DNA of 64,000 nt from Octopus sinensis (GCF_006345805.1 NC_043000.1:124806001-124870000), one strand, 5' to 3'. Numbered from the stretch's first letter, positions 1-64,000 are shown. Notes: generated by a model not told the origin, from the letters alone. Translations and numbers: made by a program.

Positions 1-437
1 AGTGGAGAGCTAAGAGTACCATCTGAGCGAGATTGTTGCCAGAGCAGCTAACTGGCTACTGTGCCGGTAGCATGTAAAAAGCACCATTTGAGCGTGATTG
101 TTACCAGCATTGCCTTACTGGCACTTGTGCTGGTGGCAAGTGAAAAAATATTCGAGTGAGGTTATTGTCAGTGCCGCTGGACTGGCTCCTGTGCAGGTGG
201 TATGTAAAAAACACCATTTGAGCATGGGTGTGGCCAGTACTGCCTGACTGGCCCTTGTGCTGGTGGCACGTAAAATCACCCACTAAACTCTCGGAGTGGT
301 TGGCATTAGGAAGGGCATCCAGCTGTAGAAACTCTGCCAGATCAGATTGGAGTCTGGTGCAGCCATCTGGTTCACCAGTCCTCAGTTAAATAGTCCAACC
401 CATGCTAGCATGGAAAGCGGTCATTAAATGATGATGA
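1..437 (+). mobile_element. RTE-derived non-autonomous repeat (family S3), 3' part with internal ~60-bp tandem units and (GAT)n tail
   Basis: Contains GGTTGGCATTAGGAAGGGCATCCAGCTGTAG and ends CATGCTAGCATGGAAAGCGG..GATGATGAT. The same 3' end follows RT-coding sequence at 58541-59785. Confidence 0.8.
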
Positions 438-1069
438 TTTTGTGTATTGTAAAGTATAAGCAGTTTATTGCAGATAAATTTTAACAACAAAATCTTACAT
501 GGATCCTCTAGGATTACATGAACTCCCAGATGAGAAATGCTGCTCTGATGTGAAGAACATTTGTGCTTTGAAGAAAGTCAGCCATGCTCAGAGCTGAACA
601 ATTTTGTTCTAATCCAAATCTTTGGAATACTGCTTTAGTAATAAAGAAGCATTAGCTTATATACATATTAACTGAAATACCTAATGATGTAATTAATATT
701 AACAATGCTTGCAACATATCAATGCTTACAAGCTAATTTAATATGCAAAATAAATTGGATAATTAATTGCTATTTTTGTATGCAAAATAAATTGGGTAAT
801 TAATTGCTATTAACTCTTTTATAATTAAACTATTATATAAGATGTCTTGGTATTATATATACATATTATGTATATGTTGTACGGATTGAAATTTATATAT
901 ATGTAGGTAGATTGAGTTTTGGAGCAGGAATCTCTGGTTATTGAACTAATTGTATCTTTTGATGTGTTGATTATATCTTTAACCTGTTACTTGTTTTACT
1001 AAGTGGATTGTGGCCATGCTGGGGCACTGCCTTGAAAGGTTTTGTACTGGGGTACTCTTTATTCTTTTT

Positions 1070-1287
1070 TTACTCTTTTACTTGTTTCAGTCATTTGATT
1101 GTGGCCGTGCTGGAGCAGCACCTTTAGTCAAACAAATCAATCCCAGGACTTATTCTTTGTAAGCTTAGTACTTATTTTATCAGTCTCTTTTGCCGAACCG
1201 CTAAGTTACAGGGACGTAAACACACCAGCATTGGTTGTCAAGTGGGGGGACAAACACAGACACACAAACATATACACATACACATAC

Positions 1288-1376
<89 letters not shown>

Positions 1377-1552
1377 TATACATACATATATACAACGAGC
1401 TTCTTTCAGTTTCCATCATCCAAATCCACTCACAAGGCTTTGGTCGGCCTGAGGCTATAATAGAAGACACTTGCTCAAGGTGCCACACAGTGGGACTGAA
1501 CCCGGAACCATGTGTTTCGTAAGCAAGCTACTTACCACACAGTCACTCCTAC
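1070..1552 (-). mobile_element. tRNA-derived SINE family S1 with internal (TA)n/(CA)n tract
   Basis: Minus strand shows a tRNA-like head (GGTTCCGGGTTCAGTCCCA), a CCTTGAGCAAG box, an internal microsatellite and a GACTGAAACAAGTAAAAGAG tail. More than 12 copies in the window. Confidence 0.85.
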
Positions 1553-1961
1553 TAAACATTTTTAAAAGTCTGGTACTTGTTTTATTGTGAAGTGGTGATA
1601 GGGGGAAGATACAAACACAACACACACACATATTCACAGGCTTCTATGCAGTTTCTGCCCACCCAGAACTTACTAACAAAACATTGGTTAGCTCAGGGCT
1701 ATAGTAAAATACATTTGCCCGAGGAGCTGTGCAGTGGGACTGAACTTGAAGCCATATGGTTGCAAAGCAAGGTTCATAACCATTCAACCATGTCTGCACT
1801 TATATATAAACAGTATGTAACACAAGCATATTTAGTACATGTATAGATTAAAATATAGTCACAAATATGACTCGATTGGGTAATGGGAGCATGCGTCCGT
1901 GGTCATTCCAGAAATTGTATCCTTGGGTGTGTATATTATATATATTTCTTGTTATTAAATA

Positions 1962-2120
1962 CTTAATAGAATGTGCCACACCCTAGTGGTTGAGGGAACC
2001 TGTGGAAGAGGTAGACCCAGGAAGACCTGGGATGAGATGGTGAAGCATGACCTTCGAACATTAGGCCTCACTGAGGCAATGACTAGTGACCAAGACCTTT
2101 GGAAATATACTGTGCTTGAG
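1962..2120 (+). mobile_element. RTE LINE fragment (RT C-terminus)
   Basis: Encodes ..CHTLVVEGTCGRGRPRKTWDEMVKHDLRTLGLTEAMTSD..; matches 58820-58980. Confidence 0.8.
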
Positions 2121-2135
2121 AGAGAGAGAGAGATA

Positions 2136-2190
<55 letters not shown>

Positions 2191-4123
2191 GGGGAGAGAA
2201 AGAGAAAGAGGGGGGGTCCCACTGATGGATTCTAATGAAGTAGGCTGGTAATCTCTCCAAAAATTCTTATATCTCACCACAGTCAAAAGATTGTTTTTAT
2301 TGACATTTTCAAAGAAAGAAACCATTGTTAAGTGATATACGAAAGCAGGATTCTAGTTAATTTGGCTTGATGAAAACTATCGTGGTGGTCATTGAAAGAC
2401 TCAAGCTGATAAAGAAAGTGATTATTTAAGCTGTCTCCAATAACTTTAAGATAATATTGAAAGGTCTACAACAGGATGACATCACTGAAGTTTTACTTTC
2501 TCAGAGATGTGATACAATACCACAGGGCTGGGTTTCTGTGTTGCTGACTTAGGTTGTGTGAAAAATTAGCTGCTATAGGTAGATAGATCTGGGGAAGGAT
2601 TACATTTGCTGTTAGGGGTATTCAGTGGAGAATTTACTGACTTTAAATATCAGAGGATTCCAAGAAAAAAGGTTGTTGGATGGTAAGCAGAAGTGTGATC
2701 AGTTGCCTTGCTTAAGCCCTTTGGTCTCTCTGGAGTATAAACCATCAACAACTTTACTTCACTGTTCTTGACCCTGGGCTATCAAAGCCATTCTCTCAGT
2801 ATAGATGGAAGCTTCTCCTCTATGTATATGTTTCCCTGCAGGAAGGCTTTGTCGTGTTGGTTCTGAATTGTCCTCAATGCTTCTGTAACTTTGCTTTTTC
2901 TAGGTAAGGATGTTGGCCTTGTACAGACACATTTTTACATTAATCCGACATTTACCATTTGACCTGTCTAGCATGAGAGACTCTACCAGGAACTTGTGCT
3001 CCACTGGCGTAGCTCTCAGTGTCATTGGGGCACATAAACAATTACACCACGAGAAAGACTGGACCTTCTGGTTGCAGTTGTCTTGCAATTGTAGTAATTT
3101 GATAATCTATGCTCCAGCTACAATTGACACATGTCTTTTTCCCCCTTGTTCAGATATTTGTGATTCACTGATCTTCTTATCATGCATCTTGAATCCAATG
3201 TCTCATGTCCTGCATTAACCATTATGTCCAGTTCTTCCTCCCCAGAATGGCAACTATCTAGACCCCCTCCTCCCCTCCTATACTTGTCCTTCCTGCAGAT
3301 ATCAACTTGAAACAAATTTAAGCAGAAAGTTAAGGGCATCAATATCAGTCACATAGTGCCTGCAGATGTTATGGGCTCTGTCCCTTCTTTCAGATCTAGT
3401 TAATGTAAATAGATCCTATGGAGTGGGGACAAATACTATGATGTATCTGTCCCCGTGGTGAGTAAGAGTTGGACAAAGAAGCAATAAAGAGTTTCATAGA
3501 GTTGAATTCAAATTCTGCAAAGGTCAACTTTGCCTTTCATTCATTTGGGGGCAGATAAAATGAAATACCAGCCAAGCACTGGGGCTGATGTGATCGACTT
3601 ACCCCTACTCTGTGCCAAAATTTGCAGAATCAGTAGGTGAATTACAGACAGATATGGATTAATGATGAAAATGTTTAGTTTAATCAACAATCTTGATAAT
3701 AAATGCCTGAGATTTCTTTGGGTTATAATTATACAAAACTGTCTTCCTACATAAATTAAGACCTTCTATCATAATTTTATGTAAGAAGTTATGTTCCAAA
3801 CACCAGCTTAATAATAAAAATGTTTGCTATTTTTATTAAATCCGTCCATATTCCTGATTAATTTCAAAAATAATTGAAATACATAGGCAGTATATTTCAT
3901 AAGAAATATGATCGTGAAGGGATTAAGCTGATAAACATTTCAGATTTGGCACCTGCAAGAATGATGATTTCGATTGAGTTAAAGGTCCCCAGTGTAATAC
4001 GAAAGATAATTAAATGACATCTGTTCGTTAAGAAGTTCAGGTAGTACTAGTAGATGGATTGGAAGGATGAAGAAGAAAGACTTTGAAGTAGAATAAATGG
4101 AATTCTCTGTTTGTGATTTTCAG

Positions 4124-4185
4124 GTGAGAGAATGATGGGAGAATGGATTGCACATAATGAGTTCATATTTTGGGAAGAACTTGAA
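4124..4185 (+). CDS. candidate exon of unidentified host gene (GERMMGEWIAHNEFIFWEELE)
   Basis: Pyrimidine-rich acceptor TGTGATTTTCAG| at 4123, frame open to 4377, weak donor GAA|GTGTGT. CAG|GTGAGA at 4123 could instead be a donor, so this is ambiguous. Confidence 0.3.
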
Positions 4186-4939
4186 GTGTGTAACCTGGAC
4201 AGTAGCAAAAGGTTTAGTGATACAGAGTGGGAGGTTCCTCTCTTTGAAAAGAAAAGCATTAGAAGATTATTATTTAATGCTTTTGATACATTTCTGCAGA
4301 AATATGCAACCTGTCTTTCAATTACATTTGAAAATAATCATACCTTTGTCATTTCTAATCTAATGTTCAAAACTTAAATTAATATGAGACATTGATAGAA
4401 TATTTTAACTTTAATCATTTGGAAGCAAGAAGCTTGTGTCATTGAAGTAGCAGTGGTCTCAGGTGGATTGGTATCAAAGGTTAATAGGTAGTGACAGGTA
4501 GAGTTAAAATTTGACTTGTTCAGTCAATAGATTTTAATACATCATAGAAACTATAATAGCATTTGGAAGAATTATTTCCAAATGTGGAGAATTATATTAT
4601 TTCATCTGTTTATTTTGTTATTTGATTAGTGTATCAAATGAATTAATAGGGTTAATTCTCTTTCATTATCTATATTTCCATGTTGATATGCATTAAGTGG
4701 GTATGAAAGTTTAGAAATTTAAATTTAATTTTCAAACAGCTAGCCACTTTTCTGTGCTGAAAGCGCTTTTTCATAATCTGGGATTAATCTTGTGATGACA
4801 GCTAAGACATTTATTAAACAATTTAATTATGTTAGAACAAATCAAAAGAAATATGTTACTTCATTAAACAGGAAAAGCTAACGAAATACTTTGAAAAACA
4901 ATGTGAATTAAAATGTATGAAGAACTGATCTAGTTACAG

Positions 4940-5023
4940 GATTTTTCTAGTTGGAGGCAAGAAAGATTCTGTCATTTGATAGAGTCACTATCTCCCGGTC
5001 ATTCGTACAGAATCAATATAAAA
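4940..5023 (+). CDS. candidate exon (DFSSWRQERFCHLIESLSPGHSYRINIK), phase 0-0
   Basis: TTACAG| acceptor, 84 nt open frame, consensus donor AAA|GTAAGT at 5024. Confidence 0.5.
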
Positions 5024-5315
5024 GTAAGTTCCACCACATACTGTGCACACATACATAGGTTTATATAATATCCAACCAAACATTTGATATTTACATACCA
5101 GTTTTTCATGCACTCATACACTAACAATATTCACATAAAACTCAATACAATTCTACACTCTTGCATATATATATATAAATATATATATGTATACACTGTA
5201 TATACAGCTCATTATGCATATGCATAAAATACAAGCTAACACTTAGTTACATTCAACCACATTTTAACATATATAAACATTGTATTTCATATAAACAAAC
5301 ATAAATATGCATATA

Positions 5316-5411
<96 letters not shown>

Positions 5412-5720
5412 ATATATATAATATATATATACATATATATATATAAACATATACATATATATATATATATATACACACACAGAGAAGGAAAACAAAATGG
5501 CTTCTCATTTTCACATGTTCCTACATATACATAAACCACAGATGTACATTAAACATTGATTCCCACATAACTGCTTAAACATATAATAAACATATAATAA
5601 ACATGTATATACCTACATTGAAGCATTGATATTAGTAGAGAACAAAATTGAAAAAATTTTGTCAGCAAATATTTCCTATTGTATTTTTTTCTTTGTAAAA
5701 TGTCTGACTTTTTTGTTTAG

Positions 5721-5795
5721 GTGTGCCTGAAAGCACTTGAATTTGGAAAGACTGTTTTTGCATCATTGAATCAGTACAAATTAATCCTTGCTCAG
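5721..5795 (+). CDS. candidate exon (VCLKALEFGKTVFASLNQYKLILAQ), phase 0 start
   Basis: Strong acceptor TTTTTTGTTTAG|; only phase 0 stays open, compatible with the 4940-5023 exon; donor CAG|GTTTTC is weak. Confidence 0.45.
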
Positions 5796-5916
5796 GTTTT
5801 CATTAATCTTCTATTCTAGAATACATATGCCCAGTGGAAGTAAACAATCAAAACCAAATGAGGTATATATATATATATGTTTGTGTGTGTGTATGATGTA
5901 TGCATTTATATATATG

Positions 5917-5951
<35 letters not shown>

Positions 5952-6604
5952 TGCATAATATAATGTATAGGTATATATAAAGAGAGAGACAGAGAGAGGG
6001 AGAGAGGGAGATACGTGTGTGTGTACGTGTATGTGTTGTGTGTGTGTGTGTGCGTGTGTGTGTGTGTGTGTGTGCACATATGCGTAAGACAGTATGATGA
6101 CCCGTTTAGAAGAATTGTCATTCCAAAATAATTCCATGATTCAAGGTAGAGAAGGATTTGTATCTGGGAAGCCAACCTCTGTATTATCATTCTGTTTGGT
6201 CTGTTCCATCAGAATGCTTGAGGGCAAGGCAAGAAGTGCATCCAGCCATAAAATGTATGTTAAATGAAACATTTCAAACAGTTATTTATACATCATAACT
6301 TACTGACCATCATTGGTAACCTCTCTGGGTCAAGGATGATTATTCACCAGATTTATCTTCAATGGGCTTACAGGCCAGTGTGGCTATATGTGGCCCCATG
6401 TGACTATATATAGGCTACCTGTAGCCATACATGGCTACATATAGGACAGTGTGGGACCCATGTCACAAACAGGCAATTTTGAGTTCTGTGAGAGAAGAGA
6501 CTCTGTTTCTGGTTGTTTTATACTGCTTTCTTTGTTCATGTTTATCATTTGGATGTTCAATCTGTGATATATTGAAGTTTTAAGTTCCATTAATAAGGGT
6601 AAAG

Positions 6605-6920
6605 GCCCCCTTCGGTCAAGAATGACTATGAGATTGCACCTAGAAAGTTACCCTCTGAGGCACAATTCTGGGTTTATGGAAGATCGGCAGTCACCCATGC
6701 ATACCAGCCTCCCTTCTCCATGCCACCAGTGTTATCCAAGGGAAAGGCAAAGGGCGATACGACTTGGCATCAGTAATGTTGCAAATCATTTCTACAGTTG
6801 AGTGAACTGGAGCAAGGTGAAATAAAGTGTCTTGCTCAAGAACACAACATGCAGCCCAGCCTAGGAATTGAACTCACTACCTCATGATTGTGAATCCAAT
6901 GCTCTAACCACTGAGCCATA
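6605..6920 (-). mobile_element. tRNA-derived CORE-like SINE (family S4)
   Basis: Minus strand starts TGGCTCAGTGGTTAGAGC (A box) with a B-box-like segment and CTTGAGCAAGACACT box; homologous to 29785-30129, 47795-48130 and 59975-60310. Confidence 0.8.
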
Positions 6921-7069
6921 GGTAATATATCTGTTCTTGCATTGGCCATTCATCAAATCCTTCCCACCTGTATGCATAAATGCTACACCTGATCAAATTT
7001 CTTTTTATCATCTCCTTGAATTGTTTCCTTTGTCTTACTCGCACTGTCCTTCATTCAGCTATGAGTAAA

Positions 7070-7472
7070 CCTATTTCTTACTACCCACAAGGGGCTAAAC
7101 ACAGAGAGGATAAACAGATTTAGTCGATTATTTCGAACCCAGTGCATAACTGGTACTTATTTAATCGACCCCGAAAGGATGAAAGGCAAAGTCGACCTCG
7201 GCAGAATTTGAACTCAGAACGTAGCGGCAGACGAAATACCTATTTCTTTATTAACCACAAGGGGCTAAACACAGAGGGGACAAACAAGGACAGACATAGG
7301 TATTAAGTCGATTACATCGACCCCAGTGCGTAACTGGTACTTATTTAATCGACCCCGAAAGGATGAAAGGCAAAGTCGACCTTGGCAGAATTTGAACTCA
7401 GAACGTAGCGGCAGACGAAATACCACTACGCATTTCACCCGGTGTGCTAACGTTTCTGCCAGCTCGCCGCCT
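7070..7472 (-). mobile_element. tRNA-derived SINE family S2, head plus two 184-bp body units
   Basis: Head GGCGGCGAGCTGGCAGAAACG, B box GAGTTCAAATTC, central GTCGACTTTGCCTTTCATCCTTTCGGGGTCGAT (recalled as Deu/Nin-domain-like). Unit junction at 7239. Confidence 0.85.
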
Positions 7473-7629
7473 GGATAGCAACTAGCATGGTCAGCCTATT
7501 AAAATTGGCATTGAGGGATCACAGTTTTAAAAAAAAAAAAAGCAAAAATGCTGGAGAAATGTCAGTATGGGTGAGCATGCTGACATTCTGGTACCTTTTC
7601 TACCACTGAATGTGTCTGATTTTTCTCAG

Positions 7630-7739
7630 ATATTTCTGGTAGAGTATTTCCTGCTTATGGAATATCACCCATGACTTGTCCAGTTTACTTACTTACTGCT
7701 AACATGGGCAATGATGTTGCTTCATTCTTCAGTCTGAAT
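7630..7739 (+). CDS. candidate exon (xISGRVFPAYGISPMTCPVYLLTANMGNDVASFFSLN), phase 1-0
   Basis: Acceptor TTTTTCTCAG|, 110 nt open frame, donor AAT|GTAAGG, non-repetitive protein-like composition. Confidence 0.6.
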
Positions 7740-7842
7740 GTAAGGCACATAATGCTTGCTTTGCTACTTGTAAGTTGTCTTATAAACAACAGCATCATTC
7801 TCTTCGTTATCAACTGGTCTTTCTCAGACTATGATATATATA

Positions 7843-8330
7843 TATATATAGAGAGAGAGAGAGGGAGAAAGGGGGAGGGGTGGGAGAGGGGTAGGGATAA
7901 GGGGGAGAGGGAAAGAAGGAAGGTGAGGGAAAGAGAGAGGGAGAGAGGAAATGCGAGAGAGAAAGAAAGAGAGAGGGAGAAAGATGGAGGGGTGGGAGAA
8001 AGGAGGGATAAGGGGAGAGGGAGAGAGAATGAAGGTGAGGGAAAGAGAGAGAAAGAGAGAGAAAGATGGAGGGATGGGAGAGAGAGGGAGAGAGAGGAGA
8101 GAGGGGGGTAGAGAAGAATGAAGGAGAGAGGGAAAGAGGGGAGAGAGGGTGAGAGAGAAAGTGAGAGGCAGAGAACTGGAAGAATGGGAGAGAGGGGTGA
8201 CAAGGTAGCAGGGGCAGAATGAAGGAGAGGGTGAAAGAGGGAGAGAGAGGGTGAAAGAGGGAGAAGGAGCGAGAGGAAGGGAAAGAGAGAGAGAGAGGGG
8301 AAAGACAGAGAGAGCAAGAGATGCTAGGGA
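7843..8330. repeat. (GA)n / purine-rich low-complexity tract
   Basis: Near-pure purine strand; explains several ORF-track entries. Confidence 0.9.
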
Positions 8331-8716
8331 GATATGTGCATCTGGGTGAATGTATGAATGTGTGCATATGTACGTGCATGCATGCATGCACACGTGTGTT
8401 CATGTGTGTGTGTTTGAGAAAGAACAGTGCAGAGGAGAGCCAGATATATGCGAAGATGTAAGATGTAAATTCATTTATATAATTACTCTTTTGCTTTTTT
8501 ACTTGTTTCAATAATTTGATTATGGCCATGCTGGAGCATTACCTTTAGTTGAACAAATCGGCCACTAGGACTTATTCTTTGTAAACCTGGTACTTATACT
8601 ATCAGTCTCTTTTGCCGACCCACTAAGTTACAGAGACAGTGTCAAGCGATATTGGAGGGACAAACACAGACACACACTCACACACAAATACCCCCACCAT
8701 ATATACTATATATTAC

Positions 8717-8778
<62 letters not shown>

Positions 8779-8798
8779 ATATATATATATATATATAT

Positions 8799-8885
<87 letters not shown>

Positions 8886-8993
8886 ATGATCCAAAGATGA
8901 AAACACAAAGAGAAAACACAACAACGCAAGGACGTGGAACAAGTATAGTATTATTGGATGCTCAGGAAAGAAGGAAAGAAGGAAAGAAGGAGG

Positions 8994-9030
8994 GTTTAAT
9001 GTTTTGATCGGAGCTCTTCGTCATAAACAT
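8994..9030 (-). ncRNA. degenerate minimal hammerhead ribozyme, family A copy 1
   Basis: Minus strand GTTT-ATGACGA-A-GAGC TCC GATC-AAAAC-ATT-AAAC versus family consensus GTTT-CTGACGA-A-GAGC TCC GCTC-GAAAC-GTT-AAAC. Confidence 0.6.
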
Positions 9031-9232
9031 AGGAAAAAGAAAGATCCAAAGAAGGGAAGATGGAGGAAAAAAATCGCCAACGGTACACACACAGTTACAT
9101 TTTGAATATATTTGAATATATATATATATAAAGTTAATCCAAACATGAAAACACAAAGAGAAAACAACAATGTGAGGAGGTGGAACAAGTATAGTGTTAT
9201 TGGATGCTCAGGAAAAGAAGGAAAGAAGGAGG

Positions 9233-9269
9233 ATTTAACATTTCGAGCGGATCTCTTTGTCAGAAACAT
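9233..9269 (-). ncRNA. degenerate minimal hammerhead ribozyme, family A copy 2
   Basis: Minus strand GTTT-CTGACAA-A-GAGA TCC GCTC-GAAAT-GTT-AAAT. Confidence 0.65.
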
Positions 9270-9628
9270 AGGAGAAGGAAAGATCCAAGGAAGGAAAGAT
9301 GGAGGAAAAAAATAGCCAACGATACACACGCAGTCTGGGCTTCTCCCAGTTTCTGTCTACCAAATACTCTCACAAGGCTTTGGTCAGCCTAAGGCTATAG
9401 TAGAAGACACTTGCCCAAGGTGCCATGCAGTGGGACTGAACCTAGAGCCATGTGGTTGAGAAGCAATCTTCTTACCACATGGCCACACAAACACACCAAC
9501 ACCGATTGTCAAGCAGTGGTGGCGGTGATGGTGGTGGTGATGGTGGTAGGGACAAACAGAGATACACAGGCACACAGATACATACATATATACATACATA
9601 TATGTATACATATATGAATGTATATATA

Positions 9629-9691
<63 letters not shown>

Positions 9692-9692
9692 C

Positions 9693-10736
9693 AAAGGTAT
9701 AGAGAAACTTGAGGAATTTAAAATACTACTAAATGGAATAAATGATAATATACAATTCACGATGGATCACAACGAAAAAGAATTACCATTTTTAGACATC
9801 CTCATTAAGAAAACCGGCAAAAAAATAGAGACAGATATCTACTATAAACCGACAGACTCCAAACAATACCTACCCTTTGATTCATGCCACCCACGACACA
9901 CAAGAATAAATGTCCCTTTTTGTTTAGCTAGAAGGATCTGCACCATAATATCAGACACAAACACCCGACACACACGTCTCCAGGAACTTAGAACCACACT
10001 CACAAATAGAAACTATCCACAGCCCCTAATAGACAGTGCAATCCAAAGGGCACTCAAATTAAGTGTAGAAGACCTGAGACAAACCAAACCAAAAAAGAAA
10101 GAACAATTAAAAACCCTTCCCTACATCTCTACACACAACCCACTCAACAATGAGGCCTTCAGCACCATACTACAAAGCACAGCCCTACTAAAGGGAGACC
10201 CAAAGATGAACCGGATCCTCGAAACACACACCATCATTAAAAGTAAACGGCAACCAAAATCCTTGAAAAGGATTTTAACCCAAGCTAAACTGCACTCAAC
10301 ATCAACCACAAAACCAGCAGTTAGAAAATGTGGAAGGCCCAACTGCGGAATCTGTGTCATCTTGATAGAAGGTTCAGAATTTATACTAGAACAAGGCCAC
10401 CAGTTCACCATTAGAGCAAACTTCACCTGCGCATCAGAAAACTTAATTTACGTCATAACACGCGCAGGCTGCAATAGTCAGTATATAGGCCATACAAAAA
10501 ATAGCTTACATAACAGGATGGCGGTGCATAAATCACAAATTAGAAACCCTGAATACCGGAAAATACCGGTCAGCGGACACATAGATAGATGTGCTGGAAA
10601 TGTAAATCCGAAATTTACAACTTACCCGCTTTATAAATTCAGTGACAACGCAACCTTCACGCAACGCCAAAATAAAGAACTGTATTTCATCAAAAAATTT
10701 AGACCAAGTTTAAACACCCTAGGCCAGGAATATTAA
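9693..10736 (+). CDS. PLE reverse transcriptase C-terminal/thumb region + GIY-YIG endonuclease (5'-truncated ORF)
   Basis: Frame open from 9693. Motifs: NIQFTMD..LPFLDI, TDIYYKPTDSKQYL..SCHP, LARRIC..SD, NYP; linker CGRPNCGIC; GIY-YIG NLIYVIT..YIGHT..R..H; C-terminal KELYFIKKF.P.LN. The YxDD motif lies upstream of the truncation. Confidence 0.92.
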   Translation, partial: KGIEKLEEFKILLNGINDNIQFTMDHNEKELPFLDILIKKTGKKIETDIYYKPTDSKQYLPFDSCHPRHTRINVPFCLARRICTIISDTNTRHTRLQELRTTLTNRNYPQPLIDSAIQRALKLSVEDLRQTKPKKKEQLKTLPYISTHNPLNNEAFSTILQSTALLKGDPKMNRILETHTIIKSKRQPKSLKRILTQAKLHSTSTTKPAVRKCGRPNCGICVILIEGSEFILEQGHQFTIRANFTCASENLIYVITRAGCNSQYIGHTKNSLHNRMAVHKSQIRNPEYRKIPVSGHIDRCAGNVNPKFTTYPLYKFSDNATFTQRQNKELYFIKKFRPSLNTLGQEY

Positions 10737-10919
10737 AACAAAAGATTGGTCCTCCGAAAAGGAGAAGCAAAATTCCACCACGGCCGCTACCTTAAACAGT
10801 CACTCACACTGACGGAAATATACCTTAGGGAAAAAAGGAAAAACATTTATAAAAAGATCTCTTCGAACAGATCTAACCCTGATGGACTGGCCACATACGA
10901 TACAGCTAAGGGTCAGACC

Positions 10920-11433
10920 CGATTCTGATTGGTCAACACGTTGATGACGCCTCGTTCTGCTAGACTGGACAGGATACAAACAAGGGGCAGATCTAATACA
11001 GCTATAGGCCGGGAATGGTCAGAATATTGATGACGTCCCGTTCTACTCAACTGGTCACCTGGCAGGGTGCAGACAGGGGCAGATCTAATACAGCTAGAGG
11101 TCGGGATTGGTCAGAATATTGATGACGTCCCGTTCTGCTTGACTAAGCCACCTAACGAAACGATTGGTCAAGGAGCAGATCTAATACAGCTATAGGTCGG
11201 GATTGGTCAGAATATTGATGACATCCCATTCTGCTTGACTAAGCCACCTAACGAAACGATTGGTCAAAACAGGATACAGACAAGGGGCAGATCTAATACA
11301 GCTATAGGTCGGGATTGGTCGGAATATTGATGACGTCCCGTTCTGCTTGACTAAGCCACCTAAAGAAACGATTGGTCAAAACGTTGATGACGTCACGTTA
11401 CGCTGGACTGGCCACCTAACAGGTGATATAAAA
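10920..11433 (+). promoter_or_regulatory. tandem enhancer/promoter-like array in PLE pseudo-LTR: four 92-112 bp units with ATTGG (CCAAT) and TGACGTC (CRE) motifs, then TATAAAA
   Basis: Units start CAGATCTAATACAGCTA at 10988, 11080, 11176, 11288. Seven ATTGG; TGACGTC at 11031, 11123, 11331; perfect TGACGTCA at 11388; TATAAAA at 11427. Confidence 0.6.
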
Positions 11434-11761
11434 CCCAAACAATTCACAAGGTTCGCCAGAACGATCCAACGAATACCGACCAAAAGTCATCACAGTTCCT
11501 CAAGGTAAAATCTAAAATGAATTCCTCGCTCTTTCAGGAACACCAATTTTTTATATTGACTGCATATCACCACTTTGATCTATTTTTTATATTGAATGCA
11601 TATCACCACTATGAGCCACTACATCATACTCTCTAAACATATAGCATGAACGAACTCACTTCACGATATATGAACTTTTGATGTCTGACTCTATTGTATA
11701 TTATAAATGAATTTTTTTATATTTGATAGCATGAACTATCTTTTTTTATATATAACTTTTT

Positions 11762-11810
11762 TTGATAAGGTTCTCAAGAACCGAAACATGTTATAATGTA
11801 TATATAAAAA
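11762..11810 (+). ncRNA. degenerate hammerhead ribozyme (family D) in PLE 3' region
   Basis: TTGATAA-GGTTC TCAA GAACC-GAAAC-ATGTT: perfect stem II, GAAAC and palindromic AACATGTT, but the CUGANGA core is damaged. Confidence 0.55.
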
Positions 11811-11916
11811 TTAAAAATTTGTGTACTATAGCAGCATTTTCGAACTTCATTTTTTACAAATATATACCCACTCGTATACGAGCTAATCTCATTATAAATA
11901 TATATATATATATATA

Positions 11917-12364
11917 GTTAATCCAAACAAGAAAGCACAAAAAAAAACACAACAACGCGAGGACGTGGAACAAATATAGTATTATTGGACGCTCAGGAAA
12001 GAAGGAAAGAAGGGGGGTTTAACGTTTCGAGCGGAGTTCTTCGTCGGAAACATAGGAGAAGGAAAGATCCAGAGAAGGGAAGACAGAGGAAAAAAATCGC
12101 CAACGGTACACACGAGGTCACATTTTGGAGTCAGGCATGTTGAGAAGTGGTGAATGTCTGTGTAGGTGTAAGTGGTGGCGACACAAGTTGAAAAATGGAG
12201 GTAGAAGAAGAAAGGTAAAAAAGGACAAGGAAAAATTACGAGGAAAAAGTGGAAGAGTCACGGACAAATTTTTTTGATTTCCAATCACGATTTCAGTGGC
12301 GTACTCCGGAAGAATGGTAACAGTAATCCGTAGGTGTAAAAGTCCAGGAATTGGTATCCAAGGC
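11917..12364 (-). mobile_element. family-A hammerhead element copy 3 with about 250 bp of extra 5' sequence
   Basis: Homologous to 8885-9105 and 9133-9330; ends in (TA)n; continues upstream into a pyrimidine-rich unique segment. Confidence 0.75.
12017..12053 (-). ncRNA. minimal hammerhead ribozyme, family A copy 3
   Basis: Minus strand GTTT-CCGACGA-A-GAAC TCC GCTC-GAAAC-GTT-AAAC. Stem I GTTT/AAAC; palindromic AACGTT replaces stem III. Confidence 0.7.
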
Positions 12365-12799
12365 ACTCATATATTTATATATGCACAAGAATTCGAAGAT
12401 GGTGAGCTGGCAGAATCATTAGCATCACAAGCAAAACATTTAACACCAATTCTTTCAGCTCTTTACATCCTGAGTTCAAACTCCATCAATGCTGATTTTA
12501 CCATTCATCATTTCGGAGTCAATATAATAAGTATCATTTGATCATAGAAGTCATTGTAATTGACTAACGCCCATCCTCTCAAAATTGCTGGCCTTGTACC
12601 AAAATTAGAAAGAATTATTGGTAGAAGAATTCTAATATAGAGATACATCAACCTGACTGGAAAGAAAATATATATAATTATTTATTGACTTGGAAATAAT
12701 TCTTCAGCTTATGATGAAAAAATATTTTTAGTGGTTAAGTATTATAAATGAGAAGTGGATAAATATATATGTATACACACATATTATATATATATATAT

Positions 12800-13305
12800 A
12801 TATATCGAACCAAATCAAAATAGATGAACATCAATGGAATTTGTATCCTTGTGGTACCAGTGCCGGTGGCACATAAGAAAACCATCCGAACGTGATCGTA
12901 GCCAGTACCGCAACGACTGGCCTCCGTGCTGAGGGCACATAACAAACACCATCCGAGCGTGGCCGTCCGCCAGCCCCGTCTGGCACCTGTGTCGGTGACA
13001 CATAAGAAAACACCATCCGAGCGTGGCCGTCAGCCAGCCTCGTCTGGCACCTGTGTCGGTGGCACATAAAAAACACCATCCGAGCGTGGCCGTCTGCCAG
13101 CCTCGTCTGGCACCTGTGTCGGTGGCACATAAAATCACCCACTACACTCTCGGAGTGGTTGGCGTTAGGAAGGGCATCCAGCTGTAGAAACACTGCCAGA
13201 TCTGACTGGCCTGGTGCAGCCTTCGGGCTTGCCAGACCCCAGTTGAACCGTCCAACCCATGCTAGCATGGAAAGCGGACGTTAAACGATGATGATGATGA
13301 TGATG
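12800..13305 (+). mobile_element. S3 RTE-derived repeat with three ~63-bp tandem units
   Basis: Units CACCATCCGAGCGTGGCCGT..GGCACATAA at 12947, 13011, 13074; (GAT)n tail. Confidence 0.85.
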
Positions 13306-13554
13306 ATATATATATACATATGTATATGTCCACACATATATTATATATATATGTATATACATATATATATATATCCACACATTATATATAGACACACATA
13401 TTATACACACACACACATATATACATACATTATCATCATCATCATCATCATTTAAGGTCCGTTTTCCATGCTAGCGTGGGTTGTGGTTGGGTTATGTAAT
13501 AGATTCCTATTGTTTAAGTTATTGATTATGTTAATGCCATTGTAATATTTCTAG

Positions 13555-13623
13555 ACAGAATTAACAAGTGAGAAAAAGGATCACTTCTACAAGACCCTAT
13601 TAAGGACTGCTCGAGAAATGAAT
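13555..13623 (+). CDS. candidate exon (TELTSEKKDHFYKTLLRTAREMN), phase 0-0
   Basis: Acceptor ATATTTCTAG|, 69 nt open frame, donor AAT|GTCAGA; phase matches the 7630-7739 exon. Confidence 0.5.
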
Positions 13624-13966
13624 GTCAGAAACAATTATTACAAAAATTTTAATCACAGTTGTAATTAAAAAAAACAAACAAAACAAAACAATCTATTAAT
13701 TTATATTTTACTGTGTTTTTTTTAGTTGTTTCAGTCTAATTTGACTGCAGCCATACTAGGACACGCCCTTGAACCTTTAGTTGGATGAATCAACCCCAGT
13801 ACTCATTTTCTAAGCCTGGCACTTATTTTATCTGTCACTTTTGCTGAACCACCAAGTTACAGGGATGCAAACACAACAATATCGATTGTGAAGCAGTGGT
13901 GAGGACACAAACAGTCACAAAGATGCACACACATATGTATATGTGTATACATACACACACACATAT

Positions 13967-14133
13967 AAAAGCTTTTTTTATTCTCTCTTTGTTTATTTCC
14001 TTGTGTTCCTTTCTGCTGAAGAGCGTAGGCTCGAAATGTAAATAACTTTCTCACCTTCCTGCGCATCAAACTATTACACTTGTTTGTTGTTTATACACCT
14101 GTCTTTGTCTTTTCTTTTTCTATAAATTCCAAC
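13967..14133 (+). mobile_element. family-B hammerhead mini-element inside the microsatellite of an S1 SINE
   Basis: Homologous to 32525-32704; flanked by (CA)n/(TA)n; S1 3' half at 13720-13965. Confidence 0.75.
14009..14044 (+). ncRNA. minimal hammerhead ribozyme, family B copy 1
   Basis: CTTT-CTGCTGA-A-GAGC GTAG GCTC-GAAAT-GTA-AATA. Confidence 0.6.
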
Positions 14134-14166
<33 letters not shown>

Positions 14167-14190
14167 ATATATATGTATATATATATATAG

Positions 14191-14512
14191 GTGACCAAGT
14201 TAGTCTCTGTTATCTTGGAGATCAAGTTAGGCTTCCATTATCTAGTTGACCAAGTTAGTAGTGGATGTGGATGCTCTGAGAGCATAGCTGTAAGAATAAG
14301 ATTAGACTGGGCAAAGTTCAGAGAGTTCCTACCTCTGCTGGTAACAAAGGGCCTCTCACTCAGAGTTAAAGGCAGATTGTATGATGCCTGTGTGTGACCA
14401 GCTATGCTACATGCCAGTGAAACATGGGCTGTGACAGCCGCGGACATGTGTAGGCTTGAAAGAAATGAAGCTAGTATGCTTCACTGGATGTGCAATGTCA
14501 ATGTGCTTGCAC
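14191..14512 (+). mobile_element. RTE LINE RT fragment
   Basis: RIRLDWAKFREFLPLLVTKGLSLRVKGRLYDACV..MLHASETWAVTAADM..LERNEASMLHWMCNV. Confidence 0.85.
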
Positions 14513-15117
14513 ACACACACACACACAAACGTATACACACACATGTATGAATATGTGTGTATGTATATACATACACACACTCACTCGCAAACGCACACAC
14601 ACACATGTACGAATATGTGTGTATACACACAAACACATACACATGTACAAATATGTGTGTATGTGTATACACACACACATGCACACACACACACACACAA
14701 ACTCTCACACATGTACAAATATGTGTGTATGTGTATACACACATAAACACACAAGTTCACATACATGTGTATGTATATGTGCATATATGTATACACACAT
14801 GCAAACACACAAGTGGAGGCATGTAACTTAGTGGCTAAGGGGTTAAATTCCTGATTGTACAATTGTAGTAGCAATTCCTGGACTGAGCAATGTGTTGTAT
14901 TCTTGGGCAAAACACTTCATTTTATGTTGCTCCAATTCATTCAGTTGGCATAAATGTAATTCTGTAAAGGACTAGCATCCTATCCAGTAAGGTAATATAT
15001 ACACCACAGAAACCAGGAAACCAACATAATGAATCCATATTACACAGAAAAGAGCTTTATCATTTATATATATATATACATATATATATATACGTACATA
15101 TATATATATATATATAT

Positions 15118-16065
15118 GGCTTCTGTGCCGGTGGCACATAAAAAGCACCATCCAAACGTGGCTGATGCCAGCGCCGCTTCGACTGGCTTCTGTGCCGGTG
15201 GCACGTTAAAAGCACCAACCGATCGTGGCCGATGCCAGACTCCCCTGGCACCTGTGCCGGCGCGTAAAAAGCACCCACTACACTCGCGGAGTGGTTGGTG
15301 TTAGGAAGGGCATCCAGCTGTAGAAACACTGCCAGATCAGACTGGAGCCTGGTGCAGCTCCTGGCTTCCCAGACCCTGGTCTAACCGTCCAACCCGTGCT
15401 AGCGCGGAAAACGGACGTTAAACGATGATGATGATGATGATGATGTTGATATATATATGTATATATATATACATGCATACATTAGGTGGTGAAGCATGAC
15501 CTTTGGATGATGGGCCTCACAGAGGCAATGACAAAAGACTGAAACCTCTGGAGATATGCTGTGACTGAGAAGACCCGGCAAATAAAATGAGTCCACAGCT
15601 GTAACCTACACCAGTGTCGCATAACCAGCCCACTCAAAAGTACCTTGTATTGTAGGGCGACATGCTGTGCTTGAGGAGACCTATTGAGTCAAGTATATCA
15701 ACATCAACAGCAATATCAAAATTAAATCAAATGGAAATTGTAGTTGTGAACCTTGTGCTGGTAGCATGTAAAAAGCACCATCCGAACGTGGCTGATGCCA
15801 GTGCTGCTTTCACTGGCTTCTGTGCTAGTGGAACATAAAAAGCACCATCTGATCATGGTTGATGCCAGCTCCTATGGCCCCTGTGCTGGTGGCATGTAAA
15901 AAGCATCCACTACACTCTCGGAGTGATTGGCATTAGGAAGGGCATCCAGCTGTAGAAACGCTGCCAGATCAGATTGGGGCCTTGTGCAGCCTCCTGGTTT
16001 CCCAAACCCTAGTCAAACTGTCCAACGCATGCCAGCATGAAAAACAGACGTTAAACGATGATGAT
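15118..16065 (+). mobile_element. two tandem S3/RTE 3' ends
   Basis: (GAT)n tails near 15425 and 16057; the second begins with the RTE ORF end at 15480. Confidence 0.8.
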
Positions 16066-16189
16066 TAATAGTTTCATATGTTGAGAAATACCTCAAACAT
16101 ATTCATCAGGTAGAAACCACGTATTATAATGAACTAAAAATTGAATGAGAGAAGAAACATGAAAAGTTGAGAAGGAAGTATATGAAAAA

Positions 16190-16745
16190 ATGCAGAAGGT
16201 TAAAAAGCTGCTAAGTTGGCAAGCCACGTATGGAGCTTAAAATCTAATGCAACACAACATGTGATTAAGTGGAAAATAATTGAAAAATCCACACCTGATG
16301 TTAATAGATCAAATAAATGTAAGCTAAATTTGACAAAGGTTGTCTCAGTGATGATTGAATTTTACTTTTATGGTATTATATTGTGCTTGGCTGTTTATAT
16401 TAAATTTTTGTATACTCCTTTGCATTCATAGATTTCTATGGTAAATACATATATGCTGACTGAAGGAATTAGCCAACACCAGCCGATTGGGTTGTTCTCA
16501 CTGAAAAAGCATACGGAAATATGCGAAACTAGACGTCTAGTCTGAGAGATTCTCAGTTCGGTCATGGAACAGGTTCTTCCCCTGTCAGCGTGTGTGTATA
16601 CATTTGTGCTCTTCCTACATCACAAAGAGTATTTTACTCCAATTTCTAGCAATGTAGGTGTCTTGGCATCATTAGTCACATTTAGTGACAATTGAATTTT
16701 TCCTTTATGGTATTATATTGCACTTGGCTATATATATATATATAG
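16190..16745 (+). mobile_element. old PLE relic (GIY-YIG C-terminus + pseudo-LTR with hammerhead)
   Basis: LASHVWSLKSNATQHVIKWKIIEKSTPDVNRSNKCKLNLT resembles the PLE endonuclease C-terminus; ~50-bp direct repeat at 16347-16400 and 16685-16740. Confidence 0.65.
16495..16548 (+). ncRNA. near-intact type I hammerhead ribozyme (family C)
   Basis: TTCTCA-CTGAAAA-A-GCATA CGGAAA TATGC-GAAAC-TAG ACGT CTA-GTC|TGAGAG. All three stems pair, the cleavage triplet is GUC, and there is one core substitution (G8>A). Confidence 0.8.
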
Positions 16746-17537
16746 CTAATTGTATGTTTGTCTTACTGCCAAACCAGCTCTAGCACTGTGCTACATACTG
16801 TCAAGGAGTTTTAAGCTGAATGATAGAGAATGTCATGGAAATGAAACTGTAATATAGTTTATGAGGGTATTTCCTAGCTTATGAATGTATGAATGTTAGA
16901 AGAGGAAGTTGAGAAACTATATGTTAAATTTAGTTAGGAGAGAGAAAGTAGCAGGAGGTATGGCAATGTATAATAAATACCATAAGGCTGACAAACTAAA
17001 TATTCATTTCAGAGAAATGTATTGGAAATAATTTGGGTTTTCTGCTTTTCTTTCAGAGTTATTGAAAAGGAGACAAATAATTATCATTATTAGAGTTTAA
17101 TGGACGAGGGGAAAATCATGAGATTGGGAAGATTAATTCTTGGTAGAGCCTGTAGAAAGCTCAAACTGTGAAGATCAGTAAAGCAAGGGTGAATAAAACA
17201 ATTGAGAAGATTTAGTGAAAGCTGTATGTTCATCAAGGGTAGTTGCAAAGACAATTATGTAATCTACGGATGAGCTGTTGCTGTTATTGATTGTGTGGCC
17301 CTATAATCAAAGGTGTTTCAGCCATGATCACTGTGGTTTGGTGGAGGTTTGACATCTTTTTCTAGCAGGTCAAATGACTCTCAGTGATTTAAGAGGCTTC
17401 CACTTTGGAAATGTAAGTAAACACCTACACATCTGAAAACAACATAGGAAAAATAAAGGAAAAGAAAAACAATACAAAACAAAATATGTTAATGTTTAGG
17501 GTGTTAATGATATATATCTATGATATCTATCTATACA

Positions 17538-17573
<36 letters not shown>

Positions 17574-17739
17574 TTTACACACACACACAAAAATACATAT
17601 GTAGACATATATATGTATATATACCTATATACATATATGATGATGAAGAAGATGGTGATGATGATGATGATATATATATATATAAAAATATAAATATATA
17701 CATACATATATATATATATATGCATGTGTGTGTGTACGT

Positions 17740-18690
17740 ATCATCATCATCGTCATCATTCAATGTCTGTTGTCGATGCTGGAATGGGTTGGATAGTTTG
17801 ACCAGAGCTGGCAAGCTGGGGAACAGCACCAGACTGCAGTCTGATTTGGCATGGTTTCTATGGCTGGATGCCCTTCCAAACATCAACCACCTTACAGAGT
17901 GTGCTGGGTGCTTTTACCTGACACCACATAGGAACTTTTATGCATCACTGCACAGGCACTTTTATGTGAGATCACACAGGTGCTTTTATGTGGCACCACC
18001 ACAAGTGCGTTTCACCATCAGAGAGACCAGTTTTAACACTTCTGCTATGGAGTACAGGTCTTCTTGCGTATAACAAGGTCCCGGGCATCTTGGTCCTTTG
18101 TCATCTCGCCTGAAAGGTTCAGCATCCTGAAGTCATTCTTCAGTACTTCATCCCATGTCTTCCTAGGTCTCCCACCTCCACATGTTCCATCTACTTTGAG
18201 AGATCAGCACTTCTCTATGGAGCTGTTGGCATCCATCCATCCACATCACATGACCAAACCAATGCAGTCTTCTCTCTTGCACATAGCAACAAATTCCTCT
18301 TATGCCTGACTTCTCTCAAAACGCACTCTGTCAAACATGTGCACTTGCATTACACATCCAGCAGAGTATACTAGCCTCATTCCTTTCTAACCTTTGCATG
18401 TCCTCTGCATTCAGAGCCCTTGTCTCACTACCATGTAGAATTGCTATCTGTACACATGCCTCATATAATCTTCCTTTCACTTGGAGAGAGAAGCCTTTAG
18501 TGGCCAACAGAGGTAACAGCTCTCTGAATTTCCTCCATCCCATTCTTATTCTAAGTAGCACACCCTGTGTGCATCCTCTCTCACTACTACTTTGGTCTCC
18601 TAGGTAGCAGAAATTATCTTCTATCTCTAATGAGCTACCAGGGCATTTAAGAGAATCAGTTTCCAAAGTCTCTGTTGTTTTTGTTGATTC
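17740..18690 (-). mobile_element. 5'-truncated RTE LINE (RT C-terminus + 3' UTR + tail)
   Basis: ORF 18331-18666: FCYLGDQ..RIRMGWRKFRELLPLLATKGFSLQVKGRLYEACV..LHGSET; S3-type 3' end with (GAT)n. Confidence 0.88.
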
Positions 18691-19333
18691 TGTGCATCTT
18701 CCACATATGAAAACTATCTTTTCTGATAACCTTATTAATCCACTGCACTTCTTGTGTGTCCATAGCTTGCAATGGGTACACTATATGGAGTTCCTGCCTA
18801 CACTTTTCCTACAAATCGAACATGGTCGCCTATTCGAGGGAAGGGTCCTCCTTTGTGAAGGTACATGGTTGAGTGGTTATGATATTGTACTCATGATCAT
18901 AAGATTGTGGTTTCGATTCCTGGACCAAGCAGTGCAATGGGTTCTTGAGATATCATTTGGCCCAGTCCACTCAGTATGTGCATCCCATGCAGGGCAGAGA
19001 AGTGGGGTATATATGTCACAAAATCTGGGACCTTTGAACTCTTTTTGTTTTGTTTATTATTGATTTTGTTCTATTTAATTCATTAAATTAAAGTAATTTC
19101 TATATCTATACATATATATATATCAGCCGCCAACACTTTTTTCTGCAAATAGGGGTAGCTTATCCTGTTCAGGCTATATTATTAGCATTATCCTGCGTTT
19201 GAGAATTTAAAATTACTTCTTTAAATTTCTAAGACATCTCAATGCTTCTAAAGCAAACTTTGTTTACATTCATCATAATTTGAATTTATACACACACACA
19301 CACAGACACATATATATGTATATATATATATAC

Positions 19334-19366
<33 letters not shown>

Positions 19367-19427
19367 TATATACATATATGATGATGAAGATGATGATCAT
19401 GACGATATATATATATAAATATATATA

Positions 19428-19792
19428 GTGGCACGTAAAAAGTACCATCCGTTCGTGGCCGTTGCCAGCGCCGCCCCGACTGGCCTCGTGCCTAAGGCAC
19501 GTAAAAAGCACCATCCGTTCGTCGCCGTTGCCAGCCTCGCCTGGCCCCCGTGCTGGTGGCACATAAAAGCACCATCCGATCGTGGCCGTTTGCCAGACTC
19601 GTCTGGCACCTGTGCCGGTGGCACGTAAAAAGCACACACTACACTCATGGAGTGGTTGGCGTTAGGAAGGGCATCCAGCCGTAGAAACTTTGCCAGATCA
19701 AACTGGGCCTGGTGCAGCCTTCTGGCTTCCCAGACCCCAGTTGAACCATCCAACCCATGCTAGCATGGAAAGCGGATGCTAAACGATGATGA
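19428..19792 (+). mobile_element. S3 RTE-derived repeat
   Basis: Tandem GGCACGTAAAAAGCACCATCCG units and (GAT)n tail. Confidence 0.8.
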
Positions 19793-19957
19793 TATATATG
19801 TATGTATACACACACATACGTACATACATATACATATAGTCCCAGTCAATGAACTCCATTTCCTTCATCTTTGGTTCCTTGCTCAGCCTCTTTCATAGAC
19901 ACATGAACATGAAAATACACTTTGAAATATTGCATCTATTTATTTATAAATTCCAAG

Positions 19958-20019
19958 AGTTAATATCTGATTCTGAAGCAGATGAAATGGGGATCCTACA
20001 GCATTTTCACAACAAATTT
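19958..20019 (+). CDS. candidate exon (ELISDSEADEMGILQHFHNKF)
   Basis: AG at 19957 or 19959, open frame, donor TTT|GTAACT; protein-like. Confidence 0.35.
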
Positions 20020-20124
20020 GTAACTTGCATTATTAAGTATAGCAAACATATATATAAATAAGAAGAAAGACATGCTTACTGATAACCAGAAAAATGTAAG
20101 AAATGTGTTGTGAAATAGAAGGAG

Positions 20125-20196
<72 letters not shown>

Positions 20197-20201
20197 GAGA
20201 A

Positions 20202-20232
<31 letters not shown>

Positions 20233-21169
20233 GGGAGAGAGAGAGAGAGGGAGAGAATGAGAAAGAGAGAGAGAGGAGAGAGAGAGAGAGAGGGGAGGAA
20301 TGATATAAAATACACTAAGAAAATAAGTATTAGGTAAAGAATGATAGAAATTCTGTGAGAGAAAGCAACAAAGAGAATTTTGATTAATAGAAAATCTTAT
20401 TTATTCATCGAGAATTTGTTGAGTAAAAAAAGTGATGCGAGTTCTAAGATTAGTTTGTCCTTTCCTTAGATGGACTTAGCACTTAAAAGAAAAAATTACT
20501 GTGTTTACTGCACATGATGTCATAAAAAGAAAAAAAGGACACATCAGGTGCATGCACACACTTTTCTGAACTATTGAAGTCACCTGACTGCTGTTACTGT
20601 TGCCATCACATGAGTGATATTGCTGTTGTTGTCGTCACTAAACTGCAATTACAGTTGCGATCACAAGATTCTTGATGCAGTTGCAGTCACAAGACTGTAA
20701 TTACAGCAAAAGTCACAAGACAGGATTTGAAACCTGATTGAATTGCTTCAGGCTAAAAATTTGGCGCTTCCTTATAGAGATGTTGTTCACAAAACTTGAT
20801 GCCATCAAAGTGTGGATGTGATAGAATCCAGAACTCTCTAAAGAATTAACTCTTCTAATGCTGCAACATTGAAAATAAAATTATTTTACTATTAGGATTT
20901 CAATGATTAGTATAAAACAATACTCAAAGTTGTTGATTACTTTAATATAATTAAAGAGAGCATCAAATTATTTTTGAAAAATTAATGCCTACAATATTAT
21001 TGGTTTAAAATTTCAGCACAAAACCAGTAATTTTTGGGAGCAGGTAGGTCAATTACACTTGTCCCAGTGTTCAACTGGTGCTTATTTTATCGACCCCAAA
21101 AGGATCACAGGCAAAGTCAACCTTAGTAGAATTTGAACTCAGAATGTAAAGATGAATGTAATGTCTACA

Positions 21170-21835
21170 ATCATCACCATCATCATCATCGTTTAACGTC
21201 TGCTTTCCATGCTTTCCAAACGATTTGACAGAGGACTGGCGAACTAGATGGCTGCGCCAGGCACTAATCTGATCTGGTAGAGTTTCTACAGCTAGATGCC
21301 CTTCCTAACGCCAACCACTATGAGAGTGTAGTGGGTGCTTTTATGTGCCACCGTCATGAGGGCCAGTCAGGCAGTACTGGCAATGGCCATGCTTGAAAAT
21401 AATGTTTTTTATGTACCACCTGCACAGGAGTCAGTTCAGTGACACTGGCAATGACCACGCTCGAATGTTGTGTTCATGTGCCAGTAAGGCGACGCTGGTA
21501 ATGATCATGCTCAAATGGTGCTTTTTACGTGCCCAACGGCACAGAAGCCAGACAGCTGCTCTGGCAGTGATCCTACTTGGATGGAGCTGTTAGCGCTCCA
21601 CTGGCACAGGTGCCAGTCATCGAATTTGGTTCAATTTCAATTTCACTTGTCCCAACGGATCTTCACAAGCAGAGTTTAGTGTCCAATGAAGGGAAGTTGG
21701 CATGGGTGCCAGTCCTCACATTTGGTTCGATTTCGAATTCAATTTCAATATCACTTGCCTCAACAGGTCTTCGCAAGCAGAGTTTCATGTCCAAAGAAGG
21801 AAAAGTATGCATAAGTGGGCTGGCTACATCCATAT
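21170..21835 (-). mobile_element. RTE 3' UTR / S3 element
   Basis: (CAT)n tail at the left; homologous to 59000-59785. Confidence 0.8.
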
Positions 21836-22559
21836 TACAAAATATTTATTAGCTGCTGTCATTATTTAACTCAAACAAATATAATTAAAATGTTTCCAGT
21901 TATGACCATCCTACCTTTTTTCTAAACAGAGTATCAAGAACTATTTCTATTTATTTCTAAGATTGGGTGTGATTTGAGGGAGATTTGGCAGTTATTTCCA
22001 AGAAGTTGGACTGTCATGTATTAACTCCTTCATTGGTTTATTTTAGGATGGTGTCATAGAGTGAAAGTATGTAATCTGAAGCCAAGACTTGGTATCCATT
22101 GCCATTTATAGCAATTATAATTTTATTTACGTTACTAAGTCTCCCAAGAAAGGTTTAAACATCACACAATCTTTTTTTTCCTTTGAATCTATGGCCTTGT
22201 GCCTTTTGAAAAACTATTATCTTTCATAATCTGACATCTGAGAGAAATATCCTGTTTTTATGTTAAATATATTTTCAGTTACCACAAAACATAAATAGAT
22301 GGCAAGACCAATTCAGAAATAATTGGAATCAATGATAGGATCTGTCTTCTAAAAATGACAGTTCTTCTGAGAATTAAGTAAGTCTCCTATTTTAGATGAG
22401 GAACTGACAAAAGGTGAGAACAATCTTAAAACTACTTCCATGCTATTTTTTAAAAATTTCTTGTAGAAAGTGTAATTTGAAATAAATATAGCCATGATGG
22501 CTTCACTCAAAAATGAAATCGGTTTTTCTCTATATAATTAGAGCTAAAATAATGGGCAG

Positions 22560-22592
<33 letters not shown>

Positions 22593-24223
22593 ACATATAT
22601 ACATATATATGCATATACATAAGTACATATACATATATATACTTACATACATATATATACTTACATACATACGTACATACATGCGTGCATACATACATAC
22701 ATATATGCATACATGTGTGCATACATACATACATACACACACACACATATATATATATATAAATTATAATAAAATAAAAGGAAATGAAATACATAAAAAA
22801 ATTATTTTCCGACTGTTGCAAATTGCTTGGTATGTAACGGTCAATTTAGAAAATGCTAGCTTGATATGCAGCACTTAACTAAAATTGATTATGAGGTTGT
22901 TGACCTGCAGTTAGCCTCCTCCAACCATAAGCAGCTAATGAAATACTGGATCTTTTATAATTTACTTGTTTCATTCATTTGACTGAGTCCATGCTGGAGC
23001 ACTGTCTTGAAGAAATTTTAGTCAAATGAAACAACTCCCCCCCAATACTTATTATTTGTTAAGCCTGGTACTTATTCTAATGGTCTCTTTTGCCAAGCTG
23101 CCAGATTACAGGGTTGTAAACACATCAATACCACACACAGACATGAAGATACATACACACACACATAATGGGCATTCTTCAGTTTCCATCTACCAAATCC
23201 ACTCACAAAGCTTTGGTCAACTGATGGCTGTAGTAGAAGACACTTGTCCAAGGTGCCATGCAGTGAGACTGAACCTGGGACCATGTGATTGGGAAGCTAG
23301 CTTCTTGCTACACAGCCATGCCTGTGCCTATAAAACCATGTCTTTGCCCACAAACTGATTTTTAAAAGATATGATATTGTTGCTATTATGTGTTGTAAGT
23401 CCAAAATGTTGCTTTTTCAAAAACGGAAAAAATAGTTCCACCATTCCATAGCAAAACCGTTGTACTACACTTTGACAAATTTTGATATCTAGGCACAAGG
23501 CACGAAATTTTTGCAGAGGGGGCCAGTTGATTAGATTGACTCCAGTATGCAACTGGTACTCAATTTATTGACCCTGAAAGGATAAAAGGCAAAGTTGACC
23601 TCGGTGGAATTTGACCTCAGAAAGTAAAGACAGACGAACTATCACTAAGCATTTTGCCCAGCGTGCTAATGTTTCTGCTAGCACCTGACTCCACAGGATG
23701 CCTGGAACCACTCCTGGTTCTATGATACAAACTCTCTGTTTTAGTGATTTGAATTAAAACATTTGCATCAAAATTTCATGCTAATTTATGTTCTGAACAA
23801 CAGCTTAATAATGATATTTATTTTATTTCAGTATTTCCAAAAATAACTGAAACAAAGTCTGTATATTGCAGCAGAAATATAGTGATGAAAGGGTCTCTGC
23901 TTTACCCATTGCTTTTACTCTTTCATGGCTATATTCATAATGAAATGCAGCTTTGTGTTCATGTTAATTTTAAAAAGAATCAAGAAGCCACTGACATTTG
24001 CTTTTACATTTATTTCTATACTAAACTGTTGTTTGGAATATCATTTATAAAAAGATAAACAAAACATTTCTTACATGAAGTTATGCTAATGCAGTGTTTT
24101 AATTTGAATATAAAAACTTTAAAACAGGAAAACTTTGTATCAGAATCCGTGCAGGTCTCAGGTGATTGGTATCGAGAGGGTTAAAGAGCAAAGAAGACGG
24201 CTTGATATGAAAATGAAAAAAAT

Positions 24224-24278
<55 letters not shown>

Positions 24279-24314
24279 GCGAGAGAGGGAGAGAGAGAGG
24301 GAAGGAAAGCGAGA

Positions 24315-24391
<77 letters not shown>

Positions 24392-24570
24392 TGCTTTCTG
24401 AAATCTTTGTATATATTTCTTCAAATTTTCCTGAATTTTATAAATGCATATTTTGTAAGAAGAGTCTTCACAGTATGAGACGAAGTAAAAACAAAATGTT
24501 TAGTCAAATGACATATTTTAAGGTCGACACTGTAATTTCTTTCTTTCTTTCTTTGTAACTTCCTGTTCAG

Positions 24571-24603
24571 GTAAATTAACTGTGTATTCATTTTCACCAA
24601 AAG
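24571..24603 (+). CDS. candidate 33-nt exon (GKLTVYSFSPK) with an alternative donor at 24631
   Basis: Long polypyrimidine tract ending TCCTGTTCAG|; donors AAG|GTAAGA (24604) and GTG|GTAAGT (24632). Confidence 0.35.
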
Positions 24604-24639
24604 GTAAGATATCTGCATCTACTCTGATGTGGTAAGTTC

Positions 24640-24945
24640 CAAATACTTGGAGCGAGGATGTTGCCAGTGCCGCTGACTGACTGGCTCCTGTGCAGGTGGC
24701 ACATAAAAAGCACCATTTGAGCATGGCCGTTGCCAGTACCACCTAACTGGCCCCTGTGCCGGTGGCATGTAAAAGCACCCACTACACTCTCAGAGTAGTT
24801 GGTGTTAGGAAGGGCATCCAGCTGTAGAATGCCAGATCAGATTGGAGTCTGGTGCAGCCATCTGGTTTGCCAGACCTCAGTCAAATCGTCCAACCCATGC
24901 TAGCATGGAAAGCAGATGTTAAACGATGATGATGATGATGATGAT
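24640..24945 (+). mobile_element. S3 RTE-derived repeat
   Basis: Diagnostic 3' end and (GAT)n tail; inverted partner at 25045-25420. Confidence 0.8.
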
Positions 24946-26054
24946 CCACATGTAGAGATTATGTCTTCTAAGACACTATAAGTGTTTCAAGATATTTAAG
25001 AAATCCAGTCTCTGAGGAATTTGGTCTTTAGTCTGCCTCATTCTCATCATCATTTTCGTCGTCACCATGATGATGACGACGACGACAATGACAATGACAA
25101 CGACAATGACTACAACGACGACGACGACCACCACCACCACCACCACCTCTATCATCGTTATCATCCTTTAACATCTGTTTTCCATGCTGGCATGGGTTGG
25201 ATGGTTTGACAGGAGCTGGTCAGCTGGAGAGCTGCCCAGACTCCATGTCTGTTTTGTCGTGGTTTCTATGGCTGAATACCCTTCCTAATACCAACTACTT
25301 TACAGAATGTATTGGGGGATTTTATGTGGCACCGGCATGGGTGCTTTTTATGCGGCACTGGCACACCACAAACCCACAAGATTAGGAATGCTCAGCTGAA
25401 TAAGAATGCAGGAGGACATGCCTGTGTGCAAGGACTAAAACCCCAGGCTGACAAATGCCTTGTGAGTGAATCTGATGGAAACTGTGTGGAAGCCTGTCAT
25501 ATAAATATATTTATATATGTGTATGTGTGCCTTTGTGCTTGTGTTTGTTCCTCCTCACTGCTTGACAACTGGTGTTGGTTTGTTAATATCCCTATAGCAC
25601 ACAGGTTTGGCAAAAGCGACTGATAGAATAAGTACCAGACTTGAAATGGAAAAAAGAGTATAGGGGTTTGATTTGTATGGCTAAACTCTTCAAGGTAGTG
25701 CCCCAGCATGGCTGCAGTCTAATGACTGAAACAAACAAAAAGCAAAAGAAAAAATAAACATATAAATAATAAAAAAAAGTAAAATGGTTGTAAAGTCAGT
25801 GTATTACAAGATGGAGAAAAGAAAGTGATATTAATATTTTGGGCAATATGTCCTTTGTCAAAATTGGCTGAAAGAAAAGAAAATTTCTTGGGGAAAAAAG
25901 CATAGTAAACAATGTTGAAAATGAAATAAGCAGAGGATAATGGTTACTGGAATGGAAGAGGAGAGTGACAGGCAGTGAGTGAACATCAGTTATGCATAGT
26001 AAAGAAATAGAATGGTTAGCAGAGAGTAAGTTTGTATGCATGCACAAATACATT

Positions 26055-26102
<48 letters not shown>

Positions 26103-26399
26103 TGTATGCATTCATGTATATATGCATGTGTGTATGTATAAGTACATGTATGCACGTATATACGTTTGTATTTATGCTTGTATGTGTGTGGTTAGGAGAG
26201 AGTTTGATAATATGTATGCATGACAGGGGGATTAACAGGGCAAGTTACAGCAAAATGAAGTGTGTGTGTGTGTGGGGGGGTGAGTGTATAAGAATATGAA
26301 GAAGAGAGTTTGTTCAAGGAAAATGTGGGTTGGATTGGAAGAAATGTAAGTTACAAATGATGGAGCACTCAAGGGATCAGGTGATGGTAAAATAGATGG

Positions 26400-27320
26400 T
26401 AAAGAGGAAGAGAACAAAGCTGATAATCTGGTGGGGGCTTAGGAAAGGGAGCAGAAGAAAATTCAGTAGTTAGTGCTAGTTGATGGCTAGTTTAGGATAG
26501 CTCTGTCAAAGAACAAGTGAATTATTTAGTGGGATTTAGCTTGGATGTCAGAGTCTTAGCTACAGAGGAAGCTGAGACACATGAATCATAAGTCGGAGTA
26601 TGTGTGAATGGGGTGAGATGAGGAGATATTGAGGAACCAGTGAATCAGGAGATTTGTGAAAGATGTGGCGTAAGAGGATGGAATTCACTTGCTTTAGTTC
26701 CATTTTAGCACTCATGTCTTTGGCCAACCCTTTATTACCCAACATTGTGTAAGCTTCACTTTCCAAATCCTTGACCACTTTATATGCATGCTCCACCAAA
26801 ACATAACCTTTTGCCTTAAATGATGATTGCATGCTTAATATATAAGAAAACCGGTAAAAGGTTAGCTGATGGAATTAGAGAGCATCTGCTGGATAACCAC
26901 CAGAATGACAAAGGATGTGTTCAAACTATTGCTTGACTCTTCAGTTCTTATTTTTTTATTGCCCACAAGGGGCTAAACATAGAGGGGACAAACAAGGATA
27001 GACAAAGGGATTAAGTCGATTACATCGACCCCAATTCACAACTGGTACTTAATTTATCGACCCCGAAAGAATGAAAAGTAAAGTCAACCTCGGTGGAATT
27101 TGAACTCAGAATGCAGCGGCAGACGAAATACCACAAAGCATTTCACCCGGCATGTTAACGATTCTGCCAGCTCGCCGCCTTAACTCTTCAGTTCTGTGGG
27201 TCATTCCTACATCTTGCCATCTTCTCTTCAACAACATCACTGTAATCCAGTTACCTTGATCTTCCAAGAACAACAGTTAATTTTCTGATTGGAGACAGCT
27301 ACCCGATCAGGTGTTATTCT
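26400..27320. mobile_element. decayed PLE: RT-thumb fragment on - strand (26700-26400) abutting a GIY-YIG fragment on + strand (26740-27320)
   Basis: Minus: HTYSDL*FMCLSFLCS*DSDIQAKSH*IIHLFFDR (thumb-like). Plus: YI..TGKRLADGIREHL..FQEQQLIF (GIY-YIG-like). Many stops. Confidence 0.55.
26949..27182 (-). mobile_element. S2 SINE monomer with 13-bp target-site duplication
   Basis: ACTCTTCAGTTCT at 26936-26948 and 27183-27195. Confidence 0.88.
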
Positions 27321-28959
27321 TATTTATCGTTCATCTTTTGTTTTACTCATTAGACTGTGGCCATGCTAGGGCACTGCCTTGAGGAATTTTAGTTGAATGA
27401 ATCAACCCCAGTACATTTTTATAAGTCTGGTACTTATTCTATTGGTCTCCTTTGCCAAACTGCTAAGTTATGGGGACATGAAAACATTAACACCAGTGGT
27501 CAAGCAGTGGTGATGGAACCCCCCCCCCACACACACACATTCAATGGGCTTCTCTCAGTTTCCATCTATGAAATCACTCACAAGGCTCCGGTTGGCCCAA
27601 AACTGTAATAGGAAACACTTGTCCAAGATGCCACATTGTGGAACTGAACCCAGAACCATGTGGTTGGGAAGCAAGTTACTCACCACTCAGTTACACCTGT
27701 GCCTATATTGATTAGCTTTTCTCTTATCTATGCCCTAAATTCAAACAAACGTCTGCATATTCACACCTCCTCCCTTCCACTGGCCTTTCACACATACACA
27801 AGTCTTTGTTTCCACCTAAAACTATTTTCTTCTAGGGTCATTACCTTCACTTCTGCTCCCTTTCTTTTTGCTTTTACACAGGCTATGTCCATATCACCGT
27901 GCCTTGTACTTACCTATACTACTTCCAGTCCCACTTATATTCACACTTACACTCACTCATAAACATGCATGCTGCATACCTACATCGATGCACTTCATAA
28001 CTACATGCCCCACTAATCCCTACCTACACTCGCACACACACACCATAAAAATTCTCTCCTACCCCATCACACTCTCATACATAGCATATACATACCAATT
28101 ACTTATTTGTATGTCTGTTATCTTATCTCTTTCCATGCATTGATCAATGTTTTCTCTCCTATCATCATACTCTTCTCTGTTAGAAACCGCAAATTTCTGC
28201 CCAACTCCATTTTGGCATTGTTTAGCATGCTGCCTTTATCACACACACACACAGATGTGCACCGAGGCACACACACATGTACACAGTGGCACACACACAC
28301 ACACACACACACACAAGTACGCAGAGGCACACACACACACATGTACACAGAGGCACACACACACACATGTACACAGAGGCACACACACACACACATGTAC
28401 AGATGCACACACACACGCACACATGTACACAGAGGCACACACACACACATGTACACAGAGGCACACAAACACACATGTACACACATGCACACACACACAA
28501 CCACACACACATATACATGCATGCACGCACACAGACATTTACTTTATGCAAATATCTTTTTTCTCCTTTCTTCTCAACCTACCTATCTTAAGAAAGCACA
28601 AATTGTCCAAAACATCAATATTTCTTCGTTTGCTTCACAATATAACACATTAACTTTGTTACTCGTTTCTGTTTTTCTTTTCATTCGCTTGTTTTCCTTC
28701 ATAATTTCCATTCAATAAATTCATCCGACTACCAGCAGTACGTAGAACTGTCTGTGGTTTGTTGTTATTTAGTCAATAGTTGTCACTACTTAGATCATCA
28801 TATTTGTAAATTGGTGTAAATCATAGAACACTATTATTTTTGACCAACAGTTTACAACTTTTTACTATTGCTACCTATTCTGACCAAATCAATATTCCTT
28901 TATGGCGGCCTTTTTTTTTTTCTTTTTCAATATTGAGATAGATAACATGAAAGCGTATT

Positions 28960-29200
28960 CGAAATGAGATTATTCAAGAATGGAATGGAGTGAATGATGG
29001 GATCACAGAATAACAGAAACACGAGTTCTGCTGGGCTGGCCATGTTGTAAGGTTCACAGACAACAGGTGGACCTATGCAGTTGCAGAGTGCTATCCAAGA
29101 GATTGGAAGAGGCCGTCTAGAAGGCTTTCATGATGAGGGGAAGATGATTTGGATAAGTAAATAGTACCAAGATGTAAAAGAATGGTGCAATGAAGACAAA
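28960..29200 (+). mobile_element. decayed RTE-clade LINE C-terminus (second subfamily)
   Basis: WAGHVVRFTDNRWTYAVAECYPRDWKRP resembles the WAGHV..DNRW..V.EW.PR..KR motif. Confidence 0.7.
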
Positions 29201-29209
29201 ATTAGAAGA

Positions 29210-29625
29210 GGGCAACGAGCTGGCAGAAATGTTAGCATGCCGGGAGAAATGCTTAGTGGTATTTCGTCTGCCACTACGTTCTGAGTTCAAATTCAGCCGA
29301 GGTCGACTTTGCCTTTAATCTTTCCAGGGTCGATTAAATAAGTACCAGCTACGCATTGGGGTCGATGTAATCGACTTAATCCATGTCTCTGTCCTTGTTT
29401 GTCCCCTCTGTGTGTAGCCCCTTGTGAGTAGTAAACAAATAGGTATTTCGTCTGTCTTTACGTTCTGAGTTCAAATTCTGCCGAGGTCAACTTTGCCTTC
29501 CATTCTTTCGGGGTCGATTAAGTAAGTTATGCACTGGGGTCGATATAATCGACTTAATCCGTTTGTCTGTCCTTGTTTGTCCCCTCTGTGTATAGCCCCT
29601 TGTGGGCAGTAAAGAAATAAGAATT
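29210..29625 (+). mobile_element. S2 SINE, head plus two 184-bp units
   Basis: GGTATTTCGTCTG at 29258 and 29442. Confidence 0.85.
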
Positions 29626-29784
29626 GGAAGCTCATTGTGACCAGTGATGTATAACAACATCTGATGGCCTGGTCAATACTGTAATAATGTGAGATAAATG
29701 ATGAAAACAGCAACAACAACAATGATAATAATTCTTTCTACTATAGGTTCAAGACTGGAAATTCAGTGGGACTAGTTGATTACA

Positions 29785-30129
29785 GAAGGTAAATGGCTCA
29801 GTGGTTAGAGTGTTGGGCTCACAATCATGAGGTAGTGAGTTCAATTCCTGGACTTGGCTGTGTGTTGTGTTCTTGAGCGAGACACTTTATTTCATGTTGT
29901 TCCAGTTCACTCAGCTGTAGAAATGAGTTGCGATGTCACTGGTGCTAAGTTGTATCGGCCTTTGCCTTTCCCTTGGATAACACTGGTAGCATGGAGAGGG
30001 GATACTAGTATGCTAGGGAGACTGCTAGTCTTCCATAAACAACCCTGCCCAGACTTGTACCTTGAAGGGTAACTTTCTGGCTGTTATCCTATGATCATTA
30101 ATAACTGAAAGGGGTCTTTACCTTTTACC
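29785..30129 (+). mobile_element. S4 CORE-like SINE with 13-bp TSD, inserted in an S2-type SINE
   Basis: CTAGTTGATTACA at 29772-29784 and 30130-30142. Confidence 0.88.
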
Positions 30130-30354
30130 CTAGTTGATTACATCAACTTCAGAGCTCAACTGGTACTTAATTTATTGAGCCTAAAAAGATGGAAAGCAAA
30201 GTCAACTATTCAGTATGTTCTATAAAGTGGTTTGATTTAGGAAGAGCATCCAGTCATACAAGCCATGCAAAAGCTGACATTGGGGTTTGACTCAGTCCTG
30301 TAGCTCATTGAATCTTGTCAGACCATCCAACTCATTCCAACACGGAAAATAGAT

Positions 30355-30513
30355 AATACAGTTCTATATTTAAGAGATGAGGAATTATGTACGTTATTTT
30401 CATTATTTACATTTACAAGACACCTGGTGAAGGCTGGAGGGTATATCAGCTGAAATGTTGTGTTAACAACAAACTAGATGAGGACAAATATCCGTCAAAT
30501 ATAAATAATGTAT
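30355..30513 (+). mobile_element. 159-bp hammerhead mini-element (family E) with inverted segment and 11-bp TSD
   Basis: GGAAAATAGAT at 30344-30354 and 30514-30524; 16-bp inverted repeat 30399-30414 / 30497-30512 (14/16 match); inserted in an S3 copy. Confidence 0.75.
30419..30464 (+). ncRNA. minimal hammerhead ribozyme, family E
   Basis: GACAC-CTGGTGA-A-GGCTG GAGGGTATAT CAGCT-GAAAT-GTT-GTGTT. Stems I and II pair; A6>G in the core. Confidence 0.65.
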
Positions 30514-31385
30514 GGAAAATAGATGTTAAGAGATTGATGGTGATGACGATGTAGAAACATGTTTAAAGTGCCCTTCTTTATTTATAACAGTGTAATGTGA
30601 TTTGATGAAAGTGTTAGCTAATATTTCTAGCATTACAAGGCAGTGAGCTGGCAGATTAAACACTTAGCAGCATTTCAATCCATCTATATGCTTTGAGTTC
30701 AAATGCAGCCGAGGTCGACTTTGCCTTTCATTCTCTTGGGATCGATTAAATAAGTACCAGTTATGCACTGGGGTTGATATAATCGACTTAATCCACGTGT
30801 CTGTCCTTGTTTGTCCTCTCTGTGTTTAGCCCCTTGTGGGTAGTAAAGAAATAGAAATAAGTACAAGTTGAGTACTGAGGGATCAATAAAATAAGTACCA
30901 ATTAAGCACTGGGGGTCAATGTAATCGATTTATCCCCTTCTCCAAAACTGCTGGCCTTGTGCCAAATTTTGCAACCAATATTTCTCGCAATTCAAGCAAA
31001 CAACACAAAAGCTAATCAATGACATCTTATCGAGTGCTTGAAGTGCTTTCTGTAGATGTTCTGGTTCTATGTCGAAGCTGTGATTCGTGCATTCACCAGT
31101 TTTTAAAGGATTCTTTCAATTACTTCATGACCTATCATAAAACCAACAGCACTCGTATTACCTAAAAATCTTATATATAACTCTTATTCTATACTGCTTT
31201 AAATTTCACTTCCTATACAGAATACACATCCTGTTATCTCCAACTGAATATATTTTCTTGCAAAGCATTGTGCTTCGTGTGAACGTGTCCCTTGAGGTTT
31301 AACTTCTTGTTATTGGTTTACACTTCAATACCAATGAGACACGAAGGAAGTCCTCTAGAATTTGGTATGAAAGCAAAATAATCAG

Positions 31386-31500
31386 CACAACTCACTGTTA
31401 AGCTTTCTGTTTTCATCTTGTATACCTCTTTCCTTTGAAGTCGTTTTCTTATTCTTGATATTAATGTTCCTATCAGTTTCATCCCTGTGCTATAGAAGAA
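31386..31500 (+). CDS. candidate exon encoding a hydrophobic segment (..FEVVFLFLILMFLSVSSLCYRR)
   Basis: Consensus donor GAA|GTAAGT at 31501 and an open frame; acceptor uncertain; a minus-strand exon reading (31489-31396) is also possible. Confidence 0.25.
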
Positions 31501-32420
31501 GTAAGTGTCTACATTCTGAGCAAAATTAAAAATATCAATAGAGATCTTTATATATATATGTGTGTGTGAATACACATATTTACATGCGCATACACATACA
31601 CATATACGCTGACACATGCATATGCATACAGATATATTCACACACTCACACACACACATTTACATAAACACATAAAATATATTTAGAAAGGGAAAAACAG
31701 AAAGAGAAGAGACAGGATGTGAGTTTGTCACACACTCACACATGTATAAATATCTACACACATGTATATATGGACAGATACACATGCATAAACAGACACA
31801 TACACACACAAATACATGCAGGGAGACACATATATGCGTAAGGTAGACACATATATGCATACACAAGCACACATACATGCACATATGCACACACACACAC
31901 ACACACACACGAGGAAATTTAAATATTGAGAATAACTGTAGACATTCATATCTTTTGGATTATAAAAGACTACAAGGAATATTAAACTGGTATACAACAC
32001 AGTGAAGGCACATGGCTCAGTGGTTAGAGCGTCAAGCTTACAATCGCAAGGTTGTGAGTTCGAATCCTGGACTGGGATTGGTGATGGTGGTGGTGGTGGT
32101 CGGGGACTGGTGTGCTATAATGCCGTTGAGAGATAGGTACCGAAATGGTGCGCATTCTCTCCTGATGACCCCATACACTTGCTGGCTTCTGGTATGTAAA
32201 AGCTTTCGAGTGGTAGCATTTCCATGTTCTTCACTCTTTTACTTGTTTCAGTCATTTGACCATGGCCATGCTGGAGCAAACAAATCGACCCCACCAGGAC
32301 TTATTCTTTGTAAACTTAGTACTTATTCCGTCTGTCTCTTTTGCCGAACTGCTAAGTTATGGGGACGTAAACACACCAACATCACTAGTCGAATGATGGT
32401 GGAGGAGAAACACAGACACA

Positions 32421-32508
<88 letters not shown>

Positions 32509-32524
32509 TATATATATATATGTA

Positions 32525-32704
32525 TGATTGACCGCTAGCTCCAAAAGTTTTTTATTCTCTCTGTTTATTTCCTCGTGTTCGTTTCTAATGAAGAGCATAG
32601 GCTCGAAACATAAAAGACTTTCTCACTTTCCCGAGTATTAAACTAATACATCTGTTTGTTGTTTATACACCTGTCTTCGCCTTTTGTTTTTCTGTAAATT
32701 TTAA
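32525..32704 (+). mobile_element. family-B hammerhead mini-element inside the microsatellite of an S1 SINE
   Basis: Homologous to 13967-14133; S1 halves at 32228-32460 and 32951-33127. Confidence 0.75.
32581..32616 (+). ncRNA. minimal hammerhead ribozyme, family B copy 2
   Basis: GTTT-CTAATGA-A-GAGC ATAG GCTC-GAAAC-ATA-AAAG. Confidence 0.6.
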
Positions 32705-34471
32705 CCACACACACATGCACACACACGCACACATACACACACATATATATATAATTCTTTTGAGAAAGAATATGATTATTCAGAAATTCTCTCACAAAGT
32801 TAAGGTTTGCACTTAGAAGTGCTCAAGAGGAACTTGAGACAAAAGAGGAAAATATATAATATGAAGAAGTGTAAGATTAAGTAATTTAATCCATAAACGT
32901 GACTCCGATTTCAGATGAATTTAAAGAACAAGTATATACTTGATACATTTATGTATATATATGATGGGCTTCTTTCAGTTCCTGTCTACCAAATCCACTC
33001 ACAAAGCTTTGGTCATCCCAAGGCTATAGTAGAAGACACTTGTCCAATGTGCCATGTAATGGGACTGAACCCAGAACCTTGTGGCTGGGAAGCAAGCTTC
33101 TTACCACACAACCATGCCTGTGCCTATGTATGTATATCTTTTACTTCTTTCAGTCTTTAGACTGTGGCCATGCTGGAGCATTGCCTTGAAGAATTTTTAG
33201 TCAAATGAAGTGACCCTAGTAGTTTTCTTTTAAACCTGGTACTTTATTGGTCTTTTTTGCTGAACCGCTAAGTTATGGGGACATAAAAACACCAACACTG
33301 GTTGTCAAGTGGTGATGAGGACAAATGCAGACATAATAACACACACACATGCACGATGGGCTTCTTTCAGTTTCCATCTACCTAATCCACTCACAAGGCT
33401 TTGGTCAACCTGAGGCTATAGTAGAAGACACTTGTCCAAGGTGCCATGCGGTGGCACTGAACCTAGCCCCATGTGGTTGGGAAGCAACCTTTTTACCACA
33501 CAGCCATGCCTTTGCTATATGTCTGTGTTTGTGCGAATTTGTAATTCATAGTTTTTTTTTTATTCTTTTGCTTGCTTCTGTCATTGGACTGTGACCACAC
33601 TGAAGCAGCCCTTTCAAGGGATTTAGTTCATTATGTCAAAAACAACATCATCCATCTAACCTTTTCCGTTACAACAGCCTTTGAATAACAACCCTGTTTA
33701 GATATGCGAGAGAACGTCTGCACATGATGCATGTATGACTTTAAGTGCGTGTGCGTGAGTGTGCATATCTATTATGTATGAACATGTGAGCGCATATATT
33801 TATTATGTATGAGGGGTAAATTACGTGTGTGATTGAGCCTCTGTAGCATATCACTTCTTATGTAGTCAAGCAAGATTATCAAATTAATGACACACACAAA
33901 AGTAACTGGAAGCAGCAAGCTAAGTTGAAAAGGATGTCTTCTTTCATCATCTTAACCAATGATATATCATTATTTTTATGCCAGTTCCTCTCCTTCAAAT
34001 TATGTCTTTCTGCTGACACTTCTTACCTGATCCTACAATGTTTTCTCTTTCTTTCATCTTAGTTGTGCTATGCCTCTCTCAGTCAAATATTGCTAGTTCA
34101 ATGGTTTGCATTTTTTCCCTCACATTCACACCATGTCTCAATTCCAAGACATCTGTATCAGCAATTTTGTCTTTTACTTCCTCATTATAGCTGTATCATG
34201 CTGAGTCTGTGTGGAAACCTCTGTGTGGTCATTTGACAAGGTAGAAATAACAGCTAAACATTACTGAAATAATAACATACCGTCTTAATAACGAAAGGAT
34301 GCAATAGATAATGTTGTTCTAAAACGCCCCTAAAAAGAGAGGATGTCTACCTCTGGGATGTGTGGATAAATAAAAAACAATGATGCCACTACGTCATATG
34401 CCCACATATGCTACTAACCCCAGGATTTTGAGTTCGATTCCAGGCAGTGACCTGAATAATAATAATAATAA

Positions 34472-34885
34472 TAGGCACAAGAGTGGCTGTGTGGTAAGTA
34501 GCTTGCTTATGAACCACATGGTTCCGGGTTCAGTCCCACTGCATGGCATCTTGGGCAAGTGTCTTCTGCTATAGCCCCGGGCCGACCAATGCCTTGTGAG
34601 TGGATTTGGTAGACGGAAACTGAAAGAAGTCTGTCATATATATATGTATATATATATATAAGTGTGTGTCTATATGTTTGTGTGTCTGTGTTTGTCCCCC
34701 TAGCATTGCTTGACAATTGATGCTGGTGTGTTTACGTCCCCGTCACTTAGCGGTTTGGCAAAAGAGACCGATAGAATAAGTACTGGGCTTACAAAGAATA
34801 AGTCTCGGGGTCAATTTGCTTGACTAAAGGCGGTGCTCCAGCATGGCCGCAGTCAAATGACTGAAACAAGTAAAAGTGTAAAAAG
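34472..34885 (+). mobile_element. full-length S1 SINE
   Basis: AGGCACAAGAGTGGCTGTGTGGTAAG head to GAAACAAGTAAAAG tail. Confidence 0.88.
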
Positions 34886-34971
34886 AGTTAAAAGAGAATG
34901 ATATAAATAATAACCCCAAGATTCTGATTCGATTCCAAGCAGTGACCTGAATAATAATAATAATAATAATG

Positions 34972-35030
<59 letters not shown>

Positions 35031-35031
<1 letters not shown>

Positions 35032-35199
35032 GCAAAAGGGACTGATTGCTACCAAACTCAGATACCAGGAAATCCCAAAATGGCAGAAATTCAAAGATTG
35101 CTCATGGGAACTGCTCATATCCTACGCAAAATACTCTCTATGTAATTCCCAAGGTTTAAAAAAACAACTGTTTTTCTTTTTTTTTTTTTTCTTTTGTTT

Positions 35200-35231
<32 letters not shown>

Positions 35232-35420
35232 CTTTTTAAAAAAAATTTTTATTTGTTTTATTTTTTATTTTTATGTATTAGACATTCACTAGTACAAACA
35301 CCAAAAAAAAAAAAAAACCCCCAAATATATGGCACAGAACTTCTAACCTGTTGTCTCTTGAGGTCTCTGGGTGAGACTTGGAGCCAACTTGTACAGACAT
35401 AAAGCAAAAGTTAAACATAG
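35031..35420 (+). mobile_element. extreme 3' end of an RLE-type (R4/Dong-like) LINE between (TAA)n tracts
   Basis: QIPGNPKMAEIQ..LMGTAHILRKILSM* matches the C-termini at 54499 and 57289; (AAT)n at 34950-35030 and 35421-35436. Confidence 0.75.
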
Positions 35421-36039
35421 AATAATAATAATAATACTAACAACGAGTGTATTGTAAAATATCCTTTCTTTTTTTTTCTGCCAATTTTCCAATTTTTTTA
35501 TTTTCCAATTCCAAATTATCTTAGAACAAATCCAAATGCTGTTTATATTATGACGTAAATAATTTGCAAGATGATAATTTAGATATAACAAGAAACAGTT
35601 CAACAGCAAACATTTATAGAACAAACACATAAAAACACATAACTGAAAGTCCAAAATAGAGTGTTTATCAAAATAGTTTAGCTGTTGCTATTTAAGGGAC
35701 ACTGACTTATCAATTTGTAGGGTTTCTTGTTCTTCACAACTGCTTGTGACTGCCCAGTCACATAACCTGCTCTCTCCCTCTCCCTTCTCTCTCCCCCACA
35801 CATACATACACACATACATACACACACAAGACTGTGTGGTTGAGAAATTTGCTTCTTAACCATGTTGATTTGTGGTCAGTCACTCTGCTTGGCTCCTTGG
35901 GCTTCTACTGTAGCTCTAGGCCAACCAAAGACTTGTGAGTGGAATTGGTAGATGAAAACTAAAAGAGGCCTGTGTATATATACATCAGCAAAAAAAACCT
36001 TAGGAACGAGAACCCTGGGTTGGGTTCAAAATTCAACTC

Positions 36040-37065
36040 CATTCTGATTTGGCATGGTTTTCTACAGCTGGATACCCTTTATAATGCCAACCACTCTGAG
36101 AATGTAATGAGTGCTTTTATGTGCCATTTGCGTGACACCAGTATCTGCCATGATTTTGTTTGGCTTAATGGATTTTCTTCTCAAGTACAAAGGTTTTGGT
36201 CATTGCCTCTGTGAGGCCCACTGCTCAAAATGACTTTGCCGAACACTCAAAAAGTGCTCTTTATGTTCTACTGGCATGGGTGCCAGTTATGTGACACCAG
36301 CATCATCCATGACTACGATTTCACTTGGCTCGATGGATCTTCTCAAGCACAGCATATCTCCAAAGGTCTCAGTCTCCTATCATTGCCTCTGTGATGTTCA
36401 AAGATCATGTTTCACCACTTCGTCCCATATCCTCTTGGGTCTACTTCTACCACAGGCTCCCTGTGTAGTTAGAGATTGGTACTTCTTTACACAGCTGTCC
36501 TCGTCCATACCAGCACAGTCGTCTCTCTTGCACACCACACCTGATGCCTCTTACGCCCAACTTTTCTCTCAAGATGCTTACACTCTGTCATAAATACACA
36601 CTGACATTACCCATCCAATGAAGCATACTGGCTTCATTTCTTTCAAGCCTACGTATGTCCTCAGATGTCACAGTCCATGTTTTACTACCATGCAGCATAG
36701 CTGTTCTTACACAGGCATCATACAACCTACCTTTCACTGTGTTGCCTTACTGGCACGCGAAAAACAATATTTGAGCGAGGTCGTTGCCAATGCCACTGGA
36801 CTGGCTCCTGTGCAGGTGGCACATAAAAAACACCATTTGAGTGTGGCCATTGCCAGTACCACCTGACTGGCCCTCGTGCTGGTGGCATGTAAAAGCACCT
36901 ACTACACTCTCGGAGTGGTTGGCGTTAGGAAGGGCATCCAACTGTAAAAACTCTGCCAGATCAGATTGGAGCCTGGTGCAACCATCTGGCTTGCCAGTCC
37001 TCAGTCAAACTGTCCAACCCATACCAACATAGAAAGTGGATGTTAAGCAATGATGATGATGATGA
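36040..37065. mobile_element. RTE fragment (-, 36040-36735) back-to-back with an S3 element (+, 36740-37065)
   Basis: RT C-terminal homology on the minus strand; (GAT)n tail at about 37050. Confidence 0.75.
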
Positions 37066-38594
37066 TATATATATATATATATATGTACATACACACATAT
37101 ATATATAAATGTATAAAGTGTGTGTGTGTGTGTGTGTGAGATAGGAATGTATGTATACATAAAAACATGTGTGTGTGTGTGTGTAATATTATTGAGGTGT
37201 GAAGAGGACTTTATTTAATCCCCTTCTGATATATAAGAGCTTAACAACACTGTAGATTGAATACTTCTCCTGGGGTCCCCTTCACTACGGATTCAATTCT
37301 GTTGATCCATGTCATCCCATCATTACAACTACTTAAATCAAGAGATTCACCAATTCCATAATGGACACAGTAACTTTCACATTTTGCTTCAAGTGGTTCA
37401 AAATTTGTCCAAATTTGGTCTACAAGAACCAAAGTTCATTACTTGTAATGATAGCAGTGTTGTTTCTAGCATGCAACACAGTTAACAATTCTGGTGTTGA
37501 ACAGCTGTTTTATTTACTCCACACCACCTTCTTTATCAAATAAAATATGACCAAAGATGCCTGAAAATGATGCCTCATCAATGCAGAAGGACTCAATAGC
37601 TTGTTAACCCAGGCTGCAGAGTCCTTCTACTATAACCCAAGGAATAGTACAATAACTGAACAATAGTTAGGGAATAAATGACTCAAATCATTCTCTCTGT
37701 GGAATGAATGCTTTTAATTCCATTTTAATTGTTTGAGCCATTTATTTTGAAATTCCTTTGTAAGTAATTTGGTAATGCAGGGGTGTTTTTTAATTAATAT
37801 AACTGATCTTCTATAGCCAGAAAAGATATAATTGCCACTAAATTCAGTTTGGTCTGACACAAAAGTCTTTTGATTACTATTCAAAAGAAATCACTGTGAT
37901 AAACAGCAATCTGATGCACATTGCAGGAATATTTAGCAATCAAACCTGCATCACTATATCTGATGTGACAATACAATCCAAGAATATGGTTGCGATTCAC
38001 TAGAATATTACGAATGTCTTAAAAAATCTAACCAAACCAAGACTTCATGTGGAACTGAATCTAACAACAATTTCATCTTTGGTGCACTCTTTTGGAGTCA
38101 GACCACCACTATGCATTCTGTGCATTTTAGCCACTACCAATAAACAGCGCACTGGAGACATCAAACTGGACACAGAAGACAGAACAACAATTGACCAGAG
38201 CATTGTGACAACACAAAATCAATGGATGGACAGTGGCAACAACACTCAACGACCAGCTAACGTTTTGACAGGTACTGTTATCACACCTGTCCAAGAACAA
38301 TAATCTTTGAAGTATCTCAAGAACAGTCCAAGAACAATAATCTTTGAAGTTCATAGTAATGACAACATGTTTTGTTTACAGTAATTCTTTTATTTGTGTA
38401 AGTCATTTGACTGTGGCCATGCTGAAACACCAACTTTAGTCAAACAAATCGACCCCAGGACTTATTCTTTGTAAGCCTAGTACTTATTTTATTGCCATCT
38501 TTTGCCAAACCGCTAAGTTACAGGGATTTGAACACACAACCATCAGTTGTCAAGCAAACTTGGGGGGACAAACACAGACGCACAAACACACACA

Positions 38595-38647
<53 letters not shown>

Positions 38648-40935
38648 GACGGGCTTCTTTCAGTTTACCAAATCCACTCACAAGGCTTTGGTTGGCCCGA
38701 GGCTATAGTAGAAGACCCTTGCCCAAGGTGCCATGCAGCTACTTACCACACAGCCACTCATGCGCCTAGTCTAGTAAGAATAAATATTTTAAAACCAAAA
38801 TCTCAAACAGATTTCAGTATTCTTTATCATAAAATATCATTATAATGAGCAGCATGATCCAGATGCATATGGTCCAGAGATCTAACACATTGGGTCATAA
38901 ATAAAGCCTGAACTTTTGAGAAAATTTTTATCTGTGCACATTTAGGACACCTATGTTTAGAGTCTTTGAGATTGGGTGAATAACCAAACCACAATAATCC
39001 AAGCTTTAGGTGACACAGTATAGCAGTAATGACACAATGGACAGAATCACGAACATTTAATGATTTAGCTGTTGGCTATTTCAGTAATAAGATGAAAATT
39101 GCGAAGAATGGTTGTCCAGAATTAACCTGTGTTAGATTTGCTTCTTAAAGTTAATCTATTCCCATCAATGGCCTTCTTATAAGGTATCTCAGCATTGAAG
39201 TAGTTACTCTACTCTAGACGGTCTTTTCTATTCTAGAAGCAATTTTGCTGAGTGCCATCAGTAATCCAGTTTGTAAAGAGGTGAATAATTCCCAAAGAAT
39301 AATAACTTCAACAAATATTACATAACAAAGAAATAGCAGGGTTTAATATTGTGTATATCAACATAGTCCCTTTAACTGTTGCAAGGAGCACCCTGGGTCA
39401 GCTGTAGACTAATCAAAAGTCTTTAGATTTTGATTGTGATAAGTTGCTTGCTTACCAACCACATGGTTCTGGGTTCAGTCCCACTGCATGGCACCTTGGG
39501 CAAGTGTTTTCTATTATAGCCTCGGGCCAACCAAAGCCTTGTAAGTGCATTTGGTAGACGGAAACTGAAAGAAACCCGTCATACATATATATATGTATAT
39601 CATTATCATCATCGTTTGACGTCCACTTTCCATGCTAGCATATGTATGTGTGTGTGTATATATATATACATACACACGCACATATATATATATATAAAAA
39701 CATACATACATACATACATATACATACATATATATATACACATGCAACACATATATATATAATCAAAATCAAAATTCAAATCAAATCACAATCAAATGGA
39801 AATTATAGTTGTAGCTGATGCCAGTGCCACCCGACTGTCTCCTGTGCTGGTGGCATGGAATTAGCACCAAGCATACACGGGTCATTGCCAGTTTTACCTG
39901 ACTGGCTCTCATGCTGGTGGTATGTAAAAAGCACCATCCAAACATGGCCAATGACAGTGCTACCTGATTTGCTCTCGTGCTGGTGGCATGTATAAACCAT
40001 CCACTACACTCTCAGAGTGGTTGGCATTAGGAAGGGCATCAAACTGTAGAAACCTTACCGGATCAGATTGGAGTCTGGTGTGGCCTCCTGGCTTGCCAGT
40101 CTCCAGTAAAACCGTCCAACCCATGCCAGTCTTACGGCAGTTTTTGTTTTATTACCTTAAGCTTTTAGGTTATATTATTTTATTTGGCTTTCCTCTGAGT
40201 AAGGGAGAATATAATGATTCAACGTCATTTGTACTAAAGTGTTATCATTATACCTAAAACCCTAACTACAGTTATAACGTCATAGAGACATATACGCATG
40301 AAACACTATATGACATGTATGTATAATATTTTCTTTGTGTCCTTTTAAACCGCTATAAGAAACATAAATTAAAGATTACAGAAATGCATATTTATTTATG
40401 CTCAGTTGAAAAACAAATGTGAAGAGAAACATTTTCTTTTAATTAGTTTTTATTATATAAATATAACATTTTATATTATTTACAGTAGGAAAGAACTTTG
40501 TCGTGAAGAAGAACGACTATAAATTCATTAACTAATTTCTTCTTTTCTAACTAATAATTTAACCTACAAATCAAATTAGATTTGTGATTAACTCTAGACA
40601 TGGCATGAAAATTACTGATGTCTCAAAAGAGTGAGTGTCATGGAGTTAAGTGACTTCCAACAAACACTAAAGTCTTTCCCCAAATCCAGGGTTTTTATAA
40701 CTGCTCAACTTGACTAAAAAGAATCGAAATTCAGGACAAATATTCTTTACGAAACTTTTAGAATCTTTATATGAGCAGTTATATTAACCAATGGGAAAAA
40801 ACGAAAATGATAATTCTTCGGCAAAGACATTACGTCATATTGCCAATTTGCGCCACTTTTCAAAATGGCTAAAATGGTTATTGCTACACCAGCATGGAAA
40901 ACGGACGTTAAACGATGATGATGATGATGATGATG

Positions 40936-40972
<37 letters not shown>

Positions 40973-41358
40973 AAGAGAGAGAGAGAGTGGGAGAGAGAGA
41001 GAGTGAGAGAGAGAGAAATCAAAGAGAAATAAAGAGAGATGTATGTAGAAGAGTTTTAAACTAGTTTTTCATTTCTACTGTAATAGTATGTAACACCAAT
41101 ATATTCACAGTTTAATTCTCATAGCTTTAACCAACCATTATCTCATTTATTCTACTCGTATGTAGTCACATGATCCACAAGAACAACTTCTAGCCATGAA
41201 AGCTGCTAGAAAAAGCAGCCAAATCTTTCTAATATCACATTCAGCCATCTTCACTGAAAATAGACAGGATGGTATGGTTAGGATGCCTTTGATCATTGGT
41301 CTGCTCACTTGAAGCTAACCTGGGGTTAAACGACAACAGCAAATAAAAGACATGTATA

Positions 41359-41408
<50 letters not shown>

Positions 41409-41528
41409 GTATGTATATATGTATGTATATATATATGTATATAAATATATATGTATATGTATATATATATATGTATGTATATATATGTATATATATATAT
41501 ATATATATAGTGTGTTATATATATTATA

Positions 41529-41559
<31 letters not shown>

Positions 41560-42682
41560 AACACCATATTATTTTGAAGCAAAATAGCAGGCAATGCCTA
41601 GCGAGAGATTATCCTTGTTTTATCTGGTAAAAATCTATAAAATTGTACATCGAGGGTTAATCTGTTAGAATCAAGGAATAACAATGAATTACTAGACTCT
41701 ATAACCATTTCTATATTTCAGTTCTCTTCAAGCAAATGAAATTAGATTGACTACTGAATTGGTAATAATGCCAAATGTTACACTAACATTCACATCAGTG
41801 ATGTGTTTAAGGAAATTTATTTATTGACAAAATTACTTTCTGTTGGTTACTGATGTATCTAAACTGATTAAGTTTCTATAATTGTGAAGAATCTCATCTC
41901 ATTTTAGAGAATAAATATATCATTTCGTTAAGCTTGTCGGGATATCAGCATTGTCTCTGACATAACATTGATAATTTGTGACATACACTGAAGAATTTAT
42001 TAAAGTAGTCGAGGAATATAGTGAAATAAATTTACATTTTCTGGGTGCCACCCTATAAAGTAGTGAAATGGCTAAGTTATTAGTGTGTTGGCTAAATTAA
42101 TTTCTGATGGAATTTGGCTTGGCTCTTTGAGTTCAAATCCAAACACAGGTAAACATTTCTTTTCATCCTTTTTGGGATTGTTATATGAAATATCTATTTC
42201 TTTACTACCCACAAGGGGCTAAACACAGAGAGGACAAACAAGGACAGACAAACAGATTAAGTCGATTATATTGACCTCAGTGCGTAACTGGTACTTATTT
42301 AATCGACCCTGAAAGGATGAAAGGCAAAGTCGACCTTGGTGGAATTTGAACTCAGAACTAGCAGCAGACGAAATACCGCTGAACATTTCGCCTGGCGTGC
42401 TAATGTTTCTGCCAGCTCGCTGCCTTGGGATTGTTATATGAAATACCAGTGAAATACTGAGATCAGCTTTTCTTCCCCTTTTTTATTTTTCTCCCTACTT
42501 CCCTCTCTACCGCATTCTTTTCCTGTCTTTCTCCCTGTTTCTGTCTCTTTTATCCTACTTCTTTCTCCCACCTTTCTTTCTGTTCCTCTCTCTTTTTCTC
42601 CCTTTCCTTTCTCTCTCTTACTCCCCCATTTCTTTCTGTCACTCTCTCACAAGTGACTGTAGTTAACAAGATGGTGTCTTGA

Positions 42683-43270
42683 TAAAATGTGCGGGTGTGG
42701 CTGTGTGGTAAGAAGCTTCCTTCCCAACCACTTGCCTCTGGTTCAATCCCACTGAATGGCACCTTGGGAAAGTAGCTTCTATTATAGCCCCTGGCTGACC
42801 AAAGCCTTGTGAGTGGATTAGGTTGATGGAATCTGAAAAAGCTTGTTGTATATATATATATATATAAGAGATAATGGTGTCGTTGAGACCCAAAGGTGTC
42901 AGGTAATGCTGAATAAGTGCTATAGACAGACCATAGTTAAGTTCCAGATTCAGTAATTTTGTGAGTAAGGGGTTCAACGTTAGTTGTATGTCAGCCTGTG
43001 TATAAGAATTTTTTGTGTAATAAGATAAAAAACCAAAGCTGTGTAGATATTATATATATGTGTGTGTGTATATGTTTGTCCCCCCAACATCACTTGACAA
43101 CCGATGCTGGTGTATTTACATCCCCGTAATTTAGCGGTTCGACAAAAGAGACCGATAGAATAAGTACTAGGCTTACAAAGAATAAGTCCTGGGGTCAATT
43201 TGCTCGACCAAAGGTGGTGCTCCAGCATGGCCACAGTCAAATGACTGAAACAAGTAAAAGAGTAAAAGAG
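42683..43270 (+). mobile_element. S1 SINE with expanded internal region
   Basis: Head at 42683, tail GTAAAAGAGTAAAAGAG near 43270. Confidence 0.8.
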
Positions 43271-45640
43271 TATATGTACAGGAGTGGGTAGGGAAACGAA
43301 AGAAGGGCACTCAACACATTTATTGGGAGTTACATGTATAGATCAAAACAGTTTGATTCAGACTATATAGTACTCTGAGTTTCAAGTGTGTGGCTAGTCT
43401 TCAGCCATTGTGTGTATGTGTTTTTGTGCCTGTTTGTCCCTCCCTCCCACTACCGCTTGACAACCAGTGTTAGTGTGTTTACATCCCTGTAGCTTAGTGG
43501 TTTGGCAAAAGTGACCAATAGAATAAGTACCAGGCTTCAGCAAAATATGCTGGGGTCGTATTCATTTAACTATAAATTCTTCAAGGTGGTGTCCAAAAAT
43601 GGCTGCAGTCTAATGACTGAAACAAGTAAAAGATAAAAAATATAATAATCTTTATATTCTTCTACAAGTAAAAGATAAAAAAAAATAAATAATCTTTGTA
43701 TTCTTCTACAAGTAAAAGATTAAAAAAATAATAATCTTTATATTCTTCTACAAAAACTCCATGACAAACGTATGCTTGTCATGAAAATCATCTGAGGTCA
43801 TTCATTGATCAGATGAAGGAAAAAGAAGATGGAAAGTGTATCTCCTTATATTACAATTCACACATACATTTTAGTAAATCTTTTTACAATCATATACACA
43901 TGTATTTGAGGGAGAGGGCTACATAATCAACAATGGTTAGCCTATATTACTTCGTAAGGGATACAGGGCTACTTTTCTGGTTTTCTGGTGTATAAATTTA
44001 TAAATTCTTCCCCGGACAGGATGCTTATCTGCTGCAGAATTACTCATTTTACCAATTGGGTGAACTGGAGCAGCATGAAATGAAGTGTCTTGCTCAAGAA
44101 CACAACACACCACCTGGTTTGGGTATCTTATGATCATGAGTCCAATCCCCTAACCACTAAGCCATGTACCTCCATGCATAACCAACAATGCAATCCTAGA
44201 AAAAAGTCAACAGTCAAATCATAGAACCAACGTTGATGAAACACTGACTACAATGATTAATAAAAGAGGTTACAATGAAAGGAGAGTGATTTCCCCATGA
44301 AATACTCTTCCCAGTTGCTAAACCACTGGGAAAAGATGATGAGGATGTCATTTAGGTTGTTACAAAGACCAGCTAAAACCAACCCTCATAATGGTTGGGA
44401 AAGAGACAAAATGCAAGAAACTGAATCCTTCTGGTGTCACTTCATCACCACTAAAAGTGACCTTTTTTTTAAGTCAAAAGTAAACGAAGGAAGAAAAGTT
44501 GAAGAAAAGCGTCAGGAATGCAAGATGTAACCAGGGCAATGGCAACAGCAACAACAACTGCCCCTTTCCCCATCTCTCCCTTGCCATCTTTGTTCCTGCC
44601 TATTTCATGCAAGGATTAGCTTTCTCAGTCATCCACGCCATCAACATGAAGAACAACTCAATCATGAGGAAATTGAAATTCTTGGACATGAGAAACAGCT
44701 GCTGCCAACACACATATCTCCCAATATATACCTCTTTGAATATGCTTACAATACACACATGCACATATTCATTATAACTGCTAAAGCAGGCATGAATCAT
44801 CATCATTATCATCATCATATCATCATCATTTAACGTCTGTTGTTCATGCTGGCATGGGTTGGACTGTTTGACTGGGCTGGTACACTGGAAGGCTGTGCCA
44901 GTCTCCAGTCTCATTTGGCATGGTTTTCCTATGGCTGGATGCCCTTCCTAACGTCAACCACTCTGAGAGTGTAATGGGTGCTTTTATGTGACACTGGCAC
45001 GGGTGCCATTTGCGTGACACTGGTATCTGCCAGGACTGCAATATTGCTCAGCTTGATGAGTCTTCTTCTCAAGCATGACATAATGCCAAAGGTCTTGGTC
45101 ATTGTCTCATGAGGCTCAACACTCGAAAGGAACTCATATATGCATAAATAAAAATACACCAAAAAAGAAATGTATAGAAATTAGTTGTTCCTGTATGGTA
45201 GAATCTTTAGAGCATTGGACAAACACTTGTGATATTTAGTTATGTGCAGGTCTTTGCATTCTGAGTTCAAATCTGGCCAATGTCATCTTTGCAACTTTGC
45301 CTTTCCTCCTGGGTTTGATGAAATAAAGTACCAGTCACATATTGGGATCAATTTACTTTTCAATTACATTTCTCAAAACACTGAGCCTTATGAAGGAAAT
45401 GACTAAGGACCAGGATATGTAGTGCATTGCTGTATTCAAGAAGACCTGCTCACCACAACTGAACTGATAGTTTAAAAGCAAGGTGTCATGTAAAAGAAGC
45501 ATTGGTGTGGATGCTGGTGTTATGTAAAAAGCACCCGGTACACTCTATAAAGTGGGTGGTGATAGGAAGAGCATCCAGCTGTAGAAATTAAGCCAAAACA
45601 GGCAATGAAACAAAAATTTTAGTCAAACACAGACACACAA

Positions 45641-45678
<38 letters not shown>

Positions 45679-45944
45679 ACATATATACATTAACAGAGAC
45701 ACACATACAGGCTTCCCAGAGGCAAAGTGGCTGAGTTCCTGTCCAGCATTGGGTCTCACAGAGGCAAAGCGGTTGAGTTCCTTTCAAGTGTTGGACCTCA
45801 CAGAGGCAATGATCAAGACCTTCGGCATTATGTCATGCTTGAGAAGACCCATCAAGCCAAGCAAAATCACAGTCGTAGTAGATACTGGTGTCACGAAAAT
45901 GGCACCTGTGCCAGTGGCATGTAAGAGCACTCATTGCACTCTCA

Positions 45945-46865
45945 TCTTGGTGGAATTTGAACTCAGAATCTAAAGACAGATGAAATACTGCTAAGCATTT
46001 CTCCTGGCATGCTAATGTTTCTGCCAGCTCATTGCCTTTGATAAATATTATAATAATCTTTTCTACTCTACGCACAAGGCCCAGAATTTTTTGAGAGGGG
46101 GGGGGGCACTTGATTAGATCAACCCCAGTATGCAACTGGTACTTAATTTATCGACCCCAAAAGGATGAAAGGTAAAGTTGACCTCGGCAGAATTTGAACT
46201 CAGAACATAAACACAGATGATATACCACTAAACATTTTACCCGACATGCTAACATTTCTGCCTGCTTGCCACCTTTAATAAATATTATAATAATCTTTTC
46301 TACTCTAGCCTCCAGGCCCAGAAGTTTTGGGGAGAGGGCCAGTTGATTAGATCGACCCCAGGATACAACTGGTACTTAGTTTATCAGGATGAAATTTAAA
46401 GTCGACCTAGGCAAAATTTGAACTCAGAACATAGAGACAGACGAAATACCTATTTCTTTACTACCCACAAGGGGCTAAACACAGAGAGGACAAACAAGGA
46501 CAGACAAACGGATTAAGTTGATTATATCGACCCCAGTGCATAACTGGTACTTATTTAATCAGCCCTGAAAGGATGAAAGGCAAAGTCGACCTTGGCAGAA
46601 TTTGAACTCAGAAGGTAGCGGCAGACGAAATACCTATTTCTTTACTACCCACAAGGGCTAAACACAGACAGGACAAACAAGGACAGATAAACGGATTAAG
46701 TTGATTATATCGACCCCAGTGCATAACTGGTACTTATTTAATCAACCCTGAAAGGATGAAAGGCAAAGTCGACCTTGGCAGAATTTGAACTCAGAACGTA
46801 GCGGCAGACGAAATACCGCTAAGCACTTCGCCTGGTGTGCCAATGCTTCTGCCAGCTCTCCGCTC
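45945..46865 (-). mobile_element. S2 SINE cluster including head plus two 184-bp units joined to an S2 variant
   Basis: Junctions GACGAAATACCTATTTC at 46449 and 46633. Confidence 0.85.
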
Positions 46866-47713
46866 TATATGAAATATCAATAATGAATGAATGGTGTCAG
46901 CCAGAGAGGAATGAGTTAAATACAATCTGTTATGATTTACAAAATTAACGAAGAATAATGACTAATTGTGAACGATTTGAGAAAGTGGCTGAGCTTCAGT
47001 ATCATCAGTTGACACATGTAAGAATGATAACTTAGTCAATATAGACATAACCTGAAGATAGTTGATTACATGATGCATAAGTTATGTCATGAACTTGCAA
47101 TGAAAGGTTTCTGTAAGACAAGTAGAATACAGAAAAATTAATAAGTGGTTATTTCAGAATCTAATACTGGATATTAGAGATGAGATGACAGCATTAACCT
47201 AAGTTGTATTGTAGACATGAGTCGGACTTCATTTTCATCATCATCACGGTGGTGAGCTGGTAGAAACGTTAGCATGTCGAGTGGAATGCTTAGCTGTATT
47301 TCGTCTGTCTTTACGTTCTGAGTTCAAATTCCACCGAGGTTAACTTTGCCTTTCATCCTTTCGAGGTTGATAAATTAAGTACCAGTTGCATACTGGTGTT
47401 GATCTAATCGACTGGCCTCCTCCCCCCCAAAATTTTGGCCCTTGTGCCTAGAAAAGGAAAGATTCTCATCGTCATCGCCATTGTTTTAATGTCCATTCCA
47501 ATTTCCATGCATGCATGAGTCAGATGGAATTTATTGAGATAGATTTTCTATAGCTGGATGCCTTTCCTGTTACCAACACTTAGCTGTTTCCAGGCAAGGT
47601 AATATTTCTCCCCAACCAGGGATGCTTTTTCAGACTTTTGAAAATGAAGGACATTCATTTATAGCAATCACATGATGTCAGGACTACACACCTCACACAC
47701 ACCACACACACAC

Positions 47714-47787
<74 letters not shown>

Positions 47788-47794
47788 AATAAAG

Positions 47795-48130
47795 TGCATG
47801 TTTCAGTGTTTAGAGCGTTAGTTTCACAATCATTAGGTAGTGAGTTCAGTTCTTGAACTGGGCTGTGTGGTTGTGTTCTTGGGCAAGACACTTTATTTCA
47901 CATTGCTCCAGTTCACTCAGCCGTAGAAATGAGTTGGGACATCACTGGTGCCAAGCTGTAATATTCTTTGCCTTGCCCTTGGATAACATCAGTGGTGTGG
48001 AGAGGGGAAGCTGGTATTCATGGGTTACTGCTGGCCTTCCATAAGCAACCTTGCCCAGACTTGTACCTCAGAGGGTAACTTTCTTGGTGCAATCCCATGG
48101 TCATTCATGACCGAAGGATGTCTTTACTTA
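47795..48130 (+). mobile_element. S4 CORE-like SINE
   Basis: Homologous to 29785-30129. Confidence 0.8.
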
Positions 48131-49610
48131 CTTTTATATACACGCGCACACACAATGGGTTTCTTTCAGTTTCAATCTACAAGATCCACTCATGAGGTTT
48201 TGATAGGCCCGGACTTAAAACCATGTGGTTGGGAAGCAAACTTCTTAAACGCACAACCATATCTGAGGAACAATCAATACATAAACGAGTATTAATTATA
48301 AGTCATCATCATCATCATCATCATTGTTTAAAGTCCACTTTCCATGCTAGCATGGGTTGGACGATTTCACTGAGGACTGGTGAACCAGATGGCTGCACCA
48401 GGCTCCAATCTGATCTGGCAGAGTTTCTATAGCTGGATGCTCTTCCTAATGCCAACCACTCCGAGAGTGTAATGGGTGCATTTCCCTTAACTTCTGTTTA
48501 AAGACTGGAGAAACCACAATCTAAAAGCCACTTACTTTTTTGGGGTACTATTTGCAGCCTGTTCTCTATTTGACTACTAATCCATAATCTGCCATAATAA
48601 TTTGTCACTCTAATAATAGTATACTGGTCAAGAAAGATAATTAATAACTTATAGATTGTATGCAAATGCAAAAAAAAAAAAAAATACAATTATGCTTTTA
48701 ATTAATTTCTATAGTACATTTTATTTTATATGATAAATATTTTAGCATGTGACCTCCCATGATCTTGATTAAATGAATTACAATCTTTTGATGTAAAAAA
48801 AAGAGGTTTCTGGAGGTTTCTAACCTCTGCTTAATCAATTGGAGAAATTCTTTGAAGAAAATTCCTCTGCAATTTTATGAAAGTTCATAGGTAGTCTACA
48901 TTGCCCTGGGACAAACATCCATCTCACAGAATTTTAAAGACTATTTCGTGTTTATTCTTAGATCAAACTCTGACCTTTCCTTTGTAGAAACGTGAATACA
49001 TTTAATGGAATTTAATGGAAATCAACATTGTTCTTTTACTAAACACACACACACACACACACACATGTATGTATGTATGTATATGTTTATATATTCACAT
49101 ATCCATCTATGTATCTTAACACTTAATGCATACGTGCTGTTGATAGGCCTGTTACAGCAGTATTTGTCCTGAGACAATGTCACTTATTGATGTGCTGTGT
49201 TAAAAACGCTAAATATCTGAAGGAGACAAAAATTCATTCAAGCAGTGACCAGCAAGAACATCAGATGCATTTTAGCTTTTCAGGGCTTTTTCAATGATGC
49301 AATACTCTCATATCTGTAAGAGATGTTATCTCAGGATAAATACTGCAGTAAGTAGCCTATCGACTGTGTGTATAGATTAAGTATGGTACATAGTTGGCTA
49401 TTTTAATTAAATACTGTTTCATTTGTGTATATCAGATAGATATATATATACACTAGGTGCATGAGTGGCTGTGTGGTAAGAAGCTTGCTTCCCAACTACA
49501 TGGTTCAAGGTTCAGTTCCACTGTATGGCAACTTGGTCAAGTGTCTGCTACTAAAGCCTTGGGCCAACCAAAACCTTGTGAGGGAATTTGGTAACTGAAA
49601 GAAGCCTGTT

Positions 49611-49751
<141 letters not shown>

Positions 49752-50088
49752 CAGCCTTGGGATCAGATTTAAAAGCTTTTGGGTTGTTATTTCAAGCATG
49801 TAAAGCTTGGCTGATGTATGCCGTCTTGGTTGGCATTTGTCAGATGATGTCAGAGATCAAGGGGGAAAATAATGAAATTTGCTTCATCAATTTTACATCA
49901 AAATAAGAACTTTGGGACAAATTGGCCAACAGCTGGAATTGAACTTGGACTGGAACAAGAGAAGGACTGCATTATAGAATTAATAGTCATTACAGATGTA
50001 TCACAGTCATGCTATTTAGCTCTCTTTAGTTTTGGGACACAGGCTGAATTAGCCCTCTGCAGGAGCTATTTTAAAAGTCTGCATGGAG

Positions 50089-50650
50089 TGTGGTTGTCCA
50101 GAAAGTTTGTGACGATTAATAGTAGCTTATATTTCGACTTATTTTAGAACATGGATGAGTCCATAAAATAGGATTTGACTACACCTCCATTTAGAGCACA
50201 GTTTACGCTATCTTTTCGTGGAAGAAGGTTTATGTTCCTATTACCTGTGTTAATTCTGTAACCCTTTAAAATGGAAGATAAGAAAGTTCATTTTCATCAC
50301 TTGATGCTTTGGGAACCAGACAAAAATTGCTTCAGCTCAGCTGGTATGTGTTACCCCACTATATTCACTTGATATTTCTCCTTTGGATTTCCACTTATTC
50401 AGGTCTCTGCAGAATAGTCTTAATGGTAAAAATTTCAATTCCTTGGATGACGTAAAAAGATACCTTGATGAATTCTTTGCTGTGAAACCACCTCAATTCT
50501 GGGAAGAGGGTATTTTCAAGTTAAAGGAAAGATGGAGATGCATTGTGCAACAAAATGGTTCATATTTGGTTGATTAAAAATGTAATGGCAAGTATTTATT
50601 GACCTTTTTCTTTCCTTTAAAAATCGGCACAAACTTTCCAGACAACCCAA
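50089..50650 (+). mobile_element. internally deleted mariner (DD34D-type) transposon
   Basis: TIRs (T)GGTTGTCCAGAAAG..CTTTCCAGACAACCCAA+TA. Transposase start MEDKKVHF is fused to the C-terminus ..DFHLFRSLQNSLNGKNF..FWEEGIFKLKERW (relic of the YSPDLAPSDYHLF motif). Confidence 0.9.
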
Positions 50651-51054
50651 TAGTATAAAAGTGTACTTTGGTCATATTCTCCATTTAACCGGAAGATCTT
50701 AGTGCACAGAGGAGTAATATAGCAATATAGAATTGTTATTAATGTATAAGATTATAAAGTCTGTAGATGAGATATTGTCATATCAAAGTAGATATGTGGT
50801 TTTTGTAAAATATAAAACTTATTGATTTTAATAGTTTTCACACTGATAAGGCAACCAACTGAGAGAATCATTAAGTATTTTGGACAAAATACTTAGAGGC
50901 ATTTTTTCTGGCTAATTATGTTTTGTGCTCAAATACCACTAAGGTCAACTTTGTCATTCACCCTTTCAGAGTCGATAAAATAAAGTACCAAGGAAGAACT
51001 GGGGTCAATGTAATCAACTCTGTCTGCCACATATGCTAATCTTGCACTAAAATA

Positions 51055-52023
51055 TAGGGTTGTCCGGAAAGTCTGTGCTGATTTTTAGAGGAAAGAAAAA
51101 GGTGAATAAATACTTGCCATTACATTTTTAATCAACCAAATATGGACCATTTTGCTGCACAATGAATCTCCATCTTTCCTTTAACATGAAAATAACCACT
51201 TCCCAGAATTGAGGTGGTTTCATGGCAAAGAATTCATCAAGGTATCTTTTGACATCATCCAAGGAATTGAAATTTTTACCATTAAGACTATTCTGCAGAG
51301 ATCTGAATAGGCGCAGGAGTGGCTGTGTGGTAAGTAGCTTGCTAACCAACCACATGGTTCCGAGTTCAGTCCCACTGCGTGGCATCTTGGGCAAGTGTCT
51401 TCTGCTATAGCCTCGGGCCGACCCAAGCCTTGTGAGTGGATTTGGTAGACGGAAACTGAAAAAAGCCTGTCGTATATATGTATATATATATGTATGTGCA
51501 TGTGTGTGTTTGTGTGTCTGTGTTTGTCCCCCTAGCATTGCTTGACAACCGATGCTTACGTCCCTGTCACTTAGCGGTTCGGCAAAAGAGACCGATAGAA
51601 TAAGTACTGGGCTTACAAAGAATAAGTCCCGGGGTCGATTTGCTCGACTAAAGGCGGTGCTCCAGCATGGCCACAGTCAAATGACTGAAACAAGTAAACG
51701 AGTAAACGAGTAAGTGGAAATCTGAAGGAGCAATATCTGGTGAATATGGAGGGTGGGGTAGCACATCCCAGCCGAGCTGCAGCAATTTTTGTCTGGTTCC
51801 CAAAGCATCATGTGTTGAAAATGAACTTTCTTATATTCCATTTTAAAGGGTTACAGAATTAATACAGGTAATAGGAACATGAATCTTCTTCCACGCAAAG
51901 ATAGCTTAAACTGTGCTCTAAATGAAGGTGTAGTCAAATCCTATTTTATGGACTCAACCATGTTCTAAAATAAGTCAATAGGTAAGCTACTATAAATTGG
52001 CATGCACTTTCGGACAACTCAAT
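51055..52023 (-). mobile_element. second copy of the same deleted mariner, interrupted by an S1 SINE (51309-51713)
   Basis: TA-flanked TIRs TAGGGTTGTCCGGAAAG / CTTTCGGACAACTCAA; same deletion junction TTTGGGA|ACCAGAC. Confidence 0.9.
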
Positions 52024-52867
52024 ACAAAACAATATTTTTCACCCTGATCTTTACTTATTTCTTTATACTACAATGAATTTATTGACAAACTATTTTGATG
52101 CATAACGTATCTTTAACATTTTTTGGTCATATTCTTCTGCATGGACCATTTTATTGTTTGCAAGTTATTATTGAAATTCAATTTGCAGAAATACCATTTT
52201 TTTTCCTTTGGTACAAACATAAAAAAAAATTCCATCTTTAGAACAAATATTCAAAAAAAAAAAAAGAATATTCTGTCAACATTGTTTCATGCACAAAGTG
52301 TAAAGGTTATAAGTTTTTAAGTGAGTGGGATGCAAAATGCAATTGTGTGCGTACTCAGGTAGAACATGCACTCATCCACATGTCAAAACGAAAAAAATAA
52401 AGAAAAATAAAGGAAGAAAGAAGGCAGATGTTCTCTAAGAACAGGAAGTTAAACATGAAATTGATTAATTTTTCTCTTAAGAATTATACAACTACTAGAT
52501 GAAGTATTCCAGTGCAAGTGGAAGTTCGTCAGATGCTCGTAGTTGCTAATGGTGACCAAGCCACAAATATAAACTACTGCATATTAATTGATTAAAGCAT
52601 CCATGTAAAAAAAACAAAAAATAAAAAAAGTATACATCCATACAAAAATAAATATAATTTTAACTGAAACCATCCTAGTTAAGTAACAGAGTACTTTGCT
52701 ATAAATTTACCTTTAATGATTCACTAGAAACTGAATTATCCATAAAAATATTCTCTTGTGTATCCTGACTAATTGGAAATAATTGTGTAAAAGCAAACCA
52801 TGACTCAAAATTACTTTTGTATCTCAGACACTGATATAATAATTACTGTTGTTGTTATTATTACCAA

Positions 52868-53880
52868 ACCAATGACGGTGAACTGGTAGAATCATTAGCA
52901 TGCCAGACAAAATGCTTAGTGGCATTTCTTCTGGTACTCTATGTTCTAAGTTCAAATGCTGCCAGGGTTGACTTTGCCTTTCATCCTTTTGGGGTCCATA
53001 AAATATGCACCAGTTGAACACTGATGTCAATCTAACCGATTAGCAAGGCGGCGAGCTGGGCGAAATGCTTAGTGGTATTTCGTCTGTCTTTCATTCTGAG
53101 TTCAAATTCTGCCGAGGTCAACTTTGCCTTTCATCCTTTTGGGGTTGATAAATTAAATACCAGTTGTGTACTGGAGTTGATCTAATCGACTGGCCCCTTC
53201 CCCCCAAATTTCGGGCCTTGTGCCTAGAGCAGAAAAGATTAATAGCAGAAGTAAGGCAGCAAGCTGACAGAAATGTTAGCACGCCGGGCAAAATGCTTAG
53301 CGGTATTTCATCTACTGTTACGGTCTGAGTTCAAATTCTGCCGAGGTCGACTTTGCCCTTCATCCTTTTGGGGTCGATTAAATAAGTACCAGTTACGCAC
53401 TGGGGTTAATATAATCAACTTAATCCGTTTGTCTGTCCTTGTTTGTCCTCTCTGTGTTTAGCCCCTTGTGGGTAGTAAAGAAATAGGTATTTTGTCTGCT
53501 GTTATGTTCTGAGTTCAAATTCCGCCGAGGTCGACCTTGCCTTTCATCCTTTCGGGGTCGATAAACTAAGTACCACTTATGCACTGGGGTCGATGTAATC
53601 AACTTAATTCCTTTATCTGTCCTTGTTTGTCCCCTCTATGATTAGCCTCTTGTGGGCAATAAAGAAATACGAAACGTTAGCACACTGGGCTAAATGCTTA
53701 GTGGTATTTTATTTCTCTTTACATTCTGAGTTCATATTCCGCTGAGGTCGACTTTGCCTTTCATCTTTTGTGGTTGATAAATTAAGTACCAGTTGTGTAC
53801 TGGGAGTGATCTAATCGACTGACCCCCTCCCTCAAAATTTCAGGCCTTGTGCCTATAGTGGAAAGGATTATTGTTATTAT
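52868..53880 (+). mobile_element. S2 SINE pile-up (at least 5 heads or units)
   Basis: Repeated GAGTTCAAAT B boxes; 184-bp spacing between 53302 and 53486. Confidence 0.85.
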
Positions 53881-54220
53881 TGAGTGAGAGAGCAGTGCAT
53901 GCCATCAAAGGGACACTGAGGTAAAATATATGAAGCCTGGTATACTCATCATGACTACACGTCTGATAAGGGTACACCAGGCACATGCATCACAACCAAA
54001 TGTGCACAACATAGTGATCTTACATCAAGATAAAAAGTGCATGACCTTTCAGGTAGGGACCAGTTAGAATTTTTTTCAGGTTGAGTCACCCATCCCTCTC
54101 AAAAGATCCTTGAATAATGGTTGTTTAAGGATGTTGAATGAAACACCCATGTTTCCAAAGGTGAATTATCCAAACCCCAAATAATTCCTTTCAACACAAG
54201 GCTATGATGCTTCTCCACTA
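53878..54220 (-). mobile_element. non-coding (TAA)n-tailed repeat family N, 3' part
   Basis: Homologous to 56390-56932; minus-strand 3' end CACTGCTCTCTCACTCAATAATAA. Confidence 0.75.
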
Positions 54221-54221
54221 T

Positions 54222-54222
54222 G

Positions 54223-54282
<60 letters not shown>

Positions 54283-54311
54283 ATTATTATTATTAATATT
54301 ATTATTATTAA

Positions 54312-54351
<40 letters not shown>

Positions 54352-54429
54352 TATTATTATTATTAATATTATTATTATTATTATTATTATTATATTATTA
54401 TTATTATTATCATCATTATTATTATTATT
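54222..54429. repeat. (ATT)n microsatellite
   Basis: About 200 bp of ATT with few interruptions. Confidence 0.95.
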
Positions 54430-55431
54430 CCTTCGTAATACAGTGTAGGTAAAAATGCACCGGAATCTTTAGTCATCTGTCAAGTCACAACAAAGACCTC
54501 AGACAGATAATAATTTCCTTAAGATGAGCTCTGTGCCCAATAAGGCTGCTTTTTGCAAGACATCAATCTTGCTTGGGATTTCCAGTTGCCTTAAGAAATC
54601 TTGAAGTTTCAATGGGATTGAGCCCAATACTTCGATTACCACTTTTACATTACCCTCTTGCATTCCATACATCGTGCCATTTCCAATTTCAATTCGGAGT
54701 ACTTAGTGATTTTTTTCAACCTCTTGGCTCACAACATTCATGTCATTTGGTATGGCTACATCAATGATCTGACAGTATTTGTCTCTCTTATTCAATATGA
54801 CAATATCCAGCCGATGGTGTTCAATCACACAATCTGTCTGAAAATCATAGCCCCAGAGTAGTGTTACTTTTCCATCCTCCTGCATAACTTTACTTGGTAC
54901 ATGCTCATACCAGTTCTCTGTTACTTCATATTGGTATTTACGGCATATGAACCAATAAAGATACTTTATTGTGGCAGTGCTCGTATTCTTTTTGTGCAAG
55001 GCTCTCACATTTTCCACTCTTTGCACAGAGTCTGCATTTTTGGGTGTCTCTGAATTGATAGCGAGAGCCTGGTCTTGTGCAGCAATGATCAGGGTTTCGG
55101 AGGTATGCTTCAAATCACCTCACTCAAGCCATGTTCACGATACTATATTATCCTTAACATCTTGCGTATTCCTTTTAAACTGTCCATGCATTCTCATTTC
55201 AAGAAGGTTTTCTTTTCTCTTCTCCTCAGCTCTTTGGTTAAACTCTTCCTTGCCCATCATTTCATCTGCATTTACATCCATATCTTTCACAGCATATTGC
55301 ATCAGGTCTTCATTACTATTTATCAAATACTCGGCAAGCGTTCTCATTTCCCTCCTTATACAATGGTCTATACTAATTAATCCTCTGCCACCATTCTTTC
55401 TTTTCATATACCTTTTATTGCAACAACACAA
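54430..55431 (-). mobile_element. 5'-truncated RLE-type LINE (R4/Dong-like), decayed
   Basis: GGRGL, LHG-like MHGQF, ETLIIAAQDQAL, damaged CCHC knuckle, RLE motifs R(L)D..IIDVAIP..EK, LLGTELILRKLLSV* (stop 54499-54501); frameshifted; 3' end joins (TAA)n. Confidence 0.88.
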
Positions 55432-56329
55432 TTAAATGCATGATAAAGTTTTAAAAAATGTACAATAATATAAAAAAAAATTAAGGAGGTATATATAAAA
55501 ACTGCACAATTACAAACGCTGTAAACCACAGTAAAATTTATAAAAATGGAAAGGAAGAAAAAAAACCCCCAAAAAATTCAGAAATTCAAAAATTCAATGA
55601 TGTGAACATCAGTATTCCAGAGGTGAGTTATTCAAACCCCAAAGAATTCCTTTCATCACATGGCTATGATGCTCCCCCAATACTTCTGCTAGTAATCAGA
55701 GATGCACATATTGTCAGCCACTAAGGGACATGCTCAACTGGTTAAGGTCAAACAACTGACAAGCAAATCTGTGGTATTGTGCAGAATATTTGATGTAGCC
55801 CATCTTTTATACCAAGATAAAACAATGTACATGATAACACTTCCAATCAGTTAAGATAAGAAGCCATGTGGGTCACTGCCTGGTACTGTATCAGGGCAAG
55901 AATTCCTCTCAACACATGGCTATGATGCTTCCCTGCTACTTCTTCTTGTGATCAGAGATGCACATATTGTCAGCCACTAAGGGACATGCTCAACTGATTA
56001 TACTAATGTATGCTAATTTAGTGAGCATTTCATCTTGATGTTTGGTGACAACAAGTCCTCTCAATTCTTGAAGATTTCCTTTGGATTCTTACAGAATATT
56101 AGATGGTACTTTTCTGCAGGTTGACAATGTGCATTTCAATTTCAATCTCTTTCTGTTTTTAAGGTAGCATTTAAGGTTTTGAGCCAAGTAAACCAATTAT
56201 TACAGGAATAATTGTTGTTTTGGTTTTCCACAGTCTCCTCAGCCCTCTGGTTATATTCTGACATTTCTAAATTTTTTCAATTTCTATGATATTAACTCTG
56301 CTATCACAAGGAATTGCAAATCTAATGAT

Positions 56330-56362
<33 letters not shown>

Positions 56363-56389
56363 AATAATAATAATAATTATCTTTATTAT

Positions 56390-56932
56390 TATTGAGTGAG
56401 AGAGCAGTGCATGCCATCAAAGTGACACCTAGGTAAAATATATGAAGCCCAGAATACCCATCATGACTACCCGTCTGATAAGGATACACCAGGCACATGC
56501 ATTACAACCATATGTGCGTGACATGGTGATCTTATATCAAGATAAACAGTGCATGACCTTGCAGGTGGGGCCCAGTTAGAATTTTCTTCTGGTCAAGTAG
56601 CCCATGCCGCTCAAAAGGTCCCTGAAAAAGGATTAAGGATGTTGAATGAACCACCCATGTTTCCAAAGGTGAATTATCCAAACCTCTAAGAATTTCTTTC
56701 AACACATGGCTATGATGCACCCCCAATACTTCTGCTTGTGGTCAGAGATGCACATATCATTAGCCACTAAGGGACATGGTCAACTGGTTAAGGTCAAACA
56801 ACTGACAAGCAAATCTGTGGTATTAAGCAGAATATTTGATGTAGCCCATCTTTTATACCAAGACAAAACAATGTACATGATAACACTTCCAATCAGTTAA
56901 AATCAGAAGCCATGACAGCCACTGTCTGGTAC
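56390..56932 (-). mobile_element. apparently full-length family N element (~540 bp) in (TAA)n
   Basis: TAT repeats on both sides; further partial copies at 55610-55995 and 56968-57047; no tRNA head and no convincing ORF. Confidence 0.75.
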
Positions 56933-57069
56933 TTGTTATTATTATTATTATTGTTGTTGTTGTTGTTGAATAAGAGAGCAGTGCATGCCATCAAAGTGAC
57001 ACTGGGGTAAAATATATGAAGCCCAGTATACCCGTCTGATAAGGGTTATTATCATTATTATTATTATTA

Positions 57070-58420
57070 CTTTTTTTTTTCTTCTTTCAAATTTGCTTCC
57101 ATTTCTTGCCGAGTATCTTCCCGACTCCTAGGGCAAAGAAACTCATAGTATACAATGGTAGGCCATTAAACCAAACTCAGTAGTTCGTTCATTTTTTTTT
57201 TTTTTTGGTAGGCCATTAAACCAAACTCAATAGTTCGTTCATTTTTTTTTTTTTTAAGTTAATTAAAATACATGAGCAGCAACAGTTCTCACATCGACAA
57301 TGCTCTTCTCAATACGTGTGATGTACCAGTTAAGACAATCTTTTGCACTTCTTGCAGGGATGGTAAGCCAGGGATCATTCCCATATAATTTTCGGTTCCC
57401 TTCTTGATCATTCCTAGTGCTCCTACGATCACTGGTATTGTAACCGCCTTGAGATGCCACATTTTCTCAATTTCAATGAGTAGGTCTTTATATTTTCTGA
57501 GCTTGTCAAACTCTTTCGCTGAGATATTATGATCACAGGGGATGCTCATGTCGATCAATAAGCAAACTTTATTGTTTTGGTCTTTCACAACAATATCTGG
57601 TTTATTGGCCTTGATGGTTCGGTCTGTATGTACTGGAAAGTCCCACAGAATGGTTACATTTTCTCCTTCAGTTACAGCCTCAGGGTGGTGATTATACCAC
57701 TTGTCGGCAGTTTTGATATTGTAATGCCGACTTATTAGCCAGTGGAGATATTGGCCAACTCTGTCATGTCTTAATTTATACTCCACTGGTGTTAAGACTT
57801 TACATCCAGAGATTAGGTGGTCCACTGTTTCAATCATGTCGTTGCAGAATCGGCATTTTTGTCTGCTCCATTTTTCATCACATTGGCCTGGTAGTTCTGG
57901 GTTAATAGGCTTTGATCTTGAGCAGCCAGGATGAAACCTTCGCTCTCTGCTTTTAGCCCTGAGCTCCGTAGCCACTGATGGGTTTGCTTCTGGTCAACAT
58001 CAGCTTGTTTGCTGCGGGTCACATATTTGCCGTGCAGAGGTTTTCTCCTCCCACCTATCAGCCAATTGCTCGTGGCGCTTTTTTCATTGCCATCATTTTC
58101 ACCTTCTTTGCAACAATAGTTGCCGTACTTCCCTCGGGTTGTTCAGTTTGGGTATCCTGCACGAGATCAATAGCAAATTTTTTGCTTTCCTTTATGATAG
58201 AATGAAGCTTCTTTCGTCTCTCGTGATTTTCCACGAGCTTTAGCATCCAGTCATTCGATATTTCGAGATATTTGGCCAGTCCAATTGTGGTTGTTTTGTA
58301 AGCTAGTTCAAATTGGATCAGGCCTCGACCTCCTTGGGCTCTGGGAAGGTAAAGGCGATCTACATCTGCCTTTGGGTGGTGCATCCTATTACAACTCAGC
58401 AGCTTGCGTATTTTCCTATC
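57070..58420 (-). mobile_element. 5'-truncated RLE-type LINE (R4/Dong-like) in (TAA)n
   Basis: MHHPKADVDRLYLPRAQGGRGL, SEGFILAAQDQSL, CRFC-X7-H-X4-C knuckle, RHD, KPD..LIDMSIP..K..KY RLE motifs, GALG, RRALSM*; two frameshifts; poly(A) then (TAA)n; 5' junction at 58420. Confidence 0.92.
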
Positions 58421-58499
<79 letters not shown>

Positions 58500-58504
58500 A
58501 ATTA

Positions 58505-58540
<36 letters not shown>
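58421..58540. repeat. (ATT)n microsatellite between the RLE LINE and the RTE LINE
   Basis: Direct reading. Confidence 0.95.
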
Positions 58541-58541
<1 letters not shown>

Positions 58542-59785
58542 GGCCTCTCGCTCAGAGTAAAAGGCAGACAGTATGATGCATGTGTACGAACAGCCATGCT
58601 ACATGGCAGTGAAACATGGGCCGTGACTGCTGAGGACATGCGTAAGCTTGCGAGGAATGAAGCCAGTATGCTCCGATGGATGTGTAATGTCAGTGTTCAT
58701 ACTCGACAGAGCGTTAGTACCCTGAGAGAAATGTTGGACCTAAGAAGCATCAGTTGTGGTGTGCAAGAGAGATGATTGCGCTGGTATGGTCATGTGGTGA
58801 GAATGGATGAAGATAGGTGTGTGAAAAAGTGCCAATCCCTAGCAGTTGAGGGAACCCGTTGAAGAGGTAGACCCAGGAAAACCTGGGATGAGGTGGTGAA
58901 GCACGACCTTCGAACCTTGGGTCTCACTGAGGAAATGACCAGCGACCGAGACCTTTGGAAATATGCTGTGCGTGAGAAGACCAGGCGGGACAAGTGAGTC
59001 CAGCCCACTTATGCATGCCTTTCCCCCCTTGGACACACAAAGACCTGTTGAGGCAAGCGAAGTCGATATCGACACACAAAGACCTGTTGAGGCAAGCGAA
59101 GTCGATATCGACACACAAAGACCTGTTGAGGCAAGCGAAGTCGATATCGAACCTTATCCGACGACAGGCACCTATGGCAACCCCCCTTGCTTGCGAAGAC
59201 CTGTTGGGGTAAGTGAAATCGAAATCGAAATCGAAATTGAACCAATCCTATGACTAGCACCTGGCAGATTCCAGGGCCCTGGGACTGGAGGTACGTAAAA
59301 AGCACTATCTGAATTGTGGCCGATGCAAGCGCTGCCTCGACTGGCTTCCGTGTTGGTGGCATGTAAAAAGCACCATCCGAATCATAGCCGAAGCCAGTGC
59401 CGCCTCGACTGGCTTCCATAAAATGCACCATCCGAATTGTGGCCAATGTCAGCGCTGCCTCGACTGGCTTCCGTGTCTGTGGCACGTAAAAAGCACCATC
59501 CGAATCGTAGCCGAAGCCAGTGCCGCCTTGACTGGCTTCCATAAAATGCACCAATCCAACCGTGGCCGATGCCAGCCTCGCCTGGCACCAGTGCAGGTGG
59601 CATGTAAAAAGCACCCACTACACTCACGGAGTGGTTGGCGTTAGGAAGGGCATCCAGCTGTAGAAACTTTGCCAGATAAGACCGGAGCCTGGTGCAGCCT
59701 TCTGGCTTCCCAGATCCCCGGTCGAACCGTCCAACCCATGCTAGCATGGAGAACGGACATTAAACGATGATGATGATGATGATGA
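58541..59785 (+). mobile_element. 5'-truncated RTE LINE with a VNTR-rich 3' UTR
   Basis: RT C-terminus (GRQYDACVRTAMLHGSETWAVTAEDMRKLARNEASMLRWMC..WYGHV) to the stop at 58995-58997; 3 x 39-bp repeat from 59032; ~60-bp repeats; (GAT)n tail. Confidence 0.9.
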
Positions 59786-59974
59786 ATTGTTAGCATGCTG
59801 GTTAAAGTGCTTAGTGGTGTTTGGTCCATCTTCACATTCTGGGTTCAAATTCCAATGAGTTTGGCTTTGTCTTTTATCCTTTCAAGGTCGATAAATTAAG
59901 TACTTAGGTTGGTGGATTGGTAGGAACAGCAGGGAATTTGAGAAAATACCTTGTGGTGTATAGTAAAAAAAGGG

Positions 59975-60310
59975 TAAAGACCCCTTCAGTCATGGATGAC
60001 CATGGGATTGTATCGAGAAGGTTCTCCTCCAAGGCAGAGATCCAGGCAAGGTTGTTTATGGAAGATCAGCAGACACTCATGCATACCAGCCTTGTCTCTC
60101 CTTGCTACCGATGTCATCCAAGAGAAAGACAAAGCCTGATACAACTTGGCACCAGTGATGTCACAACTCATTTCTACAGCAGAGTGAACTGGAGCAACGT
60201 GAAATAAAGTGTCTTGCTCAAGAACACAACATGCAGCCCAGTCCAGGAATTGAACTCACTACCTCATGATTGTGTACCCAATGCTCTAACCATTGAGCCA
60301 TGCACCTTCA
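59975..60310 (-). mobile_element. S4 CORE-like SINE
   Basis: Homologous to 6605-6920. Confidence 0.8.
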
Positions 60311-61123
60311 CTGGTGTATAGTAACATCTCTTTATGGTCTGTGTTCAAATTCCACTGAGGTCAACATTTCTTTTATCCATCCAAAGTTGATAAAAAATAT
60401 CAATAAAGTAATGGGTGGAGTTTATTGTAATCAAATGCACCCTCCTTATCTGTTAAATTAAGAACTGTTGGATGAAGCAGTGAGAAAGGATCTTCAGACA
60501 GTGGGCCGCACTGAAGAGATGACAAGGGGCTGGGAGTCGTGACAATTTGCTGTCAGTGAGAAGACATACCAAGCAAGTATAATCATGGCCATTCATACAT
60601 AGAGGCTCCCACTCTCTTTCCCAGATGAGGGGTCTTTGCCTTACAGGTGCTGGTGCCACATAAAATGCACTCATGTGGTGTCATGTAAAAGTGTCCATGT
60701 GGTTCCACATAAAAGCAGCCATGCAGTGCCATGGAAAAGTGCCCATGTGGCACCATATAAAGTGTCCATGTGGCGCCATGTGAAAGCACACTCTGTAAAG
60801 TGATTGGCATGTAAAAAGCACCCAGTACACTCTGTAAAGGGGTTGGCATTAGGAAGGGCACCCAGCCATAGAAACCATGCCAAAACAGACAATTGGAGCC
60901 TAGACATCTCCCTGGTTGACCAGCTCCTATCAAACCATCAAACCCATGCCAGCATGGAAAACGGACGTTAAACAATGATAATAATGATGATGATGATGAT
61001 GATGATGATTATAATGATGATGATGAGTTGTCAGATGAATTTGCTTGTTTGTTTTTTTTTCACATTTATTTTAATCTTTTCTAATGCAAATTAACACAAA
61101 AAATATTTTCATCGCAGTTTTAA

Positions 61124-61341
61124 CCCTTTAGCATTCAGGTTATTCTGTCAAATGTGATGCTTATTTATTGACATTGTTTTAGATTAGTCATGCATTATCT
61201 CATACCTGTGAGATGTAAATGATGGAATTTGTATTTCTAGAATGGCATTGTAGAGTCAGTGTGAGAGGCCAGACCCGGCCTGTTTGAAAATAAAACAAGT
61301 AGAGTATTTTGGCTGGATATGGTCAGTTTAAAGGCTAAGGG
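61124..61341. mobile_element. piggyBac-type MITE
   Basis: TTAA at 61120-61123 and 61342-61345; termini CCCTTTAGC / GCTAAGGG. Related ends at about 3925, 23891, 24183 and 63971. Confidence 0.7.
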
Positions 61342-61689
61342 TTAATGGTCTTGTGTAGCTCTATTCTTCCGCTATTATCTCATATTGGTCTTGTCTATTC
61401 TTCGTCTACTTATCTCTTATCAGTCTCGTCAGCCACCATCAGAAACAATGTACTTGAGACAGAAGAGGATAAATGTGTTGAACTGATGTTGTCATCATCT
61501 TTGATAAACTGTCATAAGCTATATAAGCTTCCTCTACAATTAATGCTTATCGTTTTTGAAATTTGAATAAATTTTATCCTTTTTCAGACTTATGATGATG
61601 GAATGGCAAATAGAAGACAGAAAAAAAAACACCCCTTCACTGCAACAAAAAAAAAAAAACAGTTTAATCTGAAACCACATTAACAGAAT

Positions 61690-62000
61690 TGTTGGTGTTG
61701 TTTGTTCCTTCTCGAGCCATGCCTGGCTCACAAGGGCCGGTTTCCCGGTTTCCTTGGCGTATAGGTTCCCCACCTAGACAGGACACCGGTCCGTCGCAGG
61801 TGAGCTGCAAGATGCAGGAGGAAAGAGCGAGAGAAAGTTGTGGTGAAAGAATCAGCAGAAATTCGCCATTACCTTCTACTGGAGCCACGTGGAGCTTAGG
61901 TGTTTCGCTCATAAACACACACATTACCCAGTCTGAGATTCGAACCCGCGATCCCTCGACCGCGAGTCCACTGCTCTAACCACTAGGCCATGTGCCTCCA
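61690..62000 (-). mobile_element. tRNA-derived SINE (fifth family)
   Basis: Minus strand GGCCTAGTGGTTAGAGCAGTGGACTCGCGGTCGAGGGATCGCGGGTTCGAATC has A and B boxes, followed by a ~250-bp body. Confidence 0.8.
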
Positions 62001-62409
62001 CAAACAAAATTGTTAGTGCTGCACAAAATATTTCATGTTATTCCATTACAACTCTTTAAGTTCTGAGTTCAAACTTGGAGGAGGTCAACCTTACCTTTTA
62101 TCTTGCCGCAGTCAATAAAACAAGTACCAGACACGTACTGGAATCAATCATTATAAATCGATTCTTCAGTGCTAAAAAAAGATTTCTATCCTTGTGCTTA
62201 TGTTAGAAAACTTTATTACTACAACAATGATGAACCACATATTTCTTGAAGCTATTATTCTGAAAAAGTCTGCAGAACATTATATGTCTACTCATTGTTG
62301 CCATGTATTATTTAACCAGTAAATATTAATTCTTTTGATCAAAGTATTTTACGTCCATAAATTCCTCTATTATCATTGCCATCTATTACCAGCACCTTTT
62401 CATCCCAGA

Positions 62410-62590
62410 CATTCTCCACACACATACATATATACATGAATACATGAATACACACATACGTATTTACATACATACATAGCTACATACATACATACATACA
62501 TACATACATACATACATACATACATACATACATGCATGCATACATATTCATGCGTACATACACACACACATACATGCATGCATACATACA

Positions 62591-62624
<34 letters not shown>

Positions 62625-63020
62625 CAAACACACACACACACAAACATACATAAATTCAAACATACATACTGACACACACACACAAATATACATACATGCA
62701 ATACTTACACACAAACACACAAACATACATACATACATACATACATACACACATGCACACACACATACATATATATAGGCACACACACAAACATACATAC
62801 AAACATACATACATATATACATACACATACATACACACATACGGACACATGCATACATGCACACACACACATATAACCACACACATACATAAACACATAC
62901 ATACATACATATACACACACATACCTGCATACATATATATAAATACTTATACACATACACACGCACACACGTACACACACTCACTCTCTCTCACTCTCAC
63001 ACACGCACACATACACACAT
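62410..63020. repeat. (CATA)n/(CA)n compound microsatellite
   Basis: Direct reading. Confidence 0.95.
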
Positions 63021-63134
63021 ACAGTTTTGATTATCATGCCTCATATACTTAATTACTTGATAAACATTTCTCTTTGTTTTTCAAATTCACCTCATTAAAT
63101 GCTGCATATTATAAAGATTACTATCTTTTTCACT

Positions 63135-63580
63135 AGCCATCATCATTGTTGTTATCAGCACCACCGACACCACCCCATCTGCCACCATCACCATCATCAC
63201 TACTACCACTACCACCACTACCAAAATCACACCCACCACCACCACCACCACCACCACCACCACCACCACCACTACTACTGCCACCACCATCATTACTACC
63301 ACTACTGCCACCATCACCATCATCACTACTACAGCTACCACCACCAACATCACCACCAACATCACCACCACCACCATCATCACTACGACTACTGCACCAC
63401 CACCATCACCATCATCACTACTACTGCTACAACCACTACCAAAATCATACCCACCACCACCACTACCATTACTGCCATCATCACCATCATCACTACTACC
63501 GCTACCACCACTACCAAAATCATACCCACCACCACCACCACCACTAATACCACCACCATCATCACTACTATCACCACCTT
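63135..63580. repeat. (CAC/CAT/TAC)n trinucleotide tract with higher-order duplication
   Basis: The block ACCACTACCAAAATCA(C/T)ACCCACCACC recurs three times. Confidence 0.9.
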
Positions 63581-64000
63581 GCTCAAGGACACAACACGCA
63601 GCCCAGTCCGGGATTCGAAATCACAACCTCGCAATCGTGAGCTCAATGCTCTGACCACTGAGCCATGCACCTTCACTCACGTTTCTGTCAGCTCACTGCC
63701 TTCCATTTGGATCCCATTGCTACATATTTACCTAAAAGTTATCTTTAATACACATCATACATCCATACACTGAAAGCACGTGGCCTTAGTGGTTAAGATG
63801 TGGCACATAATTGCAAACTCAAGGTTTCAATTCCTGGACCAGGTGATGCATTGTGTTCTTCAGCAAAACTCTTCATATCACATTGCTCCATTTCACTCAG
63901 CTGTAAATGTGTAACCCTATGATGGACTCCAGTCCTGTCTGGAAGGAATGTTGTGATCCCACTCTCTTAACCCTTTCATTACTATATTTATTTTGAGATG

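Follow-up and report, generated by a model that had tools for sequence, protein, structure and literature searches.

The window analysed here is a stretch of 64,000 nucleotides of octopus DNA (Octopus sinensis, NC_043000.1), one strand of which was read 5′ to 3′. It is extremely repeat-rich. Penelope-type inserts were examined between positions 8483 and 33127, where the internal tracts of four copies of a SINE, S1, house one truncated Penelope-like element (PLE), three copies of a short element designated A and two copies of a second short element, B (Table 1). The nesting of a PLE and its short ribozyme-bearing relatives in S1-borne TA/CA repeats is real, and its layout agrees with a preliminary description of this DNA. 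A1 and A2 lie inside one S1 tract and are exactly flanked by the two halves of S1a. The PLE sits in the (TA)n of a neighbouring S1 segment, represented by a left piece of ~90 bp with the right half absent, and is followed by A3. B1 and B2 each occupy the tract of another S1, B2 between both halves and B1 beside the left half only. TA tracts are also used by a family designated R2 and by inserts X and Z.

Table 1. Features of the nested region, in window coordinates; positions in S1 refer to the 18-copy consensus.
Feature	Position	Strand	Evidence or remarks
S1a, SINE 3′ half (left half in window orientation)	8483-8700	-	blastn to full S1 copies; 77% identity to consensus positions 6-224
S1a expanded internal microsatellite, (TATC)16 (TA)12 (CA)22 (TA)14	8701-8882		sequence
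A1, non-coding minimal-hammerhead element	8883-9116	-	85% identity to A2 and A3; decayed core 9002-9023
(TA)7 between A1 and A2	9117-9130		sequence
A2	9131-9334	-	5′ end directly joined to S1 right half; core 9241-9262, G8 to A at CpG
S1a tRNA-like head (right half)	9335-9485	-	88% identity to consensus positions 245-394
S1b, ~90 bp fragment	9486-9580	-	two HSPs, 87% and 82%, to consensus 156-218, just before the internal tract; below standard blast length
TA-rich tract upstream of PLE	9581-9691		sequence; (TA)n core 9621-9691
5′-truncated PLE	9692-11898	+	Pfam GIY-YIG, protein homologues, DNA match to L001
(TA)9 common to the 3′ ends of PLE (+) and A3 (-), tail to tail	11899-11916		sequence
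A3	11917-12127	-	core 12025-12046
S1c, 3′ half only	13700-13934	-	74% identity to consensus
B1	13968-14133	+	~25 nt shorter than B2 at the 5′ end; core 14014-14036
(TA)7(TG)9(TA)n after B1	14134-14189		sequence
S1d, 3′ half	32225-32434	-	81% identity to consensus
S1d internal tract, (CA)19(TA)16...(AT)7	32425-32526		sequence
B2	32527-32705	+	core 32586-32608
CA/TA tract after B2	32706-32756		sequence
X, single-copy insert	32757-32955		in S1d tract; no second copy in 295 kb
S1d tRNA-like head	32956-33127	-	87% identity to consensus positions 234-409

S1 is ~400 bp long, carries a tRNA-like head and has its sense strand on the minus strand of the window. Copies or fragments number 24 in the window and 69 in the 295 kb sampled in all, which includes an independent sample of 231 kb of loci from O. 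vulgaris, O. sinensis and O. bimaculoides; S1 makes up ~6-8% of the sampled DNA. In window orientation, the consensus of 18 copies contains the internal seed ...ACACAGACACACAAACAAACACACATATATATATACATATATACGACGGGC..., a built-in (AC)n(AT)n that is often expanded. Expanded tracts are also found in copies that carry no insert, at 1289-1372 (TA, 84 bp), 38587-38644 ((CA)n) and 34637-34660; the internal TA/CA tract proposed for S1 is real. As had also been proposed, S1 spreads target sites, a seed being supplied wherever it lands. The consensus head contains TGGCTGTGTGG and GGTTCAGTCCC ~40 nt apart, with GTAAAAGAGTAAAAA at the 3′ end; ARAGORN detected no tRNA in it at default settings and a weak cloverleaf only at a relaxed threshold.

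The open frame of the window PLE (9693-10736) is predicted to encode the C-terminal region of a reverse transcriptase, a CX4CxxC linker (CGRPNCGIC, read from the translation) and a GIY-YIG domain (PF01541, residues 251-338, E=6.7e-6 in Pfam, above cutoff). The closest protein is O. vulgaris P0006, at 93% identity, among 272 PLE-type homologues; hundreds of homologues carry RVT_1, GIY-YIG or both, and the upstream part of the frame aligns to the reverse transcriptase C-terminal region of those with RVT_1. The reverse transcriptase core is missing because of 5′ truncation and is present in the PLEs of two independent loci, L001 (92.8% DNA identity to the window copy) and L002. With its GIY-YIG domain C-terminal to the reverse transcriptase, the window copy is, as judged from its translation, a canonical C-terminal EN+ PLE. 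Its 3′ UTR contains tandem units of 96/112 bp (10927-11420) with CCAAT-box and CRE-like motifs, and a U3-A8 minimal-hammerhead-like motif at ~11763-11800.

PLEs with a CX2-5CxxC linker are biased towards (TA)n (Craig et al. 2021, PMC8557442), a preference for which the same paper also cites Arkhipova (2006). Canonical elements with this linker are of the Neptune/Nematis type, and also include Hydra and Naiad (PMC8557442). By motif rather than by phylogeny, the octopus PLE resembles the Neptune/Nematis type in its order of reverse transcriptase, linker and GIY-YIG; in its position within (TA)n, which borders it at both ends; in its 5′ truncation and terminal-region hammerhead; and in having inverted and tandem neighbours, as at L007, where the second PLE has its own 3′ end upstream of it in inverted orientation. 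It differs in that the window copy is a truncated fragment that lacks a pseudo-LTR (pLTR), and in the tandem array of its 3′ UTR.

Element A is ~215 bp long and non-coding, and the strand that carries its hammerhead is the minus strand, not that of the PLE, which corrects the earlier account. Element B is ~185-210 bp long and related to A (whole-length alignment score 112.8, versus 54 ± 7 for shuffles). Other loci contain A and A′ (L007), B (L002), Ba and Bb (L008) and a further mini-element, C (L009). The 5′ ends of four A copies fall within ~12 nt and those of three B copies within ~15 nt, and none of nine A/B-type copies continues into an ORF; the data support A and B as discrete short non-coding elements. 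Dimers separated by (TA)n were found twice (A1-A2 and Ba-Bb), and no head-to-tail arrays were seen. The hammerhead is located ~95-110 nt from the 3′ end in A and B and ~70-100 nt from it in the coding PLE. Because this position is as in the autonomous PLE, A and B may be two related subfamilies of one non-coding element derived from a PLE terminal region. None of the ORF-bearing PLEs in the 295 kb sampled had sequence in common with A or B, and mobilization in trans is therefore something that we infer.

The consensus of four A copies reads as a perfect PLE-type minimal hammerhead, gtttCTGACGA-a-GAGC-tcc-GCTC-GAAA-cg-T-T|aaac, with catalytic boxes CTGACGA...GAAA. Every single copy in the window has 1-3 core mutations; those of the A copies are private and different, and two represent CpG decay. 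The PLE of L001 passes a strict minimal-hammerhead descriptor at 11727-11767 (boxes TTGATAA...GAAA), and the same descriptor had 0 matches when the window was shuffled 100 times by a Markov model. The A consensus and the L001 PLE thus carry, at the level of sequence, the boxes of minimal hammerheads: C/U3-U-G-A-N-G/A8-A, G12-A-A, and C3-G8 or U3-A8 pairing. In five B copies the core reads CTGC, CTAA, CTGT, CTGT and CTGT, core position 6 being occupied by U and not A in three of the five. Since the consensus has U at this invariant position, ribozyme activity has probably not been kept in B, which is hammerhead-derived. Shared by A and B are an extra A, the pair GAGC/GCUC and ACGU, the last of these in B once decay of its CpG to TG/CA is taken into account. 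The motif of the PLE has GGUUC/GAACC and ACAUGU, and its covariant U3-A8 and 5-bp helix II make it a type different from that of the adjacent A3.

Rfam hammerhead models (types I, II and III, HH9 and HH10) gave no match in the whole window at the gathering threshold, none at E<=10 when short segments surrounding A3 and the PLE motif of L001 were scanned, and none among the best 150 matches listed for 8000-33500. This silence is expected, because minimal hammerheads lack helix III. Thermodynamic folding recovered the hammerhead fold only for some variants; in cofolding, the L001 motif was predicted to pair between molecules through an ACAUGU helix, and the results for A were ambiguous.

Solo minimal hammerheads associated with PLE terminal repeats are widespread, with thousands of genomic copies (Cervera and de la Pena 2014, PMC4209133). 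The octopus motifs resemble them in their core boxes, the G10.1-C11.1 pair and, in the PLE, the covariant U3-A8; they likewise have no helix III, and a palindromic 15.x-16.x stretch would imply function as a dimer. Most copies are solo, and some lie within a few hundred bp of another on the opposite strand. Helix II has 4 bp here versus 7-8 bp in the schistosome families, and the B consensus departs from the known motifs in lacking A6. No description of octopus minimal-hammerhead families was found in the literature searched. Retrozymes have been described as PLE derivatives (Cervera and de la Pena 2020, PMC7229834; Li, Clavereau and Pollet 2026, bioRxiv 10.64898/2026.07.22.740005). Like metazoan non-LTR retrozymes (170-400 bp), A and B are short, AT-rich, non-coding and hammerhead-bearing, and occur as monomers and dimers; those elements are thought to be derived from and mobilized by PLEs, and the same may hold for A and B. 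Retrozymes, however, have type I hammerheads of the canonical kind, complete with helix III and loop contacts, are arranged head to tail in arrays and are expressed as circRNA. Assignment of A and B to the non-LTR retrozymes was therefore rejected, their hammerheads being minimal and their dimers always separated by (TA)n.

Retroelements are known to seed microsatellites, and microsatellite-specific elements exist (PMC3812793, PMC2887409). The latter include Dong in (TAA)n, Waldo in (ACAY)n, Mino in (AC)n, Kibi in (TC)n and Micron MITEs in rice (TA)n (PMC3812793). The octopus families are similar in that all copies of a family lie within a single kind of simple repeat, and Micron, too, is a short non-autonomous element in (TA)n; the known elements, however, use APE-type LINE or DNA-transposon machinery instead of a GIY-YIG PLE. 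Transposon-borne microsatellites are exemplified by the proto-microsatellites of Alu/L1 and by lepidopteran RTE/SINE microsatellite families (PMC3812793, PMC2887409). S1 similarly disperses a seed that later expands, so that many microsatellites share flanks; its seed differs in being internal to a tRNA-like SINE, and its tracts are reused as targets by another class of retroelement. The three-tier arrangement had been put forward as having no known description. Each of its tiers has already been published, and what stands of the claim is that no explicit description of SINE-borne tracts being reused in this way was found in the literature searched. A and B are new families of an established kind, and the nesting is a local case of known behaviour, because related octopus DNA shows use of any such repeat.

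Junctions located to the base pair within dinucleotide tracts were seen for ~15 independent elements, belonging to several families in three species, and within S1 the inserts occupy the ~50 bp tract and not the remaining ~350 bp. The PLE of the window and that of L001 are bordered by (TA)n at both ends; TA or CA flanks B2, Ba and Bb on both sides; A1 lies between (TA)14 and (TA)7; and at L007, A′ is flanked by TA and A by (TG)n. PLE 3′ ends adjoin (TA)n at L002, L007 (two), L008 and L009 (two), and probably adjoin (TA)14 at L006, where a run of N in the assembly intervenes. Independent copies of the PLE, A and B thus have one and the same simple repeat at either flank, as microsatellite-targeting elements do.

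Taken together, these data argue, at a probability that we put at roughly 0.7, that TA/CA tracts have been struck repeatedly by microsatellite-targeting Penelope-type retroelements and that four of these tracts happen to be S1 internal microsatellites. Each S1 copy contributes its seed, and slippage has expanded some seeds to 50-130 bp. The octopus PLEs, canonical C-terminal-endonuclease elements with a CX2-5CxxC linker before GIY-YIG, target (TA)n; their integration probably starts with a nick within the tract, from which target-primed reverse transcription then proceeds, and this would leave TA on both sides and frequently truncate the 5′ end. A PLE reverse transcriptase/endonuclease may copy A and B in trans into the same type of tract, singly or as dimers with a (TA)n spacer. 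Against this reading stand the missing partner with A or B sequence, the different hammerhead type of the PLE next to A3, and, for the ribozymes, U at core position 6 of the B consensus, the unmatched Rfam models and a fold reproduced for some variants only.

Were the TA tracts instead the elements' own tails, or products of integration, (TA)n would be expected where it is seen at the 3′ end of every A copy in the window, and A2 and A3 do lack TA at the 5′ end. Flanks on both sides of the other copies, tract composition that varies by locus (TA, CA or TG) and the same tract at the same position in insert-free S1 copies make this very unlikely, and the tracts are better regarded, as first suggested, as pre-existing targets. 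Passive clustering, in which untargeted insertions persist in repeat-rich DNA under low constraint and microsatellites expand later, would suit a window so dense in repeats, where R2, X and Z also lie in TA tracts; set against base-pair-exact junctions in three species and the confinement of inserts to one small part of S1, it is scarcely credible. Alternatively, A and B could be 5′-truncated tails or solo pLTRs of autonomous PLE families outside the sample. The position of the hammerhead is compatible with this, most solo minimal hammerheads have been ascribed to truncated PLEs (PMC4209133), the coding PLE of the window has lost its own 5′ end, and a solo-pLTR origin would likewise yield defined ends. 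The clustered 5′ ends speak against random truncation, because an element of 3-4 kb would not so end, and no A/B-type copy runs into an ORF; we consider such an origin unlikely.

The repeated striking of TA/CA tracts must also be weighed against a preference for S1 itself, by which PLEs, and the mini-elements especially, would favour S1-borne over other (TA)n and SINE amplification would steer PLE spread. In the window, 4/9 S1-borne TA loci are occupied versus 0/18 others (Fisher p=0.007), a post hoc statistic that nevertheless counts against our preferred reading, all four occupied loci being S1-borne. In the independent loci, occupancy was 1/16 for S1 tracts versus 7/90 for other tracts (p=1.0), a result that had been named beforehand as refuting an S1-specific landing pad, and that proposal is not sustained. 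The combined figures are 5/25 versus 7/108 (p=0.049). Use of S1 sites by autonomous PLEs holds for the window PLE, in the S1b tract, but not for ~8 PLE 3′ ends of several families in the independent 231 kb, all of which adjoin (TA)n and none of which lies in S1. Among the mini-elements, B of L002, A and A′ of L007 and C of L009 occupy free tracts; B is nonetheless in an S1 tract at 3/4 loci, including the independent O. sinensis locus L008 (Ba and Bb), where the S1 is opposite in relative orientation, and mini-element loci often have CA/TG beside TA, a composite that S1 supplies. About 5/9 mini-element loci are S1-borne (hand count), although S1 accounts for ~19% of TA loci (25/133); with all four window loci S1-borne, some preference for S1 or for composite tracts is therefore possible. 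A preference for S1 is unproven and, in our estimate, unlikely: S1 tracts, which represent ~10-30% of TA loci in the DNA sampled, are used as TA/CA tracts and not as S1. That the A/B superfamily truly prefers composite CA/TA tracts like those of S1 is equally doubtful. If it does, a LINE-driven SINE burst would have created a large share of the integration sites of PLE-driven elements, and the expansion of cephalopod genomes would include a measurable dependency of one class on another.

In self-comparison, S1, an abundant tRNA-like repeat of about 400 bp, was found 24 times in the window and 45 times in the comparison loci, fragments included. Its consensus, built from 18 copies and running in the sense direction on the window minus strand, has a tRNA-like head with A-box-like (TGGCTGTGTGG) and B-box-like (GGTTCAGTCCC) motifs, and an A-rich end. 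ARAGORN at default settings did not call S1 and found no tRNA in the window; at a relaxed threshold, S1 gave a weak cloverleaf only. Judged by these sequence features, S1 is likely a SINE. The preliminary description was correct in assigning it an internal TA/CA tract: in window orientation, the consensus contains a dinucleotide seed, ACACAGACACACAAACAAACACACATATATATATACATATATAC followed directly by GACGGGC, which is expanded in many copies that hold no insert, for example to over 100 bp in L009 and to (TA)26 in L001.

The window consists of octopus nuclear DNA. Its Penelope-like element (PLE) has an open frame that is 93% identical to O. vulgaris hypothetical protein P0006 (chromosome OX597819.1) and that retrieved 272 PLE-type homologues in a protein search; an exact look-up of the frame matched no record. 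No prokaryotic or viral features are involved in the window system. The independent sample consisted of nine loci around PLE genes, 231 kb in all, from O. vulgaris (L001), O. sinensis (L002, L007, L008 and L009) and O. bimaculoides (L003-L006). These loci were reached via PLE proteins, so that the sample, which is small, is ascertained through PLE ORFs. The arrangement of S1 copies, inserts and neighboring repeats is listed in the table. Four inserts of 100-245 bp in S1 or TA tracts (X, Y, Z and U) were each single-copy across the 295 kb sampled (blastn).

Locations of S1 copies, inserts and other repeats (window positions unless a locus is named)
Feature	Location	Description
Insert-free S1 seed	1289-1372	84 bp of TA
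Insert-free S1 seed	38587-38644	(CA)24
S1a, left half	8483-8700	followed by (TATC)16(TA)12(CA)22(TA)14, A1, (TA)7, A2
S1a, right half	from 9335	starts directly at end of A2
S1b piece	9486-9580	about 90 bp; S1 consensus 156-218, exactly the pre-tract stretch
Core of TA-rich tract after S1b	9621-9691	71-bp (TA)n core, then PLE fragment, (TA)9, A3
PLE fragment	9692-11898	5′-truncated within reverse transcriptase
PLE open frame	9693-10736	347 codons
PLE 3′ UTR array	10927-11420	5-6 tandem 96/112-bp units
Y	12128-12372	245 bp, single-copy; past A3, in place of the missing S1b right half
Inverted R2 tails	13247-13491	two tails around a TA/CA tract, forming a long hairpin
S1c, left half	13700-13934	followed by mixed CA/TA tract, B1, (TA)7(TG)9(TA)n; no right half
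S1d		left half, (CA)19(TA)16, B2, CA/TA tract, X, short TA stretch, right half
X	32757-32955	200 bp, single-copy; in S1d tract, beside B2
Z	42867-43057	splits S1 at 42698-43258
R2, window	12806-13305, 15117-15442, 19428-19793, 24660-24943, 36761-37066, 40891-40932, others	
R2, loci	L003 19422-19617; L001 11840-12200	
R3/R6	29258-29619, 46386-46817, 53302-53669	head-to-tail dimers, 178-184 bp period
Tandem repeat	59032-59150	perfect 39 bp x 3.1
Tandem repeat	57156-57255	50 bp x 2, 98% identical
GA-rich low-complexity tracts	7850-8314, 20122-20292, 24226-24385	long; first lies directly upstream of studied region
L001 PLE	L001 8152-11836	nearly full-length
Inverted PLE#2 3′ end	L007 ~9770-9835	upstream of PLE#2
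L007 PLE#2	L007 9959-12170	directly after (AC)10(AT)27(TA)7 tract that ends PLE#1
U	L007 20080-20215	
L009 short element	L009 ~12795-12950	about 150 bp, between (AT)20 and (AT)6, just downstream of PLE 3′ end
L009 min-HHR	L009 12911-12944	U3-A8, strict descriptor

The PLE frame encodes a GIY-YIG domain (Pfam E=6.7e-6) preceded by a CX4CxxC motif (CGRPNCGIC); linkers of the CX2-5CxxC type have been tied to (TA)n targeting in Neptune, Nematis, Hydra and Naiad (Craig et al. 2021, PMC8557442). Its O. vulgaris relative in L001 is 92.8% identical in DNA across the initial 1.1 kb (1,047 bp of coding frame plus about 50 bp of 3′ UTR), and lies outside S1 in a (TA)n tract. The L001 3′ UTR contains a covariant U3-A8 minimal hammerhead ribozyme (min-HHR), TTGATAA-GGTTC...GAACC-GAAA-CATG-T; in the window PLE the hammerhead core is kept and helix I is lost. 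Each unit of the tandem array in the window PLE 3′ UTR carries GATTGGTCA-N6-TTGATGACGTC, a reverse CCAAT box plus CRE-like half-site. All 8 occurrences of GATTGGTC in the 64 kb fall within this 3′ UTR, 7 of them in the array, which may act as an internal promoter or enhancer. At the corresponding position L001 carries another insert, rich in CAG/ACT. The PLE#1/PLE#2 arrangement in L007 is a classic tandem/inverted PLE cluster.

Of the short non-coding hammerhead elements, A occurs three times in the window, and L007 adds a full copy and a shorter variant (A′). B occurs twice in the window, once in L002, and as a dimer (Ba, Bb) in L008. The A hammerhead lies on the window minus strand, opposite the PLE, and its four-copy consensus is gtttCTGACGAaGAGCtccGCTCGAAAcgTT followed directly by aaac. 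Core mutations differ between A copies, two being G8 to A at CpG, as would be expected if a functional master had given rise to copies that then decayed. B shares helix II and the GAAA box with A, but its majority core is CTGTTGA, 3 of the 5 copies having U6, and the B ribozyme is probably inactive. A and B can be aligned over their whole length (score 112.8 vs 54 ± 7 for shuffles) and, as judged from sequence, are two subfamilies of one element. The 5′ ends of their copies coincide within 12-15 nt, which argues for discrete elements of about 200 bp over random truncations.

A strict min-HHR descriptor, which matched nowhere in 100 Markov-shuffled versions of the window, also gave no hit on the raw window copies, because each is mutated; only the L001 hammerhead and the small L009 element passed. 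The latter, which lies in a free TA tract, brings the mini-element families to three. Rfam hammerhead models matched no A, B or PLE motif (gathering threshold and E<=10), as expected for motifs that lack helix III, and the top Rfam matches (mir-297, MIR810 and similar) were artefacts of TA/CA repeats and the inverted R2 pair. Thermodynamic folding was not discriminating at such short motif lengths. A protein search of public assemblies, based on the stop-free reading frame of 73 aa in A3, returned no candidates for further A copies. In blastn comparisons with every locus and with the PLE 3′ UTRs, no autonomous partner was found for A, B, X, Y, Z, U or V, another insert; V, like the other unknown inserts, was single-copy.

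Simple repeats lie on both sides of A1, of B2, of Ba and Bb in L008, and of the PLE copies of the window and L001; in L007 the A variant has TA, and the full A copy (TG)n, on both sides. Uninterrupted S1 copies hold the same tract at the same S1 position. Together these observations indicate that the tracts pre-existed, and the earlier view of them as targets is borne out; that they are the elements' own tails is rejected on the same evidence. The window order PLE(+)-(TA)n-A3(-) could also be read as one composite PLE structure. This was rejected because the same PLE family precedes B(-) in L002 and an R2 tail in L001, and the PLE and A3 are independent hits in one tract.

It had further been proposed that S1 tracts are favored over other (TA)n. 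With inserts removed in silico, TA loci then called, and the S1b fragment included in S1, 4 of 9 S1-borne TA loci in the window were occupied vs 0 of 18 others (Fisher p 0.007), in a comparison that was post hoc. The enrichment was not replicated in the independent O. vulgaris and O. sinensis loci (1/16 vs 7/90, p 1.0); combined counts were 5/25 and 7/108 (p 0.049). PLE 3′ ends of several families adjoin (TA)n in L001, L002, L007 (two), L008 and L009 (two), and probably in L006, where an assembly gap separates the PLE from (TA)14; none of these ends lies in S1. A preference for S1 as such has a low probability. For the mini-elements alone, about 5 of 9 loci are S1-borne by hand count, vs an S1 share of about 19% of TA loci (25/133), and CA/TG lies beside TA at several of these loci. 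It is possible that mini-elements prefer composite tracts, of the kind that S1 supplies.

R2 is an abundant family whose copies contain internal tandem units of 63-67 bp and end in a (GAT)n tail. They adjoin (TA)n both at this tail and at 5′-truncation points, which vary, and one of them splits S1 at the internal tract in L003. R2 looks like a second TA-tract-inserting family, commoner in the window than A or B. R2 shares ACGTTAAAC with A and was considered as a hammerhead carrier; this was rejected, as it has no CUGANGA box in register. The hairpin formed by inverted R2 tails was likewise rejected as a miRNA, being a repeat artefact (Rfam MIR810, 67.6 bits vs a gathering score of 170). R3/R6 is another SINE-like family, and the 39-bp and 50-bp tandem repeats look young.

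In all, about 15 independent PLE-type elements were placed in dinucleotide tracts at base-pair level. Tail-to-tail neighbors with one common tract occur in the window (PLE/A3) and in L002 (PLE/B), and (TA)n-separated dimers and 5′ truncation were also observed. By analogy with known PLE biology, the GIY-YIG endonuclease and its linker would nick (TA)n and prime reverse transcription, and A and B would be copied in trans; none of the sampled autonomous PLEs has sequence in common with A or B.

Earlier publications cover each of three points: the preference of PLEs for (TA)n, the derivation of solo min-HHRs and retrozymes from PLEs, and the seeding of microsatellites by transposons. No earlier description of hammerhead-bearing elements in cephalopods appeared in the literature searched. 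The advance is modest: the A/B families of octopus, an Octopus PLE family with a U3-A8 hammerhead, and explicit cases in which a tract carried by a SINE has served PLEs as a target. Canonical PLEs of several families are now documented to integrate into (TA)n in three Octopus species, and cephalopods gain a pair of related min-HHR elements. The SINE's built-in microsatellite provides a concrete, countable case of a reused integration site. Unless insertions prove enriched in S1-borne tracts across the genome, the case would be a textbook example of how PLEs are known to choose their targets. Its main use would then lie in repeat annotation, where split copies of S1 and solo min-HHR elements can easily be misannotated. 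If such enrichment is true, one transposon family would be shaping another's niche.
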